Shown piece after piece: positions 1 through 64,000 of a stretch of DNA of 64,000 nucleotides. The stretch covers positions 1 to 64,000 of the IMG/VR virus record IMGVR_UViG_2724679538_000004. One strand, 5' to 3'. The translations under genes were made by a program, and so were the position numbers. This DNA comes from a virus. Its lineage: Duplodnaviria; Heunggongvirae; Uroviricota; Caudoviricetes. Below the pieces are notes generated by a model. The model made no database searches and was not told where the DNA came from. It saw nothing but the letters and a program-made list of their open reading frames with translations. How positions within the stretch are numbered: position 1 is the stretch's first letter; the number at the start of each line of letters is the position of its first letter.

Positions 1-275
1 GTGGGGCGAAGCACCGGCAGGCATCCACAAACAGTGAATATTATTCATCCTGTCGTCTTGTTGTAAAAAAGAATGGTTCTGTAATTTATGACAAATCGAC
101 CAACGATGTTACAGCCATTTACACAGGTATCATGGATATGCCTGCTGGTAGAGGAGCACTAAAACTGGAGTTTTCAGTTTCTGCGTCAAACGGGAATTAT
201 CATCCTTCAGCGACTATCAGTGATCTACTAGTCATTGTGACGAAAAAAGCGACGGCTGGGATATCAATTTCATAG
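1..275 (+). CDS. partial CDS (3' end, 5' end outside window); hypothetical, possibly virion structural
   Basis: Frame open from window edge to TAG 273-275 (..SDLLVIVTKKATAGISIS*); directly upstream of tail fibre gene. Confidence 0.4.
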   Translation, partial: GAKHRQASTNSEYYSSCRLVVKKNGSVIYDKSTNDVTAIYTGIMDMPAGRGALKLEFSVSASNGNYHPSATISDLLVIVTKKATAGISIS

Positions 276-303
276 TGGCAAAAAATTATTCTATAGTGGA
301 AAA

Positions 304-321
304 TAGGTAAGTACTTAGCTA
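304..321. repeat. palindromic intergenic motif A copy (TAGGTAAGTACTTAGCTA)
   Basis: Matches recurrent TAGGTAAGTACTTACCTA element; 45 bp upstream of fibre start. Confidence 0.7.
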
Positions 322-366
322 TCAATGTGGGCATGGATGCCCACATTTTAAGGAGTGTAAAAGTAG

Positions 367-3300
367 ATGTGGTACAGGGAAGGTACTATTACCTTTACGC
401 AAGGTAAATCTACGCTTGTAGGCGTAGGCACAAAATGGAATATGACCGAGAATGGCGTTCTGCCTGGAATGATCGTCATTGGGCCAGATAATAAGCTGTA
501 TGAAATTAAACGCGTCATCAGCGACACTAATTTGACGCTAGTCGAGGCTTATACAGGAGAAACCCAAAGCGAAGTCCCTTGTCGTATTATCACCACTTAT
601 GAAGGCGATTTAACGCAATTCAGTGCTCGGTTTACGGCATTAATGAATCGTATGTCTGCCGATTCAAAGACAATGCGTAGTTGGTTGACAGCTCTTGATG
701 AGGTGACAATCGAGCGTGAAGACGGCACAGAAGTGACCGTTAAGCCTCTGATGCAGATCGTCAACGAACATAATGAAAACGTTGAGTGGTATAAAAATAA
801 CACTGACGCAATTGATGCCGCTGGCGACAAAGCTCGTGAAGCTGCGGCCAGTGCTGCGGTGGCAGCAGAAAGCGCCAATACCGCTGGAGAAAAAGCCTCT
901 CAAGCGTCTCAAAGTGCATCCGCTGCGGCAGATTCACAAAGTGCTGCAAGCGCGAGCGCAACTGCTGCAAAAAAATCTGAAACAAACGCAGAATCAGCAT
1001 ATGTAGCGGCAGCAGAATCAGCATCTTTGGCGTCGACTAAAGCATCGGAGGCGTCCACATCTGCGTCCAGTGCCTCTGCATCTAAGGATGCGGCTAAACT
1101 ATCAGAGACTAACGCTTCATCGAGTGCAAACGCGGCGGCATCATTTGCAACAGAAGCTGAAAATGCGTCTAAGGCAGCAAAAACATCAGAGACAAACGCA
1201 AAAGCATCTGAAACGGCCGCCGAACAGAGTGCATCATCTGCAAACAGTTCTAAATCTGCGGCGGAGGCGTCTGCGAGCGAAGCCTCTGCAAGCGCTGATA
1301 GTGCTTCATCAAGTGCAACTGCGGCAGGAAAGTCTGCGGAAAGCGCGTCGACATCAGCGGCAACAGCTACCGCAAAAGCGACAGAAGCGACGGAACAGGC
1401 GACGTTGGCCAGTGCCTCAGTTACAGCAGCAAAGACATCGGAAGAAAATGCTAAGGCTTCTGAAAAAAATGCTCAGGCATCAATGATCGCGGCGGCGGCA
1501 TCAGCTGAATCGGCAGCAAGTTCAGCAACGGAGGCTGTATCTTCTAAGGATGCGGCAGTGACAAAGGCAACAGAGGCAGCAGAGTCAGCTTCAACCGCGA
1601 CAACAAAGGCAAGTGAGTCCTCCGCCAGTGCTGATGCGGCAGCGAAGAGCAAAACAGCTGCGGAATCAGCGGCAACAAGAGCGGAATCAGCGGCTGAACG
1701 AGCAGAAGACATTGCGGCGGCAGTAGGGATTGAAGACGCAACTCTGACAACAAAAGGTGTTGTGAAGCTTAGTAGCGCAATCAACAGCGAGTCTGAGGAA
1801 CTGGCAGCTACGCCGAAAGCGGTAAAGGCAGCCTATGATTTGGCCAACAGCAAGTATACAGCACAGGACTCAACTACAGCTCAAAAGGGACTTGTCCAAC
1901 TTAGCAGTGATATCAATAGCGGTAGCGAAGCTTTTGCGGCCACACCAAAGGCGGTAAAAGCCGCATACGACAACGCTGAAACACGCCTTCGGAAAGACCA
2001 GAACGGCGCAGATATACCTGGGAAAGACACCTTCGTAAAAAATATTGGCGCGGCGAAAGCTGCCAGCGGCAATATCAGCATCGGAGGGGACAGCAATAAC
2101 TGGACGACGGCGCAATTTATCGAGTGGCTGGAGTCTCAAGGGGCGTTCAATCATCCATATTGGATGTGCAAAGGCTCCTGGGCTTACGCTGCCAATAAAA
2201 TCATCACGGATACCGGTTGTGGAAATATACAACTTTCTGGCGCTGTAGTTGAGGTTATGGGGGTTCGAGAGGCTATGACTATTCGCGTCACCACCCCCAC
2301 GACCGCAACGAACGGCGGAACCGTCAAGGCTCAGTTTACCTACATCAACCACGGTGACGCTTATGCGCCAGGCTGGAGACGCGACTTTAATCGAGCTGGC
2401 GATTCAATGTCAGGCCAATTGACTTTGGCGAATATGTCGCAGCCATTAAGATCACCAGGAGGTGGTATATTTGCCAATGATGGCAACGTGTATATCAATA
2501 AACAGGGTTTTGCTGGATGGATCGATGCGCTCTTTTTGAAATTAACCGGAGGCACTTTAACTGGTCCTCTTGCATTCCAAAATTCAAACGGCAAAGCATT
2601 TAGGGTGATGACGGATCATACACCTTCACTAAATACTTATATGCAAATATGGGGTGAATCTTCAAGGCCAACGGTTATTGAATTAAAAGATGAGAAGGGT
2701 TATCACTTTTACAGCCAAAGAAACACTAATGACTCTATTACAATGAGTATTAATGGTGAGGTGGTTTCCAGATCAGCAAATGCTTTCCGTGCCGCATACG
2801 GGAATTATGGCTTTTTCATTCGAAATGACGGAACGACTACTTATTTCCTACTAACCAATTCAGGTGATCCGCTTGGTGGGTGGAGTGGCTTGCGTCCATT
2901 GTACATTAATAACTCAACAGGACGAGTAACGTTTGGAAATGGCGTTGATATTAATAATGGGGCAGTAATTAACGGTGGTGTTGGACTGGGGGTGACTAAC
3001 GCTCTTGGCGGAAACTCTATTGTTTTAGGCGATAATGATACGGGCTTTAAACAGAACGGTGATGGCATTCTTGATGTTTATGCAAATAATGCCCATGTTT
3101 TTCGGTTCGTTAATGGCACGCTGCAAAGCCTTAAGCCATTGAGTGTAACAGGGGATATTGCGTCAAGTGCATGGGTTTACGCCAACCGTTATTCTATCAA
3201 CAGCGGATCTGGCGCATGGATTGATATGCGGAACCAGAACGTCATTTTCGGGAAGAATGCTGTAAGCACAAGCTCTGCACAGGCGTTGTTGAGACAAGAC

Positions 3301-3756
3301 CACGCGGATCGCAAATTCTTTGTGGGGGGCTTGGGAAACAGTCAGTTTGGCTTTTACATGATCAACAACTCACGTACAGCAAATGGCACGGATGCCAACG
3401 CATATCTCCAAAATGATGGTACTTGGGTTTGTGGAGGTAATGGTAACTTTAACGATGTTTATATCCGCTCTGATGCCAGACTTAAAAGTAATTTCGCACC
3501 GATTAAAAATGCTCTGAGTAAAGTGAAAGCACTGAGCGGATTAATTTACGATAAAAGGGAAAATTTTCAATCTAGTACGATTCGCCGTGAGGCGGGGGTT
3601 GTTGCTCAGGAACTCCAAAAGGTTTTACCAGAAGCTGTTTCAGCTTACAAAGATGCAAATGGCGAAGATGTTCTGACTATTTCAAATTCTGCGCAAATAG
3701 CACTTCTTATTGAGGCTGTTAAAGAGCTGGCAGCAATCATTGAACAAAAAATATGA
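367..3756 (+). CDS. tail fibre protein with C-terminal S74-type intramolecular chaperone domain
   Basis: 1129 aa; long Ala/Ser-rich low-complexity repeats; two TPKAVKAAYD phage fibre repeats; C-terminus SDARLKSNF...GVVAQELQKVLPEAV...AVKELAAII matches S74 chaperone pattern; RBS AAGGAG upstream. Confidence 0.85.
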   Translation: MWYREGTITFTQGKSTLVGVGTKWNMTENGVLPGMIVIGPDNKLYEIKRVISDTNLTLVEAYTGETQSEVPCRIITTYEGDLTQFSARFTALMNRMSADSKTMRSWLTALDEVTIEREDGTEVTVKPLMQIVNEHNENVEWYKNNTDAIDAAGDKAREAAASAAVAAESANTAGEKASQASQSASAAADSQSAASASATAAKKSETNAESAYVAAAESASLASTKASEASTSASSASASKDAAKLSETNASSSANAAASFATEAENASKAAKTSETNAKASETAAEQSASSANSSKSAAEASASEASASADSASSSATAAGKSAESASTSAATATAKATEATEQATLASASVTAAKTSEENAKASEKNAQASMIAAAASAESAASSATEAVSSKDAAVTKATEAAESASTATTKASESSASADAAAKSKTAAESAATRAESAAERAEDIAAAVGIEDATLTTKGVVKLSSAINSESEELAATPKAVKAAYDLANSKYTAQDSTTAQKGLVQLSSDINSGSEAFAATPKAVKAAYDNAETRLRKDQNGADIPGKDTFVKNIGAAKAASGNISIGGDSNNWTTAQFIEWLESQGAFNHPYWMCKGSWAYAANKIITDTGCGNIQLSGAVVEVMGVREAMTIRVTTPTTATNGGTVKAQFTYINHGDAYAPGWRRDFNRAGDSMSGQLTLANMSQPLRSPGGGIFANDGNVYINKQGFAGWIDALFLKLTGGTLTGPLAFQNSNGKAFRVMTDHTPSLNTYMQIWGESSRPTVIELKDEKGYHFYSQRNTNDSITMSINGEVVSRSANAFRAAYGNYGFFIRNDGTTTYFLLTNSGDPLGGWSGLRPLYINNSTGRVTFGNGVDINNGAVINGGVGLGVTNALGGNSIVLGDNDTGFKQNGDGILDVYANNAHVFRFVNGTLQSLKPLSVTGDIASSAWVYANRYSINSGSGAWIDMRNQNVIFGKNAVSTSSAQALLRQDHADRKFFVGGLGNSQFGFYMINNSRTANGTDANAYLQNDGTWVCGGNGNFNDVYIRSDARLKSNFAPIKNALSKVKALSGLIYDKRENFQSSTIRREAGVVAQELQKVLPEAVSAYKDANGEDVLTISNSAQIALLIEAVKELAAIIEQKI

Positions 3757-3818
3757 TAATGTTGGAGAGGCTAAAGCCTCTCCCATAATAAACTGTCATA
3801 ATATTTGAGAGGGTTATT

Positions 3819-4601
3819 GTGTCAATTACAAAAGTTCCTGGATGGATAGGATCATCAGCGGTTTCAGAAACAGGGCAACGTTGGATGAGTGCTGCCCGCA
3901 CCACAGTCCAATTGTCCGCAGCAGGAAATATGTCACAGATGGGTGGTAGGTCAAAAGAGATTTACTACTCAATAGGGGCTAATCACAATTATAACAAAGA
4001 CACATTAATATCATATTTACGCTCCGTTGGCTCTACACCTGTAGTAGTTACTATTACAGGGGATTTAGTTTCTATAAGCAGTACAGTCCCTTGTCTTGAC
4101 TTTCCGGGTGACTTATCAAACTCATATATTAACCTCGTAATTAATAGTGGAGTTACCGTATATGGACGAGGTGGTAACGGGGGTAACAAAAGTAATGGTG
4201 CTGCTGGGGGAACTGCCATAAATAATGGAATTGGGACTCGTTTACGTATTACAAACAATGGAGCTATAGCCGGTGGTGGTGGTGGCGGCGGTGCTACCTA
4301 TGTGAAATCAAGTCTTTCAGATGGAGTATATGGTGGTGGCGGCGGCAGACCATTTGGTACTCGTGGTGCTTCTTCTGGCCCCATGAGTTCAAATTCCACA
4401 GACGCTACTTTAACAGCGGCTGGTAAAGGTGCGGTGTCAAAGGGAACTGGTGGCGCAGGTAATGGTGGCAACGTGGGTGCCGCTGGCTCTAACGGATATG
4501 GTGGTGGGACAATGTATAATGGTGGTGCAGGGGGCAAAGCGGTGGCAGGTAGTGCGCCAACATGGATTTCAGTTGGGTCGATATATGGCGCTCGTGTGTA
4601 A
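3819..4601 (+). CDS. gp38-like glycine-rich tail fibre adhesin
   Basis: GTG start with RBS; N-terminus VPGWIGSSAVSETGQRWMS resembles T2-type gp38 (from memory); poly-Gly runs (GGGGGGG, GGGGG) separating variable segments. Confidence 0.65.
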   Translation: MSITKVPGWIGSSAVSETGQRWMSAARTTVQLSAAGNMSQMGGRSKEIYYSIGANHNYNKDTLISYLRSVGSTPVVVTITGDLVSISSTVPCLDFPGDLSNSYINLVINSGVTVYGRGGNGGNKSNGAAGGTAINNGIGTRLRITNNGAIAGGGGGGGATYVKSSLSDGVYGGGGGRPFGTRGASSGPMSSNSTDATLTAAGKGAVSKGTGGAGNGGNVGAAGSNGYGGGTMYNGGAGGKAVAGSAPTWISVGSIYGARV

Positions 4602-4612
4602 GTACTTACCTA
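4597..4612. repeat. motif A copy
   Basis: TGTAAGTACTTACCTA overlapping stop codon of gp38-like gene. Confidence 0.7.
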
Positions 4613-4675
4613 CAAAAATGGAAAGAATTGTGGTATAAATTCGCCATCCCGATTTGACTTTTCATGGAGGAAAAC

Positions 4676-4999
4676 ATGTCGAACGAGATGGCGGGAGTTA
4701 CAACTGAACAGGTTGAACGCATCGCCTCAATCGTTGCTCGGGAAGTCGTAGGCAAATTAGGTAAAGAAATACGCGAGGAAATTGGCCAGGAGGTCAACGA
4801 CCAGCTTAAAACCTATTTTGGCGATATGACACCAGCGCAACACAGTATCCAACACTCCAACCTGGACAAGCTTCTTAATCGGCTGGATTCAATTTCAAGC
4901 GGCTTCTTTGGCGGCGTTATTTCAAAAATAACGTCGTTCCTTATTACCGCTCTGATTTTGGGTATTGCTGCTTATGGCGTCAAAAATGGACTGAAATAA
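4676..4999 (+). CDS. membrane protein with C-terminal TM helix; possible holin-like lysis protein
   Basis: GGAGG RBS 5 nt upstream of ATG 4676; single C-terminal hydrophobic helix ITSFLITALILGIAAYGV; position at head of lysis cassette. Confidence 0.35.
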   Translation: MSNEMAGVTTEQVERIASIVAREVVGKLGKEIREEIGQEVNDQLKTYFGDMTPAQHSIQHSNLDKLLNRLDSISSGFFGGVISKITSFLITALILGIAAYGVKNGLK

Positions 5000-5012
5000 C
5001 AGGAGATCAAGG

Positions 5013-5705
5013 ATGAACACTCCAAGAGGTATTCGAAACAACAACCCAGGCAACCTTGATAAAGGTTCTCCGTGGCAAGGTTTAGTTGATAATCCGAATG
5101 AGCCGCGCTTTTGCACTTTCATAGATCCTGTTTGGGGGATTCGTGCATTAGCAGTGACGCTTATCACCTACCACGACAAACGTCGGGCTAAGGACGGTTC
5201 CAGCATAGATACTATCCGTGAAGTTATCGAACGCTGGGCGCCGCCTTCCGAAAACAATACGGCCGCATATGTGAAGGAAGTATCGAAAGCAGTAGGCGTT
5301 GATCCAGATACGGTTATCAACTTGCACAGGTACGACACTCTGCGTCCGCTGGTTGAGGCCATTATTCGTCATGAAAATGGCCGCGGTCCTCTCAAGACGA
5401 AAAATACCTGGTATTCAAATGAGGTCATCAACGAAGGCCTTCGTAGAGCTGGTGTTGTGAAGCCAGTGACGGCAGTTACCACTGTTCCAGTCACTAAAGA
5501 GACTGCCGGTGCTACAGTCACCGCAGGCATTGGCCTTGCACAGATTGCTGATGTTATGCCTCAAGTTTCTGCCGCAATGGACAAAGCTCAAGGCCATATC
5601 TCAAGTGGAGATACGGTACGCATCATTTTTGGCGTAGCTACCATCCTTGTGGCGGCGTTCATTGCCTGGTCCCAGGTTCGCAAGCATCAAAATGGATTAG
5701 TGTAA
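5013..5705 (+). CDS. lysis-cassette protein with NNNPGNL motif and C-terminal TM anchor (possible endolysin)
   Basis: AGGAG RBS; conserved-looking N-terminal RNNNPGNLDKGSPWQG; C-terminal hydrophobic segment; immediately upstream of spanins. Confidence 0.35.
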   Translation: MNTPRGIRNNNPGNLDKGSPWQGLVDNPNEPRFCTFIDPVWGIRALAVTLITYHDKRRAKDGSSIDTIREVIERWAPPSENNTAAYVKEVSKAVGVDPDTVINLHRYDTLRPLVEAIIRHENGRGPLKTKNTWYSNEVINEGLRRAGVVKPVTAVTTVPVTKETAGATVTAGIGLAQIADVMPQVSAAMDKAQGHISSGDTVRIIFGVATILVAAFIAWSQVRKHQNGLV

Positions 5706-5707
5706 GT

Positions 5708-5959
5708 ATGTTTGGCGGCCTGTTTTTCAAAGTTAAATCCGCTTTGTTCACTCTGGCCGCCGTCATTCTCGTCCTTGTCGGCGCATATTCCTATGGTGGG
5801 TATATGGTCAGGCGAAGTATGGAAGAGAAAGAACGGCGGGAAGATAACAAACGTCTTCAAAGCACAGTGGAAGTGGTGAATGAGACGAACAGTCAAATAC
5901 GTCAGAAAGATGCTTCTGCCGTTCATCGTGAGCTGCATGATAAGTGGTTGCGTCATTAA
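5708..5959 (+). CDS. i-spanin (Rz-like inner membrane spanin)
   Basis: N-terminal TM helix then charged coiled-coil-like region; o-spanin ORF begins inside its 3' end in another frame. Confidence 0.7.
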   Translation: MFGGLFFKVKSALFTLAAVILVLVGAYSYGGYMVRRSMEEKERREDNKRLQSTVEVVNETNSQIRQKDASAVHRELHDKWLRH

Positions 5960-6095
5960 GCCACAAACCACCAGCGTGTTGTTCTGCGATGGCGCTGAGC
6001 CTATATATATCAGCAATGACGATGTAATGACCGAAGAAACCGAACGCCAAATCCTTTTTCACAATACGATGGGAGAGAGAGTTTGCGGTTGGTGA
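5910..6095 (+). CDS. o-spanin (Rz1-like outer membrane lipoprotein)
   Basis: Signal peptide MLLPFIVSCMISGC with lipobox ISGC; overlaps i-spanin out of frame. Confidence 0.7.
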   Translation: MLLPFIVSCMISGCVIKPQTTSVLFCDGAEPIYISNDDVMTEETERQILFHNTMGERVCGW

Positions 6096-6131
6096 GGTTG
6101 ACAACTCCCCTCAATGAGGGGAGTTACAATT

Positions 6132-6650
6132 TTATTCGAACAATTTTTCGATAGATTTTGTTGGATAGAACAAAGAACGCTCGTTGTTACCAACAAGCTG
6201 AATAAAGCCTAAACTTTTATAAAAAGCCCTGGCATTATCATTCAACGCCTCAACGAAAAGTCCATGAATACCTACAGCAAGAGAGGCATTGTACACAACG
6301 CGCATTGCATGTGTTACAAGCATTGAGCCAAGTCCTTGACCTTGAAGAGATTTGTCTAAAGCCAGCCTGCCTAAAGTGACACTTGGTACATTCCGATAAG
6401 GCACTTTCTTTTGTTGACTCCTTGAAGGTAAGGCCTCCTTCTCAAAGCAGCTGCCTGACAAAGTGTAATAGCCTAATACTCTTGGCTTTTCTTCTTTGGT
6501 GCAAAGGACATAAGCCCGAAGAATTTTGCCCTCATGCTGTCTTTTCAGGTGGTTGGTTAAAAATGCGTTTAGTGACTCTTCGCCGCAATCAAAACCATTC
6601 AGATCATAATCTTTCTCTCCAGAGAAAATCTCTATCGTCGTATTGCCCAC
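6132..6650 (-). CDS. GNAT acetyltransferase toxin (TacT/KacT-like)
   Basis: 172 aa, GNAT-like motifs (QGQGLG); immediately downstream of DUF1778-like antitoxin in same operon. Confidence 0.7.
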   Translation of the reverse strand: MGNTTIEIFSGEKDYDLNGFDCGEESLNAFLTNHLKRQHEGKILRAYVLCTKEEKPRVLGYYTLSGSCFEKEALPSRSQQKKVPYRNVPSVTLGRLALDKSLQGQGLGSMLVTHAMRVVYNASLAVGIHGLFVEALNDNARAFYKSLGFIQLVGNNERSLFYPTKSIEKLFE

Positions 6651-6657
6651 GAGTAAA

Positions 6658-6927
6658 CTACTCCATGCTTTTCAGACGATCAGCAGCCCGTTTCAGCTTA
6701 TCGTTCGGTGCCGGAGGATTGCTTATAGCATCCATAACCAGATTCCAGGATTCCTCACTTAGAATCAGTCTACGGTGTTGTTCTATAACTTTCGCGGCAC
6801 GTTCAGAGGCACTGCTAACCATGAACTGGGTAATGCTCTGGTTAGACATTGCGGCAGCTTCCTCGATGATGCTTTTATCGTCATCGGTTAATCTCAAATC
6901 GATGCGCTGCTTTTTCAGTGCTGACAT
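6658..6927 (-). CDS. DUF1778/RHH-type antitoxin (TacA/KacA-like)
   Basis: 89 aa, precedes GNAT toxin with 7-bp gap; typical TA architecture. Confidence 0.65.
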   Translation of the reverse strand: MSALKKQRIDLRLTDDDKSIIEEAAAMSNQSITQFMVSSASERAAKVIEQHRRLILSEESWNLVMDAISNPPAPNDKLKRAADRLKSME

Positions 6928-7195
6928 GTGTTCCCCCTGATGGCCAGTGATGCAGGAAGGCCATCAATATCCTCTATTCAAACTGAGTTTTCGACTCAAA
7001 GGTTACTTTACAGGGCTATAGCCCATTGCGTATGTGTCATCAAATTGTGTACGGCAAATTACCGTACCTGTAATATAGAGGCCATTGTTACTTTTTTCAA
7101 CAGACAAATGAACACTGGAACTATCAGCAGTCTCTAACAACCTACCATTTAACCTTTACACCGTAGCCGTAGGCATTTAGGCTATAACGCATATA

Positions 7196-7216
7196 AGAAA
7201 ACAAATTGTTTCAAAC
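7196..7216. promoter_or_regulatory. motif B palindromic operator/promoter element
   Basis: AGAAAACAAATTGTTTCAAAC upstream of parA. Confidence 0.5.
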
Positions 7217-7244
7217 GACAAATATATACGTAAGGGACTCTCCA

Positions 7245-7913
7245 ATGACGAAGATCATTGTGGTTGGTGGAACAAAAGGCGGCCCCGGTAAATCTACCGT
7301 TGCCCAGCAAATCGCAGTTTGTCTCAAGATCAAAAAGAAAAAGAAAGTTCAAATCACCGATATTGATATTCAACGCACCACAACAAGCTGGTGCGAAGAC
7401 CGGCGTCAGAATGAAGAACTTGAGCTAATTCCATTCGCCTATGTGCCGGACGATATCGTTAAACACATCAAATCGCTTAAAGGGCGCTACGATTATGTTG
7501 TTATTGATGCTGGGGGCTTTGACTCCGAAATCCAACGACACGCAATGCTGTTGGCCGATTTCGTCGTTATCCCACTACGTCCTAAGCGTCGGGATTTGAA
7601 GTCGTTGCGTGATATTGATCCGATAGTTGATAACGTTCGCATCATTAACGACAAAGTGAAGGTCCGCGCGGTCATGAACCAATGCCCGGCTCTGCCATCA
7701 CAAGTGTCCCGCATTCTGGCAGCCAAAGAGATCGTTGAGACGTTTGGCATCGAATCTGCGCCAGTCAACCTGTACAACCGCAACGTCTATGACGACGCAG
7801 AAGAATCAGGTCGCTCTATCTTTGAAATGACAGGTAGTGAGCGTGACAAGAAGGCGGAAGCTGAGTTTGAAGAGTTTGTAGATTATCTATTGAGTCTGGA
7901 GGAAGAAGAATAA
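7245..7913 (+). CDS. parA: ParA-type partition ATPase
   Basis: Deviant Walker A KGGPGKST near N-terminus (MTKIIVVGGTKGGPGKST); RBS AAGGGA; followed by small overlapping partner gene. Confidence 0.8.
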   Translation: MTKIIVVGGTKGGPGKSTVAQQIAVCLKIKKKKKVQITDIDIQRTTTSWCEDRRQNEELELIPFAYVPDDIVKHIKSLKGRYDYVVIDAGGFDSEIQRHAMLLADFVVIPLRPKRRDLKSLRDIDPIVDNVRIINDKVKVRAVMNQCPALPSQVSRILAAKEIVETFGIESAPVNLYNRNVYDDAEESGRSIFEMTGSERDKKAEAEFEEFVDYLLSLEEEE

Positions 7914-8272
7914 TGTCCATGAAAATGGGAGACCTTGCAAAGCGCACTGAGCCTACTACACAGGTCAAAAACAACACGCCGTTGCGCCAGCCAGTCAGAC
8001 CACAGGGCCGCCCAACTCGTGGTAAAGAAAAAATCAAAAGCCGTACTATGTCGCTGGAAGACGAGTACTTTGAACTTCTGGAGATGATGAAATGTATCCC
8101 TCGTTTTGAGAAGTTCACACGTTCTGACGTTATTCGTGCAGCCATTTTCCATCTTGCTGAAAAATCGCCGCAAGAAATCGAAGATATCGTGAAACTGAAC
8201 GATGCAATTACAGCTGCCGACGTCACTATGCGTACTGATGAAATCAAACGTGAGCTGATGAAGAAAGGTTAA
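7913..8272 (+). CDS. putative partition centromere-binding protein (ParG/ParB-like)
   Basis: 119 aa, start overlaps parA stop (TAATG); basic N-terminus, position typical of partner of small ParA. Confidence 0.45.
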   Translation: MSMKMGDLAKRTEPTTQVKNNTPLRQPVRPQGRPTRGKEKIKSRTMSLEDEYFELLEMMKCIPRFEKFTRSDVIRAAIFHLAEKSPQEIEDIVKLNDAITAADVTMRTDEIKRELMKKG

Positions 8273-8324
8273 AAATGATGCATTGGCGTTAACGTTAACA
8301 GTGCGCCAATGCATCATAACAGTG

Positions 8325-9143
8325 TCAGACTAATGCCGCGCTAATACTGCGTTCAGTCTTGCCCACTCCCACCTTCACAAAAGGGCTACCGTAGCTTGGT
8401 GGTTTCTTGATTAATTTTCCTACGTATAGTTCTCTAATATGTTCATCGGCTATTCTGCCAACAAATTCATAACGTTTGGTATCAGGGCTAAGAGCTATAT
8501 CTCGTGTAAAGTACTGCTGAGAACCGGCTTTGACCCAGCATTCTATCTGATAAACCTCCATTATTAGCCCACCATATGTAGCGTAGGCATATTTGAGATT
8601 CTCATCTCTGGGAACCTTTGCCCATACGCCACGCGTAGCTTCATATAATGCCAGAGCGGACATTCCTGACTTGTAGGTGCTGTTTAGCAGAAAGGCTAAT
8701 CCGGCGTGCTCAGGAGCAATTTCAGTTTCCTCTTGTAGAACTAAGTGATGGTAGGCATCCAGTGATATTCTTCCCATCAGGGAACCACTTCCTCGTACTT
8801 TATTAGTTAGTTCTCCAACCCCCATAAGATCAATGCATGTTGCCTCAACAAGTTTGGCTGTGCTTTCATCCATGCCATGACGAAGAATATCTATGCCTAA
8901 TTTCTTTTGCGCCAAAAGTTCTTTGATTCGTCTTGATTTAGGAGAATCATCGAGGTACTTGATGTGGTCAAGACAACGAGTCGATTTGCCTTTTCCTATG
9001 TAAAACGGTCTTTTCATCTTGTCTTCTGTATCATAGAGACAGTAAACATAGTATTTAGCCTTATCCAACGATTTCGCGTACACCGATAAATCGTACATTG
9101 TTTCGTCCCTTAGCAACTGAATAATGCGTTCTATTTTACACAT
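8325..9143 (-). CDS. GIY-YIG domain nuclease
   Basis: YYVYCLYD..(7)..PFYIGKGKSTR matches GIY-YIG core with conserved Arg and downstream Glu; C-terminal 160 aa unassigned. Confidence 0.55.
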   Translation of the reverse strand: MCKIERIIQLLRDETMYDLSVYAKSLDKAKYYVYCLYDTEDKMKRPFYIGKGKSTRCLDHIKYLDDSPKSRRIKELLAQKKLGIDILRHGMDESTAKLVEATCIDLMGVGELTNKVRGSGSLMGRISLDAYHHLVLQEETEIAPEHAGLAFLLNSTYKSGMSALALYEATRGVWAKVPRDENLKYAYATYGGLIMEVYQIECWVKAGSQQYFTRDIALSPDTKRYEFVGRIADEHIRELYVGKLIKKPPSYGSPFVKVGVGKTERSISAALV

Positions 9144-9332
9144 AAGTATTTAATTAACTGTAAAATTTCTGGGTGTCTAAGACGACAACTTAAACCTGCT
9201 TCTGTATATATATTTAATAAGTTACTTATTATTTATATACAGAAGCAGGCTCTTTAAAGTACACGTCAGAACAACTCCCTTCTGTTTCTACTTCCAAAAA
9301 CAAGCACCAGTCGCTATGATTCGCTCAAAATG

Positions 9333-9352
9333 ATAAGTAAGTAGTTACCTAT
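9333..9352. repeat. motif A copy
   Basis: ATAAGTAAGTAGTTACCTAT abutting ATG 9351. Confidence 0.7.
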
Positions 9353-10106
9353 GAGCGCGAATCATATGAGTCAAATTTTTTTTAACACTATAGATAACGA
9401 CCAGTACGACTTCATGACTGAATGGGACACCTGCGTTATGGACAAGTGGGTAGCTGACAACATCGGTCTGTCACGTTGTAAAGACGAGGCAGAATTGTTT
9501 GAGACGAAGTGGTTTGATTACCGCGACATGCATCCGCTCATGGCTACATGTTTGTTCACAGAGGCATACAAGCGCCAGTACGCCAATATCATGCTGACAC
9601 ATGGTCGTGAGCATTTTGAAACAGCGCCATATTGCACTGGACTAAAGCGTTTGCCCTACCAGGAGTTGTCCGCTGCAAACAAAACTTCTTTATGGAAAGC
9701 ACGCCAGTTTGCGGATCAGTACTGCTGCACATATGACTACTTCATTTCAACCGTTCTCTCTGCTGCCGCAACGCGTCTGTGGGACAAGTTGCCTCGACCA
9801 CAGCATCTATGGCAGCCAGAGCTAATTGAAATTTTCGAGAATAAGTTAGCTAAGCGATCGTTAACCCGTCTGGAAGACTCTCTGGTGAGCTTTAAGCACA
9901 TGGGCGACACGCAATATAACCCGATTCAGGAACGTTATTTTGAGTGGGTTCTGGAGCGTTTACGTGGTGTTGCCCGTGATAAGCGGATTCGAACAATCTT
10001 TTCAGCTATCTGGCTTATGGAAATAGTGCCAGAGCGCCTTATTTACGCCCACTTCCCAGAAGAACTGGAAGAAGCGCGGCGATTCGTTGATCCCCTGTCT
10101 CATTAA
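9351..10106 (+). CDS. hypothetical protein (possible replication accessory/helicase loader by position)
   Basis: 251-aa ORF immediately upstream of helicase gene; no motif recognised. Confidence 0.4.
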   Translation: MSANHMSQIFFNTIDNDQYDFMTEWDTCVMDKWVADNIGLSRCKDEAELFETKWFDYRDMHPLMATCLFTEAYKRQYANIMLTHGREHFETAPYCTGLKRLPYQELSAANKTSLWKARQFADQYCCTYDYFISTVLSAAATRLWDKLPRPQHLWQPELIEIFENKLAKRSLTRLEDSLVSFKHMGDTQYNPIQERYFEWVLERLRGVARDKRIRTIFSAIWLMEIVPERLIYAHFPEELEEARRFVDPLSH

Positions 10107-10114
10107 TAAATACT

Positions 10115-10134
10115 AGAAAACAATTTGTTTAAAA
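10115..10134. promoter_or_regulatory. motif B element
   Basis: AGAAAACAATTTGTTTAAAA 16 bp upstream of helicase RBS. Confidence 0.5.
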
Positions 10135-10149
10135 GACAAAGGAAAGCAC

Positions 10150-11490
10150 ATGACCGAACTTTGCCATACAGGACGCGGTTTGTCAGAGGAGTTTGACGAT
10201 GACTTCCAGAACAGACTTGCGGCTTATTATTGTCGCGATCATGAGTTCTTGACTCGTGCAGGAGACCTTGTAGCGCCTAATCAATTTGAAAATGCAGCCA
10301 ATGCCATACTGGTAAATATGGTTTCTGGCTATTACCGGATGTACAAAAGCGCACCGTCGTCTTCTGCAATTCTGGATATGCTTAAGCGTGCGAAACGCGA
10401 TAAGACCATCCGCGAAGAACTCTTCGCCGACGTTGTTGCGGCGTTTAAGCGCATCCTTGCAGAGAAGCTGTCTGATACCTCGTACATGGTTGACCAGGTA
10501 TCGACTTTTGCAAAAAGCGTGGCGTTTGATGAAGCTCTGATTAAGGCTGCTGAGCTGAAAGAAAAGGGTGACTTTCAGGGGGCTATGGCAATCATGGCTA
10601 AAGTTCAGCAGATCGGATCGAACGAAGCGACCGGAATCTATGATTATTACACCTCAGCAAGTGAGCGGTTGAAAGCACGTGAATATGAGGCTTCAGCGGA
10701 GTATGTGCCAAACAGCATTACTACTGGACTGCCGCTGCTTGACAGGTTGCTGTACCAAAAAGGCTGGGCAAAGCGAGAAATGGTCCTCTTCATGGGATTC
10801 GCTAAGTCCGGTAAATCGACCGCAATGGGTGAGTTTTCCATTAACGCAACGCTCGCAGGCCACAATGTTCTGTATCTTTCGCTGGAGGTTCACACCACCA
10901 TTTTAGCCGACCGTTTCGATGCGAGGTTGTCGGAAACTGAAATGTCCAAGCTGGTGGAACGGCGCGATGATGTTCATCGTAAGTTGGCAGAGTTGGGAGC
11001 CACAAAGGGGATTGGCAGCTTATGGGTTGTTGAACGCCCATCAGGAAGTATGTCACCGGCAGATTTGGACCGTATGCTTAACAGCATGAAAGCCAATGGC
11101 ATGGTGCCTGACATGGTTGTCGTCGACTACGCAGATCTGATGCGTGCCAGCTATGACCTGCGTGATGATCGCGCCAACATACGTAGTATCTATACCGATT
11201 TACGTGCGCTCTATGACAAGCATAACGTTGCTGGCATCACTGCGTCACAGACAAACCGTGAGGGTGGGGCGTCAGAAGTGGCTACTATGATGCACGCTGC
11301 TGATAACATTGAAAAAGTTCGTATTGCCGACCTTGTTATCACCATCAACAAAACAGAAGAGGAAGAAGCGAAAGGCGAAGCTCGTCTCTACTTTGCTGGT
11401 TCGCGTAACCAGCAAGGTGGCATCAGTATTCGCGTTAAGCAAAACCTTGAACAAATGCGCTTTATCGAGCGCATTATGGACGTCACCTAA
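10150..11490 (+). CDS. DnaB-like replicative DNA helicase
   Basis: Walker A GFAKSGKST, RecA-like C-terminal domain with arginine-finger region; RBS AAAGGAAAGCAC. Confidence 0.8.
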   Translation: MTELCHTGRGLSEEFDDDFQNRLAAYYCRDHEFLTRAGDLVAPNQFENAANAILVNMVSGYYRMYKSAPSSSAILDMLKRAKRDKTIREELFADVVAAFKRILAEKLSDTSYMVDQVSTFAKSVAFDEALIKAAELKEKGDFQGAMAIMAKVQQIGSNEATGIYDYYTSASERLKAREYEASAEYVPNSITTGLPLLDRLLYQKGWAKREMVLFMGFAKSGKSTAMGEFSINATLAGHNVLYLSLEVHTTILADRFDARLSETEMSKLVERRDDVHRKLAELGATKGIGSLWVVERPSGSMSPADLDRMLNSMKANGMVPDMVVVDYADLMRASYDLRDDRANIRSIYTDLRALYDKHNVAGITASQTNREGGASEVATMMHAADNIEKVRIADLVITINKTEEEEAKGEARLYFAGSRNQQGGISIRVKQNLEQMRFIERIMDVT

Positions 11491-11495
11491 AAAAA

Positions 11496-11527
11496 AGCGT
11501 GGAGAAAGCCCTCCACGCTTGATTTCA
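11496..11527 (+). terminator. rho-independent terminator
   Basis: Hairpin AGCGTGGAG-aaagcc-CTCCACGCT followed by T-rich tract. Confidence 0.55.
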
Positions 11528-11572
11528 TTGAAGAAACTAACTTTCTTTTGCCAAACCACAAAAGAAAAACAC

Positions 11573-12754
11573 ATGAGCCTCTATGTTATATCAACACCGA
11601 GGCTGGTCACAATATTGCCTGTTAAAAGTGAAATTGTCGTGAGTGAGCTGAGAGAACTTATTTCAGAACTGGATTTCGAACAGTGGTTAGATACTGAGGG
11701 CATTATCTATCGGCGTGGCGGTGTAAGTGCCAAAGGGCGTGAGGTAAATATTAAAGAGTGCCCTGTATGTGGAAGTACTAACTGGAAGGTTTATTTCAAT
11801 CTTAACAATGGGGTAGGTAAATGTTTTGCTGGCGACCATCCAGAAGAAATTCAGTTTAACAAGCTGGTATTCCTTAAGCACTACAGCGGTAAATCACGCA
11901 GAGACTTTGAGGAATATGTCCAGAACGCGCTGCTTTCGCAGGGATGGGCACCGAAGAAAGAAGAGATTGTACTTGTCAGCGAAGTCGAGTTAGAAGGACC
12001 AGTCGCTCTCCCTCGTCATTACGAACTTCCCATAGATGGTCGTTTGCCTGACTATTTGGTCGAACGCCACATTACACCAGAGATGGCACGGTACTTCGAT
12101 CTCCGATACTGCGTGGAAGGCAAACACGCTTATGTTGATCCCTATACAGATCAAGTGAAAGGTCAGGTATTTGATATGAGAATCCTGATACCTGTATACG
12201 ATCTAGATGGCGTGATGAAAACGTTTCAGGGGCGAGATATCACTGGAGAAGCTGAACGACGTTATCTATTCCCAATGCAATTACCAGCTTCCGGCAAATT
12301 CCTTTACAACGGCCACAATGCAGTAGGCAAACAGACTGTCGTTGTATGCGAAGGCGCATTCGACGTTATGGGCGTCAAACGTGCCATCTTTTCCGAAGAG
12401 ACTTTGCGCGAGTACGTAGAGCCAATTGGAACGTTCGGGATGCATTTATCTGGGACCACTACGCAAGATGCAGAAGACCAGCTTGGGGCATTCCTGACTT
12501 TAAAGGCGAGCGGATTACGTAATGTGATCATGATGTGGGACAGCGAAAAGCAAGCGATACGTAACACGATGTCTGCGGCAAGGCGGCTAACAAGCATTGG
12601 TCTGAATGTGAAAGTCGCCTGTCTTGGAGAAGAAGGACTCGACCCCGGCGATGCAACGCCGGAGCAGATCATCAAAGCCTACTATCGCGCCAAACCGTAT
12701 ACCAAACAGTTAGAACTGTTAAGCAAGATCAAAGGCATAGCGGCATTAGTTTGA
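11573..12754 (+). CDS. DNA primase (zinc ribbon + TOPRIM)
   Basis: CPVCGSTNW..CFAGDH zinc-binding motif; TOPRIM-like VVVCEGAFD and MMWDSEKQ; start chosen at ATG 11573 with conserved AAAAGAAAAACAC leader. Confidence 0.75.
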   Translation: MSLYVISTPRLVTILPVKSEIVVSELRELISELDFEQWLDTEGIIYRRGGVSAKGREVNIKECPVCGSTNWKVYFNLNNGVGKCFAGDHPEEIQFNKLVFLKHYSGKSRRDFEEYVQNALLSQGWAPKKEEIVLVSEVELEGPVALPRHYELPIDGRLPDYLVERHITPEMARYFDLRYCVEGKHAYVDPYTDQVKGQVFDMRILIPVYDLDGVMKTFQGRDITGEAERRYLFPMQLPASGKFLYNGHNAVGKQTVVVCEGAFDVMGVKRAIFSEETLREYVEPIGTFGMHLSGTTTQDAEDQLGAFLTLKASGLRNVIMMWDSEKQAIRNTMSAARRLTSIGLNVKVACLGEEGLDPGDATPEQIIKAYYRAKPYTKQLELLSKIKGIAALV

Positions 12755-13891
12755 AGTGGTGTCGGTCACGTACACATTGACCGAAAATGATTTAACCTCT
12801 GTTTTGAAATTATCCGTCATTACAGCAAGATAGGCATTCTTGGTATCTCTGAACTGTTTCAGGATGATTTGTACATTATCCGTGCAAACAAAAGAGGTGG
12901 CAAGATTGCCCCCTTTCTCTGAAAAATCTTTCAAAAATGTACAGTCGGCTTTGCCGCCATTGGCGGTAAAGGTGGCATCGTCTCCCTGCCAGATAAATGT
13001 TGCGTTAACGCCTTTATCAATAGATTTTGCAATGAGCCGCTGGGTGGCGGATTTTGCTTTAGGGTTTGCAGCTGGTGGTTGATATTTACCGCTTTCTTTC
13101 AGTTCCGCAATGTAATCACAGCCTTTTTTATCTTCTTTATCGCAAGCAGCCTGATAAAGCTCTGCTGCTTTTTTATAGTCCTTTTTAACACCCTCCCCAT
13201 TCTCATACATTATGCCAAGATTTGTCATGGCATCGGCGTTTCCGAGTTCAGCAGCTTTTTTATACCACTTAATTGCTTCGGCATCGTTGCGTTTAACACC
13301 TAAACCGTCATCGTATAAGGTGCCTAATGCGAACATGCCATCTGAACTACCTTGATCCGCCGCTTTTTTGTAATAAGTAAAAGCTTTTTTATAACTCTTT
13401 TGTACACCTTTACCATATTGGTAATACACACCAAGAAGGTAGCTAGCTTTAACATACCCGGCATCAGAGGCTAATTTGAAGTATTTAATGGCGAGCGCAT
13501 GATCTACTTTACCAAGCATCCCCTTTTGATAAATAGCACCAAGATTGTTGTAGGCTCTACCTTCACGAGCATCTCCCGCAAGTTTGTAGTACTCAACAGC
13601 TTTATTTAAGTCTTTATCTACACCCTCGCCAAATGTGTACATAACCCCAAGTGCATAATATGCTACTTTGTCTCCCTTTTCTGCAGCGAGATCAATCCAC
13701 TTCTTGGCCTCAACTACATCCTTATCAAAACCATTGATACCATCAAAATAATTTGTACCTAACTCACTTTGAGCTGCGGCATTTCCCGCGGTAGCGGCTT
13801 CTATCAGTGTTTGCTTATTGTCTGCGTTAGCGAATCCAGCACCAAAAAGTAAAGTTAATGCCAGCAACGATGATGGTTTTATGAATTTCAT
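12746..13891 (-). CDS. secreted Sel1-like repeat (SLR/TPR-like) protein
   Basis: Signal peptide MKFIKPSSLLALTLLFGAGFANA; at least five repeats of the type A.YYLG.MY..G.GV.KD...A..WYKKAA; opposite strand to neighbours. Confidence 0.75.
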   Translation of the reverse strand: MKFIKPSSLLALTLLFGAGFANADNKQTLIEAATAGNAAAQSELGTNYFDGINGFDKDVVEAKKWIDLAAEKGDKVAYYALGVMYTFGEGVDKDLNKAVEYYKLAGDAREGRAYNNLGAIYQKGMLGKVDHALAIKYFKLASDAGYVKASYLLGVYYQYGKGVQKSYKKAFTYYKKAADQGSSDGMFALGTLYDDGLGVKRNDAEAIKWYKKAAELGNADAMTNLGIMYENGEGVKKDYKKAAELYQAACDKEDKKGCDYIAELKESGKYQPPAANPKAKSATQRLIAKSIDKGVNATFIWQGDDATFTANGGKADCTFLKDFSEKGGNLATSFVCTDNVQIILKQFRDTKNAYLAVMTDNFKTEVKSFSVNVYVTDTTSN

Positions 13892-14123
13892 ATTTTTTGT
13901 TCTGTTGATATAGGATGAACAGTTTAGACGCGGCAAGCGTCAAGTTTGCGAAAAGAGTACTTAAATTTAGTTATTCTGTCAGCTTTGTTAATATAGTTTA
14001 TGGTTGGTAAAGTTAATAGATAACTAATAACTATAAGAAATAATGAGTTGTTCAATTATTGTGATACAACTCGTGTTTTGGTTAACTAATACCTACGATA
14101 AATATAAATTAAGGAAAGTCAAA

Positions 14124-14537
14124 ATGAGCCAAAATAAGCTGATTTTAACAGGGGCTTTATTGTCCTTGTTTGCTTTAGTTGGGTGTAAACCTACAGACGA
14201 GAAGGCTATTACTTTGGGCCAGCAGGCAATTGCGGATGATATGAAAGATCCCACATCAGTGATGTTTAGGAAAGATAAGTTTGTCAGGACTGATCATGAT
14301 GATGGTAGTGTTACCGGTTTTGTATGCGGTGAATTGAACGCAAAAAATGGCTTTGGTGCATACGTGGGCTATCACTCATATGTTGTTGAACTCGAGATGA
14401 AGCCAAAGGGCATGTTTTCAAAAGGGGTGGTATACAAAATCCTCTCGAAGTCATTGGCACCAAATGACCCTCATGATTTACAACGTTATAAGCAGATCTA
14501 CAGACAGATGTGCAATAGTGAGGCTGTAGCTCATTAA
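14124..14537 (+). CDS. small lipoprotein (possible superinfection-exclusion type)
   Basis: Signal peptide with lipobox LVGC; RBS AAGGAAA; 137 aa. Confidence 0.55.
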   Translation: MSQNKLILTGALLSLFALVGCKPTDEKAITLGQQAIADDMKDPTSVMFRKDKFVRTDHDDGSVTGFVCGELNAKNGFGAYVGYHSYVVELEMKPKGMFSKGVVYKILSKSLAPNDPHDLQRYKQIYRQMCNSEAVAH

Positions 14538-14600
14538 TTGGAATGCCGGGCATATCTTATGCCTGGCTTCTTCGCATAGGAAACTATTTCGCCTGGCTTT

Positions 14601-14620
14601 ATAAGTAGATACTTACTTAC
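14601..14620. repeat. motif A copy
   Basis: ATAAGTAGATACTTACTTAC. Confidence 0.6.
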
Positions 14621-14661
14621 AAATCTGTAAGAATACTATCAGCTGTTAGTCAGGAGTTGGT

Positions 14662-15444
14662 ATGAAAGACGAATTTCAGAAATTAGCCTGCGATATCATC
14701 GATAAGTCCTGTGTGAAAATCGACGATGGTGCTCGTGCAGATATTATGAATAGCGCAGTCAAGGTGGCAATGAATCATATCGCTACTCGTATGGAGGAGA
14801 TCCCGCAGCCAGGATTGCCTTACATGAAGGTCCAATTACATGTTTGGGGACAGTCTTCTGGTTTGCCACGTTCTGCGTTGGCTGTGTTTATTAGCAAAGC
14901 AGACGCTAGTTCGCTTAAAACTCAGATAGGGGTATGGTTTGAAGGCAAAGTCATCTATACAAGTACCATGTTTTGTTATCAGAGCGACGAACACATTGAG
15001 GAGGCTATTCAGGAATCAATCCACAAGATGCGCAAAATGGCTGTGCTGGAACAGAATTCCAACTATGAAGAGTTCTTGCAGTCGATAAAAGAAGAAAAAA
15101 ATCTCGAACTAAAAGCCGATTTCGTTACTCCAGCAAAACTGTTGGATATTTTGATTAATCAGGGCGTTAACGATGCCTTAATTCATCTCAGAGAGACGGC
15201 ATATGGAACCCTTTGCGACATGTGCCGGAGCCAGACGGATCTCGTTAGTATCGTTGTTGACACGGGAAAGGCTTGTGATGGTGCTATGGTGAACTTTGCA
15301 GGCAAGGTAGTTAGACTGGCTAACGAATTGCCTATGATAAAGCAAGAGACCAAATCATACGTTACCAATCACGTTAAAGAGCTGCTTGAACCTTATCGAT
15401 TTGAAAGCGATCAAAACAAGATGATCGCTTGGGGAACCTGGTAA
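14662..15444 (+). CDS. hypothetical protein
   Basis: 260-aa ORF with AGGAG RBS; followed by terminator. Confidence 0.5.
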   Translation: MKDEFQKLACDIIDKSCVKIDDGARADIMNSAVKVAMNHIATRMEEIPQPGLPYMKVQLHVWGQSSGLPRSALAVFISKADASSLKTQIGVWFEGKVIYTSTMFCYQSDEHIEEAIQESIHKMRKMAVLEQNSNYEEFLQSIKEEKNLELKADFVTPAKLLDILINQGVNDALIHLRETAYGTLCDMCRSQTDLVSIVVDTGKACDGAMVNFAGKVVRLANELPMIKQETKSYVTNHVKELLEPYRFESDQNKMIAWGTW

Positions 15445-15460
15445 GTATCCATTCTCACTC

Positions 15461-15486
15461 AAAAGCCCTTTCGGGCTTTTTTTGAA
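15461..15486 (+). terminator. rho-independent terminator
   Basis: AAAAGCCC-ttt-CGGGCTTTTTTTG. Confidence 0.7.
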
Positions 15487-15494
15487 ACGAATTT

Positions 15495-15510
15495 CGTAAG
15501 TAAGTACAAG
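15495..15510. repeat. motif A copy (partial)
   Basis: CGTAAGTAAGTACAAG. Confidence 0.5.
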
Positions 15511-15522
15511 ATTATTTTTACT

Positions 15523-15984
15523 ATGGGCGAGAGAATAAAACTATCAAAAATCCCTTCAATTTCAGGCAATAATGGTTATTCGCTTCGTTGCAAAGAGGTA
15601 CAGATAAACGGCAATGACGCGTACTGTAGTTACACAGTCTGCCAGCACACCATTTTGGCATACAAAGAAAATCGCCTTCCTGCCCATTCTTTTAAGTCAT
15701 GTGCAACTGCCATTAAAGCAGGCAAATGCAGTGCGCTCAAAATGATGGTGGAGGAGATTCGTAAGGCGGAATCTATTTATTTTATTGATATGACCGGGCT
15801 GATCCGGGAGGTAGAAAACACCAACAAAAACAAAGCTGCGATCATCCGTAAACGTGACACCGTAACCATTAGCAAGCTGGTTAAGCGTTCTCTAAAGACT
15901 GATGCTGGAACGCCGGAATCTCAAGCGCCGATCTCAGATGTTTATTCGGCGCTCATGGAAGAAGTAACAAAAGAAAACACATGA
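15523..15984 (+). CDS. hypothetical Cys-rich protein
   Basis: 153-aa ORF, several Cys in N-terminal half. Confidence 0.4.
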   Translation: MGERIKLSKIPSISGNNGYSLRCKEVQINGNDAYCSYTVCQHTILAYKENRLPAHSFKSCATAIKAGKCSALKMMVEEIRKAESIYFIDMTGLIREVENTNKNKAAIIRKRDTVTISKLVKRSLKTDAGTPESQAPISDVYSALMEEVTKENT

Positions 15985-16012
15985 ATACCGATCAACCTGT
16001 GGAGGTAAAACA

Positions 16013-17335
16013 ATGGAAAAGTTGATCGCTCTTAAGCACAAACTAGATGAGATGAAGCCAATGGGCACTAACGCCAAGAAAGAGGCGTTGGCCAGTTTGG
16101 ATGACTTTGAGCAGAGCATGGTCTCGCTAATGCTAAACCCATTCATTCGATTCGGTGTGAAGAAGTACAAAGTGGCCGAGCCTCTCGATACTTCCGTACC
16201 TGGCGACCAGAATGTAGTAGAGCTGCTGGAGAAGCTGGCCGCACGCGAACTGACCGGAAACGCGGCCATTACTGCTGTCGAATCACTCGTTGCCTTAATG
16301 TGCGCTGACGGGCAGGACGTGTTTCGTCGCTTCCTGCTGAAAGATCCGAAAGCCGGTGTTGGCATTAGTCTTTGCAACAAGGTTTTTAAAAATCCAATTC
16401 CCAAGTTCGAGGTCCAACTGGCGTCTCCGTATAAGGAGAAAGGCGACAAATACCCATTCAAACCAAATCCAAAGGCTAAGTGGCCGATGATTGGCAGTCT
16501 TAAGCTCGATGGTTTGCGAGTAATTTGTGAGGTTATTGTTGACGAGGAAGAGGTTAACTTCCTTTCTCGTACCGGTAATCCAATTACGTCTCTCGATCAC
16601 CTTAAGCCAGCCATGCTCGAATTAGGCAAACTTTCAGGCCACAAACACATCTTCTTCGATGGTGAAGGAACAGCAGGTTCATTTAACCAGTCCGTATCTG
16701 CATTGCGTAAGAAGAACGTGCAGGCAATTGGCGCAATTTATCATGTTTTCGACTTCTTCCTGCCGGAATGGCGAACACAGGCTAAATCTAAAGAGTATGC
16801 GAAGACAGGTATGAAGCTGAAAGAGCGCCTGGCTATGTTAGTGGCGTTGTTCAAAAACGATCGCAACGAAGTTTACGCACAAGACATACACCTACATCCG
16901 TTCTACATCATCCATAGCCACGAAGACTTCATCGAACGCTTCATGAAACGCCTGGACGATAACGAAGAAGGGGAGATGGGTAAAGATCCGAACTCTGTTT
17001 ACGAGTTTAAACGTACCCGCAGCTGGTGGAAGTTAAAAGACGAAGATTCAGAAGATGGTGAAATTATCGATTTTGAGCCGGGCGACCCGGACTCTGGTTT
17101 TGCCAACACGCTCGGAAAAATTGTTATTCGTCTTGAAAACGGTGTGATTGTTCGTGCAAGCGGCATTAAGCATAAATATCTGGACGAGATCTGGAACAAC
17201 AAAGAGAAGTACCGCGGTCGTATTGTCGAAGTTCATTGTCACGAGAAAACGCCGGATGGCAGCTTACGCCACCCGCGACTTAAATGGCCGCGTTGCTTAC
17301 GCGATACCGAGGACCGAATTGGGGATAAAGAATGA
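16013..17335 (+). CDS. ATP-dependent DNA ligase
   Basis: Adenylation motif I KLDGLR (GSLKLDGLRVI); GGAGG RBS. Confidence 0.75.
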   Translation: MEKLIALKHKLDEMKPMGTNAKKEALASLDDFEQSMVSLMLNPFIRFGVKKYKVAEPLDTSVPGDQNVVELLEKLAARELTGNAAITAVESLVALMCADGQDVFRRFLLKDPKAGVGISLCNKVFKNPIPKFEVQLASPYKEKGDKYPFKPNPKAKWPMIGSLKLDGLRVICEVIVDEEEVNFLSRTGNPITSLDHLKPAMLELGKLSGHKHIFFDGEGTAGSFNQSVSALRKKNVQAIGAIYHVFDFFLPEWRTQAKSKEYAKTGMKLKERLAMLVALFKNDRNEVYAQDIHLHPFYIIHSHEDFIERFMKRLDDNEEGEMGKDPNSVYEFKRTRSWWKLKDEDSEDGEIIDFEPGDPDSGFANTLGKIVIRLENGVIVRASGIKHKYLDEIWNNKEKYRGRIVEVHCHEKTPDGSLRHPRLKWPRCLRDTEDRIGDKE

Positions 17336-17511
17336 TGCTCGGCTGGATGATTGTATTTTTGGTTGTCGGTATTGTTATCGGCAGTCTGGTGACGTCCAGC
17401 TGCATTAACGACTACGTAAATTCGGATGTTATGGAGAGACGCGGCCGCATTTATCGCATTGTGGATATCACTCACACGGTGAAGGAGATTAAGGATGATC
17501 GTACTAAGTAA
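17332..17511 (+). CDS. small membrane protein (59 aa)
   Basis: ATG overlaps ligase stop; hydrophobic N-terminus MMLGWMIVFLVVGIVIGSLV; below the ORF-track size cutoff. Confidence 0.4.
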   Translation: MMLGWMIVFLVVGIVIGSLVTSSCINDYVNSDVMERRGRIYRIVDITHTVKEIKDDRTK

Positions 17512-17707
17512 ACGGGAGAAGGAAACGCTTCATGAAATCAGTAAGTGGCCGGAGTTCCCTGAATTCTGGAAACCTAAAACACGAGCCAGATTAGAGCGGT
17601 TGGGATTGGTTGCAAACGTGTCTGAAACATGTTGTTCAGCCAACTACCAGTTAACCCACAAAGGGAGAGGATTGCTACAGCAGCTGATAGAAACAGGAGC
17701 GTTATAA
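17495..17707 (+). CDS. hypothetical small protein
   Basis: 70 aa, overlaps neighbours at both ends (coupled). Confidence 0.4.
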   Translation: MIVLSKREKETLHEISKWPEFPEFWKPKTRARLERLGLVANVSETCCSANYQLTHKGRGLLQQLIETGAL

Positions 17708-17859
17708 TGATTCCATACATCTCATTAGCTTTTATGGCTGGATTCCTCATCGGCTTCGGCATCTGTCGTGATTTGATTAAGCAGGAGCTTAAAACCAAAA
17801 CACTATGCATCGGTAAGCGTGTGTATCGAGTTGTTCATGAAACAAAGGTGAGAAAATGA
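17707..17859 (+). CDS. small membrane protein (50 aa)
   Basis: TAATG overlap with upstream ORF; hydrophobic MIPYISLAFMAGFLIGFGI. Confidence 0.4.
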   Translation: MIPYISLAFMAGFLIGFGICRDLIKQELKTKTLCIGKRVYRVVHETKVRK

Positions 17860-18161
17860 GCAATCTAACTTCTTGGGAATGGTGGCTGGTAAGCTATTTT
17901 GTGGCTGCCGGAGTCGGATTTGCCTTTTACGTAGGTCTGTTAGTCGTAAAACTACTACTGATTAGATTTGCTAGTCATAAACGTATTGACGATGGTCTGT
18001 GGCGTCTGGGGTCTCTTGTTGAGATTCACTACGGCCAACTTAAGGAGAACGAAACTATCACTATACAAGCGAAACGATTTACCGCCACAATCACGAGGAC
18101 TCCTGATCAGAAAGGCGCTTTGATCAAAAAAGTTGCAACTAAAACTCTTGCTGAAAAATAA
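17856..18161 (+). CDS. membrane protein
   Basis: 101 aa, ATGA overlap; TM segment WWLVSYFVAAGVGFAFYVGLLVV. Confidence 0.5.
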   Translation: MSNLTSWEWWLVSYFVAAGVGFAFYVGLLVVKLLLIRFASHKRIDDGLWRLGSLVEIHYGQLKENETITIQAKRFTATITRTPDQKGALIKKVATKTLAEK

Positions 18162-18178
18162 GTATTTACTTACTTATT
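18157..18178. repeat. motif A copy
   Basis: AATAAGTATTTACTTACTTATT overlapping stop codon. Confidence 0.6.
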
Positions 18179-18922
18179 TTTTATGTATAAGATTTCTTTG
18201 TTTTCGTTGAAGTGCGACTTTTTGAACTTAAATACAAGTGCAAACGAAGAAGTCTATCTGGCAGTAGCTTAAGAGGCCAAACACCAGCGAGGTCAGTTTC
18301 CAGCCTCGTTACCAAAATGGGACACACTGAGCGAGTGTGATTGCAGAACGCAGGAGGGGCATTCATGTTCCCTCCGATGAAGTAACAGGATGGACGGTTA
18401 ATAGATTTCCACATTCACTTAACCTCCCGGACTCTTGGTTGTTGACCGTCCATCCTGTTACGTCATTTTGTTTAATTATGTCGTTTATTCTGGGTTAAAA
18501 GCGGCGACGTAGCCCGGCTGGTGTGGTTAGCCAGCGCATAACGTTGAGGTCATTGCATTTTTATCAATTCTAAGGTTCTATTCACAGAGATACCGGCGAG
18601 CGTTGATATGTAACATGTTGGGCAAACATTCAATCGGAGTAGTGGCCTCAACGTTGTGAAGACAGGATTGTTGTGTAGGTTTAACCACTGTTGCCATTGG
18701 TGCCTGTTTTCACAACAAATGATTCCATACATCACATTGTATAAATTACAAAGTAGGTGCTGTCCTCAAAAACATCATCTACTTAAAGATTTTGCCTTCT
18801 ATTGAGCGAAGTCGAAAACGTCTGGCACTAACGAAAAGTGCAAGTAGCGGTACGTTTCCTGGCAGAAACTAACACCGCCGCGATTGGCACTGTTGAGTAA
18901 TAAATACTGGCAGTGCTGAATT

Positions 18923-18997
18923 GATGGTGTAGCTCAGCGGTAGAGCAGTTGGCTGTTAACCAACTGGTCGGTGGTTCGAATCCACCCACCATCGCCA
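18923..18997 (+). tRNA. tRNA-Asn (anticodon GTT)
   Basis: Hand-folded cloverleaf: acceptor GATGGTG/CACCATC, D-stem GCTC/GAGC, anticodon loop CTGTTAA, T-arm GGTGG-TTCGAAT-CCACC, encoded CCA. Confidence 0.85.
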
Positions 18998-19002
18998 ATT
19001 TA

Positions 19003-19089
19003 GGGGAGTTAGTCCGTAGAGGTAGCGGTGTAGACTGTAAATCTACTGTCATTGCGACTCGGGTGGTTCGACTCCATCACTCCCCACCA
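19003..19089 (+). tRNA. tRNA-Tyr (anticodon GTA), long variable arm
   Basis: Acceptor GGGGAGT/ACTCCCC, anticodon arm GTAGA-CTGTAAA-TCTAC, T-loop GGTTCGACTCC, encoded CCA. Confidence 0.75.
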
Positions 19090-19093
19090 AATT

Positions 19094-19169
19094 GCCGGTT
19101 TAGCTCAGTTGGTAGAGCAGTCGCTTTGTAAGCGAATGGCCAGCGGTTCAAGTCCGTTAACCGGCACCA
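19094..19169 (+). tRNA. tRNA-Thr (anticodon TGT)
   Basis: Acceptor GCCGGTT/AACCGGC, D-arm TAGCTCAGTTGGTAGAGC, anticodon loop TTTGTAA, T-loop TTCAAGT, encoded CCA. Confidence 0.75.
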
Positions 19170-28867: not shown

Positions 28868-31800
28868 ATGAAGGCACTGATGGTTAGAACTGACTTTTCA
28901 CTTGGAGAGTCAGCTCTAAAAGCAGAAAACGCGGTGAAGATTGCCAGAGAAGCTGGCTACACCGCTGTAATTTCAGCAGATAGCATGAACATTGCGAGTG
29001 TTATTCCACTACAACGCGCCGCTGGTGACGACATGGCGGTAATTTGTGGTGTGAAACTAAACATTGTTGATGATCCCACATACGAGCACCGGGCTAAACT
29101 TGCTAAAGAGTCTATGGGATGTATGGAATCATTAGAGCGTGGGCGGAACTACTCGTTTACCGCACTAATTAAAAATGAGCAGGGATATCGCGACATCTGC
29201 GAACTAATGACGGTGGCAAACACACGAGAACAGTTCTACTTTGTGCCCCGTCTCTCGCTCGATCAGTTGGTTTCTACATATGCCAAAGGCAACATCATCC
29301 TGCTCACTTCCGACATCGGTAGCGTGTTCCAACGCAACGATTTTGCAAAAATCATAAGCTCACTGATTACAGCGGGTGGAAAAGACAACTTCTATAGTGT
29401 GGTTTATCCGCACCCTACCCCATTCTACGACCAGATTAACGTCCGGGCGATGAAAGTCGCCAGCGCACTGAAAATAGAGCCAGTGGCGTTCTATCCCGCT
29501 TATTACGAATCGATCGACGATGCAGACATTAAAGACATTGCGCACATGGTTACGAACAACATCAAAATCGACCAGCCGCATCGTCTGCGTATTCCCCACC
29601 AGCGAGATAACGCCGTCAATGGTCGCCGCCATCTCCTTGAGGCTCTTAAAGCCTTCTCCGTTCGCATGGATGTGCCGGTGACAGCTTCAATGGCCTCCAC
29701 GACACAGGACGCCATTATCGAAGCCTGCACGTGGCGCTGGCATGAATTGCCACCAGCACTTCCTAAGATGGCGGACGACGAGCCTGTAACTCTGATGAAG
29801 CTGGCTGTTGCGGGGCTGCGCAAACGTCTTACTACAAAAGAGTTTGGTTATACACCACCGGCTTCTGAGCACCGAGTGTATGTTGATCGCCTTAAGTACG
29901 AAATGGACACGCTGACCCGCCTGGGATTTTGTGGTTACTTCCTGATGGTACGCGATCTGATGAATCACAGCCGTGAAACAGGCATTCCTGTCGGGCCTGG
30001 TCGTGGTTCCTCTGCTGGTTCTCTGGTGGCATGGTGCATAGGCATAACCAACGTCGATCCTATCCGTCACGGTCTTCTGTTTGAGCGTTTCATCAACCCT
30101 GAGCGTCTCGACTTACCGGATGCGGATCTGGATTTCAGCCAGGCTCGTCGTCATGAGGTGATCGAGTATCTGAATGAGCGCTATGGCGAAGATTACGTTG
30201 CCGGCATTCCAAACTTCACCTATCTGGGCGCGGCATCTGCGCTGCGTGACACTGCACGTATTTACGGTGTCGATGCTGCGGATATGGCGGTATCCAAAGA
30301 GTTCAAGAATCTGGAGGACGATAGTCTGTCGCTGGAAGAGCTGCGCGAGCAACTGGCTAGCCTGGACAAATACGCCACGAAAAACCCGGAAGCATTCAAA
30401 GCGGCGTGTAAGTTGCAAAGCCTGATGCGTGGTTTTGGTCGTCACGCTGCGGGGATGATCGTCGCTGGCGTTCCATTAGTAGAGCGCACGCCCGTCGAGC
30501 TGCGTGGCAATGCTCGATGTATTGCGTTCGATAAACGTTACTGCGAGGCGATGGGGCTGATTAAGTTGGACGTTCTCGGTCTGGCAACGCTCGATCTTCT
30601 GGATAGCGCGAAACGCTACATCAAAGAGAGTACCGGGGAAGACATCAATCTCGACGCTATCCCACTGGACGATCGCAAGGTTCTGGATGGGTTCGCTGCA
30701 GGGTACACGCAGGGCGTATTCCAGCTGGAGTCCGGCCCCATGCGTAAGCTGCTTAAAGATCTGGGCGGTGGCATCGAGCCAATGAGCTTCAAAACCGTTG
30801 TCGCCACGACCGCCCTCTTCCGACCTGGACCGATTCAATCCGGCATGTTGGATGACTATGTTTCCGTTGCGAAAGGATTTATGACGCCTACATCGCTACA
30901 TCCTGTCTTGGATGAACTGACCTCTGAAACAAATGGAGTGATTCTCTATCAGGAACAAACGATGAACGCAACAAGGCTTCTTGCTGGTTTCACAATGGCC
31001 GAGGCGGATGGTGTGCGTTCAGCAATCGGTAAGAAGAACATGGAAAAGATGAGGAGCATGGGTGAGAAATTTGTCATTCAGGCTCAAGCTGGGTGGATCG
31101 ACGTAGAGCTTGAAAATGGCGCAATACAACGGATTCATCGCGCAGAACATTTTAAATGCGAGGACGGTACTCTGAGGACAGTTGAAGAGGCGTTGGAGCA
31201 TGGAGTGAAGCTGCCCATGCCAGTTGTGCGCGTTACAACGTCACATCCAGGTCTGTCTGAGACGAAGGCAAAAGAGATATGGACTGCATTTGAGAAAAAC
31301 GGAGCCTATCAGTTCAATAAATCACACTCAGTTGCTTATTCTTTAATCAGTTATCAGTCTATGTGGCTAAAGACGCACTACCCTGCTGAGTTCTTCGCAG
31401 CTGCGCTCACCATTCTGGGCGAGGATAAGCATCAGGGGCTGGTGAAGGATGCGCTGACCTATGGCATTCGCGTATTGCCACCAGACGTTAATGTGTCATC
31501 TAACCGAATTGAGATCCGCACACTCGAAGACGGCAGTCAGGCACTGTATGCGCCATTCTCTGCTGTTAAAGGTTGTTCTGAAAATGGTTGTCAGGCAATT
31601 ATGCGTGCGCGTGAGAAAGTTGGTGGCAAATTCGAGTCAGTGGCACAATTCGATGAAGCGGTCGAGAAGCGTGCATGTAACAGTCGTGTACGCGAGTCGC
31701 TTCATAAAGTAGGGGCTTTTGCGTCAATTGAGTCAGGCAGTCTGCCAGCAACTGATCCTGAACGACTGCGCGACCAGGCTGAGCTGATGGGCAATCTCGT

Positions 31801-32386
31801 TATTGACGCTGTTAAAGCATCACGTCCGTTCGAAATGAATCCTAAGCGTTCTGCCGAAATTAACGTACTTATGACACGTATGGCGGCTGAAATGGGCTTG
31901 GGTGAGGAGTTGATACGCCCGACTATTGGTATTAAACCCAAAATCATGATCATTCTGGACAATGCGAACGGCAATGACGCTCGTACCGGCTACTTCATGG
32001 AGAACGGATACGACGACTTTAAGGCAAAACTACTGACAGTTGGAGATCTGCGCATGGGCGATCTTTATGTCACGGGTGTTTGTAAGAAGGTTAAGGACAA
32101 AGAGAAAGACTATACCAAAGACGAGATAGGCCAGTTCACAGACTTTATGCGGGAAGAAATTAATCTTGTACGACCAACCTACATTTTGACGTGTGGTAGT
32201 CGTTCAACCGCACTATTTAACAATAAGAGTAAACCATCAGATCTGATTGGTCGTAAGGAGTACTTCCCAGAGCTTGATGCAACCGTCTTCTACGGATTTA
32301 ACCCGAATATCCTGTACTTCCGACCGGAAGAAGGAGAGCGACTGGAGGCCATTCTGGCTGATATCGCGGAGACAATAAATAAGTAA
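28868..32386 (+). CDS. DNA polymerase III alpha-type (DnaE-like) replicative polymerase
   Basis: 1172 aa; core motifs GLIKLDVLGLATLDLL and YQFNKSHSVAY; N-terminal PHP-like region; unusual C-terminal 180 aa. Confidence 0.8.
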   Translation: MKALMVRTDFSLGESALKAENAVKIAREAGYTAVISADSMNIASVIPLQRAAGDDMAVICGVKLNIVDDPTYEHRAKLAKESMGCMESLERGRNYSFTALIKNEQGYRDICELMTVANTREQFYFVPRLSLDQLVSTYAKGNIILLTSDIGSVFQRNDFAKIISSLITAGGKDNFYSVVYPHPTPFYDQINVRAMKVASALKIEPVAFYPAYYESIDDADIKDIAHMVTNNIKIDQPHRLRIPHQRDNAVNGRRHLLEALKAFSVRMDVPVTASMASTTQDAIIEACTWRWHELPPALPKMADDEPVTLMKLAVAGLRKRLTTKEFGYTPPASEHRVYVDRLKYEMDTLTRLGFCGYFLMVRDLMNHSRETGIPVGPGRGSSAGSLVAWCIGITNVDPIRHGLLFERFINPERLDLPDADLDFSQARRHEVIEYLNERYGEDYVAGIPNFTYLGAASALRDTARIYGVDAADMAVSKEFKNLEDDSLSLEELREQLASLDKYATKNPEAFKAACKLQSLMRGFGRHAAGMIVAGVPLVERTPVELRGNARCIAFDKRYCEAMGLIKLDVLGLATLDLLDSAKRYIKESTGEDINLDAIPLDDRKVLDGFAAGYTQGVFQLESGPMRKLLKDLGGGIEPMSFKTVVATTALFRPGPIQSGMLDDYVSVAKGFMTPTSLHPVLDELTSETNGVILYQEQTMNATRLLAGFTMAEADGVRSAIGKKNMEKMRSMGEKFVIQAQAGWIDVELENGAIQRIHRAEHFKCEDGTLRTVEEALEHGVKLPMPVVRVTTSHPGLSETKAKEIWTAFEKNGAYQFNKSHSVAYSLISYQSMWLKTHYPAEFFAAALTILGEDKHQGLVKDALTYGIRVLPPDVNVSSNRIEIRTLEDGSQALYAPFSAVKGCSENGCQAIMRAREKVGGKFESVAQFDEAVEKRACNSRVRESLHKVGAFASIESGSLPATDPERLRDQAELMGNLVIDAVKASRPFEMNPKRSAEINVLMTRMAAEMGLGEELIRPTIGIKPKIMIILDNANGNDARTGYFMENGYDDFKAKLLTVGDLRMGDLYVTGVCKKVKDKEKDYTKDEIGQFTDFMREEINLVRPTYILTCGSRSTALFNNKSKPSDLIGRKEYFPELDATVFYGFNPNILYFRPEEGERLEAILADIAETINK

Positions 32387-32392
32387 TAAAGA

Positions 32393-32418
32393 AAACCCGC
32401 CTGTTGGCGGGTTTATAA
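32393..32418 (+). terminator. rho-independent terminator
   Basis: AAACCCGCC-tgtt-GGCGGGTTT. Confidence 0.65.
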
Positions 32419-32689
32419 AGAATTATGGCGCTTGTTGAGGAAGTCACTCCTCTTACGCACTTTGTTTTGCCATGCCGGCAGTTAGCTTCTGCCTTTGACT
32501 ATTCATGCGGCAACCCCGCATTTCGCCACAATGGGCAATTCACTTTAATGGAATAAACTGGCCGTTGTGTCGATTTAATTAGCATGGCCTTACCATGCTA
32601 ATTTATTCAACTTGTACAATCCTACAAATCTATCCACTCAGGCTTACACCGTCTTCGTTATTGTAGAAATGAGGATCATCAGCGTTGAA

Positions 32690-32905
32690 TCAGCTTAGAG
32701 CAACGACATTTGCTGCTGCTGGGCCTTTAGCCCCATTCTCGATAGAGAATTCGACCTGCTGGCCTTCTTCCAAAGTGCGGAAATTATTACTCTGAATTGC
32801 CGAAAAATGTACAAAAACATCTTTACTGCCATCAGCAGGAGAAATAAAGCCAAAGCCTTTATCAGAGTTAAACCATTTTACTAAACCAGTCATTTTATTA
32901 GACAT
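32690..32905 (-). CDS. cspA: cold-shock protein (CspA family)
   Basis: [38 protein letters not shown] near-identical in pattern to E. coli CspA; long untranslated leader upstream. Confidence 0.85.
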
Positions 32906-33234
32906 AGATATTACCTTCTTAATTTTGTGAGCCACATAGTGCGGCGAGAATTTGATCTGTATAGATTGGGACTTACTTAGGCACTTAAGGAGGAGACTCA
33001 CGAAGAAGGGAAATCAGAAGATAACACTGAACTGAGACTGCTTTACTAAAACTGCTTACATAAGGTCTGTCTTGCAAACCAACGATGCTATTAACGCATA
33101 CCCTTTCTTTTCATGCAACCTTTATTTTTCAAAGATAACTAATTTTTGTCACCGTTGGTTTAGTAAACGTTAACGAACCAGACGATGACAGACACCTTTA
33201 CAGAGAACAGATGCCCGCCAATTGGCGGGCATCA

Positions 33235-33798
33235 TTATGCGCATTTCGCAATATCTTTGCGGCGTTTAATCAGTTTCTCAGCAATTTGCTCTATTTCGTT
33301 GAAATCTTTCGAGACGCTGTTTCGAAGCGCCAGATTCCATTTACTCAAAGTTCGGGCATTTTGGACAATCTGATCGCCCTCTTTAAGTCGTCCGTTATTC
33401 ATGAGCCATTCAGCCACATCAGCCCAATCCCACAGAGGCGACTGGCCTTTTATGCGTTGTACAGGGCAAGGGAAGTCGCCGCTTCCGCGCTTACCGTCTT
33501 TGAGCAACGCCACAGCCTGGCGAGACAGGTCTGTCAGTTCCGCGATATCGCTTAAGCCCACAAGAGCCGAGTCGACGGATTCAACAATTGCACCGATACC
33601 GGCTGATTCAATATTGTCGACCGCAGATGCGATAGCTGCATCAAGTGATTGTGCTTCGCGGTCAAATTCTACATAGACGGAGTTTCCATATGCGCAAATT
33701 AGCGCATCGTCACAGCCGTTTTGGTACAGCGCGTCTTCCAGTCCTTCCGTCTCATACGATACGCCTGAGAGCGTCAGAGTGAAGTTATAAAGCGCCAT
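33235..33798 (-). CDS. hypothetical protein (possible HicB-like partner)
   Basis: RBS AAGGA before ATG 33798; downstream of small ORF on same strand. Confidence 0.4.
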   Translation of the reverse strand: MALYNFTLTLSGVSYETEGLEDALYQNGCDDALICAYGNSVYVEFDREAQSLDAAIASAVDNIESAGIGAIVESVDSALVGLSDIAELTDLSRQAVALLKDGKRGSGDFPCPVQRIKGQSPLWDWADVAEWLMNNGRLKEGDQIVQNARTLSKWNLALRNSVSKDFNEIEQIAEKLIKRRKDIAKCA

Positions 33799-33858
33799 AG
33801 TATTCCTTTGAAGATAGTTGGACAGTTTCTGCAAAAGGCGGCTATTGCCGCCTTGAAA

Positions 33859-34083
33859 TCATTTACAACGATCAACCGTTCGTTTGATCTGTTTGGCATG
33901 GTTTTCGGTATTACCCGGAGTCGACCATACGCTCATTTGGTGAGTTTTGTGTTCACCTTCTGGATTACCGCATCGCAGTCTGCAAAAACAATGCGCAGAA
34001 CCACCAGCTGCTACCCAGATCCAGCCTTTACTTAATGCATAGTCAATGGCTGCTTGAATATGCTTATTCGGATGTTGCTTCAT
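33859..34083 (-). CDS. small hypothetical protein (possible HicA-like)
   Basis: 74 aa with GW..GGSAH segment; upstream of 33235-33798 in same orientation. Confidence 0.3.
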   Translation of the reverse strand: MKQHPNKHIQAAIDYALSKGWIWVAAGGSAHCFCRLRCGNPEGEHKTHQMSVWSTPGNTENHAKQIKRTVDRCK

Positions 34084-34338
34084 TCGCCTCCGATAATAGT
34101 ATTCTATTCACAGTGTTGACATCTGTCAACGGCGACTGAATTTCATCCGTTCATGCCACACCACCCATCCATCTCATGTATGTGACCTAAAGATGGTCAG
34201 CACAGCTTACCAAAATAAGACAACTACTTACCTTCGCCGATCTCAATATTTTCCCCTGAACAAAGTTGACATCACTCCATAAGCCCGTTCACTGTTTGAT
34301 ATAATTGATACAGATTTCATAAGTAGGAACCTATTAGA

Positions 34339-34770
34339 GTGAACACTGATATTTTTTCTAAAATCATGGCCGATCTGGAGTTCGACCGCGACAATCTTGA
34401 GGAAGTATGGCGTAAGCAGCCACGGCTTTTAATGGAGTATGGGTCAAAGCTAGCGCAGGCAGATCGAGATGTTGCAGAGGCTAAACTCTCACTCGAAGCA
34501 GTAGAAGCAAAGCTATATGACACAGAACGTAAGAACCTGAGTATGAACGGAATTAAATTCAATGAATCCGTTCTTGAGGCAAAGGTAAAGACTAATCCAC
34601 AGTACCTTTCTAAGCGACAAAAACTAGATGACGCCAGATACATTGCCGACATGTACAAACATGCCGTTGCTGCCTTTTCGCATCGTCGAGACATGATAGT
34701 CCAGGCGTCAAAAATGGCGATATCTGAGCTGGAACGCCTTGGCGCTGAACGCTTTATCAGCTCCCGATAA
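34339..34770 (+). CDS. hypothetical protein (possible UvsY-like recombination mediator)
   Basis: 143 aa, GTG start; weak resemblance to UvsY pattern and position next to SSB. Confidence 0.3.
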   Translation: MNTDIFSKIMADLEFDRDNLEEVWRKQPRLLMEYGSKLAQADRDVAEAKLSLEAVEAKLYDTERKNLSMNGIKFNESVLEAKVKTNPQYLSKRQKLDDARYIADMYKHAVAAFSHRRDMIVQASKMAISELERLGAERFISSR

Positions 34771-34778
34771 AATAATCT

Positions 34779-34805
34779 AGATAATAAGTAAGTACTGATC
34801 TATTA
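34779..34805. repeat. motif A copy
   Basis: AGATAATAAGTAAGTACTGATCTATTA. Confidence 0.6.
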
Positions 34806-34885
34806 TTTTCGCGCTCGTGAGAGCCACGATGAAACCAACGCCCAAAGCGCTTAGCGCCATTGGCCAAAATCACAACAAGGAGAAA

Positions 34886-35890
34886 CACATGTCAAAGTCA
34901 TTGCTTGATTTGCTTAACAAAACTCGTGAAGACATTGCCGCCAAACGTGGCAATAAAGTTGATTTAACTCGTTTAAAAGATGGTAACAACTACATTCGTA
35001 TCTTCCCGAATAAAGACGACCCAAACGGTAAGTTCTTCCAGACTTTCGGTATGCACTACGTTAAGTATCAGAACGAGGAAGGTAAAGAAGCAACCAACGC
35101 TTATATTTGTGAGCAACATACTCACGGTCGCGCTTGTCAGCTATGCGAAATGGTGATGGAAGGTCGCGCTCGTCACAAGGGTAACAAAGCAATGGAAGAA
35201 CGCATCGGTCAAATGCGTGCTACTCCTCGCTACCTGGTAAACGGCATTCTTTCAGCTCGTGAGGATTTCGCCGATGCAGAGAAATGCCAGTTAATCGAAC
35301 TGCCGTCAACTGTATTCGATGATATCTGCAAAGCAATCACCGAAGACATCGCTGACGATATCGGCAATCCACTTAGCAAAGAGGAAGGCTACGCATTCCT
35401 GATTAAGCGTACAGGGTCTAATCGTGACACCAAATATGATGTTTCACCGAAGCGGAAAGTCTTCAAAGGCGACATCGAGGATAAATTCTGGAACACCCAA
35501 CATGATCTGATCGCATACGCAAATCAGGCTGACGAAACTCGCCTTCTGTCGACTGTTCGCACTATGGGACGTCTGATTGGTATCGCAGCACCAGCCACCG
35601 CAGCATCTGCGCCAGCCATTGCATCCACGGCAAAAGCCTCTACTGCTGCATTACCAGGATTCGGCTCTGTAACTGGTCATACGGAAGGATCAGCTACTGT
35701 AGCCACCGCTCACACTCCAAAATCCGAACCTACCAGCCTGGTAGAAGAGGAAGTCATGCGTGCAGCTGAGGCTGAGTTTAAACCAGAAACCAGCGCAGTA
35801 TCTGCGGCCGTAACAGCAAGCGAAGCCGCTGAGTCTGTGCAGGAAGACGAAGGTCTGGATGACCTACTGAGAGAACTGGACTCTCTGTAA
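34886..35890 (+). CDS. gp32-like single-stranded DNA-binding protein
   Basis: IRIFPNKDD and His/Cys cluster (HTHGRACQLC) recalling T4 gp32 zinc site; acidic C-terminal tail EDEGLDDLLRELDSL. Confidence 0.5.
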   Translation, partial: HMSKSLLDLLNKTREDIAAKRGNKVDLTRLKDGNNYIRIFPNKDDPNGKFFQTFGMHYVKYQNEEGKEATNAYICEQHTHGRACQLCEMVMEGRARHKGNKAMEERIGQMRATPRYLVNGILSAREDFADAEKCQLIELPSTVFDDICKAITEDIADDIGNPLSKEEGYAFLIKRTGSNRDTKYDVSPKRKVFKGDIEDKFWNTQHDLIAYANQADETRLLSTVRTMGRLIGIAAPATAASAPAIASTAKASTAALPGFGSVTGHTEGSATVATAHTPKSEPTSLVEEEVMRAAEAEFKPETSAVSAAVTASEAAESVQEDEGLDDLLRELDSL

Positions 35891-35906
35891 TCCCATTACG
35901 TGACCA

Positions 35907-35936
35907 GTAAGGCGTCTACGGACGCCTTACTTTTTG
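35907..35936 (+). terminator. rho-independent terminator (GGCGTC family)
   Basis: GTAAGGCGTC-tacg-GACGCCTTAC TTTTT. Confidence 0.7.
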
Positions 35937-35950
35937 GAAGGAGTATACCG

Positions 35951-36895
35951 GTGAATTATCTCTTAGTTGACGGTAACAGTCTGGGCTATTACCACCAGCA
36001 ATCTGACAAGTTACATAACGGGGAAATGGAAGTACAAGCTGCGTTCGGCTTCGTTAAAAACGTTCGTCGCTATGCCTCCATCCTCCATGCCAGACCAATG
36101 ATTCTTTGGGACGGATTTAGCGACAAGCGACGCGACTTTTACCCTGATTACAAAGCAAATCGCGACGACGATCCTGATATGAAAAAGATGAAGGAAGGCT
36201 TTGCTGTCCAGAAGCCATACATCCTCAAAATGATGACCGCGCTTGGTGTTAACCAAATCATTGCAAAAGATGCAGAAGCGGATGATCTGGCTGGGATGCT
36301 GGTATCCCGTATGGCACCGCAGCCAACCGTTGAACACATCTATCTGTTAACAGGCGATAGCGACTGGCTTCAGTTAGTTCGCGAAAACGTAAGCTGGGTA
36401 AGCCTGCGTGAAGACGCCAAAAACAAGCAGGTTAATTTTGAGCAATTTGCGGAGCTGACAGGATTCGCTACACCTCGCGCATTTTTGGAAGCAAAAGCAT
36501 TACAGGGCGATAAATCGGACAACATTAGCGGTGTTGGTGGCATTGGGACTGGCGGCGCGAAAGAGCTGCTGCATGAATGGGGAAGCGTCGCAACGATGGT
36601 ACGCGGCATCAACGACGGCTCAATCGTTGTTGACAAAGGACGCCATAAAACCGCCTTCAACAAACTAGCGAAGAATGCCTTCAACGAGAAAACAGGCTGT
36701 CGAATGCTCGAAGCGTTCAAGAGAAACATCACGCTAATGAACCTGATTGAGACGAAGTTTCCGCCGACCGAAATCGAAACAATCAAAGGCAATCGTGACG
36801 TTAAAGCATTCGAACAACTGTGCTACGAGCTGAATTTTCGTTCGTTCCTTGAAGACCTTGAAGTGTTTGTTCTTCCATTCGAAAGGTATTGCTAA
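35951..36895 (+). CDS. 5'-3' exonuclease / flap endonuclease
   Basis: LLVDGNSLGYY N-terminal motif and H3TH motif GDKSDNISGVGGIGTGGAKELL; GTG start after AAGGAG RBS. Confidence 0.8.
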   Translation: MNYLLVDGNSLGYYHQQSDKLHNGEMEVQAAFGFVKNVRRYASILHARPMILWDGFSDKRRDFYPDYKANRDDDPDMKKMKEGFAVQKPYILKMMTALGVNQIIAKDAEADDLAGMLVSRMAPQPTVEHIYLLTGDSDWLQLVRENVSWVSLREDAKNKQVNFEQFAELTGFATPRAFLEAKALQGDKSDNISGVGGIGTGGAKELLHEWGSVATMVRGINDGSIVVDKGRHKTAFNKLAKNAFNEKTGCRMLEAFKRNITLMNLIETKFPPTEIETIKGNRDVKAFEQLCYELNFRSFLEDLEVFVLPFERYC

Positions 36896-37161
36896 TGCTT
36901 AAATCAATTATTAATGGCGCTACAACCACCCCTGCCCAACTGGCAAAAGAGATTGTCTTTTATCATGGTGAGTACGCTGTCATCGCACTGCCATCAATTC
37001 TGGGAGCTGCCGGAATGAAAGCTACAGATCGCGAGTTTGGATTAGTCAGTGAGCAGGTCGTAAAAATCCTCGCTCGTGTATCCAGACTCCTTAACCATGA
37101 TGCGATTTCATTCGACGAATCCGCCGCTTTAAAACGAATCAACGAAACAAAAGGAGCCTGA
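36889..37161 (+). CDS. hypothetical protein
   Basis: 90 aa, coupled (TAATG) to upstream gene. Confidence 0.4.
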   Translation: MLMLKSIINGATTTPAQLAKEIVFYHGEYAVIALPSILGAAGMKATDREFGLVSEQVVKILARVSRLLNHDAISFDESAALKRINETKGA

Positions 37162-37163
37162 TC

Positions 37164-38237
37164 ATGGCAAAAGGAAAATCCCCACTGGCACTTGCTCTTA
37201 AAAAGAAAATCGGTAGCAACGATGAAATTCAAAAAGTAACCCATTGGATTGATACAGGCTTTCCCCCGTTAAACAAAGCTATTTCTGGTCGTTACGATGG
37301 TGGTTTCCCATGTGGTCGTATCGTCGAAGTATTTGGTCCTCCAAGTGCAGGGAAAACGTTCCTTGCAACAGCAGCGATGATCTCCGCTCAAAAACAAGAT
37401 GGTCTGGCGGTATTCCTCGATCATGAAAACAGTTTTGACGTTGGCCTGGCTGTAGCCAATGGCCTGAACGCAGATGAGGATGACGGTCAGTGGGTATACA
37501 AGCAGCCAGATACCTTCGAAGACTCTGTAGAGTTGATCGGCACTATTCTTAAATTGGTTCGTGATGAAGAGCTTATCCCTGAATCAGCGCCTATCTGTAT
37601 CGTGGCTGACTCCCTTGCGTCTATGGTTCCGAACTCCAAAGCCGAGAAGTTCGAAAAGATGGCAGAAGGCACTGCCAAAGACAAAGATCAGCTAAACATG
37701 AACGACAATACGGCACTGGCTCGTGCGACGAGTGCGAACTTCCCTACTCTGGCTTTGTGGGCACGCAAATACAACGCCTGCATCATCTTCTTGAATCAGG
37801 TTCGCACAAAAATCGGTGTAATGTTTGGCGACCCTACTACGTCACCAGGCGGCGATTCACCGAAGTTCTACGCTTCTGTACGTATCCGTCTTGGTGCATC
37901 GGTGATGAAGGATGGTAAAGAGAAGATCGGCCAGGACGTAGGCGCAGAGTGCATCAAAAACAAAGTCGCACCACCGTATGGCAAATGTACCTGGAAATTC
38001 TACTTCGATCCTACTCGTGGCCTCGACGTTATCGAATCGCTCGTCGAGTACATGCTGGAAGAAGGATACCTGCCAAAGAACGCCAGCGGGCGAGTTGAAA
38101 TTGGTGACAAGAAATACACCAAATCGCAGATCGTCGAGATGTATCGGGAGAAGCCATTAGCAGAAATCATTTCTGCGTTACAGGCGATAGATGACCGACG
38201 AGAGAAGACATCACCAACAGAAGAACTAGAAGATTAA
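37164..38237 (+). CDS. recA: RecA-like recombinase
   Basis: Walker A GPPSAGKT; FLNQVRTKIGVMFGDPTTSPGG..KFYASVR matches RecA core. Confidence 0.85.
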   Translation: MAKGKSPLALALKKKIGSNDEIQKVTHWIDTGFPPLNKAISGRYDGGFPCGRIVEVFGPPSAGKTFLATAAMISAQKQDGLAVFLDHENSFDVGLAVANGLNADEDDGQWVYKQPDTFEDSVELIGTILKLVRDEELIPESAPICIVADSLASMVPNSKAEKFEKMAEGTAKDKDQLNMNDNTALARATSANFPTLALWARKYNACIIFLNQVRTKIGVMFGDPTTSPGGDSPKFYASVRIRLGASVMKDGKEKIGQDVGAECIKNKVAPPYGKCTWKFYFDPTRGLDVIESLVEYMLEEGYLPKNASGRVEIGDKKYTKSQIVEMYREKPLAEIISALQAIDDRREKTSPTEELED

Positions 38238-38242
38238 TTATC

Positions 38243-38268
38243 AGGCGTCCAAACGGACGCCTTTTTTG
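38243..38268 (+). terminator. rho-independent terminator (GGCGTC family)
   Basis: AGGCGTCC-aaac-GGACGCCT TTTTTG. Confidence 0.75.
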
Positions 38269-38282
38269 TATGTTGAAAATGT

Positions 38283-38298
38283 ATAAGTACTTACTTAT
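38283..38298. repeat. motif A copy
   Basis: ATAAGTACTTACTTAT. Confidence 0.6.
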
Positions 38299-38330
38299 TA
38301 TTAGCACACAATAACCACATAGGAAAACAC

Positions 38331-38531
38331 ATGATCAAACTCTATCTTATGGCAGTAGTTACAGGTCTATCTGTAGTTTTCATCTACTGTTTGCTGGTTC
38401 CGTCGCTGATCTCTGCTAAAAGCGACATTGCCGTAATGCTTGGAATCATCGTTGCTTTTGGTGCTCCTGTGATCGGGTTTATTGCAGGTCGTAAGTTTCT
38501 AAAGTCACTCATCAATTCGAAGGAGAAGTAA
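38331..38531 (+). CDS. small two-TM membrane protein (NfeD-like partner?)
   Basis: 66 aa, two hydrophobic helices; 4 bp upstream of SPFH gene. Confidence 0.45.
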   Translation: MIKLYLMAVVTGLSVVFIYCLLVPSLISAKSDIAVMLGIIVAFGAPVIGFIAGRKFLKSLINSKEK

Positions 38532-38534
38532 GTA

Positions 38535-39365
38535 ATGAAGAAAGGTTTACTGGCAGTGATCGTGGCCGCTGTTTGCACAATGGGTCTTACTGGCTGTGAT
38601 CGCGTAGAGCCAGGATACGTTGGCATCAAGGTAAACAAATTAGGTGAAGACAAAGGGATTGGTGAAGTAGTTGGTGTTGGTCGCCAATGGACAGGTCTTA
38701 ACACCGAACTTTACGTATTCCCGACCTTCAAACAAATGAAGACCTACGACGAGCCGTTCACATTCCAGATGAGTGACGGTACTGCTATTGGTCACAAAAT
38801 TGGCGTTGCGTATCTGGTTAATCGTGACAAGGTAACGACGGTGTTCCAGACCTATCGCAAAGGCGTAGACGATATCACCGAATCAGATCTGCGTCAGAAA
38901 ATTGCCGACTCTCTAAACCGTTTGGCCAGCCGTATGACCACTGACGCATTTATCGACGGTGGTAAGGCACAATTGCTGGACAACGCACTGAAAGATATTC
39001 AGAAAGAGATGTCTCCGGTTGGTATTGAGGTACTGAGCCTGTCATGGGTTGGAAAGCCTGATTACCCAAAAACCGTCATAGAATCTATCAACGCCAAAGT
39101 AACGGCTAACCAGCGTACTCTGCAACGTCAGCAGGAAGTAGAACAACGTAAAGCTGAGGCGAATATGCTGCGTGAACAGGCTAATGGTGAAGCTGATGCT
39201 ATCCGTGCTCGTGCGCAGGCAGAAGCAGACGCCATTCGTCTGCGCGGTGAAGCTCTGCGTCAGAACCCTAACGTTATGGAACTGGAAGCCATCAATAAAT
39301 GGAATGGTCAGTTACCGCAGTACATGACTCAAGGCGCTAACACTCCTTTCATTACAGTGAAATAA
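38535..39365 (+). CDS. SPFH/band-7 domain lipoprotein
   Basis: Lipobox LTGC; SPFH-like core and C-terminal coiled coil rich in QRQQEVEQRKAEA. Confidence 0.6.
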   Translation: MKKGLLAVIVAAVCTMGLTGCDRVEPGYVGIKVNKLGEDKGIGEVVGVGRQWTGLNTELYVFPTFKQMKTYDEPFTFQMSDGTAIGHKIGVAYLVNRDKVTTVFQTYRKGVDDITESDLRQKIADSLNRLASRMTTDAFIDGGKAQLLDNALKDIQKEMSPVGIEVLSLSWVGKPDYPKTVIESINAKVTANQRTLQRQQEVEQRKAEANMLREQANGEADAIRARAQAEADAIRLRGEALRQNPNVMELEAINKWNGQLPQYMTQGANTPFITVK

Positions 39366-39383
39366 CTCTACTTAAGAAGATCA

Positions 39384-39409
39384 GGCGTCCAGTTGGACGC
39401 CGTTTTTTT
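39384..39409 (+). terminator. rho-independent terminator (GGCGTC family)
   Basis: GGCGTCC-agtt-GGACGCC GTTTTTTT. Confidence 0.75.
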
Positions 39410-39428
39410 GTTGTTATTATCACCATCA

Positions 39429-39448
39429 AGAAAACAATTTGTTTAAAA
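39429..39448. promoter_or_regulatory. motif B element
   Basis: AGAAAACAATTTGTTTAAAA. Confidence 0.5.
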
Positions 39449-39461
39449 GGAGAAGTAAACC

Positions 39462-39887
39462 GTGACAGCAATTAAGAAACTCTACGATGCCGCAAACGCA
39501 GCTCTGGATGTTATTGATGATGAAGTATCAAAAGGCTTTCCTGAACCTGATTGGGCGCATCAGCTACGAAACGCTATAGCTGAAATGAGTCCTCCAGAGC
39601 CAACGCCTGACGAGGCTGACTGGCAGCGATTCATCCGTATGTACGCTGAGGAAATCGGACCAACGCCAACGGCGGAACAAGCAATGCTACTGAAATACTT
39701 TAAAGAGGCTGGGGAAGATTTGCCAATCGACGAATCGGCACACTGGTTTCACTGCGCATGGCGCAAGTACGACGTGATCTACACCCGTGGAATGGGCAGT
39801 AAAGATATGGTTGTGTGGCATCTTCTACATATAGATAGAGCCGTTGATAACGTAATCGAAAAGTTCTTCCCTAATGAAGAAGATTGA
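39462..39887 (+). CDS. hypothetical protein
   Basis: 141 aa, GTG start after GGAGAAG. Confidence 0.4.
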   Translation: MTAIKKLYDAANAALDVIDDEVSKGFPEPDWAHQLRNAIAEMSPPEPTPDEADWQRFIRMYAEEIGPTPTAEQAMLLKYFKEAGEDLPIDESAHWFHCAWRKYDVIYTRGMGSKDMVVWHLLHIDRAVDNVIEKFFPNEED

Positions 39888-39906
39888 TGCCCTTTTTGGC
39901 GAGAAG

Positions 39907-39921
39907 ATAATAAGTAAGTAC
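39907..39921. repeat. motif A copy (partial)
   Basis: ATAATAAGTAAGTAC. Confidence 0.5.
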
Positions 39922-39941
39922 AAATCACAAAAGGAAAGCAC

Positions 39942-40217
39942 ATGAAAACTCTGGTTCAAATTTCAGCAAGTTTAGGCTGCGCTACTCACCCAATGTTCAT
40001 CTTGAACTGCGAAGGTCTTGATGAAGGAGAGATTGACGCACTTGTCGACCGTATTCTCATTGAATACACGGGGCATGATGCGAGTAATGTTTTTGTTGAT
40101 AGTAACGGTGTCTACAGATGTAACAGTGATTGCTGGTATAGAGAAGACGTTAAAAACATTAGCGATGAAGATGCAGAGCACCTGGAGCGCATTCTTGGCA
40201 TTCCTACATTGAAGTAA
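39942..40217 (+). CDS. hypothetical protein
   Basis: 91 aa; AAAGGAAAGCACATG initiation region. Confidence 0.45.
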   Translation: MKTLVQISASLGCATHPMFILNCEGLDEGEIDALVDRILIEYTGHDASNVFVDSNGVYRCNSDCWYREDVKNISDEDAEHLERILGIPTLK

Positions 40218-40432
40218 ATTTACACTACGATATATATAAGTTAGCATTTACCTATCATGAAGATATATTTAGAAGCCATCTTGCTTATATTATCAACAAT
40301 GTTTGTCTTGGATTGTATGTTTACAGGTGTAATCCGCAGCGTTCTTTCCCCTGTCAACGAAGTAGTAATCAATTCGTTGGCCGTTGTACTCCTCTTCAAT
40401 TCTGCTTTTAAGGTGATTTACGAGGTAGCTGC

Positions 40433-40768
40433 GTGAAGGCGATAACTTTCTCACTAGTGTTTCTATCATCTTTGGTAATGGCGGATACCTCTGTTTATGA
40501 GTGCGATATGTCAGTTGCCAGTATCAACAAAGGCGCGATCACCAACATCACAAAGGCGCCATATGGCGCAATGGTAGTGGACAGCGGTGACCAGTTTTAC
40601 GTCCTTCGTGATGATCGTGTTTTGTCATCTCCTCATCTTTCGGATCGGAATGGCAAACTGACCGGAGTAGGAGAAGACCACTTCACATACAACAAATACC
40701 AGGGCTTTTATGGCATTCACGCTTCTACAAAAAGCTACCTTTTCGATGACTGCAAGGAGATTGGATAA
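40433..40768 (+). CDS. hypothetical secreted protein
   Basis: N-terminal signal peptide MKAITFSLVFLSSLVMA. Confidence 0.45.
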   Translation: MKAITFSLVFLSSLVMADTSVYECDMSVASINKGAITNITKAPYGAMVVDSGDQFYVLRDDRVLSSPHLSDRNGKLTGVGEDHFTYNKYQGFYGIHASTKSYLFDDCKEIG

Positions 40769-40980
40769 TGGCGGTGACACTGGCAGGTCTGGAAATCGAG
40801 AAAACAAGCGGATACTGGCGTTCCAAAGGATTCAAAAAAGCCAGCATACAAGATCGGCTAGAGCGTGAAGATGGATACATCATCCACCAGCGCAAGGAGT
40901 GGAGAATGGTTGATCCTGAGACTGGTAAGCTCGCAACGAAGGCTCAGACACTCTGGGGTTTATTGAAGAAAATTCACTGA
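40768..40980 (+). CDS. hypothetical protein
   Basis: 70 aa, ATG overlaps upstream stop. Confidence 0.35.
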   Translation: MAVTLAGLEIEKTSGYWRSKGFKKASIQDRLEREDGYIIHQRKEWRMVDPETGKLATKAQTLWGLLKKIH

Positions 40981-40988
40981 TAACACCA

Positions 40989-41468
40989 ACCACTGCGGTG
41001 AGTAGTCTGCTCACCGCATTCGTATCCAGCTCATTATCCACTGTAGTCAGTAACAAAACCTTCCTACATATCTGCTAACCACTGTAGCGAGTAGACAGCC
41101 TTTCATTCGCATCAAACAACCACTATGGTGAGTATTGGAGTGAGATGTCCAGCGGGTATCCACTATGGTGAGTAAGCCTTTGCTGTTTTCAGTGGATATC
41201 CACTCGCCACAGTGGATACGCTCAAAGATGAGGGCGACAACAACCACTATAGACAGTAAATTTTCCAAGATACCCAGTGACCACTAACCTCGCAGCCCTT
41301 GTTTCATCAGTGTTAGTGATCACTAACATTTAATTCAGTATTTGCATTCTACTGCCTACAGTGGTTATCAACAGATAACGATACTCACTATAGTGGATAG
41401 CGAATTACAGATATAAGTAAGGCTCACTACAGTGGATAGTGAGCCTTACTACTAACTACAGTGGTTGG
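40989..41468. repeat. iteron array downstream of repA (incA-like copy-control locus)
   Basis: About 11 copies of CCACT(A/G)(T/C)(A/G)GTG(A/G)GTA-type repeats, several in inverted pairs. Confidence 0.7.
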
Positions 41469-41469
41469 G

Positions 41470-42525
41470 CTATTTGCGAGTCTTTGCCTTGCGCAACTCT
41501 TCGAGAAGCGCCAGTTCTTCTTTACTCAACATGACCATTTTGCCTTCTTTTTCGTCAGGCGCAACGTCGATAATGTCATCTTGATTCTCATCTGGGAGGC
41601 TATATTCCGTCTCATCATTATCGATTTTTGTTGATATTTGTGCCTGGCGTAACTTTGGCCGCCTATAGTGGATGACGAAGTAGACCGAGTTTCCGCGCTT
41701 AACTTCCGTGTAATCGAGATATCCTATCTCTCGCAGCTGTTCCATAGCCTTTCTTACCGTCGCATTCTGAGTAATAGTGCGACTTGTCAGATTAAGTCTG
41801 GCGCGTAAACGGGCTAGTGATATTGGTGCCGGATCAGGCGGCAAACTTTCAATAAAAGTATAAAGCGCCTGAGCGGATTCTTTTCTTGAGAGTTCGTTTA
41901 TAGCCCGGAGTTGCAGAAGAACCTTTTTGTCGAACTGGTAGAGTTCGAAAATCTTGGGATCTGCTTTCAGTTCGACCGTATCGTGCTTGACACTATATTT
42001 TGCCGTTTGCACAAGATGCGTTACGTAAAACTCATCAGAGCCTTTGCTACGGAACGAGATGGTATTTGTGGCAATACGGCTTAGCGAACTGTCCAGGCGT
42101 TTGCGTAACTTCGCTGATGACCTGGCGGTCGGAATGCCACACAGCCTTACAAACTCAACGAACGGCAACGTGACGGTATCGCCAACGACCTTGTGTTTGG
42201 CAAACGCGTGGATTATTCCCACCCACGTTTTAAAGTCGTTATCCATATCAAGCCGAAGGCCAGAGATCCTTATGTCTTCGTACCCTTCTGCTTTTGCCAG
42301 AGACAGCTGTTTGAGTTCAGCAGAGGCATCCATAGAGACCATTTGCCCCTTTCTTCCTCTGGATGTCGATTTCAGCGTCGGAACGAAGAGGCCCAGACGC
42401 ATCAAAGCAACAGGCTGAACAGTGTTATTAGTGTTAGGAACCAACGTAACAACTTCGCCTGTCTTTTTATCTGTTTCTGAAAATGCTTCAACGATCGCTA
42501 TGTTTTTATTGCCGTTTTCGCTCAT
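41470..42525 (-). CDS. repA: iteron-binding plasmid replication initiator (RepA/Rep_3-like)
   Basis: 351 aa, flanked on both sides by arrays of its presumptive binding repeats; C-terminal winged-helix-like region. Confidence 0.7.
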
Positions 42526-42569
42526 TCCAAATGTCTCTTGTTATTCGACGGCTTTGGTGGCCTTTGCTG

Positions 42570-42691
42570 ATTACAGTGGATAGTAGCACTCATCACAGCG
42601 GTTATCCTACCGTCTATAGTGGTTTTTCTCCTCTCTATAGTGGTTGCTTTGCTCCCTATAGTGGATTATTTGCTCTCTATAGTGGATATCG
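42570..42691. repeat. iteron array upstream of repA (about 6 copies, 21-22 bp phasing)
   Basis: CTCTATAGTGG(A/T)T repeated at helical spacing. Confidence 0.8.
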
Positions 42692-42799
42692 ATCATGTCT
42701 GAAGGCAGATGGCACAACGGTTTGAGGTGGGCGGGGATCTTATTGGGTCTTTATGGGTCTCTTTGGTTCTCTTTGTGATCTGAATTACTGGATCGGGCC

Positions 42800-42808
42800 T
42801 GTGGATAA
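42800..42808. promoter_or_regulatory. DnaA box
   Basis: TGTGGATAA (reverse complement of TTATCCACA) between iteron arrays, next to AT-rich stretch. Confidence 0.6.
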
Positions 42809-42967
42809 AAATCAGAGGATTACAAGAACAGGTAACTCTACTCTTCTGTGGATATTTAAGGACATAAGAATCATGACTAAGAGTAGAGTTTAAAATATAT
42901 CTATGTGTATCAGTATGTTAATGAAGAATTAAGTCATTAAGTTATCCATAAAAGACAATGTGCTCTA

Positions 42968-43072
42968 CTCTCTACAGTGGATATATACAGCTCTCCAGAG
43001 TGGTTGTTTTACTCTTCATAGCGGTTATTCTGCTCTCTACAGAGGTTACTTTGCTCTCCATAGTGGATGGCA
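42968..43072. repeat. iteron array (5 copies, 22-bp phasing)
   Basis: CTCTACAGTGGAT, CTCCAGAGTGGTT, CTTCATAGCGGTT, CTCTACAGAGGTT, CTCCATAGTGGAT. Confidence 0.8.
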
Positions 43073-43109
43073 ACACCCTTTCAGACCAGTAACCGCAACG
43101 CCTGGAGGC

Positions 43110-43181
43110 GATCGGGGATCTCTTTGGATCTTCTGTTTGATCTTACTTGGGATCTCTTATTTGGATCTATCCAGTGGATAA
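43110..43181. other. GATC-bearing direct repeats plus DnaA-box-like site (origin-type element)
   Basis: Five (T)TGGATCT-like units each with GATC; AGTGGATAA at 43173-43181. Confidence 0.55.
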
Positions 43182-43268
43182 CTGGGATAAGTAAAACAGG
43201 CAAATGCAGATTAAGGTATGCCTAATGAGTTATCGTAGCATCGGCTAATAACTACTGAAAAAACGATT

Positions 43269-43913
43269 ATGGATCTAAAACGCACGCGCTGGGTTCGTCG
43301 TCTTGAGGACGGCTCCTACACCATCGAATCAAATTCCAACCTGAATAAGCAGAAGTTACTTTGTGATATCTGCGGTATAGCAGCGAAGTGCCCGATCTAC
43401 GAAACCAGAATTAAACTTGATAAGGCTGGTGTGAACTTTCATTTGAATAGTTGTATCAGGTACGTTCCATTGCTCGCATTTCGTAAACCGATCATCGGAT
43501 TGGATGCGCCCTACTTCAACACACTCCGTTCAGGAGTAACGTGGCGAGATCGTTTATCACCAGACAAACTGATTTGCCTTGTATCCGCAGATACAGGAAA
43601 AATCATCCGTTTTGGGAAAGTAGACAAGGTTTACTCAGGCCCAGTTGACGAGATGTTGCGGAAACACAGCCGGTTTAATCACCTCTGCATGGGTGGTGAG
43701 AAAATCGAGAAAGTTGAAGAAGTGATCCGCAAATCCTACGGACACTTCCTGACCAAAGATAGCCTGCTCACTGCAATCTACATCAGACATGTAAAACGTG
43801 AGTTCGACCTTGAATACCATAGCGAAGAAGAACTGAACCTTGTCGATCCACGTCCTAAAGCTGGCGTCATAAACATAAACGCAGCGCGTAAAAAGCCCAC
43901 TGACGCACTGTAA
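43269..43913 (+). CDS. hypothetical protein
   Basis: 214-aa ORF. Confidence 0.45.
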   Translation: MDLKRTRWVRRLEDGSYTIESNSNLNKQKLLCDICGIAAKCPIYETRIKLDKAGVNFHLNSCIRYVPLLAFRKPIIGLDAPYFNTLRSGVTWRDRLSPDKLICLVSADTGKIIRFGKVDKVYSGPVDEMLRKHSRFNHLCMGGEKIEKVEEVIRKSYGHFLTKDSLLTAIYIRHVKREFDLEYHSEEELNLVDPRPKAGVININAARKKPTDAL

Positions 43914-44035
43914 CCCTCCAGAACGCATAATGGCGTAGAGTTTAACTACGCCTCATCAAAATCGCTCTCATGACGTTCTACAGTGTCACTGTCTGATTTT
44001 TAGCCACATATAAAAGCAAAGTTACGCCATTTGGA

Positions 44036-44057
44036 ATAGGTATATACTTACTTATAA
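44036..44057. repeat. motif A copy
   Basis: AATAGGTATATACTTACTTATA. Confidence 0.6.
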
Positions 44058-44167
44058 ATCTTGTATATTAAGGCGCTCGTTTCATTCCTAACATACCGTT
44101 ATGCATAGTTGTTTACCTTCTTATTACTCTTAAAATTTGTATCAAAATAACCACAAAGGAAAAACAC

Positions 44168-45253
44168 ATGACTTTGCCATACGGCGTCATTTCTGACTGC
44201 CACTACCACAAATGGGATGCGTTCTCCACGACGAACGCTGAGGGGCTTAACTCCAGACTTGAAATACAGTTGGAAGCAACGAAAGAAGCAGCCATCGCCA
44301 TGAAGAAGGCCGGTTGTAAGTACATGTTGGTTGCCGGTGATACATTTCACGTCCGAGGAACTGTGTCCCCTTCTGTTCTGCATTACGTAACTGAAACGTA
44401 CAAGTGGATTATCAATGAGCTTGATTTGACAGTAGTAATGCTGGCCGGTAATCACGATCTTGAAACTAACGATTCAGTATATAGCGCCAACGCAGCGGCA
44501 TCGCTGAGTTCTATCGGCGTGGTAATCGTATGTGGCAAGCGCCCACACTCAATCAAAATCGGTGATGTCACTGTTCATCTGATTAGCTGGCGTAACAATC
44601 ATGCGGAGCTTATCAGCGATCTGAAAGCATTACGCAAAAGCGTAGAAGGCGACAACCACGACGTGGTTATCCATACATCCATTAACAAAGCCATTCCAAC
44701 AATGCCTGACGTCGGTATCGACGCGCAGGAGCTAAAGGATATCGGTTTTCGTCTTGTACTTAGTGGGCATTACCACAATCACAAAGAAGTCATTCCTGGA
44801 GTTATCAGTGTCGGTGCACTGACTCATCAGAATTGGGGAGATGTTGGATCTCTGGCGGGATATATGATCGTAAACCCAGACGGCAGTTTCAGTCACTACG
44901 AAACCAGTGCGCCTAAATTCATTAACCTGGAAGATGATGTTGCTGATGACCAGATTCGCGGCAACTACGTGCGCTTCCGTGCCGTAATCGAGAACGACGA
45001 GGAAGGCATTAAGTACCAGAATATCCTCAAAACAATGGGTGCGAAAGGTGTTGTGTGCAACTTCATCCGTAAATCATCAATGATGGAAGGTACAGCCAGC
45101 ACAACTGAAACCAGCAAAATTGATAGCCTGGGAGAGTCTGTATCTGCTTACTGCAAAATTGTTCACGATACTGACGGTGGTTTTGAACTAAGCAAGCTGG
45201 ACACCTTGTGTCAGGAGATCCTTACCGAAGCTGAGAGTTCGGAGACCGTATGA
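44168..45253 (+). CDS. SbcD/Mre11-like nuclease (calcineurin-like phosphoesterase)
   Basis: Metallophosphatase motifs SDCHYH, VAGDTFH, LAGNHD, GHYH. Confidence 0.8.
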   Translation: MTLPYGVISDCHYHKWDAFSTTNAEGLNSRLEIQLEATKEAAIAMKKAGCKYMLVAGDTFHVRGTVSPSVLHYVTETYKWIINELDLTVVMLAGNHDLETNDSVYSANAAASLSSIGVVIVCGKRPHSIKIGDVTVHLISWRNNHAELISDLKALRKSVEGDNHDVVIHTSINKAIPTMPDVGIDAQELKDIGFRLVLSGHYHNHKEVIPGVISVGALTHQNWGDVGSLAGYMIVNPDGSFSHYETSAPKFINLEDDVADDQIRGNYVRFRAVIENDEEGIKYQNILKTMGAKGVVCNFIRKSSMMEGTASTTETSKIDSLGESVSAYCKIVHDTDGGFELSKLDTLCQEILTEAESSETV

Positions 45254-45468
45254 CCAGTAAATATTACGGAAGGATCAGATGGTGCACCGGGGCCATGACG
45301 CGTTTGCGCCGCGGCGAAGTCGTAATGGTTCAGAAATCGAACTTCAAAAATGATGCTCGTCTTTTGAAATATCTTAATAGCCTCGCCAGAAAAGGCCTGC
45401 TGGACAGCACTGATTTTCCTTCACACAAAGAATTTCGCATGACCGAAGAGCAAAAAAGTCGTTTCTGA
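45250..45468 (+). CDS. hypothetical small protein between sbcD and sbcC homologues
   Basis: 72 aa, ATGA overlap with upstream gene. Confidence 0.4.
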   Translation: MTSKYYGRIRWCTGAMTRLRRGEVVMVQKSNFKNDARLLKYLNSLARKGLLDSTDFPSHKEFRMTEEQKSRF

Positions 45469-45477
45469 GAGGCGTTA

Positions 45478-47394
45478 ATGAAATTTCTAAAACTCCAGGT
45501 AGAAAATTTTATGGCGCTGGCAAGCGCCGAAGTAGATTTAGACCAACGAGGCTTGGTACTCATTCAGGGTGTTAACAGCGGCGATTCTTCTGCGGCCAGC
45601 AATGGCGCTGGTAAATCTACTTTGATGAACAGCCTGATGTGGTGTCTGTATGGCGAAACTGCGCATGGAGTCAAAGGTGACGACGTGCTGTCTACAGGCT
45701 ACGAGAAAAACTGTCGTGTAATGGTGACTGTTGAGGATGAAGGCAAGAGATACGCGATCATTCGTCACCGTAAACACAAAGAGTTCAAGAACCGGCTGAT
45801 CATCCGCGGTGAAGACGGTGACATGACCAAAGGCAAGGACACGCTGACGCAGGAGTTCGTTGAACGTCTGATTGGTGCATCGAAAGAGGTGTTCATGGCG
45901 TCTATCTACGCCAGTCAGGAAGCAATGCCAGATCTACCTGGGATGTCCGACAAAAACCTCAAAACCATCGTAGAAGAGGCCGCTGGTGTAGACAGACTAA
46001 CACGCGCTTACGCCATCGCTCGTGAACGTGCTAATGCAGCTGCCGCACGAATGGATGTTGTCAAAACCAAAATAGAGTCGGCCATTTCCACTATTGAGTC
46101 CACACAGTCCGAAATTGATTCCGCAAAAGCCTCTTCTGAGTCATGGGAAAAAGAACGTTCTAAGCGCTATGACGATGCCCTGGCTGGGTTGGCCAGTGCC
46201 GAGGTCGAATTAACGGAAGTCGAGCTTGAGATCCGCACTCTTCCCGAGCAAATCCGTGATACCGAGAAGGCAATCGAAAGTGAGCGCAATAAATTGGCAT
46301 CAAAAGAAGAGCATGATGCTAAGTTGCTCAAAGTTCGAGGTGCGATAACTGACATTCGGTCCAGCATCAAAGCTACAGAAAGAAGCCAAAATGACGCGAT
46401 GAATCGTGCCCGTAGTTTCAAAAACAAAGCGGAAGAGGTCAACACTAAAGTTGGCGCTCCATGCCCAACGTGTGGCAAAGCTTACTGCGAGGAAGATTTG
46501 TCAACCGTGAAGGAAAGCTTCATCGAACAAGCGCGGCAGGAGATTGGGCAGGCGAAAACGCTGGCTGAGACTATGGCTAAGCACAAATCGCATCTTGAGA
46601 AAGCATTAGGCATCGAAGCTGCTCTCGTCAAAGCCACACCTGATGTGAGCGCCATCATTACCAGAATCGAAGAGCTTACGAAGCAACTTTCTTCTCTACG
46701 CCATCGGGAGAAAGAGGTTGCTGCTATTGAGTCGCTTGTTGCTCGTGCTCGTGCTGATGTTGAGCGGATCACCAAAGAGATTAACCCGTTTATTGCTCTT
46801 ATCGCGAGACACGAGGAAAGCCTTGCGACACGCAAATCAGCGTACAAGTCATTGAAAGACGAATTGAAGGCCATTCAGGAGCAATCATTGCTGTTAGAGA
46901 AAGCTCGTCAGGTTTATTCGCCAGCAGGGGTACGCTCTCACATTTTGACGTCAGTTACGCCCTTCCTTAATGCACGTACCGCTGAGTATCTCAATACGTT
47001 GTCTGACGGGAATATTACTGCTGAGTGGTCGACGATGGATGTCACTAAAAAAGGTGAGTATCGCGACAAATTCAACATTAGTGTGCAGAAGAAAGGTTCA
47101 AGTAAGTCGTTCCAGACCCTCTCTGGTGGTGAGAAGCGGAAGGTTCGCATTGCGTGTTCTTTGGCATTGCAAGATCTGGTCAGTAACCGGGCGAGTAAAA
47201 ACATCGATTTGTTTATCGGCGACGAAATTGACGATGCACTCGATACAGCCGGTCTTGAGCGCCTCATGGGTATTCTGGAGTCCAAAGCTCGCGAGCGGGG
47301 TACTGTGCTGATTATCTCCCATAAAGAGATGAAGTCATGGTTCCGGGAAACGATCACTGTCGAAGTTAAAGAGGGGCGCAGCTATGTCGTTTAA
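45478..47394 (+). CDS. SbcC/Rad50-like ATPase
   Basis: Walker A NGAGKST, signature LSGGEKRK, central coiled coil with zinc hook CPTC. Confidence 0.85.
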   Translation: MKFLKLQVENFMALASAEVDLDQRGLVLIQGVNSGDSSAASNGAGKSTLMNSLMWCLYGETAHGVKGDDVLSTGYEKNCRVMVTVEDEGKRYAIIRHRKHKEFKNRLIIRGEDGDMTKGKDTLTQEFVERLIGASKEVFMASIYASQEAMPDLPGMSDKNLKTIVEEAAGVDRLTRAYAIARERANAAAARMDVVKTKIESAISTIESTQSEIDSAKASSESWEKERSKRYDDALAGLASAEVELTEVELEIRTLPEQIRDTEKAIESERNKLASKEEHDAKLLKVRGAITDIRSSIKATERSQNDAMNRARSFKNKAEEVNTKVGAPCPTCGKAYCEEDLSTVKESFIEQARQEIGQAKTLAETMAKHKSHLEKALGIEAALVKATPDVSAIITRIEELTKQLSSLRHREKEVAAIESLVARARADVERITKEINPFIALIARHEESLATRKSAYKSLKDELKAIQEQSLLLEKARQVYSPAGVRSHILTSVTPFLNARTAEYLNTLSDGNITAEWSTMDVTKKGEYRDKFNISVQKKGSSKSFQTLSGGEKRKVRIACSLALQDLVSNRASKNIDLFIGDEIDDALDTAGLERLMGILESKARERGTVLIISHKEMKSWFRETITVEVKEGRSYVV

Positions 47395-48112
47395 ATTAAG
47401 CCGCTCGCAGTTTTTGCAGGTGTTTGCGGTGATGCAGTCAATAAAACTGATCAATGAACATACCTACAATGGTGCGGCACCAGGCATTATGTGGGGCAGC
47501 AATAATATCGACAAAGCGCAATTTGCTCAGTTGATTGGCCTAATATCCGAGACACCATTGATGCAAAGTTTGAAATCCCTGCCGTCTGGATGTACTGCCC
47601 CGATCTTGATCAATCCTTTTGTTGAAGGTGGATATATTCCCGACACCGGACCTGGGTTTATTGCAACCCATGAAAATGAAGGTCTTAACATTAAAAGCGA
47701 CGCGTACTTTGGGGCAATGGATGCACATATCTGTATGGCTTTCACGAACCTTATTCGATTTGCCAATAAGCGAGCGGATAGTTTGGCATCGCCAGGTGAT
47801 GGTTTTACCGGTTTCCTTATCGAAAGAAGGGATAAAAAGTACAGTGCGGACAAACTACAGTTCATTGGGAAGTATGGAGAAAATGCAGAAATCGAACTAC
47901 AGCTACCTCATGTTTTAGCAAACAATAGCGCAGACAGTAGGCTGTTGATGGATATCATGCGTCATTTCATTCTGGAAAGCGTTAAACATGTCGACGATAA
48001 GGCCGTCGCGCACAATACCGAATCTTTTGACTTCGCAACATTGCAAACGGCAACAGTGGTCAAATCGTTAGAGACGAGATTATTGGAAAACCCTGTATGG
48101 GGAACATGGTAA
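47384..48112 (+). CDS. hypothetical protein
   Basis: 242-aa ORF overlapping sbcC end. Confidence 0.45.
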   Translation: MSFKLSRSQFLQVFAVMQSIKLINEHTYNGAAPGIMWGSNNIDKAQFAQLIGLISETPLMQSLKSLPSGCTAPILINPFVEGGYIPDTGPGFIATHENEGLNIKSDAYFGAMDAHICMAFTNLIRFANKRADSLASPGDGFTGFLIERRDKKYSADKLQFIGKYGENAEIELQLPHVLANNSADSRLLMDIMRHFILESVKHVDDKAVAHNTESFDFATLQTATVVKSLETRLLENPVWGTW

Positions 48113-48121
48113 GGAGGCCAT

Positions 48122-48691
48122 ATGAGTAAAAAAATCAGCGTAGTTGGTGTAGACCCTTCAATGAGCAACTTTGGGCTTGCTGTGGGCACTTTAGACCTTG
48201 AAACGGACGAACTTGAGATTCAAGGCCTTACTCTTGTGGAAACTAAAGCGGGAAGCAACAAAAAGACGGTCCGCGTAAACAGCGACGATCTGCGCCGCGC
48301 GAACGAAATCTGGCGTGCAGCCAAGCCCATAATCGAGAAGGCTCAGATGGTGTTTTGCGAATTGCCGGTTGGTAGCCAGTCCAGTCGTGCGCAAACTTCA
48401 TACGGCATCTGCATTGGCGTACTAGCGTGTGTGGACAAGCCATTGATACAGGTCACACCAAACGAAATCAAACATTTTGTCGGTAACAAACTTACTACGT
48501 CGAAAGAAGAAATTATCCAGTGGGCTACGAAAAAACACCCTAAAGCACCGTGGTTGCGTCGTAAGCAATCTGGACAGGATGTGCTCGTGAATAAAAACGA
48601 ACATTTGGCTGATGCTGTGGCAGCCATCCATACCGGTATGCAAACAGATCAGTTCCGTCAGGTACGTGAAATGCTCAAGTCACTTATATAA
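48122..48691 (+). CDS. RuvC-like Holliday junction resolvase
   Basis: N-terminal ISVVGVDPSMSNFGLAV and C-terminal NEHLADAVAAIH resemble RuvC catalytic motifs; AAGGAGG RBS. Confidence 0.65.
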   Translation: MSKKISVVGVDPSMSNFGLAVGTLDLETDELEIQGLTLVETKAGSNKKTVRVNSDDLRRANEIWRAAKPIIEKAQMVFCELPVGSQSSRAQTSYGICIGVLACVDKPLIQVTPNEIKHFVGNKLTTSKEEIIQWATKKHPKAPWLRRKQSGQDVLVNKNEHLADAVAAIHTGMQTDQFRQVREMLKSLI

Positions 48692-48700
48692 ACCAGATTG

Positions 48701-48720
48701 ATAGGTAAGTACTTATCTAT
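48701..48720. repeat. motif A copy
   Basis: ATAGGTAAGTACTTATCTAT. Confidence 0.75.
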
Positions 48721-48765
48721 TAACATGGGCCACTACATTTAGTGGCCCTTTTTATTTGGTGATAC

Positions 48766-51081
48766 ATGATAAGCATCGTAAAACGTAACGGCCAAACAGA
48801 GCCGTTATCCGAAGAAAAATACAACCGCGTCGTAATGTATGGCGTAGAAGGTATTCGTGGCGTAAGCGCATCAGCTGTAGCAATGGGAGCTGCGGCCAGT
48901 ATTTTTGATGGGATGACCACCAGCCAGTTGCATGAGGCTTTGGTTAAATCTGCTGCGGACCTAATCTCTCCAGAGACACCAAACTACTCACAAGTAGCCG
49001 CACGTCTGAACATTTTCAAAATCCGCAAGCATGCATTCGGTCAATACGACTATCCGAATTTCTATCAACACATTGTTAAAAATGTCAACAAAGGCGTTTA
49101 TGACGCAGATCTACTGAAATACTACTCGGTCGAAGAAATAGAGGAGCTTGGCATATACATTAAGCCTAAGCGTGATGAGCTTTTTGGTTATGCAGCTACT
49201 GTTCAGCTACATAGCAAATACCTTGTCCAGAATCGTGTGACTGGAGAAATCTACGAGGGGCCACAACATATTTATATGCTGGTGGGCATGTGTCTGTTCC
49301 AGAATTGGGAAGACGACTGCGCTGGCAAAACTCGTATGGAGATGGTCAAAGGCTTCTATGACATCACCAGTACGTTCAAATTGTCCTTGCCGACCCCAAT
49401 CATGGCAGGCGTTCGTACTCCTACTCGCCAGTTCTCCAGTTGTGTGCTGATTGAGTCTGGGGATAGTCTGAAAGGGATTAGTGCAGCTTCAGCCGCAATT
49501 ATCGACTACGTTTCACGTCGTGCTGGAATTGGTATTGGTTTTGGCCGCATACGTGCGCTGGGAAGTGAGATCCGCAATGGTGAAGCCACCCATACCGGAG
49601 TTCTTCCATTCCTGAAGCATTTCCAGACTGCTGTTAAATCTTGCTCGCAAGGTGGTGTTCGTGGTGGAGCAGCAACAGCGTTTTACCCGATCTGGCATCT
49701 TGAAGTTGAAAGTCTGCTGGTGGTGAAAAACAACCGAGGTATCGAGGAAAACCGTGTTCGCCATCTTGATTACGGAGTAATGATCAATCGCCTCATGTAT
49801 CGCCGACTTGTTCGAGGCGAGAACATTACTCTGTTCAGTCCGCATGATGTGCCTGATATGTACGAAGCCTTCTTTACAGATCAGGATCTGTTTGAAAAGC
49901 TGTACCATAAATACGAAGCCGATGATTCAATCCGCAAGAAGTCAGTACCTGCCGTTGAGCTGTTTTCATCTCTGATGCAGGAACGAGCGTCCACTGGCCG
50001 CATTTATATTGCGAACGTCGACCATATTAATGAGCATGGTGCTTTTATTCCTGCTCTTGCACCTGTTCGTCAGTCAAACCTGTGCATGGAGATCACCCTA
50101 CCCACTCGTCCACTGACATTTACCGACGATCCGAACGGTGAGATCGCGCTGTGCACTTTATCAGCTTTTAACCTAGGAGCCATCCGTTCACTGGAGTCTC
50201 TTAAAGAGGTTGCGTTCTATGCCGTGGCTGCACTGGATTCGCTACTGGATTATCAAGACTATCCGATGGATGCAGCGAAAGTGCCTGCCAAAGCTCGTCG
50301 TAGCCTGGGGATTGGTGTAACCAACTTTGCTTATTACCTGGCAAAGAATGGCGTTCGTTATTCTGATACCGCTGGCAATAAACTGGTGCATGAAACGTTT
50401 GAAGCTATCCAGTATTACCTTCTTGATGCCAGTTGCCGACTTGCGGAAGCAAAAGGTGAATGTGACTGGTTTGAGCAGACCAGGTACGCAATTGGCCAGT
50501 TGCCGATCGACCACTACCGTTCTTCATTAGACGAAAGTGACGAAACTAACTTTGAATTAAAGATGCCGTGGGAAGAACTGCGTGAACGAATTGCAAAACA
50601 CGGCCTTCGCAATTCCACGCTGACGGCACAAATGCCATGTGAGACTTCCAGCCAGATCACTAACTCCACCAACGGCATTGAACCGCCTCGTGGCCCGGTG
50701 TCAGTGAAATCTTCTAAGGACGGCATCGTCAAGATGGTCGTGCCTGAGTTTGAAAAATTGAAGGAACAGTATGAATACCTGTGGGATATGCCGGACAACC
50801 GCGGCTATCTGACAAAGGTGGCGATCATCCAGAAGTTCTTCGACCAGGCTATTTCAGCCAATACCAACTATGACCCTTCTCGCTTTGAAGGCGATAAAGT
50901 TCCAATGATGACGCTACTGTCAGATTTGCTTCTTGCCTACAAGATGGGAGTTAAAACGCTTTACTACCACAACACCAGAGATGGTGCAGGAAAGCGTGAT
51001 GACGACGAACCGCAGAATCCACTGGCGCAAGCTGTAGCCGTCGAGCCAGAAGATGAGTGCGACGGAGCCTGCAAAATCTGA
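48766..51081 (+). CDS. nrdA: ribonucleotide reductase large subunit (class Ia NrdA)
   Basis: 771 aa, N-terminal ATP-cone-like region (IVKRNGQTEPLSEEK), catalytic-region motifs incl. NLCMEI and C-terminal Cys pair. Confidence 0.85.
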   Translation: MISIVKRNGQTEPLSEEKYNRVVMYGVEGIRGVSASAVAMGAAASIFDGMTTSQLHEALVKSAADLISPETPNYSQVAARLNIFKIRKHAFGQYDYPNFYQHIVKNVNKGVYDADLLKYYSVEEIEELGIYIKPKRDELFGYAATVQLHSKYLVQNRVTGEIYEGPQHIYMLVGMCLFQNWEDDCAGKTRMEMVKGFYDITSTFKLSLPTPIMAGVRTPTRQFSSCVLIESGDSLKGISAASAAIIDYVSRRAGIGIGFGRIRALGSEIRNGEATHTGVLPFLKHFQTAVKSCSQGGVRGGAATAFYPIWHLEVESLLVVKNNRGIEENRVRHLDYGVMINRLMYRRLVRGENITLFSPHDVPDMYEAFFTDQDLFEKLYHKYEADDSIRKKSVPAVELFSSLMQERASTGRIYIANVDHINEHGAFIPALAPVRQSNLCMEITLPTRPLTFTDDPNGEIALCTLSAFNLGAIRSLESLKEVAFYAVAALDSLLDYQDYPMDAAKVPAKARRSLGIGVTNFAYYLAKNGVRYSDTAGNKLVHETFEAIQYYLLDASCRLAEAKGECDWFEQTRYAIGQLPIDHYRSSLDESDETNFELKMPWEELRERIAKHGLRNSTLTAQMPCETSSQITNSTNGIEPPRGPVSVKSSKDGIVKMVVPEFEKLKEQYEYLWDMPDNRGYLTKVAIIQKFFDQAISANTNYDPSRFEGDKVPMMTLLSDLLLAYKMGVKTLYYHNTRDGAGKRDDDEPQNPLAQAVAVEPEDECDGACKI

Positions 51082-51140
51082 CATATGGTGGGGGATATCC
51101 CCACCTTCTCTTTGATTTGTAAGCCTTGTTTAAACACATA

Positions 51141-51160
51141 AGATAACAACTTGTTTAAAC
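51141..51160. promoter_or_regulatory. motif B element (plus half-copy at 51124-51137)
   Basis: AGATAACAACTTGTTTAAAC. Confidence 0.5.
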
Positions 51161-51186
51161 ACACCAAAAAGCAAAAGGAAAAACAC

Positions 51187-52329
51187 ATGTCATATTCAAC
51201 GTTCCGTTTGGGTGCTAATGATGCAACCAAAGAGCCTATGTTCCTCGGACAATCTGTCAACGTGGCACGTTACGATCAGCAAAAGTACCGTGATTTTGAA
51301 AAGTTGATTGAACGTCAATTGTCTTTCTTCTGGCGGCCAGAAGAAGTTGATATTTCAAGCGATCGCATCGACTTCAATACGAAGCTGCGGGACCACGAAC
51401 GTCACATTTTCCTGAGTAATCTCCGTTATCAAACGTTACTCGATTCAGTTCAGGGACGTAGCCCAAATGCAACGCTGCTGCCGCTTATCTCTATCCCTGA
51501 ACTGGAAACGTGGATTGAAACGTGGTCTTTCTCTGAGACTATCCATAGCCGCAGCTACACCCACATTATTCGTGGCATGGTGGATGACCCTAGCATTGTT
51601 TTTGACGGTATTGTTACGGATGAAGAAATCATCAACCGAGCGATCAGTATCTCTGCTGAATATGACAGGCTTTATGGGATGACCTGCGATCGCCAGTCGT
51701 TAGGTGAGAAGGAATTTGAGCGTCTGTACGTAAATGAATATGGCTGGGAGCCATACCCTTTGCAACGTCAGCTTTTCCGCACGTTGGTGTCTATTAATGC
51801 GCTTGAGGCGATCCGTTTCTACGTAAGTTTTGCATGTACGTTTGCCTTTGGCGAACGGAAGTTGCTTGAGGGTAACACCAAAATTATGCGCTTTATTGCC
51901 CGTGATGAAGCTCTGCATTGCGAGGGAACAGAACGTATGATCCGCTTCATGCGTACAGGTCGCGAAGGTTTATTGTGGAAAGAGATTGCTGCTGATGAAG
52001 AAAATGTCATTTACGACACCATGAAATCAGTCGCCGAACAAGAAATGAACTGGGCAGACTATCTCTTCAAAGATGGCTCAATGATTGGTTTAAACGCAGA
52101 GATTCTCAAAAGCTACGTAAAGTACCGCACCAATCTGGCTATGAATCGTCTTGGCCTTAAGGCGTTATTCCCAGAAGTTACCAGTGATCCGCTGGTCTGG
52201 ATGAATAAGTGGCTATTGACCGACACACTGCAAATCGCACCACAAGAGGCAGAGCAAAGCACATATCTGGTAGGTCAGATCGATTCTACCGTAGACAAAG
52301 CCTCACTGAGTCAGTTCGCGGACCTGTAA
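51187..52329 (+). CDS. nrdB: ribonucleotide reductase small subunit (NrdB)
   Basis: Di-iron/tyrosyl radical protein pattern ([24 protein letters not shown]); follows nrdA. Confidence 0.85.
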
Positions 52330-52407
52330 GCCTATAAATTGCGTTATGTGGCCTGGTAACGCTGGGCCACAATGGAGCACAAGTTCTAATAAAGGAAAGA
52401 AAACGAT

Positions 52408-53283
52408 ATGAATTTTACCAAACTGAAAGACCACCTAAAGATTGCCACGGATCGTCTCGTTGGTTTCAAGGCTGAACCATATGAAATCAATGAAGGTCAC
52501 GTTATGGCGACGGAAGCTATTTACCAAATGGTCGATCAGTTTCATGAACTCTTTCAACACCCGCGTCGTGTGGTGCCAACACCGGAATTACTTCGTCTCC
52601 GTGCCAGATTGATTCATGAGGAAGCTGTAATAGAAGGCATCCCAGCCGCACAAAAAGGAGACATTGAGCAGCTGCTGGATGCAATGGCTGATTTTCTCTA
52701 TGTAGGTGTAGGCACAATGGTCGCAGTTAAAGGTGGTATTTCTACAGGTATGACTTACTACACGCAGGAACAAAGCATTGATCGCTTTATTGAGACATTC
52801 TTTGTGCCTCAGAATACTGTGTTCGATGACATGGCTATTCCATTCAAAGAAGCTCAGCAGGCGGCTGTGATGCTTGAAGAGTTGGCTGACAAACTTGAAA
52901 AGAAAACCATGAGAGATCCTGAACTGATTCAGGAGCTACGCCGTGTAATGAATAAAATTTACGTCGCGTGCATGATGACATATCGACTCGCTGATTTCTT
53001 GGGTGTCGATGTTGTTGAGCTGGTACGTGAGATTCATCGTTCCAACATGACTAAATTATGGCCTGCGGATATGGAAGAGCGCCAAAAGGCTGTAGAGAAC
53101 TGCAAATACGACAAACACGATCTAAGTTTTCGCCATGCGGACGGGACAGACATGATGATAGGCTTTCGTGTTTCAGATGGAAAAATACTCAAATCGCCAA
53201 CATACAGTGACGTTGATCTTACTGCGTTTGTAGCGCAGGCGAAGTCTTCTGCAATATATGATGAAGTTAAAAAATTATTGTAG
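52408..53283 (+). CDS. hypothetical protein, possible MazG-like NTP pyrophosphohydrolase domain
   Basis: HEEAVIEG..GDIEQLLDAMADFLYV resembles MazG EExxE..D motif region; context of nucleotide metabolism genes. Confidence 0.35.
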   Translation: MNFTKLKDHLKIATDRLVGFKAEPYEINEGHVMATEAIYQMVDQFHELFQHPRRVVPTPELLRLRARLIHEEAVIEGIPAAQKGDIEQLLDAMADFLYVGVGTMVAVKGGISTGMTYYTQEQSIDRFIETFFVPQNTVFDDMAIPFKEAQQAAVMLEELADKLEKKTMRDPELIQELRRVMNKIYVACMMTYRLADFLGVDVVELVREIHRSNMTKLWPADMEERQKAVENCKYDKHDLSFRHADGTDMMIGFRVSDGKILKSPTYSDVDLTAFVAQAKSSAIYDEVKKLL

Positions 53284-53296
53284 GTAGTTACTTATG
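53281..53296. repeat. motif A copy
   Basis: TAGGTAGTTACTTATG overlapping stop codon. Confidence 0.6.
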
Positions 53297-53427
53297 TGTG
53301 TATATTAATTTTGTGTACTAACTACACCTGGTAAGAGAATCTTCGTATATTTTGGTGGCCATGTGCCACCATTTTTTTTGTCATCTGGTCTTGCCTGGTT
53401 TTCGCGTGTAAACTCTCACTTATGAAT

Positions 53428-53448
53428 AATAGGTATGTACTTATCTAT
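53428..53448. repeat. motif A copy
   Basis: AATAGGTATGTACTTATCTAT. Confidence 0.7.
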
Positions 53449-53465
53449 CTTTTTGTGGGGTTTAT

Positions 53466-54569
53466 GTGTCTCTTCTATTGAATGGTGAGCATACGAATGG
53501 CCAGGTGGCTAATACATCGTATGCAAAAGTAATTGAAACGGTACTTAAATCAGGCGTGAAAGCAGGAGATCGGACTGGTACTGGCACTACGAGTGTTTCT
53601 TACGTTCCATCCTACTACTTACTGACTGGCGGCTCTGTTCCGTTGATTTCAGGGAAGGCTGTGAATTTAAAACCGCTTCTGGTTGAGCTGGAGTGGTATC
53701 TCAAAGGAACAGGCAACATCCAGTTCCTGAAAGACAATGGCGTCAAAATTTGGGATGCCTGGGCTGATGAAAATGGCGATTTAGGACCGGTTTATGGCAA
53801 GCAATGGCGTCGGTGGGAAGACACCCGCATCGTTAGCAATAGTGAGTATTTAAAAAAAATCGACACGTTGCGTGAGCGCGGATACAAGGTCGAGGGGTAT
53901 CTGGGCATAAGTGAAGATCGCGTTGTGTTGTCCCGTGAAATCGACCAGCTACAGCGTATCGTCGACACACTGCGTACCAATCCTACCGATCGTCGTATTC
54001 TGCTTAATGCGTGGAATGTTGGCGAGTTGGAAGATATGAAGTTGCCACCTTGTCACTTTGTCTTTTCTCTGTGGAGTCGTGAGCTGGACTTTAAGACCCG
54101 GCTGACGATGGCCACCGACATAGGCATCCAACACAATCGCTACGGCCACGAATCCATTTACACCCAGATGCTGTGTCTTCTGGAACGTGATGGAGGTATT
54201 ACAGAGAACATGCTGGACGAGCTGGGCATCCCGAAACGTATTCTGAACTCCTGTCTTGTGCAGCGTAGCGTCGATACTTTCGTTGGTATGCCTTTCAATA
54301 TCGCTGGTTATGGCATTCTCACTCACTTCCTCGCAAAGATCACCGGCCATATGGCTGGCGCATTCGTACATTTTGGTTTTGACGTTCATTTATACGACAA
54401 CCATATGGAAGGCGTTGAGGAACTGCTGAATCGCGAACCGCCAAAAGAGTCCGACCCTGTTGTCATCTTCCCGCATGAGTGGGCTGAGTTAGATGACTTC
54501 AAGTGGGAAGGTGTTCAGATTCTTGGCTATTCACCACTTCCGTGGATCAAGGTTCCAGTGGCGGTGTGA
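53466..54569 (+). CDS. thyA: thymidylate synthase (ThyA) with two insertions
   Basis: DRTGTGT, IWDAWADENGDLGPVYGKQWR, LPPCH, MPFNIAGY motifs; about 100 aa longer than E. coli ThyA. Confidence 0.85.
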   Translation: MSLLLNGEHTNGQVANTSYAKVIETVLKSGVKAGDRTGTGTTSVSYVPSYYLLTGGSVPLISGKAVNLKPLLVELEWYLKGTGNIQFLKDNGVKIWDAWADENGDLGPVYGKQWRRWEDTRIVSNSEYLKKIDTLRERGYKVEGYLGISEDRVVLSREIDQLQRIVDTLRTNPTDRRILLNAWNVGELEDMKLPPCHFVFSLWSRELDFKTRLTMATDIGIQHNRYGHESIYTQMLCLLERDGGITENMLDELGIPKRILNSCLVQRSVDTFVGMPFNIAGYGILTHFLAKITGHMAGAFVHFGFDVHLYDNHMEGVEELLNREPPKESDPVVIFPHEWAELDDFKWEGVQILGYSPLPWIKVPVAV

Positions 54570-54570
54570 T

Positions 54571-54984
54571 ATGGCCAGAGGGATGTATGTACTGTGTGAA
54601 ATCGATGATGTGCTGGCGAACGTCAGCCATCGTAAGTCGGTGCCTGAATCTGATGCAGGGGCTTTTATTGCAGGTGATGAACTCATCTTTCCAACCAGCC
54701 GCATGTTGCGTGGTTTTGCTCGCTCTGGTGCTGAGATCGTGCTTATCAGCCGTCGCTCCGAGTCTCTTGAAGGCCAGACAAAACGCTGGTTGAAAGACTT
54801 TGGTGTTGATTACGACTGGCTTCACCTTGTTCCTGATGGTGTCAGTTTTGAAAAGCACATCAAACGCACGCTTGCTGAGCACAAGGGTGAGTTGCTGATA
54901 GCTGCGCTGATCCACGATCCGCGATTGCGATCGACTTTAGCCAATTATCACCAACGCCCCATTATTTATGAGGTAAGCCAATGA
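54571..54984 (+). CDS. hypothetical protein (possible small hydrolase)
   Basis: 137 aa from ATG 54571 just after thyA stop; no firm motif. Confidence 0.35.
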   Translation: MARGMYVLCEIDDVLANVSHRKSVPESDAGAFIAGDELIFPTSRMLRGFARSGAEIVLISRRSESLEGQTKRWLKDFGVDYDWLHLVPDGVSFEKHIKRTLAEHKGELLIAALIHDPRLRSTLANYHQRPIIYEVSQ

Positions 54985-55457
54985 GGATGATTGCAGCTGT
55001 AGGACGCAACTATGAAATTGGCATAGGAAACGTACTCCCCTGGCGTTGCCCAACAGACATGAAATTGTTCAAGCGGCTAACTCAAAACGCAAGTGTAGTG
55101 ATGGGGCGTAAGACGATGGAAAGTCTGAAACGCCCACTGCCTGAGCGCCACAACCTTGTATTAACGCGCTCACAAGGTCATATGCCGAATGGGTTTTACT
55201 CTGCTTGCGTGGAAGACGTGCTAAAGCTTCCAGAGCCTATCTGGGTAATTGGAGGCGGGCAGATTTATTCAACTCTTATGCCTTACGTAGAAGAAATATG
55301 GCTTTCACATATAGGTGTTGATGTGCCAAACGCAGATGCATTCTTCCCTGTAGAGCTGATGCGCACATTGGGATTTGCTCCAGTGGAGACGGCATATACG
55401 CAACGACAGAGTGAGGAAGAACCTGGATTTTTGCAGATTGTATACAGAAGGGCGTAA
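54981..55457 (+). CDS. folA: dihydrofolate reductase
   Basis: MIAAVGRNYEIG..LPW..P.D...FK..T....VVMGRKT and VIGGGQIY motifs. Confidence 0.85.
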   Translation: MRMIAAVGRNYEIGIGNVLPWRCPTDMKLFKRLTQNASVVMGRKTMESLKRPLPERHNLVLTRSQGHMPNGFYSACVEDVLKLPEPIWVIGGGQIYSTLMPYVEEIWLSHIGVDVPNADAFFPVELMRTLGFAPVETAYTQRQSEEEPGFLQIVYRRA

Positions 55458-56101
55458 TGGATTACCGAATTGGGATCACTGGTGTACAGGGCAGTGGTAA
55501 AACAACCCTGGCAAAATACATCGACAAACACTTTGGCATTCCGTATGTGGATGCCGGGGTTGGCAGACTTATGAGTAGCTTAGGTGTGAAGGTTGGCGCA
55601 AAAATGCCGCTTTACGAGCGTCTTCAAATTCAGATGGAGATTGCAAAGCACATCGAAGTGATTACCCGTGGGGTTGAAGGCTTTGTGATTGATCGAACTC
55701 CTGCTGATGTTATGGCTTACACGCTAGATCTTGTTGGGCAAACCAATGAAGAGAGGTGTATCGAGTTAGCAATCGACATTGAAAGGTTTTGCCACGATAC
55801 GGCAATTTCAAATTTCAATGCCATAGCTGGTTTACGCCCGGGAGTCACATTGACCGACGACGACTTCAAACGTGAACAGAGAGGTTCTCTTGATCGTCTC
55901 TATGTTGCTCGTATAGACGCTCTTATGTGTGGGGAATTAACCAAAATCCACCTGCATCCGCAGAGGGGAGATCTGCAAACATTTATTATTTCAGAGCGGT
56001 ATCGAACAGTCGAAGCAAGAGCCAGATCCGTGTTCAGGATGATTGATAACGCCGTTGAAAAAATTGAAAAAAGATTCAGTGGCCGCGTGACCGTTCATTG
56101 A
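55457..56101 (+). CDS. P-loop kinase, probably (d)NMP kinase
   Basis: Walker A GITGVQGSGKTT at N-terminus; nucleotide metabolism context. Confidence 0.45.
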   Translation: MDYRIGITGVQGSGKTTLAKYIDKHFGIPYVDAGVGRLMSSLGVKVGAKMPLYERLQIQMEIAKHIEVITRGVEGFVIDRTPADVMAYTLDLVGQTNEERCIELAIDIERFCHDTAISNFNAIAGLRPGVTLTDDDFKREQRGSLDRLYVARIDALMCGELTKIHLHPQRGDLQTFIISERYRTVEARARSVFRMIDNAVEKIEKRFSGRVTVH

Positions 56102-56162
56102 AAATTGTTCGCCTCTCCAATATTGCAACAATAGAACTCTCAAAATGGATTAAGGATAAAAA

Positions 56163-56582
56163 ATGTTTACTGAAACGCTGCTGGAAGATGAGCTTGATCG
56201 GAAAACGACAGAGGCTCTTATTCGCGTGGCAGACGAACATTCCAGGTCGCTTCTAAGTGATCGAGAGGCTCGTTTGGTAATTCGCGCCATATTTGAAACG
56301 GTGCAAGGACTTGTTGGAGCGCAAGTTGGTGAAGCCGTTAATTTTGCAATGAATCAATTCAGTGGCGAAGCCAAGAAGCCACTGTTCCCTATGCATCTGA
56401 AGCTCGCGAATGGAACGGTGTTGTATGTTTCTGTTTGTCTTGATAATAACCAAATAAACGTACTCAATGTGACATCTGGCGAATGGCGCGATCCGGTTGT
56501 TTGCGAAAGTGGTGAAGAAGCATTGAAGAAAGCAGCTCAGTTTGTGCGTAGCGCATTGCTGAAAGGCGCGAAGAAGTTGTAA
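56163..56582 (+). CDS. hypothetical protein
   Basis: 139-aa ORF with AAGGA RBS. Confidence 0.45.
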   Translation: MFTETLLEDELDRKTTEALIRVADEHSRSLLSDREARLVIRAIFETVQGLVGAQVGEAVNFAMNQFSGEAKKPLFPMHLKLANGTVLYVSVCLDNNQINVLNVTSGEWRDPVVCESGEEALKKAAQFVRSALLKGAKKL

Positions 56583-56591
56583 GGAGTATTA

Positions 56592-57149
56592 ATGGCTACG
56601 TTAGTCGCTGGTATCGATATTGAGTCTACAGGGCTGGATTTCAGATCTGGTCATAAAATCATTGAAATTGCCATTACTCGTTATGAACTGGAGTCGCAAT
56701 CACACATCGATAACCTTGTAATGCGTTTTAATCCGCGTCGCAGCATTGATCCAAAAGCCCAGGCGGTTCATGGCATTTCTCTCGAAGATCTGGCAACCGA
56801 ACCGTTGCTGTCTGACCATGCAAAAAAGATTGCCGATTACATGGGTACATGTAGTGCATGGGTTGCGCATAACGGCGAAGCGTTTGACATTCCATTCATT
56901 CGTCACGAGTTTTCAGGGTATGGGATTGTATTATCGGACATACCACTAATAGACACTATGCTATCAGGTTTATGGGCTACCGAAGATGGCAAGCGTCCTC
57001 GTCTGGAAGAATTGGCGTTTTCACTTGGTTTTATTTATGACCATAAAAAGGCACACAGTGCATTGTATGACACTGATCTGATGATGAAGTGTTTCTTTAA
57101 GGCAAGAGATAAATACGGTTTTTTCAAACTGCCTTTTGAATCAGTATAA
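56592..57149 (+). CDS. DEDDh 3'-5' exonuclease (DnaQ/epsilon-like)
   Basis: Exo motifs GIDIESTG, HNGEAFD, HSALYDTD. Confidence 0.8.
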   Translation: MATLVAGIDIESTGLDFRSGHKIIEIAITRYELESQSHIDNLVMRFNPRRSIDPKAQAVHGISLEDLATEPLLSDHAKKIADYMGTCSAWVAHNGEAFDIPFIRHEFSGYGIVLSDIPLIDTMLSGLWATEDGKRPRLEELAFSLGFIYDHKKAHSALYDTDLMMKCFFKARDKYGFFKLPFESV

Positions 57150-57461
57150 CTTTAAACAAAGCCTACTTTTTACGGAGTAGGCTTTGTCAATACTAAAAGT
57201 ATGCAACAAACAGCCTGGCGTATTCTACAACTGCAACAACACATTTAATTATAAAACTGCCTATGTTACCTTTTTGCGACGGGATTCCAAAAATACAGTT
57301 CTTGTGGGCCTGATGGTATATTTACAAGCCAAAAATTGCGAACAGGACCAACAATGCGCCTTCTATTTATTTCCTGCCTGTAATTAACACTTTTCCGCCT
57401 GATAGGTTTCATCAAAATATACACAGTGACGAAACAACTTAACAACTGACAGGAGCACGAA

Positions 57462-58253
57462 ATGAGTGTCGTTGAAAATGCAGTATTGAAAGATGACCTT
57501 GATGAACTGACAGCAATGCTTCAAGCGCTTGATGAACCAGTGCAAAAGGCGTCGCGGGTAGAAAATACAGATGAAATTGACAACTTACTTGAAGGACTGG
57601 ATTCAGGTATTGCAGTAAGTTCCGATGACATTGTAGGGGAAGTGATAGACGCTGAGGTCTCTGGTGATTTTAGCTTTGCGTTAAATGAGTTAGAAATTGA
57701 ACATGAGTCATTAAATGTAAACGATAAAGAAGAAGAGGAAAAAATTGAGTCTGATATATCTCAAAATAAAATAATTTCTGTTTCAGAGGAACAAATTAGC
57801 AGGTCAGATAAAGGAAAAAATAACAACAAAAAAATCCGTTCCACAAGAGGTCCACGCTTTACACTGGACGACAAAGAACAGTCATTTTTTGAAAATGCAG
57901 GCCTCGATAAAGAATCATTCCTTGCAGCTTATGAAAAAGCACCAGTTAAGGCAAAGGATAAGGTTTTGAATTTATTAAACTGGTTTAGTGGTGGTCCAGA
58001 TATTAGTGTTTATACAGTAATATCATTGCGTCACATTATTGAGGCTAATGTGGCTACAAGTAACAGTATTAAAATTGCTTTGATGAGCAATCCTGAAAAA
58101 CCTTATCCACTCAACACAGCATCAACGCAGGCCGGTCAGATGATGGCTGTTTTTCCTGCTACTGGAGTCGCTTTACGAGAAGGTGGAAATCTTACACTGA
58201 ATGTGGAGTCGCCGATCATTAAGAAGTTTAAAGCGGAGTACACTATTGGATGA
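57462..58253 (+). CDS. hypothetical protein with highly acidic N-terminal half
   Basis: 263 aa; first 100 residues dominated by Asp/Glu; AGGAG RBS. Confidence 0.5.
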   Translation: MSVVENAVLKDDLDELTAMLQALDEPVQKASRVENTDEIDNLLEGLDSGIAVSSDDIVGEVIDAEVSGDFSFALNELEIEHESLNVNDKEEEEKIESDISQNKIISVSEEQISRSDKGKNNNKKIRSTRGPRFTLDDKEQSFFENAGLDKESFLAAYEKAPVKAKDKVLNLLNWFSGGPDISVYTVISLRHIIEANVATSNSIKIALMSNPEKPYPLNTASTQAGQMMAVFPATGVALREGGNLTLNVESPIIKKFKAEYTIG

Positions 58254-58330
58254 AGTTCCCCTACTCAAAATAAAGCCCATAGAGAGCATTTTGTTGCTGG
58301 GTAAGCCAATCGCATACCCAGCACTAAAAA

Positions 58331-58374
58331 AACGCGTCAGAAAGCTTCTCGTGCACGTTCTGACGCGTTTTTTA
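58331..58374 (+). terminator. rho-independent terminator
   Basis: ACGCGTCAGAA...TTCTGACGCGT followed by TTTTTTATT. Confidence 0.65.
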
Positions 58375-58404
58375 TTGGTTGATATGCATTTGAGGAAATG
58401 AAAA

Positions 58405-58425
58405 AATAGGTAAGTAGTTACCTAT
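58405..58425. repeat. motif A copy
   Basis: AATAGGTAAGTAGTTACCTAT. Confidence 0.75.
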
Positions 58426-58438
58426 ACGGAGTGATTCA

Positions 58439-59032
58439 ATGATAGCGGCTGAGAAAATTAAAAAACGAGAGCGTGACCCTTCTCTTAGAGATCTATGGCG
58501 CACACCTCAATGGTTGTTTAACGCTATCCAGAAATACTTAGGTGTTCAATTCGATGTGGACGTTGCCTGCAACAAAGACAACGCTCTTCTTGCAAATTAC
58601 ATAGGCGTGGAGCGTGATGCTTTGAAAAGCAACTGGGGAGAACCGGGCACTATAGCATTCCTAAACCCGCCCTACTCGAAAATTTCCCCGTGGATCGAGG
58701 CCGCAATACGCGAACAAGCACGAGGTGTCACTACAGTTATGCTTATACCACAATCCCTTGATACAAAATGGTATGAGCGGGCCACTGAGCACGCAAACGA
58801 AACGGTTATTCTGTCTGGAGGTCGTGTGGCTTTCGTGGAACCAGACGTTAATTTGGGATTTGTGGAGGTAAACATTAACCCTGGTGGAAGTATGCTTCTG
58901 ATTTTTAGAGGCTTTTGTCAGGGAGCTGGACACACGATTAGAAAAATTCCTCTGGCGGTGTTGAAACAGCTGGGGGGTTATGATCCTGCCAATGTTTCCA
59001 GAAAGAAAAGAACATACAAGAAGGCAGCTTAA
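58439..59032 (+). CDS. DNA N6-adenine methyltransferase (phage Dam-type)
   Basis: Catalytic NPPY motif (FLNPPYS); 197 aa. Confidence 0.75.
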   Translation: MIAAEKIKKRERDPSLRDLWRTPQWLFNAIQKYLGVQFDVDVACNKDNALLANYIGVERDALKSNWGEPGTIAFLNPPYSKISPWIEAAIREQARGVTTVMLIPQSLDTKWYERATEHANETVILSGGRVAFVEPDVNLGFVEVNINPGGSMLLIFRGFCQGAGHTIRKIPLAVLKQLGGYDPANVSRKKRTYKKAA

Positions 59033-59214
59033 GTTCTGTCTGGGAGTGTTCTTGGACCTGCTTCTGTATAAATAAATACATACTAATATATTAATATACA
59101 GATGCAGGTTTTTTGTAGCAAACGTGCCAGACCTTGACAACATCCCAGAACCCACTAGAAACCCTCCCCAGACGCTCTAGAATCAATTTTGAGTAGCAAA
59201 GTAAGGAAACACAC

Positions 59215-59445
59215 ATGGTCTATCAAACAAACGTTGTAGCGCTCGTTGAGAGCGATTTTCTAGCCCAGGCGCGTGAAATGCTTAAAGATCGCGAGCGGGC
59301 GTTTAATTTGTATGAATGGGCACTCAAATGCCTACATCTTGGCGAGCATAAAGAACTTGTTGAACAGCTGTTAGGTGAGTTGATTAATGAGGTGTTTGCC
59401 TTAAACGTCCAGCTACATGGGCGAGAAAGTAACCAACCCCAATAA
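59215..59445 (+). CDS. hypothetical protein
   Basis: 76 aa; AAGGAAACACACATG initiation region. Confidence 0.4.
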   Translation: MVYQTNVVALVESDFLAQAREMLKDRERAFNLYEWALKCLHLGEHKELVEQLLGELINEVFALNVQLHGRESNQPQ

Positions 59446-59464
59446 TAGATAAGTACCTACTATT
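59444..59464. repeat. motif A copy
   Basis: AATAGATAAGTACCTACTATT. Confidence 0.65.
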
Positions 59465-60044
59465 CATATTATTTATCTTAAGTGATAGGATACTATAGTT
59501 TTCAGTCCATGTACTGGAGACTCGACCTGATGGGTGGAGGGTAGCGTCACTGGCGTCAGGTTTAAAAAAAAGCTCACTACCAGCGTAGAACCGGTGCCGT
59601 TTAGGCGCTGGGGAAGGGGGAACCAGAGTGAGCAGAGACAAGGGTCACTTTATGATTGTCGAGTCTGGGAAGTTCGAGAGGTTGAATCCAGTACTCCCCT
59701 TCATAAAGTGTGGGAAGATCTCGGTTCTGGGATGCTGTCATCCATAACTTCCCAAGCTTAAGCTGGCAGTAGACTTAAGCCATAACTTTTCAGGTTATGA
59801 AACGACCAGGTTGGTGAGGAACTTTTGTACTCACCTCCCTGGGAGGATATTACCTGAAAAGACAACCTCTCACTTCGTTCGAGGTGAACTTCACTCACTT
59901 CGTTCGTTCAGTTCAGATTAATTAAAAACCTCTTCTGGGAAGTAAGGTTTTAAAAAATAAATTTATTATTAATAAGTTATAACACGCACGCGTGTGCGCA
60001 CGCGCGAGGAAAAAATCGGCGCGGCGCTTGATTCAGGAGTTTAT

Positions 60045-60641
60045 ATGACGACGAAGACACCAGCCCGATCGCAAGCAAAAACTCTCAAAAAAGCCAAAAA
60101 CAAAAATTCTCCCCGCACCAATCACACAACGCCTGTCGTAGAGTTCAATCCCCAGCTTAAAACCGTGAAAATCTTTAGTGATGGCTCTTGCCTTAAAAAT
60201 CCGGGTGGTCCTGGCGGTTACGGTATCGTTCTCCAGTATCGTGGTGAGGAACGCGAGTTCTCAGATGGTTTTCATAGCACCACTAATAACCGCATGGAGA
60301 TGATGGGCGCACTCATCGGGCTGGAGCGTTTGAAATATCCATGCAACGTTATTTTGTACTCTGATAGCCAGTATCTGAAAAACGGCATGACACAGTGGAT
60401 GAAATGGTGGAAACGAAATGGATGGATGACTTCTGATAAAAAACCGGTAAAGAATGTTGATCTGTGGAAGCGTCTGGATGAGGCCGCAAGTCGACATAAT
60501 GTTCGCTGGAAGTGGGTTAAAGGCCATGCGGGACATCGTGAAAACGAGATCTGTGATCGTCTTGCTAAGATTGCAGCATTCACTGCCGCTGATACTCCAT
60601 TTAAAAAAGATTTAGGTTTTTTGAATCAAAATAGTAAGTAA
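60045..60641 (+). CDS. rnhA: ribonuclease H (RNase HI)
   Basis: [41 protein letters not shown] motifs; N-terminal basic extension; start set at ATG 60045 after CAGGAG. Confidence 0.85.
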
Positions 60642-60655
60642 GTATTTACCTATTA
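60630..60655. repeat. motif A copy
   Basis: AATAGTAAGTAAGTATTTACCTATTA overlapping RNase H stop. Confidence 0.65.
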
Positions 60656-60783
60656 TTTAGATTAAGGTATTCTGATCACCGTCAGGATGACAATGTGTCG
60701 GTGAGACACAGTTCCAGGATGGAACGGGAAAGGCGGCTGGTTAATGCCAGCCGCAACTCTTTCTGACACTGGATGGAGTCCTA

Positions 60784-61281
60784 ATGGCACGTCAAACCTA
60801 TTTCACTTCTGCAACTAAAAGCAAACGCCCACGCTCTTTACGTCAAATTTTGGCCGAGCTATTTAGCGGTCGCGCTTTGTCACGCCTTGATGAACTGGAG
60901 TCTACCGTTCAGTTGCTGACGAAACGTTTAGATGATCAAGCATCAGTCGTTGCGAATATGGGGGCGATTGTTACCTCTCGTTCTTCACGCGAGGCGAAAA
61001 AAGTACGTCCTTTAGTGAAGGAGAAAAATAACAAGGACAGTTCGAATGGAAAATTTTCAAAGAAAGAGGCTGAAACCAATGGCCTACGCTCTCATTTTGC
61101 TTTCACTGGCGACGGTAGCCGTCCCAGCAGGCCAGAGCCTTTTGATGCAGGATTCTTCCACCACACGTCAGCCGACGACAATTTCCACCGCTCCAGTGGA
61201 GCGTCCTGTCTCTCTGGATGGGATGTCGGTGGATGCGATACCTCAAGTTCATCCAGTTACTCTGGATCATGCTGCGATTAA
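60784..61281 (+). CDS. hypothetical protein (3' portion doubtful; overlaps next ORF in another frame)
   Basis: Good RBS GGAG and protein-like basic N-terminal 90 aa; C-terminal 70 aa low-complexity. Confidence 0.3.
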   Translation: MARQTYFTSATKSKRPRSLRQILAELFSGRALSRLDELESTVQLLTKRLDDQASVVANMGAIVTSRSSREAKKVRPLVKEKNNKDSSNGKFSKKEAETNGLRSHFAFTGDGSRPSRPEPFDAGFFHHTSADDNFHRSSGASCLSGWDVGGCDTSSSSSYSGSCCD

Positions 61282-61294
61282 GGCTGTTGCATGA
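61079..61294 (+). CDS. small secreted protein
   Basis: Signal peptide MAYALILLSLATVAVPA; RBS AGAGG. Confidence 0.4.
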   Translation: MAYALILLSLATVAVPAGQSLLMQDSSTTRQPTTISTAPVERPVSLDGMSVDAIPQVHPVTLDHAAIKAVA

Positions 61295-61479
61295 ACTGGC
61301 TTTCAAATCACTTTGGAAAAATTTGGCTGGTTATTGTGGCTCTCATGGCCGCAGGTTGGGTGTCAAACATTGTAAAACTCGTTTGCTCTGGGGATCTCCA
61401 GTTTCAGGCTGGAATGACTCTGGCTCGTGTAGTTGGGATTTTTATGTTTCCAGTCGGTTCGGTGCTTGGCTATTTCTAA
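61291..61479 (+). CDS. small membrane protein
   Basis: 62 aa, ATGA overlap; two hydrophobic helices. Confidence 0.4.
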   Translation: MNWLSNHFGKIWLVIVALMAAGWVSNIVKLVCSGDLQFQAGMTLARVVGIFMFPVGSVLGYF

Positions 61480-61538
61480 TGCGTGTCGGAGTTGAGGCTT
61501 TAGAAGCCATAGTTCATGTAATTCTGTTTACTTCACTT

Positions 61539-61558
61539 AGAAAACAACTTGTTTTGAC
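61539..61558. promoter_or_regulatory. motif B element
   Basis: AGAAAACAACTTGTTTTGAC. Confidence 0.5.
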
Positions 61559-61580
61559 AAATAACATATAGGAAAAACAC

Positions 61581-62006
61581 ATGTTAGGTTTCTTTAAAAA
61601 GAAAACTCGTAAAGCTGTTATCGAAGTCAAAAAAATGGAGAACCGTGATGCGGTTGAAGCCACTGTGTGGGGCGCGTATATGATCTCCTATTCCGATGGC
61701 ACATGCGATGCAAAAGAAATTTCCATTCTTGAGAAAACAATTGCAGCTCTGCCTGCGTTTTCTCCGTTTGCTGCTGAGATAGCCCAGATGAGTGCCAATA
61801 TCCGCGCTCAATACGAAGCCTCACCACGCCGAGCTAATGCTCAAGCTTTACGTGAACTGGCTGATGTGGCCGGGACTAATGATGCAGTAGATGTTCTGTG
61901 TCTGTGTATTGATATTGCCGATCAGGACGGTATTGGCGAGGAGGAAGAGTTGGTGTTGAAAAAAATCGCTCAGGCGCTCCAGCTTTCACTGGATGCTTAT
62001 CTCTAA
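61581..62006 (+). CDS. TerB-like domain protein
   Basis: Two ADG/DQDG...E motifs (YSDGTCDAKEISILEK, ADQDGIGEEEELVLKK) typical of TerB-like fold. Confidence 0.4.
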   Translation: MLGFFKKKTRKAVIEVKKMENRDAVEATVWGAYMISYSDGTCDAKEISILEKTIAALPAFSPFAAEIAQMSANIRAQYEASPRRANAQALRELADVAGTNDAVDVLCLCIDIADQDGIGEEEELVLKKIAQALQLSLDAYL

Positions 62007-62164
62007 TGCTTGAGAGATTCCGGCTTGTGATCGTCATTGCTCTTTTGGTGATGGCGGTGCTGGTGGATTTTACGGGAAAGATCATGTCTGTCATTTCTGA
62101 TGGCGTTCTTGTTGGTCTGGCGATCTACTTCGCTCGCCCTCTAATCCGTAATGCAAAGTGTTAA
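62006..62164 (+). CDS. small membrane protein (52 aa)
   Basis: ATG overlaps upstream stop; hydrophobic LVIVIALLVMAVLV; below ORF-track cutoff. Confidence 0.35.
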   Translation: MLERFRLVIVIALLVMAVLVDFTGKIMSVISDGVLVGLAIYFARPLIRNAKC

Positions 62165-62179
62165 TAACAAGGGCCGACT

Positions 62180-63022
62180 ATGGCCCTTTTGTTTCATGGA
62201 GCGCGTATGTTTGAGATTTCAACACTCACTTCTACTACCAAAGGTTTTCACGATAAGCCTTCAATGACCAGTCAGGAGATTGCCGAGTTGGTTGGCAGTC
62301 GTCACGACAGCGTTAAACGCACCATAGAACGGCTGGTAAAAACTGGCGTCATTACTTTTCCACCAATGGTGGAAAAGCCCACCGCAGGTCGCCCTTCGAC
62401 GATGTACCTGTTTGAAGGCGATCAGGGCAAACGAGACAGCATTGTCGTAGTTGCGCAGCTGTCGCCGGAATTTACGGCACGTTTAGTTGATCGCTGGAGA
62501 GAGTTGGAGTCCATATATGGCGCAGCTGTGACTCCAGCGATACCTCGTACCTACAAAGAAGCTCTTGTTCATTTGCTTCATCAGGTTGAAGAAAACGAGC
62601 GCCTTGAAAAGAAAAATGAGGCTTTGGAAGTAGCGCTGTCAAATGCAAAGCCAAAAGCCATTCTGATGGATACGATTTGCGGAACCGCAAATGAACTTTA
62701 CGGGCTTAATGAAGCTGGGCGCATTCTCGGTACATCTGGTGTTGTTATGGGGGAATTTCTGGATTCTCTTGGCGACGTTTATGTAAAGCGCAAATACACA
62801 ACTATCAATCGTCAGTTCTTGAAGGCTTTCATTGACCGTGGCTATGGGAAAAATGTCGTGATCGGAACTGGACGTAACCAGGCAAAATTCACCTTTAAGG
62901 GGCTTTGCTTTGCGGCTGTGAAGCTGATTGCCGCAGGAAAAATAACCGTCAACTCCATCGAATATGAACCGTGCCGGGAACATGTTGAGCGTGAATTGAA
63001 GGGCGCAAAAAGTCTTCATTGA
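62180..63022 (+). CDS. Rha-family phage regulatory protein / antirepressor
   Basis: MTSQEIAELVGSRHDSVKRTIERL matches Rha N-terminal motif; true start may be internal. Confidence 0.55.
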   Translation: MALLFHGARMFEISTLTSTTKGFHDKPSMTSQEIAELVGSRHDSVKRTIERLVKTGVITFPPMVEKPTAGRPSTMYLFEGDQGKRDSIVVVAQLSPEFTARLVDRWRELESIYGAAVTPAIPRTYKEALVHLLHQVEENERLEKKNEALEVALSNAKPKAILMDTICGTANELYGLNEAGRILGTSGVVMGEFLDSLGDVYVKRKYTTINRQFLKAFIDRGYGKNVVIGTGRNQAKFTFKGLCFAAVKLIAAGKITVNSIEYEPCREHVERELKGAKSLH

Positions 63023-63093
63023 TTTTCAACGTGGACACTCACCTTTTCATTGCGATTGTTCCCCTCTCCTAATCAGACACAATAAAGCCAATA

Positions 63094-63113
63094 AGAAAAC
63101 AACTTGTTTAATC
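63094..63113. promoter_or_regulatory. motif B element
   Basis: AGAAAACAACTTGTTTAATC. Confidence 0.5.
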
Positions 63114-63128
63114 ATCAAGGAAAAACAC

Positions 63129-63698
63129 ATGTGCGAGAAATGCAAAGCGATAGCTGATGAACAAAATGCCCTATTTGAAGAAATGGGTGCTAATGAGCTG
63201 GTAAAAATGTTAGCCATTCTTCGGGGAATAGAAGACGTTTCCATATTTGAGAGAGTGCTAACAGCACATAGTTTTAAGTCTACCTTTGAAGAGCCAATTC
63301 AGGTTGTCGCTTTGGCGCACCATTTTGGTGTTCATTATCTTGCTGAAAAAGAGCGAGCTAAAAAGTTGCAGGCGACTTTGGATATGGTGAGCGAGCCTCA
63401 ACGAACTCATGACGATAACAAGAGTGAGACGATTATTGCTGACAAAGATCGTGAAATTGCCGGACTCAAATCCTCTCTAACAATGTTGATGTCCGCAATG
63501 AACCTGGTGTCATCTCAGGCTGGCTTAAAAATGCCATCACTAAATAGCTATGATCCGATGGCAGTGCGCCAGCTGCTTGGTGCAATGGCTGATCAGCTTG
63601 ACGACACGAAAAATCGTATTGAAGATATGATGCGGGAACTTAGTCATCGTCATAATCTGACAACTCAGCCACATAAAGCTTTTCAAGTATCACATTAA
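63129..63698 (+). CDS. hypothetical protein
   Basis: 189 aa; N-terminal CEKC; AAGGAAAAACACATG initiation region. Confidence 0.45.
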   Translation: MCEKCKAIADEQNALFEEMGANELVKMLAILRGIEDVSIFERVLTAHSFKSTFEEPIQVVALAHHFGVHYLAEKERAKKLQATLDMVSEPQRTHDDNKSETIIADKDREIAGLKSSLTMLMSAMNLVSSQAGLKMPSLNSYDPMAVRQLLGAMADQLDDTKNRIEDMMRELSHRHNLTTQPHKAFQVSH

Positions 63699-63701
63699 TA
63701 A

Positions 63702-63724
63702 AAGGGGATTCGTCCCCTTTTTCC
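63702..63724 (+). terminator. rho-independent terminator
   Basis: AGGGGA-ttcg-TCCCCT TTTTCC. Confidence 0.65.
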
Positions 63725-63768
63725 TTACCTAAGTGAAATTTTAAAAATATTATTCTTTTTATATTATT

Positions 63769-64000
63769 TTAAATACCAGGATTAGATAAATTGTCTATGA
63801 ATGTGCGGGTGGTATTGACAAATCCAGACCCAGAAAAGCGCATAATGAAGCCGTTTTCATCAAAAGTTACGCTCTTTTTATTCATAAATTCATTAAAAAT
63901 ATGATTTGTGCCTGCTCTTGTTGAGGGATACCAATATATTCCCATATCACTGTCGCAGTCCTGATGCATGCGAACCTTTACACCGTTTATTTGCATGGGG
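63769..64000 (-). CDS. partial CDS (3' end; 5' end probably beyond window), AT-rich, hypothetical
   Basis: Open frame reaching window edge on - strand; AT-rich composition. Confidence 0.3.
   Translation of the reverse strand, partial: PMQINGVKVRMHQDCDSDMGIYWYPSTRAGTNHIFNEFMNKKSVTFDENGFIMRFSGSGFVNTTRTFIDNLSNPGI

Follow-up and report, generated by a model that had tools for sequence, protein, structure and literature searches.

Results

Motif sites and putative target genes

The stretch of 64,000 nucleotides analysed here (the window) is an SSU5-like phage-plasmid in which a 19-base near-palindrome, AGAAAACAA-N-TTGTTTAAA (hereafter motif B), lies upstream of seven genes, all on the plus strand. 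The first copy, a putative operator at the parA promoter (7196-7214, AGAAAACAAATTGTTTCAA), precedes parA (7245-7913, ATG start), whose 222-aa product, a small Walker-type partition ATPase, matches Pfam AAA_31, MipZ, CbiA and VirC1 as well as the PHROG ParA-like partition protein; judged by its sequence, this ParA is type Ib-like and has no N-terminal DNA-binding domain. Putative operators of perfect consensus stand at the promoter of a DnaB-like helicase gene (10115-10133; gene 10150-11490, Pfam DnaB_C), before a cobT-like gene (25269-25287; gene 25304-27358, Pfam CobT and CobT_C) and before an operon (39429-39447) that begins with a DUF7238 gene (39462-39887, GTG start, Pfam DUF7238) and ends with a P1 Cra-like gene (40768-40980). 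The cobT-like gene is followed by genes for a CobS-like AAA ATPase and then the DNA polymerase III alpha subunit, in synteny with the relative Cyrano. The remaining putative operators precede nrdB (51141-51159, AGATAACAACTTGTTTAAA; gene 51187-52329, Pfam Ribonuc_red_sm), a gene for a TerB-domain protein resembling P1 TciA (61539-61557, AGAAAACAACTTGTTTTGA; gene 61581-62006, Pfam TerB) and ORF 63129 (63094-63112, AGAAAACAACTTGTTTAAT; gene 63129-63698), which encodes a 189-aa homologue of CYRAN_87. An extra copy of the right half-site, TTGTTTAAAC, can be read on the plus strand at 51126-51135, 6 nt upstream of the nrdB operator.

All seven sites listed by the first-pass annotation were recovered, each on the plus strand and ending 14-30 nt before its start codon, and they exceed random expectation: with up to three mismatches, the 19-mer has 7 matches in the window against 0.15 expected from shuffles, and the core AAACAANTTGTTT has 6 exact matches against 0.03, neither observed count being reached in any shuffle. 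Allowing four mismatches added no further site in the window. The symmetry that had been claimed holds for the 13-bp core (6-1-6), the only true palindrome, but not for the flanks, which are conserved and asymmetric (AGA on the promoter side, AAA or AAG on the gene side). Each arm of the core contains a single G:C pair (C7 and G13 of the 19-mer). The parA copy is the most deviant, and its position 17 is C or T in all lineages examined.

Promoter context

At the helicase gene, a -35 element (TTGATC, 10087-10092, plus strand) and a -10 element (AATACT, 10109-10114, plus strand) are separated by a 16-nt spacer and score 8.0 with a position weight matrix (PWM), above the 95th percentile of background; the -10 abuts motif B, and the transcription start should therefore fall within the left arm of the operator. 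Comparison of seven lineages shows the helicase promoters to be invariant in TTGA of the -35, in AAACAA-N-TTGTTTA and in the ribosome-binding site, while the -10, which reads CATAAT, TAAACT or AATAAT in orthologues, ends 0-9 nt before motif B. Candidate promoters with a TG extension were also found on the plus strand at the cobT-like gene (TTAATC-17-TAATTT, 25231-25259; PWM 7.8, above the 95th percentile), separated from the operator by 9 nt, and at the DUF7238 gene (TTGGAC-16-TATTAT, 39393-39420; PWM 10.0, above the 99th percentile), where the -10 ends 8 nt 5' of the operator and a terminator-like hairpin (39384-39401) overlaps the -35. The PWM score exceeds the 95th percentile of background at four of the seven sites in the window; the sigma-70 match upstream of the nrdB and tciA-like sites is weak, and a strict consensus scanner found no promoter upstream of the parA or helicase sites.

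In relatives, a sigma-70 -10 box precedes motif B by 0-10 nt, and the motif thus overlaps the transcription start. Over 211 unique contexts in 70 clusters, a -10 signal that is AT-rich and carries a TG extension recurs about 10 nt upstream, at a constant offset. A second, inverted copy covers the -35 in 10 unique cases, exactly 51 bp from the first, and terS promoters carry an inverted upstream copy at a fixed 25 bp (4 cases). Some Cyrano promoters (97187, 85815) have the -35 copy only, so that motif B is absent from their transcripts.

Conservation and distribution

Exact matches in IMG/VR fall in SSU5-like records in 108 of 118 cases; the other 10 are single occurrences on low-GC contigs (28-41% GC) that are unrelated and share virtually no homology with Cyrano, and are therefore probably chance. 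Among 5,426 complete E. coli genomes, searched with the T-centred variant and a required match of roughly at least 18 nt, 886 matches were found in 247 genomes, all on plasmids and none on a chromosome. Cyrano holds about 18 sites per genome, including one at 81275 that corresponds to the ORF 63129 site and an nrdB site of identical context; the cobT-like site is degenerate there (4 mismatches) and well preserved in Yersinia pMT1. When the parA upstream regions of four diverged lineages are aligned, motif B is the sole conserved island. In relatives, the motif also occurs at the late terminase operon, including the terS promoter, and in a block of small accessory genes. A Moellerella plasmid, from a Morganellaceae host, has no motif B except a degenerate copy upstream of parA.

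Expression in a Cyrano lysogen

According to published RNA-seq values for a Cyrano lysogen (PMC9928086, S1 Table; background 9.8), motif-bearing genes are near background (terS 7.1, helicase 21, cobT 7.8, CYRAN_58 5.7, nrdB 12.9, tciA 7.0, CYRAN_87 7.1), with the exception of the parA operon (50/89/55).

A candidate regulator and a second palindrome

Directly 3' of parA, within the operon that starts with the motif B promoter of parA, lies a plus-strand gene (7913-8272) whose 119-aa product has a basic, disordered N-terminus and then IKSRTMSLEDEY...FTRSDVIRAAI. Lineages that share 49-93% identity show no variation in these segments, and the residues of the putative strand and helix 2 do not vary in any lineage with a canonical motif B, L136 among them. 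The Cyrano counterpart, CYRAN_29, is among the genes expressed in the lysogen (value 89, background 9.8). Searches for Pfam, PDB or fold matches to the protein found none, AlphaFold models its monomer with low confidence (pLDDT 63), and comparison with ParG and omega gave no detectable similarity.

A different palindrome, ATAGGTAAGTACTTACCTAT, with 18 sites against 1.55 expected, was assigned to the immunity repressor, a perfect GGTAAGTACTTACC lying 24 bp upstream of the repressor gene. This palindrome differs between lineages, whereas motif B does not. The immunity repressor was rejected as a binder of motif B, since it has its own palindrome with 18 sites and, unlike motif B, a lineage-variable one.

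Discussion

Motif B as a probable operator

The seven start-region sites and the family-wide conservation of motif B make it quite likely, whoever the binder is, that the motif is the operator of one repressor encoded by the element. The binder is probably a sequence-specific, dimeric regulator common to plasmid-maintenance and phage genes. In this regard, the first-pass proposal of a shared operator is favoured by conservation, by the start-region position, by the 51-bp pairs, by the lysogen expression and by a scope that spans parA, replication and nucleotide genes; its restriction to early genes proved too narrow, because the terS promoter of relatives bears motif B as well.

We infer protein binding to motif B and repression from it as follows. 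Motif B either abuts the -10 of sigma-70 promoters, many of them with an extended -10, or follows it directly, and a protein on motif B would cover the start and the early transcribed region, blocking initiation or promoter escape. The inverted copy over the -35, at a distance of about five helical turns, is suggestive of looping or cooperative binding. Such a binder would be conserved family-wide and distinct from the fast-evolving immunity repressor. In the plasmid-prophage state it would hold the helicase, cobT-dnaE, DUF7238, nrdB and tciA genes close to silence and do likewise with the terminase operon and the small accessory gene cluster of relatives, while the parA operon, with the weakest operator copy, would be allowed a moderate, autoregulated expression. 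Against this reading, a simple symmetric dimer does not explain why conserved flanks should be asymmetric (AGA versus AAA), the strict scanner calls no promoter at parA and helicase, and the sigma-70 matches at nrdB and tciA are weak.

Identity of the proposed binder

The product of 7913-8272 is the leading candidate binder, although a tentative one. We read it as a ParG/omega-like ribbon-helix-helix centromere-binding protein, a fold that is inferred only, owing to the lack of any Pfam, PDB or fold match, and in a double role, as adaptor for partition and as global repressor, it would resemble omega of pSM19035. The centres of the motif B half-sites are 7 bp apart, which is the heptad spacing of omega sites (PMC9499535). 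Several observations weigh against the candidate: the Moellerella plasmid retains the protein, its strand sequence almost unchanged, yet has only a degenerate motif B; lineage L135 also retains the protein, with a degenerate operator; pMT1 lacks both parA and the protein, yet keeps several copies; and a two-heptad omega site is too short for a centromere (PMC9499535). The retention of motif B in pMT1 may simply reflect recent descent.

It is possible, if doubtful, that another element-encoded protein is the binder, in which case only the identity of the regulator would differ. Candidates are the Cra-like protein, the small winged-helix-like proteins (window 17495-17707; CYRAN_123), CYRAN_117 or an unrecognised small protein. 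The phylogenetic profile points this way, as pMT1 has motif B together with the Cra-like protein, CYRAN_117 and CYRAN_123 and is without the ParG-like protein, while the Moellerella plasmid has the latter and lacks homologues of CYRAN_37, CYRAN_62 (Cra-like), CYRAN_46 and CYRAN_114; this profile, however, comprises four or five genomes only. The Cra-like gene ends a motif B operon, so autoregulation is possible, but its expression (13.4), like that of CYRAN_37 (6.4) and CYRAN_123 (7.8), is at or near background in the Cyrano lysogen. CYRAN_117, which is ribbon-helix-helix-like and expressed in the lysogen, differs between Cyrano and pMT1 in its putative DNA-reading strand, whereas the motif is shared, and no candidate has a recognised DNA-binding domain above threshold.

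Other readings of the motif

An element acting at the RNA level in the 5' leader (an AU-rich translational enhancer, a site for an RNA-binding repressor such as the FljA-like protein of relatives, or an RNase processing site) appears unlikely. All seven copies in the window are in sense orientation, 14-30 nt before start codons and just 5' of the Shine-Dalgarno sequence, and Cyrano and pMT1 encode a homologue of FljA (Pfam Flag1_repress, E = 1e-80; Hfq-like) that is not found in the Moellerella plasmid, the relative without canonical motif B. Motif B agrees at 14 of 18 specified positions with AGAAAUAAUUUUGUUUAAC, the leader of phage T7 gene 10, which is a classic example of strong translation. 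Nevertheless, inverted copies stand 5' of the -10 with a constant spacing of 51 bp and some promoters have only an untranscribed copy, single-stranded RNA has no evident need of strict dyad symmetry, folding of the leaders is not significant (z -0.3 to +1.5), and the FljA homologue is more simply seen as a moron, an accessory gene whose product acts on the flagellin of the host.

Exploitation of a host (Enterobacteriaceae) transcription factor is more improbable still. Motif B is conserved across lineages with differing immunity operators and, bar one degenerate copy, is absent in the one relative examined from a Morganellaceae host; against this, none of the 5,426 E. coli chromosomes has a match under the search conditions given above (roughly at least 18 nt, T-centred variant) and nearly all viral matches are SSU5-like. 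We know of no enterobacterial factor with this consensus. Least probable is a promoter element or activator site, recognised by a sigma-like factor or an activator of the element and serving to turn these genes on in lytic growth. Silence of the targets in the lysogen would also be expected from a missing activator, good sigma-70 promoters are wanting at the nrdB and tciA sites, and the upstream copies are centred near -38, a typical class II activator position. Against this, most copies have their centre near +10 to +14, beyond good extended -10 promoters for which activation should be unnecessary, and the parA operon bears motif B yet is expressed in the lysogen.

Relation to known systems

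An operator bound by one element-encoded repressor has several counterparts. KorB of the IncP plasmid RK2 is a partition protein of the ParB family with a helix-turn-helix that doubles as a global repressor, and its OB operator, a 13-bp palindrome, occurs at about a dozen dispersed promoters of replication, maintenance and transfer genes. The core of motif B is likewise of 13 bp and 6-1-6 geometry, but the OB sequence, TTTAGCSGCTAAA, differs, and KorB often acts at a distance, motif B by contrast being located on the promoter itself. The phage-plasmids studied here encode ParB-family proteins as well (CYRAN_119/120); their genes map outside the window and are silent in the lysogen. In the phage-plasmid P1, the C1 operators, asymmetric 17-mers bound by the immunity repressor, are similarly numerous and dispersed around the genome, one operon each; here, however, the role of immunity operator fits ATAGGTAAGTACTTACCTAT and not motif B. 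The linear phage-plasmid N15 also has single palindromes scattered through the genome and no single array, its SopB binding the dispersed centromere sites IR1-IR4 (Ravin and Lane 1999, cited in PMC7205306); these are four 16-bp sites for a type Ia ParB, whereas motif B has 7 copies in the window and about 18 per Cyrano genome, each linked to a promoter.

Omega of the inc18 plasmid pSM19035 is a small ribbon-helix-helix ParB encoded with a small ParA, which is both an adaptor for partition and a global repressor, acting on the promoters of copy-number, partition and toxin-antitoxin genes (PMC9499535, PMC2441792, PMC4627068). Its sites are arrays of 7-10 contiguous heptads (WATCACW), at least four of which are needed for centromere activity (PMC9499535). 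The 7-bp units of omega may be inverted (-> <-), the half-site centres of motif B are likewise 7 bp apart, and in both systems the operators overlap promoters; unlike the omega arrays, motif B is a single palindrome of two half-sites, sometimes paired at 51 bp, the candidate has no sequence similarity to omega, and the setting is a Gram-negative phage-plasmid with targets that include phage replication and packaging genes. Further precedents (PMC2777438, PMC3074162) are ArtA of Staphylococcus aureus pSK41, a ribbon-helix-helix global regulator of plasmid genes, and the type Ib centromere-binding ParB of pCXC100, whose ribbon-helix-helix fold was recognised by structure only, its sequence having no detectable similarity to any DNA-binding motif, as could apply to an orphan sequence such as ORF 7913-8272. 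Their sequences, hosts and operators are unrelated to those described here, and they serve as precedents only.

The motif B regulon appears to be real, apparently undescribed and of a familiar kind. A single repressor acting on it, if true, would put partition, replication and phage genes under common control.

Motif B in the window

Our results define motif B, a 19-base near-palindrome with an AAACAA-N-TTGTTT core, as a real, strongly conserved and family-specific operator-like element that delineates a second regulon in SSU5-like phage-plasmids. With up to three mismatches, AGAAAACAAYTTGTTTAAA matches the window seven times, at 7196, 10115, 25269, 39429, 51141, 61539 and 63094, always on the plus strand, compared with a mean of 0.15 in dinucleotide-preserving shuffles of the window, and its core AAACAANTTGTTT is found exactly six times where 0.03 matches are expected. 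The first-pass annotation, which had placed a palindrome upstream of seven genes, is therefore borne out at all seven coordinates, far above chance frequency, and loosening the search to four mismatches yielded no extra site within the window. The genuine palindrome is limited to the central 13 bp (6-1-6), with conserved but asymmetric flanks.

The motif ends 14-30 nt before the start codon, and each gene has a good Shine-Dalgarno sequence. The targets are a small ParA gene (assigned by PHROG and Pfam), the genes for a DnaB-like helicase, a CobT-like protein, NrdB, a DUF7238 protein and a TerB-domain protein (all assigned by Pfam) and a gene for a 189-aa protein without assigned function.

Position of motif B relative to predicted promoters

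When the helicase promoters of seven lineages are aligned, the invariant parts are TTGA, AAACAA-N-TTGTTTA and the ribosome-binding region. The TTGA is the start of the -35 hexamer (TTGATC, TTGAGC or TTGATG), and the -10 hexamer (AATACT, CATAAT, TAAACT or AATAAT) follows after 16-17 bp and ends 0-9 nt before motif B. Family-wide, the 211 unique motif B contexts (70 clusters) taken from all loci retrieved show an AT-rich -10 signal, with TG ahead of it, at a nearly fixed offset about 10 nt upstream of motif B, the typical order being TGnGATAAT or TGnTATTAT, then 10-11 nt, then AGAAAAC.

Regarding the window itself, a sigma-70 weight matrix scores the promoters ending 0-12 nt upstream of the motif above the 95th percentile of random positions at four of the seven sites (7196, 10115, 25269 and 39429) and near the 90th percentile at 63094, the signals at 51141 and 61539 being weak. 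A strict consensus scanner called no plus-strand promoter at the parA and helicase sites, which indicates that the window's own promoters are moderate matches. Motif B is predicted to span roughly -2 to +23 of these promoters. In this regard, the idea that motif B serves as an activator site is disfavoured, since it lies downstream of the -10 and the extended -10 promoters are of good quality.

Conservation and family specificity

In the helicase-primase stretch used for comparison, E. coli phage-plasmids including phage Cyrano (pLF82) share about 85% identity with the window and Salmonella phage SSU5 about 80%, and the related enterobacterial plasmids number several hundred. Its gene order is that of Cyrano from the tail fibre through CYRAN_87 (Cyrano genes are designated CYRAN_n). 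Cyrano carries motif B at the orthologous places, namely parA, the helicase, cobT (degenerate), CYRAN_58, nrdB, tciA and CYRAN_87, together with about ten more copies beyond the region matched by the window; its sites number about 18 per genome. The extra copies include two in tandem upstream of the small terminase gene, terS, and a series before small genes at 93-98 kb.

Alignment of the upstream regions shows that motif B is kept across lineages in the parA promoter as well as in that of the helicase: four diverged lineages compared upstream of parA have ATAAGAAAACA..TTGTTT as essentially their sole shared sequence. The parA operator is also the most deviant copy of motif B in every lineage, with C or T for A at position 17.

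An exact-match scan of IMG/VR points in the same direction, as 108 of the 118 loci listed are SSU5-like by blastn. The remaining ten loci match once each, in low-GC contigs that are unrelated and share next to no homology with Cyrano, and probably arose by chance. Moreover, when 5,426 complete E. coli genomes were queried with 30 nt containing motif B, 247 of them gave matches, 886 in all, each match lying on a plasmid and none on a chromosome. These conserved islands, and matches restricted to plasmids and to the family, indicate at the sequence level that motif B is under selection and specific to SSU5-like elements. The earlier reading of a symmetric operator common to plasmid and phage genes stands, the 13-bp core being palindromic, conserved and present at several promoters. 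A site for a host factor is disfavoured by the same searches, and we rejected this reading because the 5,426 E. coli genomes gave no chromosomal match and the non-SSU5 viral matches are probably due to chance.

Paired copies and action on DNA

The copies of motif B in the window are single and downstream only. In relatives, many promoters carry a second, inverted copy over the -35 (TTAAACAAnTTGTTTTCT), spaced by exactly 51 bp in ten unique cases, while at terS the spacing between the two copies is 25 bp; the AGA flank points toward the -10 in both copies of a pair. At Cyrano sites 97187 and 85815 the upstream copy stands alone at the promoter, so that the transcripts would be without motif B, which favours action on DNA.

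The proposal that motif B acts in RNA, be it as a processing site, as an enhancer of translation or as the target of an FljA-like protein, draws on the sense orientation and leader position of all window copies and on what we take to be a resemblance to the T7 gene 10 leader. It is at odds with the relatives, where inverted copies lie upstream of the -10 and some promoters have that untranscribed copy alone; the always-transcribed, always-sense arrangement holds for the seven window copies and fails beyond them. An RNA hairpin was rejected, as the leaders fold no better than shuffled sequences and reveal no RNA structure.

Outside the window, at Cyrano L001:40-135, a GC hairpin with a T-run (AGAGCGCATGGACGCGCTCTGTGTGTTTT) comes after the terS pair, suggesting that the late operon may need antitermination besides derepression. 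Behind the minus-strand motif B copy at Cyrano 94602 lies a comparable leader, GAGCG...GTGTGTTTTT.

Expression of motif B genes in the Cyrano lysogen

Per-gene RNA-seq of Cyrano as a plasmid-prophage comes from the LF82 study (PMC9928086). The median background in this lysogen is 9.8 normalised reads, and the motif B targets lie near it: terS reads 7.1, the helicase 21.1, the cobT-like gene 7.8, CYRAN_58 5.7, nrdB 12.9, tciA 7.0, CYRAN_87 7.1, CYRAN_101 7.5, CYRAN_105 12.8, CYRAN_106 12.2, CYRAN_108 5.7, CYRAN_110 6.7 and CYRAN_111 25.5, all of them values from the lysogenic state of this relative. Such silence despite good extended -10 boxes fits repression. The parA operon is the exception, with 50, 89 and 55 normalised reads. 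The most deviant operator at this place would be in keeping with an operon that encodes its own repressor, the weak operator setting the steady-state level.

Motif A and the immunity repressor

The helix-turn-helix repressor gene at 24344-24736 (minus strand), which has weak HTH_31/HTH_3 matches and a PHROG assignment as transcriptional regulator, is preceded 24 bp upstream by a perfect GGTAAGTACTTACC, the core of the 20-bp palindrome ATAGGTAAGTACTTACCTAT (motif A). This palindrome has 18 window matches at three mismatches or fewer, against 1.55 expected, and its 14-bp cores lie at 306, 4597, 9336, 21509, 24760, 27379, 34787, 38282, 44039, 48704, 53432, 58409 and 60637. It is mostly located in the spacer between the -35-like and -10-like hexamers of sigma-70-like promoters, including those of the tail fibre, holin, cobS, gp32-like ssb, sbcD, nrdA, thyX and dam genes. 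The motif A core resembles GTGAGTACTCAC, the E. coli SlmA-binding sequence. Motif A is probably the operator of the immunity repressor.

Motif A and motif B promoters alternate along one gene array, nrdA and cobS having motif A, nrdB and cobT motif B. In the distant lineage L136, AAGTATGTAAGTGTATACATAGG stands in place of motif A, whereas motif B is unchanged at parA and the helicase. As motif A varies between lineages and motif B is constant, the latter is not the immunity operator and its binder must be a conserved factor. Operators of the immunity type would be expected to adjoin the repressor gene and to co-vary with immunity type, and motif B does neither. The immunity repressor was consequently rejected as the motif B binder, its gene being preceded by a different palindrome with a dispersed family of its own.

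Candidate binders of motif B

Because the targets are silent in the lysogen, their repressor must be expressed there. Leaving aside the antitoxins of toxin-antitoxin pairs, three Cyrano genes that exceed background have some appearance of encoding a DNA-binding protein, namely CYRAN_45 (the immunity repressor), CYRAN_29 and CYRAN_117. CYRAN_29, annotated 'RelE/ParE' in the Cyrano record, lies directly after the small parA and is 93% identical to the 119-aa product of window ORF 7913-8272 (hereafter the ParG-like protein). ParA has 222 aa and is without an N-terminal DNA-binding domain, the 119-aa ORF overlaps the parA stop codon, and this gene order is kept in all lineages examined. In type Ib partition systems (ParG, omega, pCXC100 ParB), this is the place where a ribbon-helix-helix adaptor acting as autoregulator of the par promoter is expected.

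At its N-terminus the ParG-like protein has a conserved MGDLAK, after which come a basic, disordered region, IKSRTMSLEDEY, a helix and FTRSDVIRAAI; the IKSRTMSLEDEY strand and the FTRSDVIRAAI segment do not vary among members of 49-93% identity and hardly change in those further removed. A ribbon-helix-helix adaptor, with IKSRTMSLEDEY as the strand followed by the helix and TRSDVIRAAI, is a plausible reading of this pattern. The protein gave no Pfam, PHROGs or PDB profile match and no Foldseek match, hhalign found no similarity to ParG and omega, and the AlphaFold monomer model is of low confidence (pLDDT 63). The family is tiny, with 25 clusters in a first search and 18 clusters by an HMM search of 1.8 billion proteins; GTDB genomes provided six close loci and no distant relatives, and the truncated copy on a 188-kb Klebsiella plasmid was uninformative. 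Motif B is the sole conserved element that we recognise in the parA promoter, where adaptor repeats would be expected. What lies upstream of parA is one two-arm palindrome rather than an omega-type array of at least four contiguous repeats.

Co-occurrence of the protein and the motif is mixed. The distant, syntenic Moellerella plasmid pW18-2-b keeps the ParG-like protein, with the strand IKSRTVSMEDEY, and has no motif B except a degenerate AGAAAACAATATATTTT upstream of parA; it is also without most motif B target genes and without CYRAN_37, 46, 62 and 114, and a search for a replacement motif specific to this plasmid gave nothing systematic. The distant lineages L135 and L136 both keep the protein: the parA operators are degenerate in L135, one of them with symmetric C-to-T and G-to-A changes, and canonical motif B is kept in L136. 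Yersinia pestis pMT1 has lost the ParG-like protein and has P7-type ParAB instead, and six motif B copies are kept at cobT and elsewhere; as pMT1 is a recent derivative, these copies may be relics. In view of this distribution, the ParG-like protein is the leading candidate for the motif B regulator and nonetheless a rather doubtful one, a different protein encoded by the element being about equally likely.

CYRAN_117 appears a poorer candidate than CYRAN_29, judging from a putative strand that differs between Cyrano and pMT1, both of which have motif B. CYRAN_43, the highest-expressed gene of the lysogen, was rejected because it is absent from the window, where motif B is present. CYRAN_114, annotated as a 'transcriptional repressor', belongs to an FljA/Hfq-like RNA-binding family; an accessory role directed at the host is the more likely one. 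Outside the window, Cyrano (L003:780-1301) and pMT1 (L134:6013-6540) encode an FljA homologue (Pfam Flag1_repress, E = 1e-80); FljA is a post-transcriptional repressor of phase-1 flagellin, and the homologue is possibly an accessory gene altering host motility. CYRAN_98, annotated as 'LexA-like', was discarded as a UmuD-like protein that lies behind a LexA box and is without a DNA-binding domain. This canonical box, TACTGTATGTGTATACAGTA, is located at Cyrano L002:39270-39310 (outside the window), just upstream of CYRAN_98, a gene with good expression in the lysogen.

Other features of the window

A near-identical ribosome-binding context, AAGGAAAAACACATG, precedes many genes (window 34877, 44156, 51175, 61569 and 63117, among others). 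Four tRNA genes (Asn, Tyr, Thr and Ser) lie at 18923-19902, where the Cyrano annotation has three at the syntenic place. A low-GC island at 20000-22900 (33.6% GC at 20-22 kb) holds a minus-strand 450-aa ORF with a weak AbiC-like match, a glutaredoxin gene and a YafO-family toxin gene (22494-22919), variable cargo that stands in place of the very highly expressed CYRAN_43 of Cyrano. After the par operon, the minus strand encodes a GIY-YIG (LEM-3-like) nuclease (8325-9143), the place being taken in Cyrano by the unrelated CYRAN_30. At 32665-33083 (minus strand), Rfam gives a full-length match (185.7 bits) to the cspA thermoregulator 5' UTR, pointing to a cold-shock protein gene as accessory cargo.

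Among the repeats, three spaced by 216 bp (13167-13632) lie inside the minus-strand ORF 12746-13936, which related plasmids annotate as a Sel1/tetratricopeptide repeat protein. Upstream of the repA-like ORF 41470-42525 (minus strand), 21-bp direct repeats with a consensus of about CTATAGTGGTT...CTC form two arrays (42593-42685 and 42995-43066), which look like iterons of a plasmid origin. A long inverted repeat, CTGCTTCTGTATATAT...ATATACAGAAGCAG around AATAAGTTACTTATT (9195-9262), may act as a terminator in both directions or as a site for a protein; Cyrano has comparable structures behind CYRAN_30 and immediately ahead of the terS promoter. A perfect hairpin with a 12-bp stem and no T-run, CTGTACGAACAG-N9-CTGTTCGTACAG (25204-25250), separates the cobT promoter from the small gene (24991-25203) beside the repressor, and is kept in Cyrano and pMT1.

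Proposed mechanism and comparison with known systems

One tentative model, which we consider unlikely as a whole, is that the orphan ribbon-helix-helix adaptor encoded after parA binds every copy of motif B. Scattered over each genome, some 18 sites would in that case double as a distributed centromere and as operators, through which the segregation machinery of the plasmid-prophage would directly silence phage genes for replication, nucleotide metabolism, packaging and establishment. The repressor level would be set by its own, weakest operator, and replicating genomes could titrate the repressor after induction or infection, providing a timer for derepression.

Functionally, the closest kind of system is the global plasmid regulon, as known for omega, KorB and the SopB sites of N15, and membership of motif B in none of these is demonstrable. 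KorB of RK2 acts at 13-bp 6-1-6 palindromes at a dozen promoters, and motif B is likewise a dispersed 13-bp 6-1-6 palindrome at many promoters across functional modules. Unlike KorB, the ParB-family genes CYRAN_119 and CYRAN_120 read 5.0 and 9.5 in the Cyrano lysogen, at or below background, and none lies within the window. The ribbon-helix-helix protein omega of pSM19035 recognises 7-bp units and regulates genes for copy number, partition and toxin-antitoxin systems (PMC9499535, PMC4627068), and its centromere needs at least four contiguous repeats (PMC9499535). Motif B departs from this requirement, and the ribbon-helix-helix fold of the candidate is putative. Dispersed SopB sites are mentioned for the phage-plasmid N15 (PMC7205306, citing Ravin and Lane). 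With respect to dispersed immunity operators of the P1 C1 type, the counterpart here is motif A, not motif B. A repressor with dispersed operators is thus a familiar kind of system; in the full-text literature searched we found no description of the motif B operator or regulon and no paper on the regulation of SSU5-like phage-plasmids.

Significance

SSU5-like phage-plasmids are common in Enterobacteriaceae, the ParG-like gene being present on about 800 PLSDB plasmids, and phage-plasmids are reported to carry resistance genes (PMC9600943, PMC12217456). The motif B regulon is a second, deeply conserved one beside the immunity circuit, tying together partition, replication, dNTP supply, packaging and accessory genes, and its significance would be greater if the partition adaptor were the regulator. 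A 19-bp site, two informative bases and few candidate binders offer experimental handles, which could serve to study the switch between plasmid maintenance and lytic growth, as well as promoter annotation across the family.

Follow-up and report, generated by a model that had tools for sequence, protein, structure and literature searches.

The minus-strand gene at 8325–9098 of the window, the 64,000-nucleotide stretch of viral DNA analyzed here, encodes with a probability of about 0.8 a divergent member of the PD-T4-3/CMoRE family, that is, a predicted single-protein, modification-dependent (type IV) restriction endonuclease. A product recorded as a "hypothetical protein" in more than 130 sequenced Escherichia phage-plasmids would thus acquire a testable role, the restriction of phages with hypermodified DNA. 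The family itself was characterized between 2022 and 2026 and is already picked up by defense-finder tools in SSU5-like phage-plasmids. What is added here is modest and consists of the placement of the protein in a lid-less clade, a defense hotspot with its boundaries, a palindrome read as a recurrent backbone terminator, and a hint of a PUA-like sensor domain. Clinically important lineages of E. coli, Shigella, and Salmonella commonly carry SSU5-like phage-plasmids, so the defense cargo of these elements bears on phage-therapy host range.

Gene structure and family assignment

The features discussed below are the following.

7206–8272, plus strand: left flank, a ParA-type ATPase (7206–7913) and a 119-aa small partner (7913–8272); Pfam AAA_31, MipZ, and ParA; phrog_164 and phrog_5111.
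8275–8317, minus strand: 14-bp hairpin without mismatches, with TTTTT after it on the minus strand, from an inverted-repeat search and direct reading of the sequence.
8325–9098, minus strand: predicted nuclease gene of the PD-T4-3/CMoRE family, 257 aa; the maximal open reading frame extends to 9143.
8364–8768, minus strand: C-terminal domain (residues ~111–245), homologous to the modified-cytosine sensor domain of CMoRE and weakly PUA-like.
8814–9098, minus strand: N-terminal segment of the nuclease, with N99 just past its end.
9099–9193, minus strand: cassette-specific upstream region of about 95 nt, conserved with PhiR41_1 only and not with Cyrano or SSU5.
9195–9249, plus strand: 55-bp near-palindrome, a backbone hairpin present with every cargo type.
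9351–12754, plus strand: right flank, the replication operon, with a phrog_2500 gene (9351–10106), a DnaB-like helicase, and a primase (Pfam, PHROG).
59057–59108, plus strand: second hairpin copy, 24 nt past the stop codon of a methyltransferase-like gene (58439–59032) and followed by TTTTTT.

The first-pass annotation had described a 272-aa minus-strand protein with a GIY-YIG core, situated between the partition and the replication genes, and each of these points was confirmed. The open reading frame runs from 8325 to 9143 and contains YYVYCLYD...PFYIGKGKSTR; its sole Pfam match is PF22945 (LEM-3-like GIY-YIG; 31.3 bits against a cut-off of 27, residues 47–119), an NCBIfam search gave no match, and the genes on both flanks carry Pfam and PHROG calls of their own. 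Translation more likely begins at M16 (the ATG at 9098, for a product of 257 aa) than at the ATG at 9143, because the PHROG 5356 alignment begins at residue 16 of the 272-aa frame, because the homologues, of 245–255 aa, begin at that position, and because AAGGGA lies 8 nt 5' of that ATG, whereas no Shine-Dalgarno sequence precedes the ATG at 9143. The residue numbers that follow for the nuclease refer to the 257-aa protein. The hairpin at 8275–8317 is likely the gene's own intrinsic terminator and would belong to the cassette; an equivalent is present in PhiR41_1. A terminator scan of 8200–9450 did not call this hairpin, because its loop is 15 nt long. In the same interval, no minus-strand sigma-70-like promoter was found for the nuclease, and by eye only poorly spaced hexamers could be seen.

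Searches with the whole protein converged on a single family. PADLOC assigned it to PD-T4-3 (PDLC04031; E 5.3e-24, residues 26–246, profile positions 11–238 of 256), and a phmmer search of the PDB matched 9U7U, 9U7Z, 9U75, and 9U8D alone (E 7e-16 and 2e-15, residues 12–230). These four entries are crystal structures of CMoRE, the new name of PD-T4-3 (Liu et al., Nat Commun 2026, PMC12923530). An AlphaFold2 model of the nuclease (pLDDT 84.9) submitted to Foldseek returned the four PD-T4-3 entries at ranks 1–4 (E ~1e-12, probability 1.0), with UvrC GIY-YIG domains next. The global TM-score was low, probably, in our reading, because the two domains are oriented differently to each other; residues 111–257 were therefore modeled alone (pLDDT 80.6). 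The C-terminal portion of about 160 residues had been described as unassigned. The PDB and PADLOC sequence matches together with Foldseek now assign it as a CMoRE sensor domain.

CMoRE couples an N-terminal GIYxY-YIG nuclease to a C-terminal domain that binds 5hmC; the enzyme is a tetramer, degrades 5hmC- and 5ghmC-containing DNA at CN11/N9G, and blocks T2, T4, and T6 by direct defense without abortive infection (PMC12923530). The E. coli CMoRE taken as reference (locus L013, 5956–6729) is 98% identical to 9u75, as counted over the printed alignment, and follows the numbering of that paper. The window nuclease is 33% identical to it (E 2e-20), and its identity to any assayed enzyme, the PD-T4-3/CMoRE proteins of E. 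coli ECOR68, O157:H7, and APEC O1 included, is no more than about 33%. An exhaustive homologue search yielded 1806 clusters at E <= 1e-3 and 655 at E <= 1e-10, from which 108 full-length representatives were aligned with the window nuclease and two CMoRE sequences (111 sequences in total). The GIYxY-YIG tyrosines and the catalytic Arg/Glu pair are conserved (Y17, Y19, Y33, R41, and E85, corresponding to Y17, Y19, Y31, R39, and E93 of CMoRE), with the tyrosines, R41, and E85 kept in at least 108 of the 111 sequences; N99 is conserved as well, both in the alignment with CMoRE and across the 111 sequences. Both domains are under purifying selection, with a dN/dS of 0.08 against the PhiR41_1 orthologue.

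The cargo slot and the palindrome that bounds it

By nucleotide comparison, the window is recognizable as an SSU5-like phage-plasmid. It is about 85% identical to the Escherichia SSU5-like phage-plasmids PhiR41_1, CMS-2020a, and Cyrano and to several hundred PLSDB "plasmids," and no record in the phage collections or PLSDB was closer than about 85–86% over long stretches. With tblastn, the nuclease was located at an identity of at least 90% in 135 of the 219 PLSDB records that share the par module, and copies of 60–80% identity occur on other plasmids (tblastn). It occupies a slot that extends from the stop codon of the parB-like gene (at 8272) to the palindrome and whose content varies among relatives. 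The slot holds the nuclease in PhiR41_1; a DUF2971 protein (PADLOC candidate PDC-S31) in Cyrano, SSU5, and Buttiauxella; PD-T7-5 in Cronobacter pCS1 (E 5.5e-138); a KAP-family NTPase (PDC-S49) in pGMI17-003_2; and two unknown genes in SSU5 and a Salmonella plasmid. In E. coli 2014C-3307 the slot is empty, with 30 nt between stop codon and palindrome.

The same picture emerged from IMG/VR, where 80 loci were retrieved with the rep protein and both flanks were present in 74. The occupants of these 74 slots were as follows.

Nuclease: 24 loci.
352-aa unknown protein (phrog_22329) alone: 12 loci.
DUF2971 protein alone: 9 loci.
KAP NTPase: 6 loci.
SSU5_035/036 pair: 6 loci.
Empty: 5 loci.
352-aa phrog_22329 protein with DUF2971: 4 loci.
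PD-T7-5, with or without DUF2971: 4 loci.
SSU5_035/036 pair with DUF2971: 3 loci.
Lipoprotein-like gene: 1 locus.

The par-rep slot is thus a defense hotspot, and the nuclease is swappable accessory cargo within it. No description of this slot was found in the literature on SSU5 defense hotspots and phage PhiR41_1. For SSU5 phage-plasmids of clade J, a preprint lists DefenseFinder hits to PD-T4-3 (in E. coli and Shigella) and to PD-T7-5 (bioRxiv 10.1101/2025.09.12.675607), and we infer that the PD-T4-3 hit is the slot nuclease gene, because tblastn finds a single homologous place per record. With its precise bounds, the par stop codon and the terminator hairpin, and with several occupants of no known function, the slot offers a place for defense-gene discovery.

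Three of the other occupants deserve mention in their own right. The phrog_22329 protein (351–352 aa) is present in 16 of the 74 loci: alone at 3662–4720 on the minus strand of L019 and in L023, L032, L033, L037, L038, L059, L062, L076, L083, L087, and L092, and together with DUF2971 in L077, L089, L091, and L093. It had no Pfam, PADLOC, or meaningful PDB match, and its position makes it a candidate defense gene. The SSU5_035/036 pair (phrog_22270 and phrog_17322) was located at 4068–5112 of L003, at 5071–6112 of L008, and in L058, L066, L080, L085, L086, and L090, sometimes accompanied in the slot by DUF2971. In L069 (3976–4653, minus strand) the occupant is a protein of 225 aa that carries a lipoprotein signal peptide (phrog_1353) and may be a surface or superinfection-exclusion factor.

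The inverted repeat that had been noted at 9194–9250 is real: its 19-nt arms (9195–9213 and 9231–9249) are 95% complementary, and the exact 14/15-nt arm pattern was met in none of 100 shuffles. It had been placed in a divergent promoter region. The arrangement is divergent, with the minus-strand nuclease on one side and the plus-strand rep gene on the other; as to a promoter region, no sigma-70 promoter was seen for the nuclease, and the palindrome is a hairpin of the backbone. Both arms occur in Cyrano and SSU5, which have no nuclease, in the empty-site plasmid, and in nearly all of the 80 IMG/VR loci, and nucleotide similarity to SSU5 starts at about 9193. Since the arms are present regardless of cargo, the palindrome is independent of the nuclease cassette. 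The idea that it serves as the operator of the nuclease was likewise rejected, as the hairpin is there with or without the gene. In the surveyed loci the right arm ends 92–114 nt upstream of the rep start codon, and at empty sites the hairpin lies 33–34 nt past the parB-like stop.

A search of the window with the arms gave four matches, a number reached in none of 100 shuffles. The second copy (59057–59108) has the same position in Cyrano, after an annotated adenine methyltransferase. The complete genome of Cyrano (OV696614.1) contains three copies (31159–31211, 78084–78138, and 108342..17); one lies ahead of the rep operon, one behind the adenine methyltransferase gene, and one shortly before terS. 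Every copy begins 22–34 nt past the stop codon of a plus-strand gene, and a CCAGA(A/C)C motif is conserved downstream of each. The RNA hairpin of the window palindrome has a dG of -27 kcal/mol (z -6.7), within a range for the palindrome hairpins overall of -22 to -33 kcal/mol (z -3.4 to -9.8). Of the 79 tails listed, 76 read TCTTTT; the tail in the window itself (CTCTTTAAAG) is weaker than those of its relatives. The built-in terminator scan of 8200–9450 did not call the palindrome, and Rfam at gathering thresholds returned nothing in 8200–9400 or around 59.0–59.2 kb.

The palindrome is most likely an intrinsic terminator read on the plus strand; in that role it would mark the end of the par operon and of the cargo slot and keep the replication operon insulated. 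A tentative alternative is that it acts, instead of or besides termination, as a protein-binding operator for a phage-plasmid regulator over several operons. In favor of such a role, each genome has near-identical arms of 14–15 nt in three places, always directly ahead of a major transcription unit (terS, the rep operon, or the operon that follows the methyltransferase), and CCAGA(A/C)C is conserved after each copy; shared sequence is rare among unrelated terminators. The way in which the arms vary, however, is strand-asymmetric: when 15 distinct arm pairs were read as plus-strand RNA, 190 Watson-Crick pairs, 14 G-U pairs, and 6 mismatches were counted, as against 190, 3, and 17 on the minus strand, in loci that are related and represent few independent events. 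Arm position 9 runs through a U-A, U-G, and C-G series, and position 5 shows a compensated U-A. The tolerance of G-U on the plus strand together with the U-rich tail argues for an RNA hairpin read on that strand, and the near-universal TCTTTT and the regular spacing after plus-strand stop codons also speak against the operator and for the terminator.

Sensor domain, missing lid, and predicted specificity

When searched alone, the C-terminal domain aligned with CMoRE at an E-value of 6e-9 and 31% identity, and ten of its residues are invariant in both clades (H131, N139, R156, W159, W188, R209, F212, G214, Y225, and G227). It was classed as a CMoRE-fold modification-sensing domain. The authors of the CMoRE structure reported no structural homologue for the C-terminal domain (PMC12923530). 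With the predicted model of the domain as query, structural scores were obtained with ASCH (2kku, 5.6; 5guq, 5.0) and EVE domains (2ar1, 5.0; 2gbs, 4.7; THYN1 with 5mC DNA, 4.5), YTH domains (4.4–4.8), the type IV enzyme VcaM4I (4.2), and archaeal McrB N-domains (4.1). These scores lie in the grey zone and carry no sequence signal with the known PUA-like reader-nuclease fusions; the agreement among the ASCH, EVE, YTH, VcaM4I, and McrB matches suggests that the sensor is a divergent PUA-like barrel. Such a sensor would fit a common architecture of type IV enzymes.

The nuclease departs from CMoRE most visibly at the lid. In CMoRE an acidic α2–α3 loop blocks the active site, and neutralization of the loop leads to cutting of normal DNA and to toxicity; the acidic lid is regarded as a family hallmark, present in "most" members, though not all (PMC12923530). 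The CMoRE lid segment comprises 23 residues with GEVAATDDDELLSN and a DDDE/DDDD run. The corresponding H45–L61 segment of the window nuclease has only 15 residues, IKYLDDSPKSRRIKE (YLDDSPKS), lacks the 8-residue extension and the acidic run, and is acidic at "DD" only. The short 15-residue form was found in 67 of the 111 aligned sequences, and an acidic run of at least three residues in 4 of the 111, two of which are CMoRE itself. By this alignment, the window nuclease belongs to a large lid-less branch of the PD-T4-3/CMoRE superfamily. The missing lid poses the question of how this clade avoids cutting host DNA, and the clade is a source of enzymes possibly useful for 5hmC mapping. Smaller differences from CMoRE are a 4-residue deletion ahead of the RHG motif, a 4-residue insertion (SGMS) and a 5-residue deletion in the sensor domain, and the replacement of the dimer-interface residue L96 by C88, an invariant Cys within the lid-less clade; V92 of the CMoRE tetramer interface is conserved as V84. 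[quoted passage not shown] Since this contact is a main-chain atom and the linker around it aligns poorly, the sequence does not reveal which substrate the enzyme prefers.

By homology, the C-terminal domain would recognize a modified base in incoming phage DNA, which in the characterized enzymes is 5-hydroxymethyl- or glucosyl-hydroxymethyl-cytosine, and the N-terminal GIYxY-YIG domain would then cleave, sparing the unmodified DNA of the host and the phage-plasmid. Direct defense against T-even-like phages is the expected result, for the lysogen as well as for the phage-plasmid itself. As accessory cargo, the gene is inserted in inverse orientation between the par stop codon and the likely backbone terminator hairpin and has a likely terminator of its own. 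We infer the substrate modification, the defense phenotype, and the expression signals from homology at about 33% identity. Of the two defensive roles that had been proposed earlier, an anti-phage nuclease is the reading that the PD-T4-3/CMoRE homology of both domains bears out; nothing in the analysis supports an anti-plasmid role, and one native-host study reported that PD-T4-3 did not affect the vertical transmission of a plasmid (bioRxiv 10.1101/2024.12.20.629700).

An enzyme of the same family and architecture with another specificity (a Mu-type modified adenine or arabinosyl-hmC), or with self-protection that does not depend on a lid, appears unlikely, yet it has points in its favor. The lid is missing in the window nuclease and in most of its nearest relatives, the sensor is only 31% identical to that of CMoRE and carries the insertion and deletion given above, and the family is plastic. 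PD-T4-3Capno from Capnocytophaga, a modification-dependent nuclease of the same family from a distant host, differs, by its published description, in that it cleaves Mu DNA too (Rodriguez-Rodriguez et al. 2025, PMC12366544), so specificity is not fixed across the PD-T4-3 family. Against a changed specificity, the ten sensor residues from H131 to G227 are invariant between the clades, and homologues from distant phyla almost always restrict T4 and depend on cytosine modification (PMC12366544). A broader proposal joins several of these strands: the lid-less clade would read another hypermodification or spare its own DNA without a lid, the sensor may be PUA-like, and the slot would be a hotspot with the phrog_22329 protein and the SSU5_035/036 pair as candidates; we advance it as speculative.

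The homing question and other features of the window

The first-pass annotation had also considered a homing-type endonuclease, which in its concrete form would be a free-standing, Seg-like GIY-YIG enzyme that cuts the empty par-rep junction of sister phage-plasmids. Although a GIY-YIG nuclease does lie between conserved genes here, empty sites exist in relatives, and distant phage homologues are annotated as "putative homing nuclease" in some records, this explanation is highly improbable: the C-terminal domain has the CMoRE sensor fold instead of the DNA-binding domain of a homing endonuclease, Pfam detected no NUMOD, HTH, or zinc-finger module in the nuclease (PF22945 being the sole match), seven or more unrelated types of cargo occur in the slot, several being known defense genes or candidates for such, and close homologues stand alone in unrelated chromosomal and plasmid contexts (next to an rRNA-methyltransferase-like gene on a Providencia chromosome and, elsewhere, on an Enterobacter plasmid). 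Compared with I-TevI, the T4 Seg proteins, and T4 EndoII, the window nuclease has a putative base-modification reader as its C-terminal domain in place of a sequence-reading DNA-binding module, and its gene does not appear to belong to an intron or intein. Also considered, and rejected, was a part for the protein in partition or replication.

Full-length two-domain homologues of 28% identity were observed in Serratia phage Moabite (L018, 2968–3732) and in about 15 other jumbo-phage records. They come from virulent phages of Serratia, Klebsiella, and Pectobacterium, where they are annotated as homing nucleases; they may be modification-dependent nucleases directed against competing phages. Neither the jumbo phages nor the Providencia and Enterobacter settings hint at homing.

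Elsewhere in the window, several features were recorded alongside the nuclease. A GNAT-family toxin with a DUF1778/RHH antitoxin (KacT/TacT-like) is encoded at 6132–6927 on the minus strand, between the lysis cassette and parA. This interval is also variable: SSU5 and several E. coli plasmids have two hypothetical genes there, and Buttiauxella p1WJP83 has an additional restriction endonuclease. Directly after the primase gene, at 12746–13936 on the minus strand, comes a gene for a secreted Sel1-repeat (TPR-like) protein; only some relatives have it, which points to a further accessory slot. Four tRNA genes (Asn, Tyr, Thr, and Ser) are clustered at 18923–19902 on the plus strand. At 32665–33083 on the minus strand, Rfam detected a full-length cspA thermoregulator (185.7 bits), a match that implies a cold-shock protein gene with a predicted regulatory 5'UTR on the phage-plasmid.

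Follow-up and report, generated by a model that had tools for sequence, protein, structure and literature searches.

The operators of T4 RegA are unstructured sites with a 5' A-tract that overlap the AUG or lie directly next to it, and they occur on approximately 30 early/middle replication genes (PMC3014915). The sites of T4 RegB, which combine a Shine-Dalgarno (SD) sequence with a 3' A-rich tract, are common to early mRNAs (PMC3014915). For E. coli translation initiation regions (TIRs), flow-seq analyses identify A-runs as the optimum at positions -7 to -4 and show a disadvantage for cytidines at these positions, which had been randomised (PMC7264876). Phage-plasmid P1 has post-transcriptional control at a ribosome-binding site (RBS) by the immI C4 antisense RNA (P1 record annotation). 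The literature searched on SSU5-like phage-plasmids contains no mention of operators or TIR motifs, and gene regulation in these elements is essentially undescribed so far.

The DNA analysed here (64,000 nucleotides; hereafter, the window) comes from an SSU5-like phage-plasmid of E. coli with 91% identity to phage Cyrano. The genome measures roughly 108 kb, and the approximately 44 kb outside the 64-kb window was covered through SSU5 BLAST alone. The SSU5-like phage-plasmid carries T4-like gp32, UvsY and gp46/47-like (SbcCD) genes. At about one gene in six of the phage-plasmid, the start codon terminates a near-identical 20-base A/C-rich stretch ending AAA(A/G)CAC-ATG (hereafter, the cassette). 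In mRNA, the consensus spans approximately 20-24 nt, roughly (A/U)AA-C/A-rich-AAGGA-A(3-6)-(A/G)CAC-AUG-(A/U). The genes that bear it are exclusively replication, recombination, nucleotide-metabolism and small accessory genes; in SSU5-like phage-plasmids the class includes the helicase, primase leader, ligase leader, CobS-like ATPase, DnaE, SSB, SbcD and NrdB, together with several small genes without assigned function.

An earlier note on this DNA had placed AAGGAAA(A/G)CAC-ATG at 12 gene starts. The sequence is present at all 12, except that the SSB start, given as 34886, has to be moved: that base is the C of CAC, and the ATG is at 34889. Two further sites were found, at 15981 (plus strand) and at 6927 (minus strand), where the gene start reads GGGGGAACAC-ATG. 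The sites in the window are as follows.

6925..6943, minus strand: antitoxin gene, partial version CAGGGGGAACAC-ATG, a weaker match
10134..10152, plus strand: DnaB-like helicase, cassette ACAAAGGAAAGCAC-ATG (ATG at 10150)
11542..11567, plus strand: primase-leader hairpin, arms UUUCUUUUG / CAAAAGAAA, in which the A-rich half of the cassette is paired
11557..11575, plus strand: primase leader, SD-less version CACAAAAGAAAAACAC-ATG, which opens a 22-codon leader ORF
15965..16025, plus strand: ligase leader, SD-less version ACAAAAGAAAACAC-ATG (ATG at 15981), 14-codon uORF
27436..27454, plus strand: CobS-like / MoxR ATPase, cassette ACAAAAGGAAAGCAC-ATG
28852..28870, plus strand: DnaE, cassette AGAAAGGTAAAAACAC-ATG, within the 3' end of a 65-aa ORF (28690-28887)
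34873..34891, plus strand: gp32-like SSB, cassette ACAACAAGGAGAAACAC-ATG (ATG at 34889)
38315..38333, plus strand: 66-aa membrane protein, cassette CCACATAGGAAAACAC-ATG
39926..39944, plus strand: 91-aa protein without assigned function, cassette CACAAAAGGAAAGCAC-ATG
44152..44170, plus strand: SbcD, cassette CCACAAAGGAAAAACAC-ATG
51171..51189, plus strand: NrdB, cassette GCAAAAGGAAAAACAC-ATG
59199..59217, plus strand: 76-aa protein without assigned function, cassette AGTAAGGAAACACAC-ATG
61565..61583, plus strand: TerB-domain protein, cassette CATATAGGAAAAACAC-ATG
63113..63131, plus strand: 189-aa protein without assigned function, cassette ATCAAGGAAAAACAC-ATG

The partial version at the antitoxin gene may be a chance match. 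A terminator and a sigma-70-like promoter are located immediately upstream of the gene for the 66-aa membrane protein.

The pattern AAGGAAARCACATG, allowing at most one mismatch, has 6 matches in the window, all on the plus strand, compared with 0.09 expected. CACATG occurs 17 times on the plus strand; 12 of these are the listed gene starts and one more (15981) is the start of a short upstream ORF. CAC occupies positions -3 to -1 at 13 of the 74 window starts, which are taken from the gene list of this study; at ATGs that do not start a gene, the frequency is 0.65% (binomial P=2.8e-15). In independent annotations, CAC is likewise the commonest triplet at these positions, at 12 of 125 starts in SSU5 (RefSeq) and 18 of 112 starts in the Klebsiella plasmid NZ_CP145150.1 (PGAP).

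Two sequence logos were built from 311 pooled annotated starts, one for a CAC class picked on positions -3 to -1 alone (n=43) and one for the others (n=268). The CAC class has 0.95-1.47 bits at -7 to -4 (A A A R), positions outside the selection, and about 1 bit at -12 to -8, and is A-rich as far as -20. In the 268 other starts, the SD reaches 0.2-0.4 bits and the spacer at most 0.11 bits. Therefore, a generic SD with a random spacer, the outcome that the earlier note had regarded as contradicting it, describes the other genes and not the CAC class, and its proposal that conservation extends beyond the SD into the spacer holds. At +4, the first base of the second codon, G or C is found in only 1 of the 43 CAC-class starts versus 81 of the 268 others. 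Upstream of the cassettes, the region from -90 to -22 contains no conserved element. The cassette is far more uniform than ribosome binding needs, which points to a probable shared translational control.

Comparison with relatives supports selection, rather than descent, as the likely cause of this uniformity, as the cassette is retained amid divergent flanks and is gained and lost between orthologues. It is kept in SSU5 and in the Klebsiella relative at the DnaE, SbcD, NrdB, CobS, SSB, 91-aa and 66-aa genes, where the upstream sequence of the latter is otherwise different; at the SSB site of SSU5, TAC replaces CAC and the cassette is counted as lost. The CobS-like orthologues of both relatives retain GGAAA..CAC-ATG within upstream sequence that differs. 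For the helicase, the cassette is kept in 32 upstream variants (80 related loci) despite diverging flanks. The Klebsiella relative has gained cassettes at RecA, an RNaseH-like gene and others, and the cassette of the gene starting at 59215 is lost in the SSU5 and Klebsiella orthologues. None of the 31 structural and lysis genes of SSU5 bears a cassette. It is also absent from 65 starts in the E. coli ribosomal-protein/tufA region and from 26 starts of an Acinetobacter relative, essentially absent from the first 50 kb of P1, and absent at the helicase, primase and ligase of a lineage with 80% helicase identity. The cassette is a genuine, selected sequence that is specific to the lineage and tied to the start codon.

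The last G of the SD lies 5 to 10 nt (mode 7) before the ATG; CAC is nevertheless constantly at -3 to -1. A helicase variant, AAAGGATAACAAACAC-ATG, has a spacer that is 4 nt longer with ACAC-ATG intact. The 3' end of the cassette is the ATG at 50 of 50 sites and its orientation follows the gene every time: the element is fixed to the ATG rather than to the SD, and is strand- and start-specific. A rigid site extending from SD to AUG is excluded because the length of the A-run varies between sites; only approximately 10 nt are fixed, and GG is absent from 4 of the 43 CAC-class sites. With the exception of the SD-less primase and ligase leader versions, the sites have the features of ordinary SD-led initiation, with an SD 5-10 nt before the ATG of a conserved ORF, and orthologue alignments start at residue 1 of the cassette-headed ORFs. 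The mean unpaired probability over -15 to +3 is 0.63 for cassette TIRs versus 0.47 for other genes. All 12 cassette genes of the window come after gaps of at least 40 nt (12 of 42 versus 0 of 21; P=0.006), and 30 other post-gap genes are without it. The cassette is confined to non-structural genes located after an intergenic gap. It occurs behind O1-type palindromes, behind O2-type palindromes and within upstream coding sequence, and is independent of the type of upstream promoter.

At primase and ligase, the cassette heads a conserved short upstream ORF (uORF) that is coupled to the gene. The primase leader ORF (11573-11638, 22 codons) runs in frame into primase (GTG 11639); in SSU5 and many relatives, the same leader is a separate uORF of 22-23 codons, the TGA of which overlaps the primase ATG. 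The leader hairpin (-8.8 kcal/mol, z=-2.7) retains its arms in the Klebsiella relative and differs in its loop. The uORF starting at 15981 overlaps the SD and ATG (16013) of DNA ligase, and its own ATG shares bases with the TGA that closes the upstream gene; most relatives have a 12-codon form of this uORF, the end of which meets the ligase start in a TAATG overlap. The starts of primase and the CobS-like gene appear to be mis-set in public records; in the public Klebsiella record, the CobS-like start is at a downstream ATG.

Like the RegA operators of T4 and RB69, the cassette is a short unstructured site with a 5' A-tract that abuts the AUG of many DNA-metabolism mRNAs, as is apparent from the logos and the unpaired probabilities; early/middle timing of its genes is deduced from gene function. 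Unlike the cassette, which is A/C-rich with a nearly invariant AAARCAC-AUG, RegA sites are A+U-rich and poorly conserved (e.g., AAAAUUAUG). T4 RegB/S1 sites (GG*AGRAYARAA) share with it an extended SD, an A-rich 3' motif, an early-gene class and a length greater than ribosome binding requires, but the core of the cassette is AAGGA(A)n instead of GGAG. A RegB-type GGAG-RAYARAA site was rejected: GGAG is found solely at 34889 (AAGGAGAAACAC), the other sites having AAGGAAA, AGGTAAA or no GG. Hfq/Crc sites read AAnAAnAA or (ARN)n and the CsrA site reads A(N)GGA, and both systems repress directly in TIRs. Within the TIR, the cassette has AAGGA along with a run of two or three A-R-N triplets; however, neither system explains the invariant CAC, and the sampled highly expressed genes of the host lack the motif. 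CsrA-controlled TIRs combine a GGA in the SD with at least one more GGA, often located in hairpin loops; most sites here contain one AAGGA, and the logo from -90 to +15 has no second conserved GGA. Like P1, the element is a phage-plasmid, with putative control at the RBS, but RNAduplex scans of the window, SSU5 and the Klebsiella relative yielded no RNA complementary to the cassette other than the antisense strands of the sites themselves, and Rfam identified only tRNAs and a cspA thermoregulator, with no C4 family.

A small RNA-binding repressor, which the earlier note had proposed to look for in the window, did not emerge there by tblastn or Pfam. The tblastn searches with T4 RegA (approximate query), CsrA, Hfq and ProQ found none in the window, 50 kb of Cyrano or 100 kb of SSU5. 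Pfam analysis of 30 small or unassigned window ORFs found no RegA (Translat_reg), RegB-like endoribonuclease or other RNA-binding family; PHROGs returned only families of unknown function except for one membrane-protein family, and PDB sequence searches with four candidates were empty or gave noise. Of the alternatives in the earlier note, a RegA-style operator or a specific initiation context, the common core stands, in that the data support a translation-linked, RNA-level element under selection; a RegA-family protein was not found in these searches.

As the searches yielded neither a RegA or CsrA protein nor an antisense partner, a purely cis-acting context is a strong rival, possible if somewhat doubtful. 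The cassette would then simply be a strong ribosome-loading site, free of structure, that this lineage prefers for its first cistrons, without a dedicated regulator; an AAGGA SD and an optimal A-run would lie in G/U-poor flanks, CAC would be either a frozen accident or the result of a modest preference of the ribosome for this context, and the cassette would have spread by convergent selection and by short-patch recombination between sites. The AAAA at -7 to -4 indeed matches the experimentally best E. coli spacers (PMC7264876), the cassette is confined to post-gap genes, where de novo initiation is needed, and the length of its A-run drifts in a homopolymer-like manner. The predicted openness of cassette TIRs is equally expected if the element acts purely in cis, the regulator searches were empty, and some cassettes of the same genome are alike over approximately 24 nt (e.g., the leaders of RecA and primase in Klebsiella), a similarity that copying could account for. 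However, capsid and tail genes and host genes for ribosomal proteins and EF-Tu, which are expected to be the most strongly expressed, never carry the cassette, the thirty other post-gap genes manage without it, and these genes also function without it in a related lineage that lacks the cassette. Moreover, CAC accounts for 43 of the 96 A/C-only triplets at -3 to -1. Flow-seq reveals no CAC preference and disfavours cytidines at the randomised positions; thus the A-run is explained generically and CAC is not.

It is very unlikely that the combination of SD, A-rich and ACA sequence marks the class mRNAs for an endoribonuclease, either by RegB/S1-like cleavage or by a MazF-type ACA cut at ACAC-AUG, with the class switched off or its messages trimmed to a near-leaderless form; the MazF leaderless-mRNA model is disputed. 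The resemblance to RegB sites, an ACA over the AUG (A-2, C-1, A+1) in every cassette with a second at -4 to -2 in most, and two mRNA-interferase toxins in the window (HicA, as annotated in Cyrano, and YafO) are in line with such cleavage. Against it, GGAG is present at only about one window site, the Pfam-scanned ORFs include no RegB-like family, the toxin genes are accessory and vary among relatives, all of which retain the cassette, and an ACA cutter has no need of the invariant C at -3. Even more improbable is a site bound as double-stranded DNA, such as a half-operator akin to the O1 AAACAA arm, a promoter element or a methylation site, with its location at starts incidental. The left arm of O1 with its flank, AAGAAAACAA, resembles AAGGAAAACAC, and at four window cassettes, an O1 palindrome is found 31-42 nt upstream; but eight cassettes have no O1 nearby, several are within upstream coding sequence, many O1 promoters serve genes with ordinary SDs, a second half-site is absent, and the invariable fit to the ATG and to gene orientation would be unexpected for a DNA-level site.

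The RNA-level translational cassette, with a RegA-like operator as the candidate function, is plausible and is put forward tentatively. The SD and A-run in a G/U-poor leader would provide an open, efficient loading site for the 30S subunit, and the invariant (A/G)CAC-AUG-W, dispensable for ribosome binding, would be the putative operator at which a single trans-acting factor binds. This factor would most likely be an RNA-binding protein of the phage that, like T4 RegA, competes with the 30S subunit. As one factor would compete at a shared operator, translation of the whole replication/recombination/nucleotide regulon would be set jointly, and primase and ligase might come indirectly under the same control via the cassette-headed uORFs that end on or enter their starts. 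In its most specific form, a dedicated post-transcriptional regulon under an unrecognised regulator unrelated to RegA that reads AAARCAC-AUG-W on approximately 15-25 early mRNAs and gates primase and ligase via the uORFs, this proposal is rather unlikely.

SSU5-like phage-plasmids are commonly hosted by clinical E. coli, Klebsiella, Salmonella and Enterobacter, the helicase having matched 930 plasmid records, and some of them carry resistance genes (PMC9600943, PMC3999498). The regulon-wide cassette offers a testable handle on the control of replication and recombination genes, a defined RNA bait for the regulator and a practical rule to correct start-codon annotation. If it acts only in cis, it would be a compact natural strong-TIR module in which C at -3 and -1 is selected even though flow-seq disfavours cytidine at the neighbouring spacer positions. 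If the unrecognised regulator does exist, it would provide these widespread clinical elements with a switch, acting on translation, from maintenance as a plasmid to lytic replication and back.

Many genes of this SSU5-like phage-plasmid start with a shared A/C-rich sequence of ~20-24 nt, here termed the cassette, in which a Shine-Dalgarno (SD) element AAGGA is followed by an A-run, (A/G)CAC and ATG, placing CAC at positions -3 to -1. The earlier note claimed AAGGAAA(A/G)CAC-ATG at 12 starts, and the sequence is found at all 12 (helicase, 10150; primase leader, 11573; CobS-like ATPase, 27452; DnaE, 28868; SSB, 34889; 66-aa membrane protein, 38331; 91-aa protein, 39942; SbcD, 44168; NrdB, 51187; TerB, 61581; and the genes starting at 59215 and 63129). 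For SSB the motif holds and the position is corrected, as 34886 is the C of CAC and the ATG is at 34889. CACATG occurs 17 times on the + strand of the window; 12 of these are the listed gene starts, and a 13th, at 15981, opens a short ORF ahead of the ligase gene. With at most one mismatch, the 14-mer occurs six times in the window versus 0.09 expected, every time on the + strand. An antitoxin gene on the minus strand has the start context GGGGGAACAC-ATG.

The window shares 91% identity over 20 kb with Escherichia phage Cyrano (phage-plasmid pLF82 of E. coli LF82) and is ~82% identical to Salmonella phage SSU5; Klebsiella phage-plasmids are related more distantly. Almost every gene is encoded on the + strand; from the Cyrano and SSU5 annotation, the order is tail fibre and lysis genes, partition and toxin-antitoxin genes, and a long T4-like block for replication, recombination and nucleotide metabolism. 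Four tRNA genes (Asn-GTT, Tyr-GTA, Thr-TGT and Ser-TGA) are clustered at 18923-19902, and the homologous region has three annotated tRNAs in Cyrano and one in SSU5. A YafO-family type II toxin is encoded at 22494-22919 (+; Pfam E=4.6e-21), and the overlapping upstream ORF 21955-22503 probably encodes its antitoxin.

In our own gene list, CAC occupies -3 to -1 at 13/74 starts versus 0.65% of other ATGs (P=2.8e-15). Because our start choices could be biased, the count was repeated on independent annotations, in which CAC is the commonest triplet at these positions both in SSU5 RefSeq (12/125 starts) and in the PGAP annotation of Klebsiella plasmid pCAVP366-109 (NZ_CP145150.1; 18/112 starts), hereafter the Klebsiella relative, whose helicase has only 68% identity. 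In logos of 311 pooled starts, the CAC class (n=43, chosen on three positions only) carries 0.95-1.47 bits at -7 to -4 (AAAR) and ~1 bit at the SD, and is A-rich back to -20; at the other 268 starts the SD is weak and generic (0.2-0.4 bits) and the spacer holds at most 0.11 bits. Position +4 is G or C at 1/43 CAC-class starts versus 81/268 others. The CAC class thus has a conserved spacer rather than a generic SD followed by random sequence, and the shared start-site sequence is therefore confirmed as real. Chance, shared ancestry and annotation artefact are ruled out by the statistics, the independent annotations and gain and loss between orthologues. An exact 14-mer scan of IMG/VR was uninformative, the matches listed being scattered single ones in unrelated contigs.

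The order A-run, (A/G)CAC, AUG, W is fixed; a 24-mer RNA version of the cassette reads AAUAACCACAAAGGAAAACACAUGA. The A-run differs in length between sites, from AAACAC to AAAAAACAC, so that 5-10 nt (mode 7) separate the last SD G from ATG; the CAC position is constant. The helicase upstream region exists in 32 variants among 80 related IMG/VR loci, which diverge freely far upstream and in the palindrome-SD linker and retain AAAGGA and CAC-ATG; CAC-ATG is kept even in a variant with a 4-nt-longer spacer (AAAGGATAACAAACAC-ATG). A longer duplex with the 3' end of 16S rRNA is rejected, as the spacer, judged by eye, is not complementary past AAGGA. Two sites, ..CAAAAGAAAAACAC-ATG at 11573 and ..AAAAGAAAACAC-ATG at 15981, are devoid of any GG, and these head short upstream ORFs (uORFs), not main genes:

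11573-11638: conserved primase uORF of ~22 codons, with the partly conserved peptide MSLYGIQ..RLIKILP.K
15981-16025: conserved ligase uORF of 12-14 codons, its ATG overlapping the stop of the upstream gene

The TGA of the primase leader ORF overlaps the primase ATG (ATGA) in some relatives, and the leader continues in frame into a GTG start in the window and other relatives; the A-rich half of the cassette is paired within a leader hairpin (UUUCUUUUG/CAAAAGAAA). The stop codon of the ligase uORF either overlaps the ligase ATG (16013 in the window) or lies past it; most relatives have a TAATG overlap. Public records place the primase start 3' of the leader, and the public start is apparently downstream of the cassette ATG for the SSU5 primase leader (35837 versus 35905) and for the CobS-like ATPase of NZ_CP145150.1 (88174 versus 88186).

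GGAAA..CAC-ATG is retained in SSU5 and/or the Klebsiella relative at the DnaE, SbcD, NrdB, CobS-like ATPase, SSB, TerB, 66-aa and 91-aa genes, and sequence further upstream of these orthologous starts is unalignable. The cassette has been gained in the Klebsiella relative at RecA, an RNaseH-like gene and others, and lost at SSB of SSU5 (TAC instead) and at orthologues of the gene starting at 59215. As judged from these sequence comparisons, the pattern reflects selection rather than descent or chance. A GTDB scan with a helicase alignment gave 11 loci, yielding one cassette-poor lineage (L211; 80% helicase identity), with ordinary SDs at helicase, primase and ligase, and distant cassette-free relatives. 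The cassette is absent from 26 genes of an Acinetobacter relative, from all 65 starts of an E. coli K-12 control region (ribosomal-protein operons, tufA and fusA) and, essentially, from the first 50 kb of P1. The cassette is therefore a feature of one part of the SSU5 lineage, rather than a mark of the host in general or of high expression.

Two repeated palindrome families, O1 and O2, occur in the window:

7200-7210, 10119-10129, 25273-25283, 39433-39443, 51145-51155, 61543-61553, 63098-63108: O1 palindrome, (T)AAGAAAACAAnTTGTTTAA
9334-9351, 14602-14619, 18159-18176, 27377-27390, 38284-38297, 58407-58424, 60635-60652: O2 palindrome, ATAAGTA(N0-4)TACTTAT / TAGGTAAGTAGTTACCTA, intergenic
15498, 34786, 39912, 44045: O2 half-sites

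Counted as AACA-N3-TGTT cores, O1 has seven exact and two near copies in the window, whereas SSU5 has 19 copies and the Klebsiella relative 21. O1 is flanked by a -10-like TATAAG/GATAAT on one side and the SD on the other, and in relatives a second copy is frequently present near -35; it appears to be a dispersed operator for a repressor, akin to the P1 C1 operators, and it is independent of the cassette. O2 is located a short way upstream of many starts, some lacking an SD, is present also in SSU5 and the Klebsiella relative, and is probably a second regulator's site or a promoter class. The cassette is found after O1 (AGAAAACAAnTTGTTTAA), after O2 (ATAAGTA..TACTTAT), after a sigma-70-like promoter accompanied by a terminator, and within upstream coding sequence; its end coincides exactly with ATG, its orientation is always that of the gene, and ordinary-SD genes stand behind many O1 promoters. 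The cassette is therefore distinct from transcription signals, and its function is placed in the mRNA. A DNA-level site is highly improbable. A fixed-distance promoter is ruled out, as information is about zero at -90 to -22 (50 sites, including unannotated ones).

The earlier note had proposed a search for a small RNA-binding repressor in the window, and this gave no match to a known repressor: T4 RegA, CsrA, Hfq and ProQ had no tblastn match in the window, 50 kb of Cyrano or 100 kb of SSU5, and 30 small or unknown ORFs of the window contained no relevant Pfam family. PHROGs returned only 'unknown function' for small ORFs, bar one membrane-protein family; four sequence searches against PDB gave either nothing or noise; and Pfam did not reproduce the 'ASCH RNA-binding' label of the Cyrano homologue of 43269-43913. 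A trans-antisense RNA is rejected, since RNAduplex, run over the window, SSU5 and the Klebsiella plasmid, gave only the sites' own antisense strands, followed by weak matches (-13 to -15 kcal/mol) at non-conserved positions; Rfam contained nothing relevant to antisense control of the cassette. Two further proteins were considered:

32696-32905 (-): CspA-family cold-shock gene, 73% identical to E. coli CspA
28690-28887 (+): 65-aa basic protein, pI 9.2, with C5, C19, C22 and C28 invariant in SSU5 and Klebsiella

The CspA gene is accompanied by a cspA 5'-UTR thermoregulator (region 32665-33083, -; Rfam RF01766, 185.7 bits) and is present in the window and Cyrano; it is rejected as the cognate factor because SSU5 has the cassette without a CspA homologue. 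The DnaE start cassette lies within the 3' end of the gene for the 65-aa protein, which could be a replisome accessory protein or nucleic-acid binder; nothing links it to RNA binding, and it is a candidate partner worth testing.

The cassette is restricted in the genes that it heads. It occurs at 0/31 structural and lysis genes of SSU5, and the single GTG case among those of Klebsiella looks like chance. In the window, at least 40 nt of intergenic sequence precedes each of the 12 gene-start cassettes (12/42 versus 0/21, P=0.006). Cassette genes are missing from the lysogen-expressed genes in the Cyrano transcriptome table (PMC9928086), and are therefore probably lytic early/middle genes.

In a flow-seq library with -3 to -1 fixed as CAU and -7 to -4 randomised, oligo-A at -7 to -4 was the best E. 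coli spacer and cytidines there were unfavourable (PMC7264876). On this basis, the A-run and G/U-poor leader are accounted for: they make an open site on which ribosomes load efficiently. Cassette translation initiation regions (TIRs) are also predicted to be more accessible than those of other genes (0.63 versus 0.47). This account leaves unexplained the invariant C-A-C, the W at +4, the restriction to one gene class and the absence from the most strongly expressed genes. A preferred initiation cassette acting only in cis is nevertheless the main rival and a real, if somewhat doubtful, possibility. A target of RegB- or MazF-like cleavage, after the T4 endoribonuclease RegB, is improbable.

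T4 RegA offers the nearest precedent, a 122-aa translational repressor that binds unstructured sites with a 5' A-tract, abutting or overlapping AUG, on ~30 early/middle mRNAs (PMC3014915). Given this precedent, and the CAC/W and gene-class restriction, a shared translational operator, to which primase and ligase would be coupled through their uORFs, is tentatively favoured. The earlier note's alternatives, a RegA-style operator or a specific initiation context, thus both persist, with the operator preferred. Searches of the accessible literature turned up neither the cassette nor any operator for SSU5-like elements. Based on this analysis, the cassette is best classed as a putative regulon-wide TIR/operator in the manner of RegA.

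Follow-up and report, generated by a model that had tools for sequence, protein, structure and literature searches.

Two genes carried between the primase and ORF260 of an SSU5-like phage-plasmid, one for a Sel1-repeat protein and one for a small lipoprotein, are shown here to be independent of each other and to encode proteins with export signals, and they are best explained as divergently transcribed moron genes. The window, by which is meant the whole 64,000-nt stretch of DNA that was analysed, is such an element, with CMS-2020a, Cyrano/pLF82 and SSU5 as its best matches. That the two genes are cargo occupying a hotspot is considered very probable; the whole explanation, in which a protective mechanism is added to the hotspot and the two morons, is held with moderate confidence. 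The hotspot is previously undescribed, and is a feature of an ordinary kind. Two sources (Pfeifer et al., 2021, PMC7969092; 10.1101/2025.09.12.675607) describe, in the available portions, how phage-plasmids join a conserved set of phage genes to accessory genes that vary. Those portions make no mention of the primase/ORF260 hotspot or of Sel1 and lipoprotein cargo, and the literature search found no paper joining Sel1, prophage and moron.

Gene content between the primase and the ligase

Four ORFs lie between the primase and ligase genes (Table 1), as the sequence-only reading had noted when it took them together as a cluster of lysogenic-conversion cargo. Its secreted Sel1-repeat protein on the opposite strand was borne out by six Pfam repeats and a Sec signal peptide, and its small lipoprotein by a signal peptide and lipobox, but the cluster of four did not hold. 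In 76 of the 88 related loci compared, ORF260 and ORF153 stand in unchanged order from primase to ligase, whatever the cargo, and so show the conservation among relatives which that reading had itself named as evidence against cargo. The cargo interpretation stands for the Sel1 and lipoprotein genes, which are variably present, low in GC content, provided with a putative control region and related to genes at other moron sites. It is supported that the cargo consists of these two genes only, and the variable insert spans only positions 12746–14600.

Table 1. Features of the primase–ligase interval, in window coordinates.
Feature	Position	Strand	Basis or remark
DnaG/Toprim primase, left flank	11573..12754	+	Pfam Toprim_2, DNAG_N
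Sel1-repeat protein, cargo gene 1, 381 aa	12746..13891	-	Pfam Sel1 x6, E=9.6e-54
Sel1 C-terminal domain, residues ~292-381	12749-13018	-	conserved, all-beta (model)
Sel1 solenoid, residues about 24-270	13082-13822	-	
Sel1 signal peptide, residues 1-23	13823-13891	-	read from sequence
Divergent intergenic region, 28% GC	13892..14123	.	putative site of both cargo genes' promoters and 5' UTRs
Outer-membrane lipoprotein (predicted), cargo gene 2, 137 aa (mature 117 aa)	14124..14537	+	cystatin/NTF2-like fold
Terminator-like hairpin, 10-bp stem then UUCUUCG	14545..14574	+	RNA fold
Palindrome TAAGTAGATACTTACTTA then TGTAAGAAT	14602..14619	+	right hotspot border
ORF260, backbone, fast-evolving	14662..15444	+	phrog_4248
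ORF153, backbone, Cys-rich N-terminal half	15523..15984	+	phrog_5055
ATP-dependent DNA ligase, right-hand backbone	16013..17335	+	Pfam DNA_ligase_A_M, E=5e-13

ORF260 and ORF153 are conserved syntenic backbone and not cargo. ORF260 shares only 31–64% amino acid identity with its counterparts in relatives, where primase and ligase reach about 90%, has dN/dS of 0.22–0.35, and had no match in Pfam, NCBIfam, PADLOC or the PDB. ORF153 is syntenic in relatives at 51–72% identity (dN/dS 0.14–0.42) and has no PDB match. In relatives whose match to the ligase is full-length, amino acid identity is 73–97%.

Variation at the primase/ORF260 junction

The gap from primase to ORF260 was measured across the 88 related loci. 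It is empty in 33 (82–84 nt), holds the lipoprotein gene alone in nine (580–601 nt), the Sel1 gene alone in five (1214 or 1435 nt) and both genes in nine (1913–2015 nt). Elsewhere it is occupied by an SSU5_041-like gene (8 loci), in five loci by a gene encoding either a DUF4145 protein or one or other of two membrane proteins and, at a single locus, by Fic together with a chaperone-usher fimbrial operon and an IS; these gap states leave out seven further untruncated loci, which also have no ORF260 within the 7-kb flank. The alternative cargo genes had no match in PADLOC. In relatives the lipoprotein gene directly follows the primase, and in one related locus it is frameshifted.

The closest backbone pairs, compared by mean identity of helicase, primase and ligase, are 98.4% identical between loci with both genes and with an empty gap, 99.2% between both genes and Sel1 alone, and 98.8% between an empty gap and the lipoprotein alone. 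Near-identical backbones carrying different cargo indicate that gain and loss of cargo is recent. Alignment to empty sites stops at about 12727–12738 and restarts at about 14601. The genes sit between conserved genes in some relatives and are cleanly missing from close ones. Their composition is likewise unlike that of the surrounding genome, as expected of morons, with a GC content of 40.1% for the cassette against 45.1% for the window and 46.8–47.5% for primase and ligase, falling to 28.4% in the intergenic region.

Since dN/dS between alleles of both cargo genes is 0.03–0.16, the two genes are real and under purifying selection. Against relatives, dS is 0.13–0.41 for the Sel1 repeats and the lipoprotein, 0.6–1.6 for the backbone and 1.1 for the Sel1 C-terminal domain, a contrast that appears to reflect mosaic exchange by homologous recombination with one breakpoint within the Sel1 gene. 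The Sel1 stop codon falls within the primase's penultimate Leu codon, and the last ~10 primase codons co-vary with the Sel1 cargo, the primase ending in LLSK[VI]KGIAAL[VL] at Sel1-bearing loci and in LQSKVLGIKAL at empty loci. The hotspot is best explained as an operon boundary, running from the primase stop codon to the conserved promoter/operator of an ORF260–ORF153–ligase unit, with accessory genes exchanged there via homologous recombination in the flanks.

Putative control elements border both genes. Across alleles, about 110 nt of the intergenic region at the Sel1 start and about 70 nt at the lipoprotein start are near-invariant, and the centre is variable. Consensus-level sigma-70 candidates lie at 13991->13964 (-) and 14017-14044 (+), although the total from the scan is not above the shuffled expectation. 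A Shine-Dalgarno sequence, AAGGAA, stands 8 nt upstream of the lipoprotein start, and the predicted hairpin, near the right end of the insert, would close the lipoprotein transcription unit. The palindrome is found directly upstream of ORF260 in every relative regardless of cargo, and recurs in the window at six intergenic sites, with nine strand-matches counted where 0.2 were expected; it resembles a promoter/operator element of the ORF260–ORF153–ligase unit.

Of the 204 PLSDB plasmids that matched, 58 have the cassette. About 4.5% of complete E. coli genomes (247/5,426) contain SSU5-like phage-plasmids; of these 247, which bear the ligase, about a quarter (59) have the cassette, on plasmids in every case. 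No pathotype bias was seen among the carriers, whose sources were humans, poultry, cattle, pigs, dogs, gulls, soil and rivers.

The Sel1-repeat protein

The cargo gene on the minus strand belongs to the Sel1 family (PF08238), scoring 178.4 bits against a gathering cut-off of 30.7, and matches phrog_8741 over its full length. Its N-terminus, MKFIKPSSLLALTLLFGAGFANA followed by DN, reads as a Sec signal peptide in which there is an A-x-A cleavage site but not a Cys, because of which the protein is predicted to be periplasmic and not a lipoprotein. A longer reading from a TTG start at 13936 was rejected, as homologues do not use that start.

The alleles are 345, 381 or 417 aa long, each step being one whole 36-aa repeat, and conservation between alleles is 71–93% in the C-terminal domain against 55–98% in the repeats. 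The solenoid would provide a protein-binding surface, with repeat number and sequence varying by allele. The PDB matches end at about residue 268, and the C-terminal domain is therefore missing from generic Sel1 proteins; it matched no Pfam family at E<=0.01. It is predicted to be a ~90-residue, all-beta, disulfide-containing module from a model of low confidence (pLDDT 58.6). Conserved Cys pairs were counted, with the signal peptide and lipobox, as evidence of export; a single Cys pair lies in the solenoid. One homologue of the C-terminal domain follows the tail fibres in a lambdoid prophage, and others are found in a chromosomal region of orphan CdiA-CT modules and at an unrelated Pantoea locus. 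In PADLOC-DB v2 the Sel1 protein matched only PtuA (E=1.8e-5), with no stretch passing alone, and this match was rejected as a repeat artefact.

The lipoprotein and its family

The second cargo protein begins with MSQNKLILTGALLSLFALVG, followed by C, and contains the lipobox L-V-G-C (MSQNKLILTGALLSLFA-LVGC), in agreement with the pattern [LVI][ASTVI][GAS]C, so that lipidation is predicted. Since Lys stands at +2, the protein is probably sorted to the outer membrane by the Lol +2 rule. Close homologues keep the lipobox, as do 100 of 154 family members (about two thirds), and the listed members that have none mostly carry a signal peptide or N-terminal anchor, with a few being truncated fragments.

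Clustered at 50% identity, the unnamed family forms at least 1,280 clusters; no Pfam family was matched at E<=0.01 and there is no PDB relative. Members extend over Pseudomonas, Acinetobacter and Paracoccus phages as well as chromosomal loci, and share an invariant polar motif, D-P-x-S ... C-G-x-x-N-x-K-N-x-x-G-x-Y-x-G. Such strong conservation favours a universal ligand over a phage-specific receptor, and for this reason the motif is no specific pointer to defence. Certain members have a SPOR or SH3_3 peptidoglycan-binding domain fused to them, which was counted as an indication of a cell-wall link for the family.

A search of 38,880 PHROGs with hmmscan returned seven matches to the lipoprotein, all of "unknown function" and none an exclusion or conversion family, and PADLOC-DB v2 gave no match for the lipoprotein, ORF260 or ORF153. 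The Sel1 protein, too, has no match to Llp or Cor. Neither the lipoprotein nor the Sel1 C-terminal domain belongs to the Pfam families of the lysozyme inhibitors Ivy, MliC/PliC, PliG and PliI. What is left of a lysozyme-inhibitor analogy is one domain occurring either lipid-anchored or soluble.

Possible roles of the two proteins

It is tentatively proposed that both cargo genes are expressed from the plasmid-prophage and that both proteins would be periplasmic stoichiometric binders or inhibitors shielding the envelope of the lysogen; the attack warded off would come from superinfecting phages as they penetrate the cell wall, or from toxins that act in the periplasm. Prophage expression with envelope protection by both proteins is a possibility to which we give somewhat less than even weight. 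Under the same proposal, and with the same weight, the two proteins would take no part in replicating or assembling their own phage. A narrower version of the proposal is unlikely: the lipoprotein would be the first noticed member of an unnamed periplasmic cystatin/NTF2-like family, recurrent as phage cargo and forming a new class for envelope-level exclusion or lysis protection. Under this version the invariant DPxS...CGxxNxKNxxGxYxG surface would bind either a universal component of the cell wall or an enzyme that remodels the wall, and the Sel1 protein, its solenoid being swappable, would be a binder working beside it in the periplasm.

An equally unlikely alternative is that the Sel1 protein, and possibly the lipoprotein too, is an orphan immunity protein against periplasm-acting toxins (T6SS, CDI or colicin-type) which gives the lysogen a competitive edge. 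CdiI immunity proteins are usually cytoplasmic, which counts against this. Proven Sel1-like T6SS immunity proteins do exist, namely PA5087 (PDB 5jkp) and Klebsiella Sel1E, which has an SLR domain and an unassigned C-terminal extension (PMC7108748). The Sel1 protein is, like PA5086–5088 and K. pneumoniae Sel1E, an exported Sel1 solenoid, has 5jkp among its PDB matches, joins a variable solenoid to a conserved anchor domain and has one chromosomal homologue among orphan CdiA-CT modules. Many generic Sel1 proteins, however, are more similar to it than 5jkp is, the dN/dS values do not point to positive selection across the gene, and in the contexts examined no vgrG, T6SS effector or other effector gene adjoins the protein or the homologues of its C-terminal domain.

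It is distinctly improbable that the lipoprotein, seated in the outer membrane's inner leaflet, masks the phage's own protein receptor by binding it and locking it shut, in the manner of T5 Llp and phi80/N15 Cor. Against this counts that SSU5 itself uses the LPS core as its receptor. The Llp–FhuA exclusion paradigm is established (PMC9586334), and the lipoprotein, which temperate phages carry at moron sites, resembles Llp and Cor in being small, phage-encoded and, by prediction, anchored in the outer membrane and facing the periplasm. Yet it is about twice the size of Llp and Cor, has a cystatin/NTF2-like fold, bears no sequence relationship to Llp, Cor or Bor, and matches no annotated exclusion PHROG among its seven. 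Its gene is in the replication module with no receptor-binding or tail-fibre gene adjoining, and the very broad family with its invariant motif suits a universal target more than a receptor particular to one lineage. The fusion of some members to SPOR or SH3 cell-wall-binding domains also counts against it.

Slightly less probable still is a role for the Sel1 protein as a host-interaction or virulence factor on the animal host, as with E. coli EsiB, Legionella LpnE/EnhC and Helicobacter Hcp. In keeping with it, the repeats match EsiB (4bwr, E=4.5e-64) and the Hcp proteins (1ouv, 1klx) strongly, and one sampled relative has the chaperone-usher fimbrial operon at its hotspot. The similarity is nevertheless that of the generic Sel1 consensus: six canonical repeats are shared with generic Sel1 proteins (EsiB c5321, HcpA-C, LpnE, AlgK, MotX, ExoR), with strong matches to 6ok3, 4bwr and 1ouv, but NCBIfam matches all fall far below their cut-offs and those proteins lack the distinctive C-terminal domain. 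Additionally, the solenoid has a single Cys pair where Hcp proteins have one per repeat, the Sec signal peptide offers no evident route past the periplasm, and the varied sources of the carriers speak against it.

That all four genes are replication-module core working with the primase and ligase, as their location and the synteny of ORF260 and ORF153 might suggest, is extremely improbable and is refuted for the Sel1 and lipoprotein genes by their absence from 33 relatives, including backbones 98–99% identical, and neither protein could act on cytoplasmic DNA because both carry export signals.

Should envelope protection by the two proteins prove true, they would join the few periplasmic exclusion mechanisms already known; otherwise they are ordinary accessory cargo. 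The hotspot is precisely defined, with the primase stop at one end and the putative promoter conserved ahead of ORF260 at the other, and is a place where surveys may seek conversion genes; in relatives it has received fimbriae and Fic toxins. The lipoprotein belongs to a large family that is repeatedly phage-borne, and the Sel1 protein adds a conserved domain of no known family.

Comparison with other phage morons

As with the morons of lambdoid and HK97-type phages and of the P2 ogr-att "TO" region, the cargo is variably present between conserved genes, is low in GC and has a putative control region of its own and a terminator-like hairpin. It differs in lying in the replication module of a phage-plasmid and not in late or tail regions, and in its case exchange was apparently by the homologous recombination described above. 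Homologues of the lipoprotein do occupy known moron slots, one lying between ogr and int in the P2-like SEN5, one after Ogr_Delta in Enterobacter, and others beside the tape-measure gene in lambdoid prophages.

Genomic context of the cargo

Across the region at 9–20 kb, the window shares 80–85% nucleotide identity with Escherichia phage CMS-2020a, Cyrano (the pLF82 phage-plasmid) and Salmonella phage SSU5, and the same region is matched in PLSDB by ~200 non-mobilizable plasmids of 105–125 kb from Escherichia, Enterobacter, Citrobacter, Shigella, Salmonella and Klebsiella. By these matches the window is an SSU5-like phage-plasmid. All four ORFs that the sequence-only reading had placed between the primase and ligase genes were confirmed at their coordinates.

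Features of the window and of related loci
Feature	Sequence	Position	Strand	Remark
GIY-YIG nuclease-domain gene	window	8325-9143	-	LEM-3-like (Pfam)
DnaB-like helicase	window	10150-11490		Pfam
DnaG/Toprim primase	window	11573-12754		Pfam
Sel1-repeat gene	window	12746-13891	-	381 aa
Lipoprotein gene	window	14124-14537	+	137 aa
Hairpin	window	14545-14574		terminator-like
ORF260	window	14662-15444	+	
ORF153	window	15523-15984	+	
ATP-dependent ligase	window	16013-17335		Pfam
tRNA cluster	window	18923-19902		Asn-GTT, Tyr-GTA, Thr-TGT, Ser-TGA
TAAGTAGATnnnTACTTA motif copies	window	14602-14619, 18159-18176, 21503-21520, 44037-44054, 48706-48723, 60635-60652		
SSU5_041	L002 (SSU5_041 itself); L037 (SSU5_041-like)	6567-7604; 3545-4597		alternative single-gene cargo, 345–350 aa, without family
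DUF4145 protein	L041	8231-8950		alternative single-gene cargo, 239 aa, Cys-rich
Membrane protein	L081	8202-9356		alternative single-gene cargo, 384 aa, N-terminal transmembrane segments
Membrane protein	L085	2673-3839		alternative single-gene cargo, 388 aa, C-terminal transmembrane segments
Post-primase region	L043	8319-14867		no ORF260 within 7 kb of the primase
Split lipoprotein gene	L028	9553-9967		88-aa and 63-aa ORFs

The primase/ORF260 junction as a cargo hotspot

With the primase as bait, 86 further loci were collected, mainly from IMG/VR (a scan of genome contigs gave 6), and six proteins were mapped onto the 88 loci in all. Measured from the end of the primase to the start of ORF260, the mapped loci sort into discrete size classes, which marks the junction as a cargo hotspot. 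In Cyrano the order is primase, a 260-aa ORF, a 160-aa ORF and ligase, with no gene inserted, and in SSU5 the position is occupied by a different, 321-aa minus-strand gene.

Contents of the junction by primase-to-ORF260 distance
Distance (nt)	Content	Loci
82-84	empty	33
127-294	without ORF of at least 45 aa	7
580-601	lipoprotein homologue only (57–62% identity)	9
1214 or 1435	Sel1 homologue only	5
1913-2015	Sel1 and lipoprotein	9 (one with frameshifted lipoprotein gene)
1224-1241	SSU5_041-like gene	8
969-1516	DUF4145 protein or one of two membrane proteins	5

Cargo in the window is limited to 12746 to ~14600. The sequence-only reading had taken all four ORFs as probable lysogenic-conversion cargo; cargo status holds for the Sel1 and lipoprotein genes but not for ORF260 and ORF153. 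These last two are kept in order in 76 of the 88 loci and are conserved core genes of the relatives, as the other two are not. Either cargo gene also occurs alone at the hotspot, and an obligate Sel1–lipoprotein pair was accordingly rejected. ORF260 was not found within the 7-kb flank in 12 loci, four of them on truncated contigs; in L043, the single one inspected of the eight untruncated loci, the site after the primase is taken up by a Fic/Doc gene, an IS transposase and a complete fimbrial operon of the chaperone-usher type, with an adhesin-like Fimbrial protein, the PapC usher and the PapD chaperone.

Gain and loss are seen between close relatives, the closest backbone pairs (helicase, primase, ligase) being 98.4% identical for both genes versus empty, 99.2% for both genes versus Sel1 only, and 98.8% for empty versus lipoprotein only. 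The cassette was found in 59 of 5,426 complete E. coli genomes, plasmid-borne every time, and the backbone ligase in 247, which puts the share of cassette carriers among SSU5-like elements of E. coli at about one in four; the PLSDB figure is 58 of 204 matching plasmids. The phage-plasmid pECOH89 (NC_023916.1) is one carrier. All database copies are at most 92% identical, which makes the allele of the window new. In locus L028 the lipoprotein gene is frameshifted beside an intact Sel1 gene, so the element can do without the lipoprotein.

Anatomy of the insert

On the left, homology to empty sites stops at ~12727–12738, within the last primase codons; the Sel1 stop codon TAA (12746–12748) is the reverse complement of the penultimate Leu codon of the primase, and the primase C-terminus co-varies with the Sel1 cargo. 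On the right, homology restarts at ~14601, at the palindrome TAAGTAGATACTTACTTA followed by TGTAAGAAT, both of which are kept upstream of ORF260 in every relative. The palindrome-like motif TAAGTAGATnnnTACTTA lies at six intergenic operon-start sites in the window (9 strand-matches versus 0.2 expected), each copy being followed after ~5–12 nt by an AT-rich, -10-like stretch such as TGTAAGAAT or TGTATAAGAT, and is probably a phage-specific promoter or operator. Recurrence of this right-edge element at operon starts places the cargo at an operon boundary.

The GC content of the insert is 40.1%, and that of its intergenic region 28.4%, versus 45.1% for the window and 46.8–47.5% for primase and ligase. 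The divergent intergenic region of 232 bp is nearly invariant beside each start codon and variable in its centre; it contains sigma-70-like candidates, the scan total being no higher than chance. A Shine-Dalgarno sequence (AAGGAA) stands 8 nt upstream of the lipoprotein start, and a 10-bp hairpin, then UUCUUCG, lies 3' of this gene. An Rfam scan of 12500–16100 returned chance-level matches only.

The Sel1-repeat protein

The protein contains six Sel1 repeats (Pfam E = 9.6e-54), and its N-terminus, MKFIKPSSLLALTLLFGAGFANA|DN, reads as a cysteine-free signal peptide of the Sec type with an A-x-A site. This agrees with the proposed secreted Sel1-repeat protein, and the product is predicted to be periplasmic and soluble. 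Matches in PDB and NCBIfam are to generic Sel1 proteins and end at ~residue 268, with the NCBIfam look-alikes MerG, AlgK, MotX and ExoR all far below cut-off. A separate C-terminal domain with two invariant cysteines follows at residues ~292–381, for which no relative was found in Pfam or PDB (including a profile search against PDB), and tblastn of this domain against 50,697 phage records gave no match. The same architecture of Sel1 repeats and C-terminal domain also occurs downstream of the tail-fibre genes in a lambdoid prophage, in a Pseudenterobacter region of orphan CdiA-CT modules, and at one Pantoea locus with uninformative surroundings.

Alleles are 345, 381 or 417 aa in length, the step being exactly one 36-residue repeat, and identity to the window is 55–98% in the repeat region and 71–93% in the C-terminal domain. 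With dN/dS of 0.07–0.16 in the repeats and 0.03–0.09 in the C-terminal domain in most comparisons (0.27 in one nearly identical pair), the gene is, by its pattern of substitution, functional, and gene-wide positive selection on the solenoid was rejected (omega ~0.1). Between the window (12749–13891) and locus L031, dS is 0.13 in the repeats and 1.10 in the C-terminal domain, whilst loci L017, L009 and L026 have nearly identical C-terminal domains (dS 0.05–0.15) and very different repeats (dS > 1.5). By these mosaic synonymous distances, solenoids are exchanged onto a conserved C-terminal domain, with a recombination breakpoint between the two parts of the gene, and the variation is better explained by allele swapping than by positive selection.

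The lipoprotein family

The N-terminus of the small lipoprotein, MSQNKLILTGALLSLFALVG|C, is a canonical lipobox, in agreement with what had been proposed, and Lys at +2 would, by the Lol sorting rule, direct outer-membrane anchoring. A word-indexed protein search yielded few homologues of it or of the Sel1 C-terminal domain; an exhaustive HMMER search related 1,280 representative clusters to the lipoprotein at E ≤ 1e-3. In the family alignment D42, G69, N75, G78, Y80 and G82 are invariant, and P43, S45, F48, C68, N72, K74 and C130 nearly so. A lipobox is present in 100 of 154 sampled members, and the listed members without one mostly have a cleavable signal peptide or N-terminal anchor, a few being truncated fragments; the domain thus appears to lie outside the cytoplasm.

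Pfam assigned family members a lipid-attachment site and no other domain, and PDB sequence and profile searches with the lipoprotein and its family profile gave no meaningful match. The AF2 model is confident (pLDDT 90.9) and shows a helix, an antiparallel sheet of four strands and a further helix at the C-terminus; dN/dS is 0.03–0.15. Longer relatives end in SPOR or SH3_3 peptidoglycan-binding domains. Homologues occupy the ogr–int interval of the P2-like phage SEN5, a position after Ogr_Delta in Enterobacter and one beside the tape-measure gene in lambdoid prophages, and Pseudomonas, Acinetobacter and Paracoccus have temperate phages that carry them too. Members of both cargo families are found repeatedly at the cargo sites of temperate phages of other kinds.

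Possible role of the cargo

The comparisons show an operon-boundary hotspot with two independent, selectively maintained accessory proteins, both of which have export signals. Sel1 solenoids serve as scaffolds for protein binding, and tight-binding inhibition is typical of cystatin-like domains. In the plasmid-prophage state, the divergent AT-rich region would drive expression of both genes, and both proteins would act in the periplasm by binding. Our preferred reading, possible rather than probable, is that the cargo protects the lysogen envelope against incoming phages or against toxins that act in the periplasm. It is suggested by the lipoprotein homologues in the P2 ogr-int slot and within lambdoid tail-gene clusters, by the fusions of this family to cell-wall-binding domains, and by the published precedent of Sel1-like proteins that serve as T6SS immunity proteins (PMC7108748). 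Rival readings are Llp/Cor-type receptor masking, orphan immunity to toxins specifically, and a host-interaction factor; a defining feature was absent wherever one could be checked. PADLOC gave no credible match for the Sel1 protein, the lipoprotein, ORF260 or ORF153, nor for five alternative cargo proteins.

Variable accessory content of phage-plasmids is well known (PMC7969092), and a literature search found no paper on the primase/ORF260 hotspot, the Sel1 protein or the lipoprotein. Real discovery potential lies only in the lipoprotein family, which has no name, and in the C-terminal domain of the Sel1 protein, which has no family assignment.

ORF260, ORF153 and neighbouring variable regions

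The PHROG matches of ORF260 and ORF153 are all of unknown function, Pfam, NCBIfam and PADLOC gave neither a functional assignment, and PDB searches with both returned no meaningful match. Amino acid identity of ORF260 across relatives is 31–64%, versus ~90% for primase and ligase, and its dN/dS is 0.22–0.35; for the two ORFs together dN/dS is 0.14–0.42, versus 0.00–0.11 for the enzymes. By these values the two syntenic backbone genes are evolving faster than the genes around them. Residues 133–176 of ORF260 give a weak PPR-like signal of helical repeats, and this gene may determine the specificity or host interaction of the replication module.

Just upstream of the replication module, the position of the GIY-YIG gene is filled otherwise in Cyrano (a RelE/ParE toxin and a hypothetical protein, among others) and in SSU5 (a DUF2971 gene), and may be a second variable slot. 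Downstream of the ligase operon, parts of the tRNA cluster match the tRNA regions of coliphages, P1-like ones among them, at 89–93% identity.
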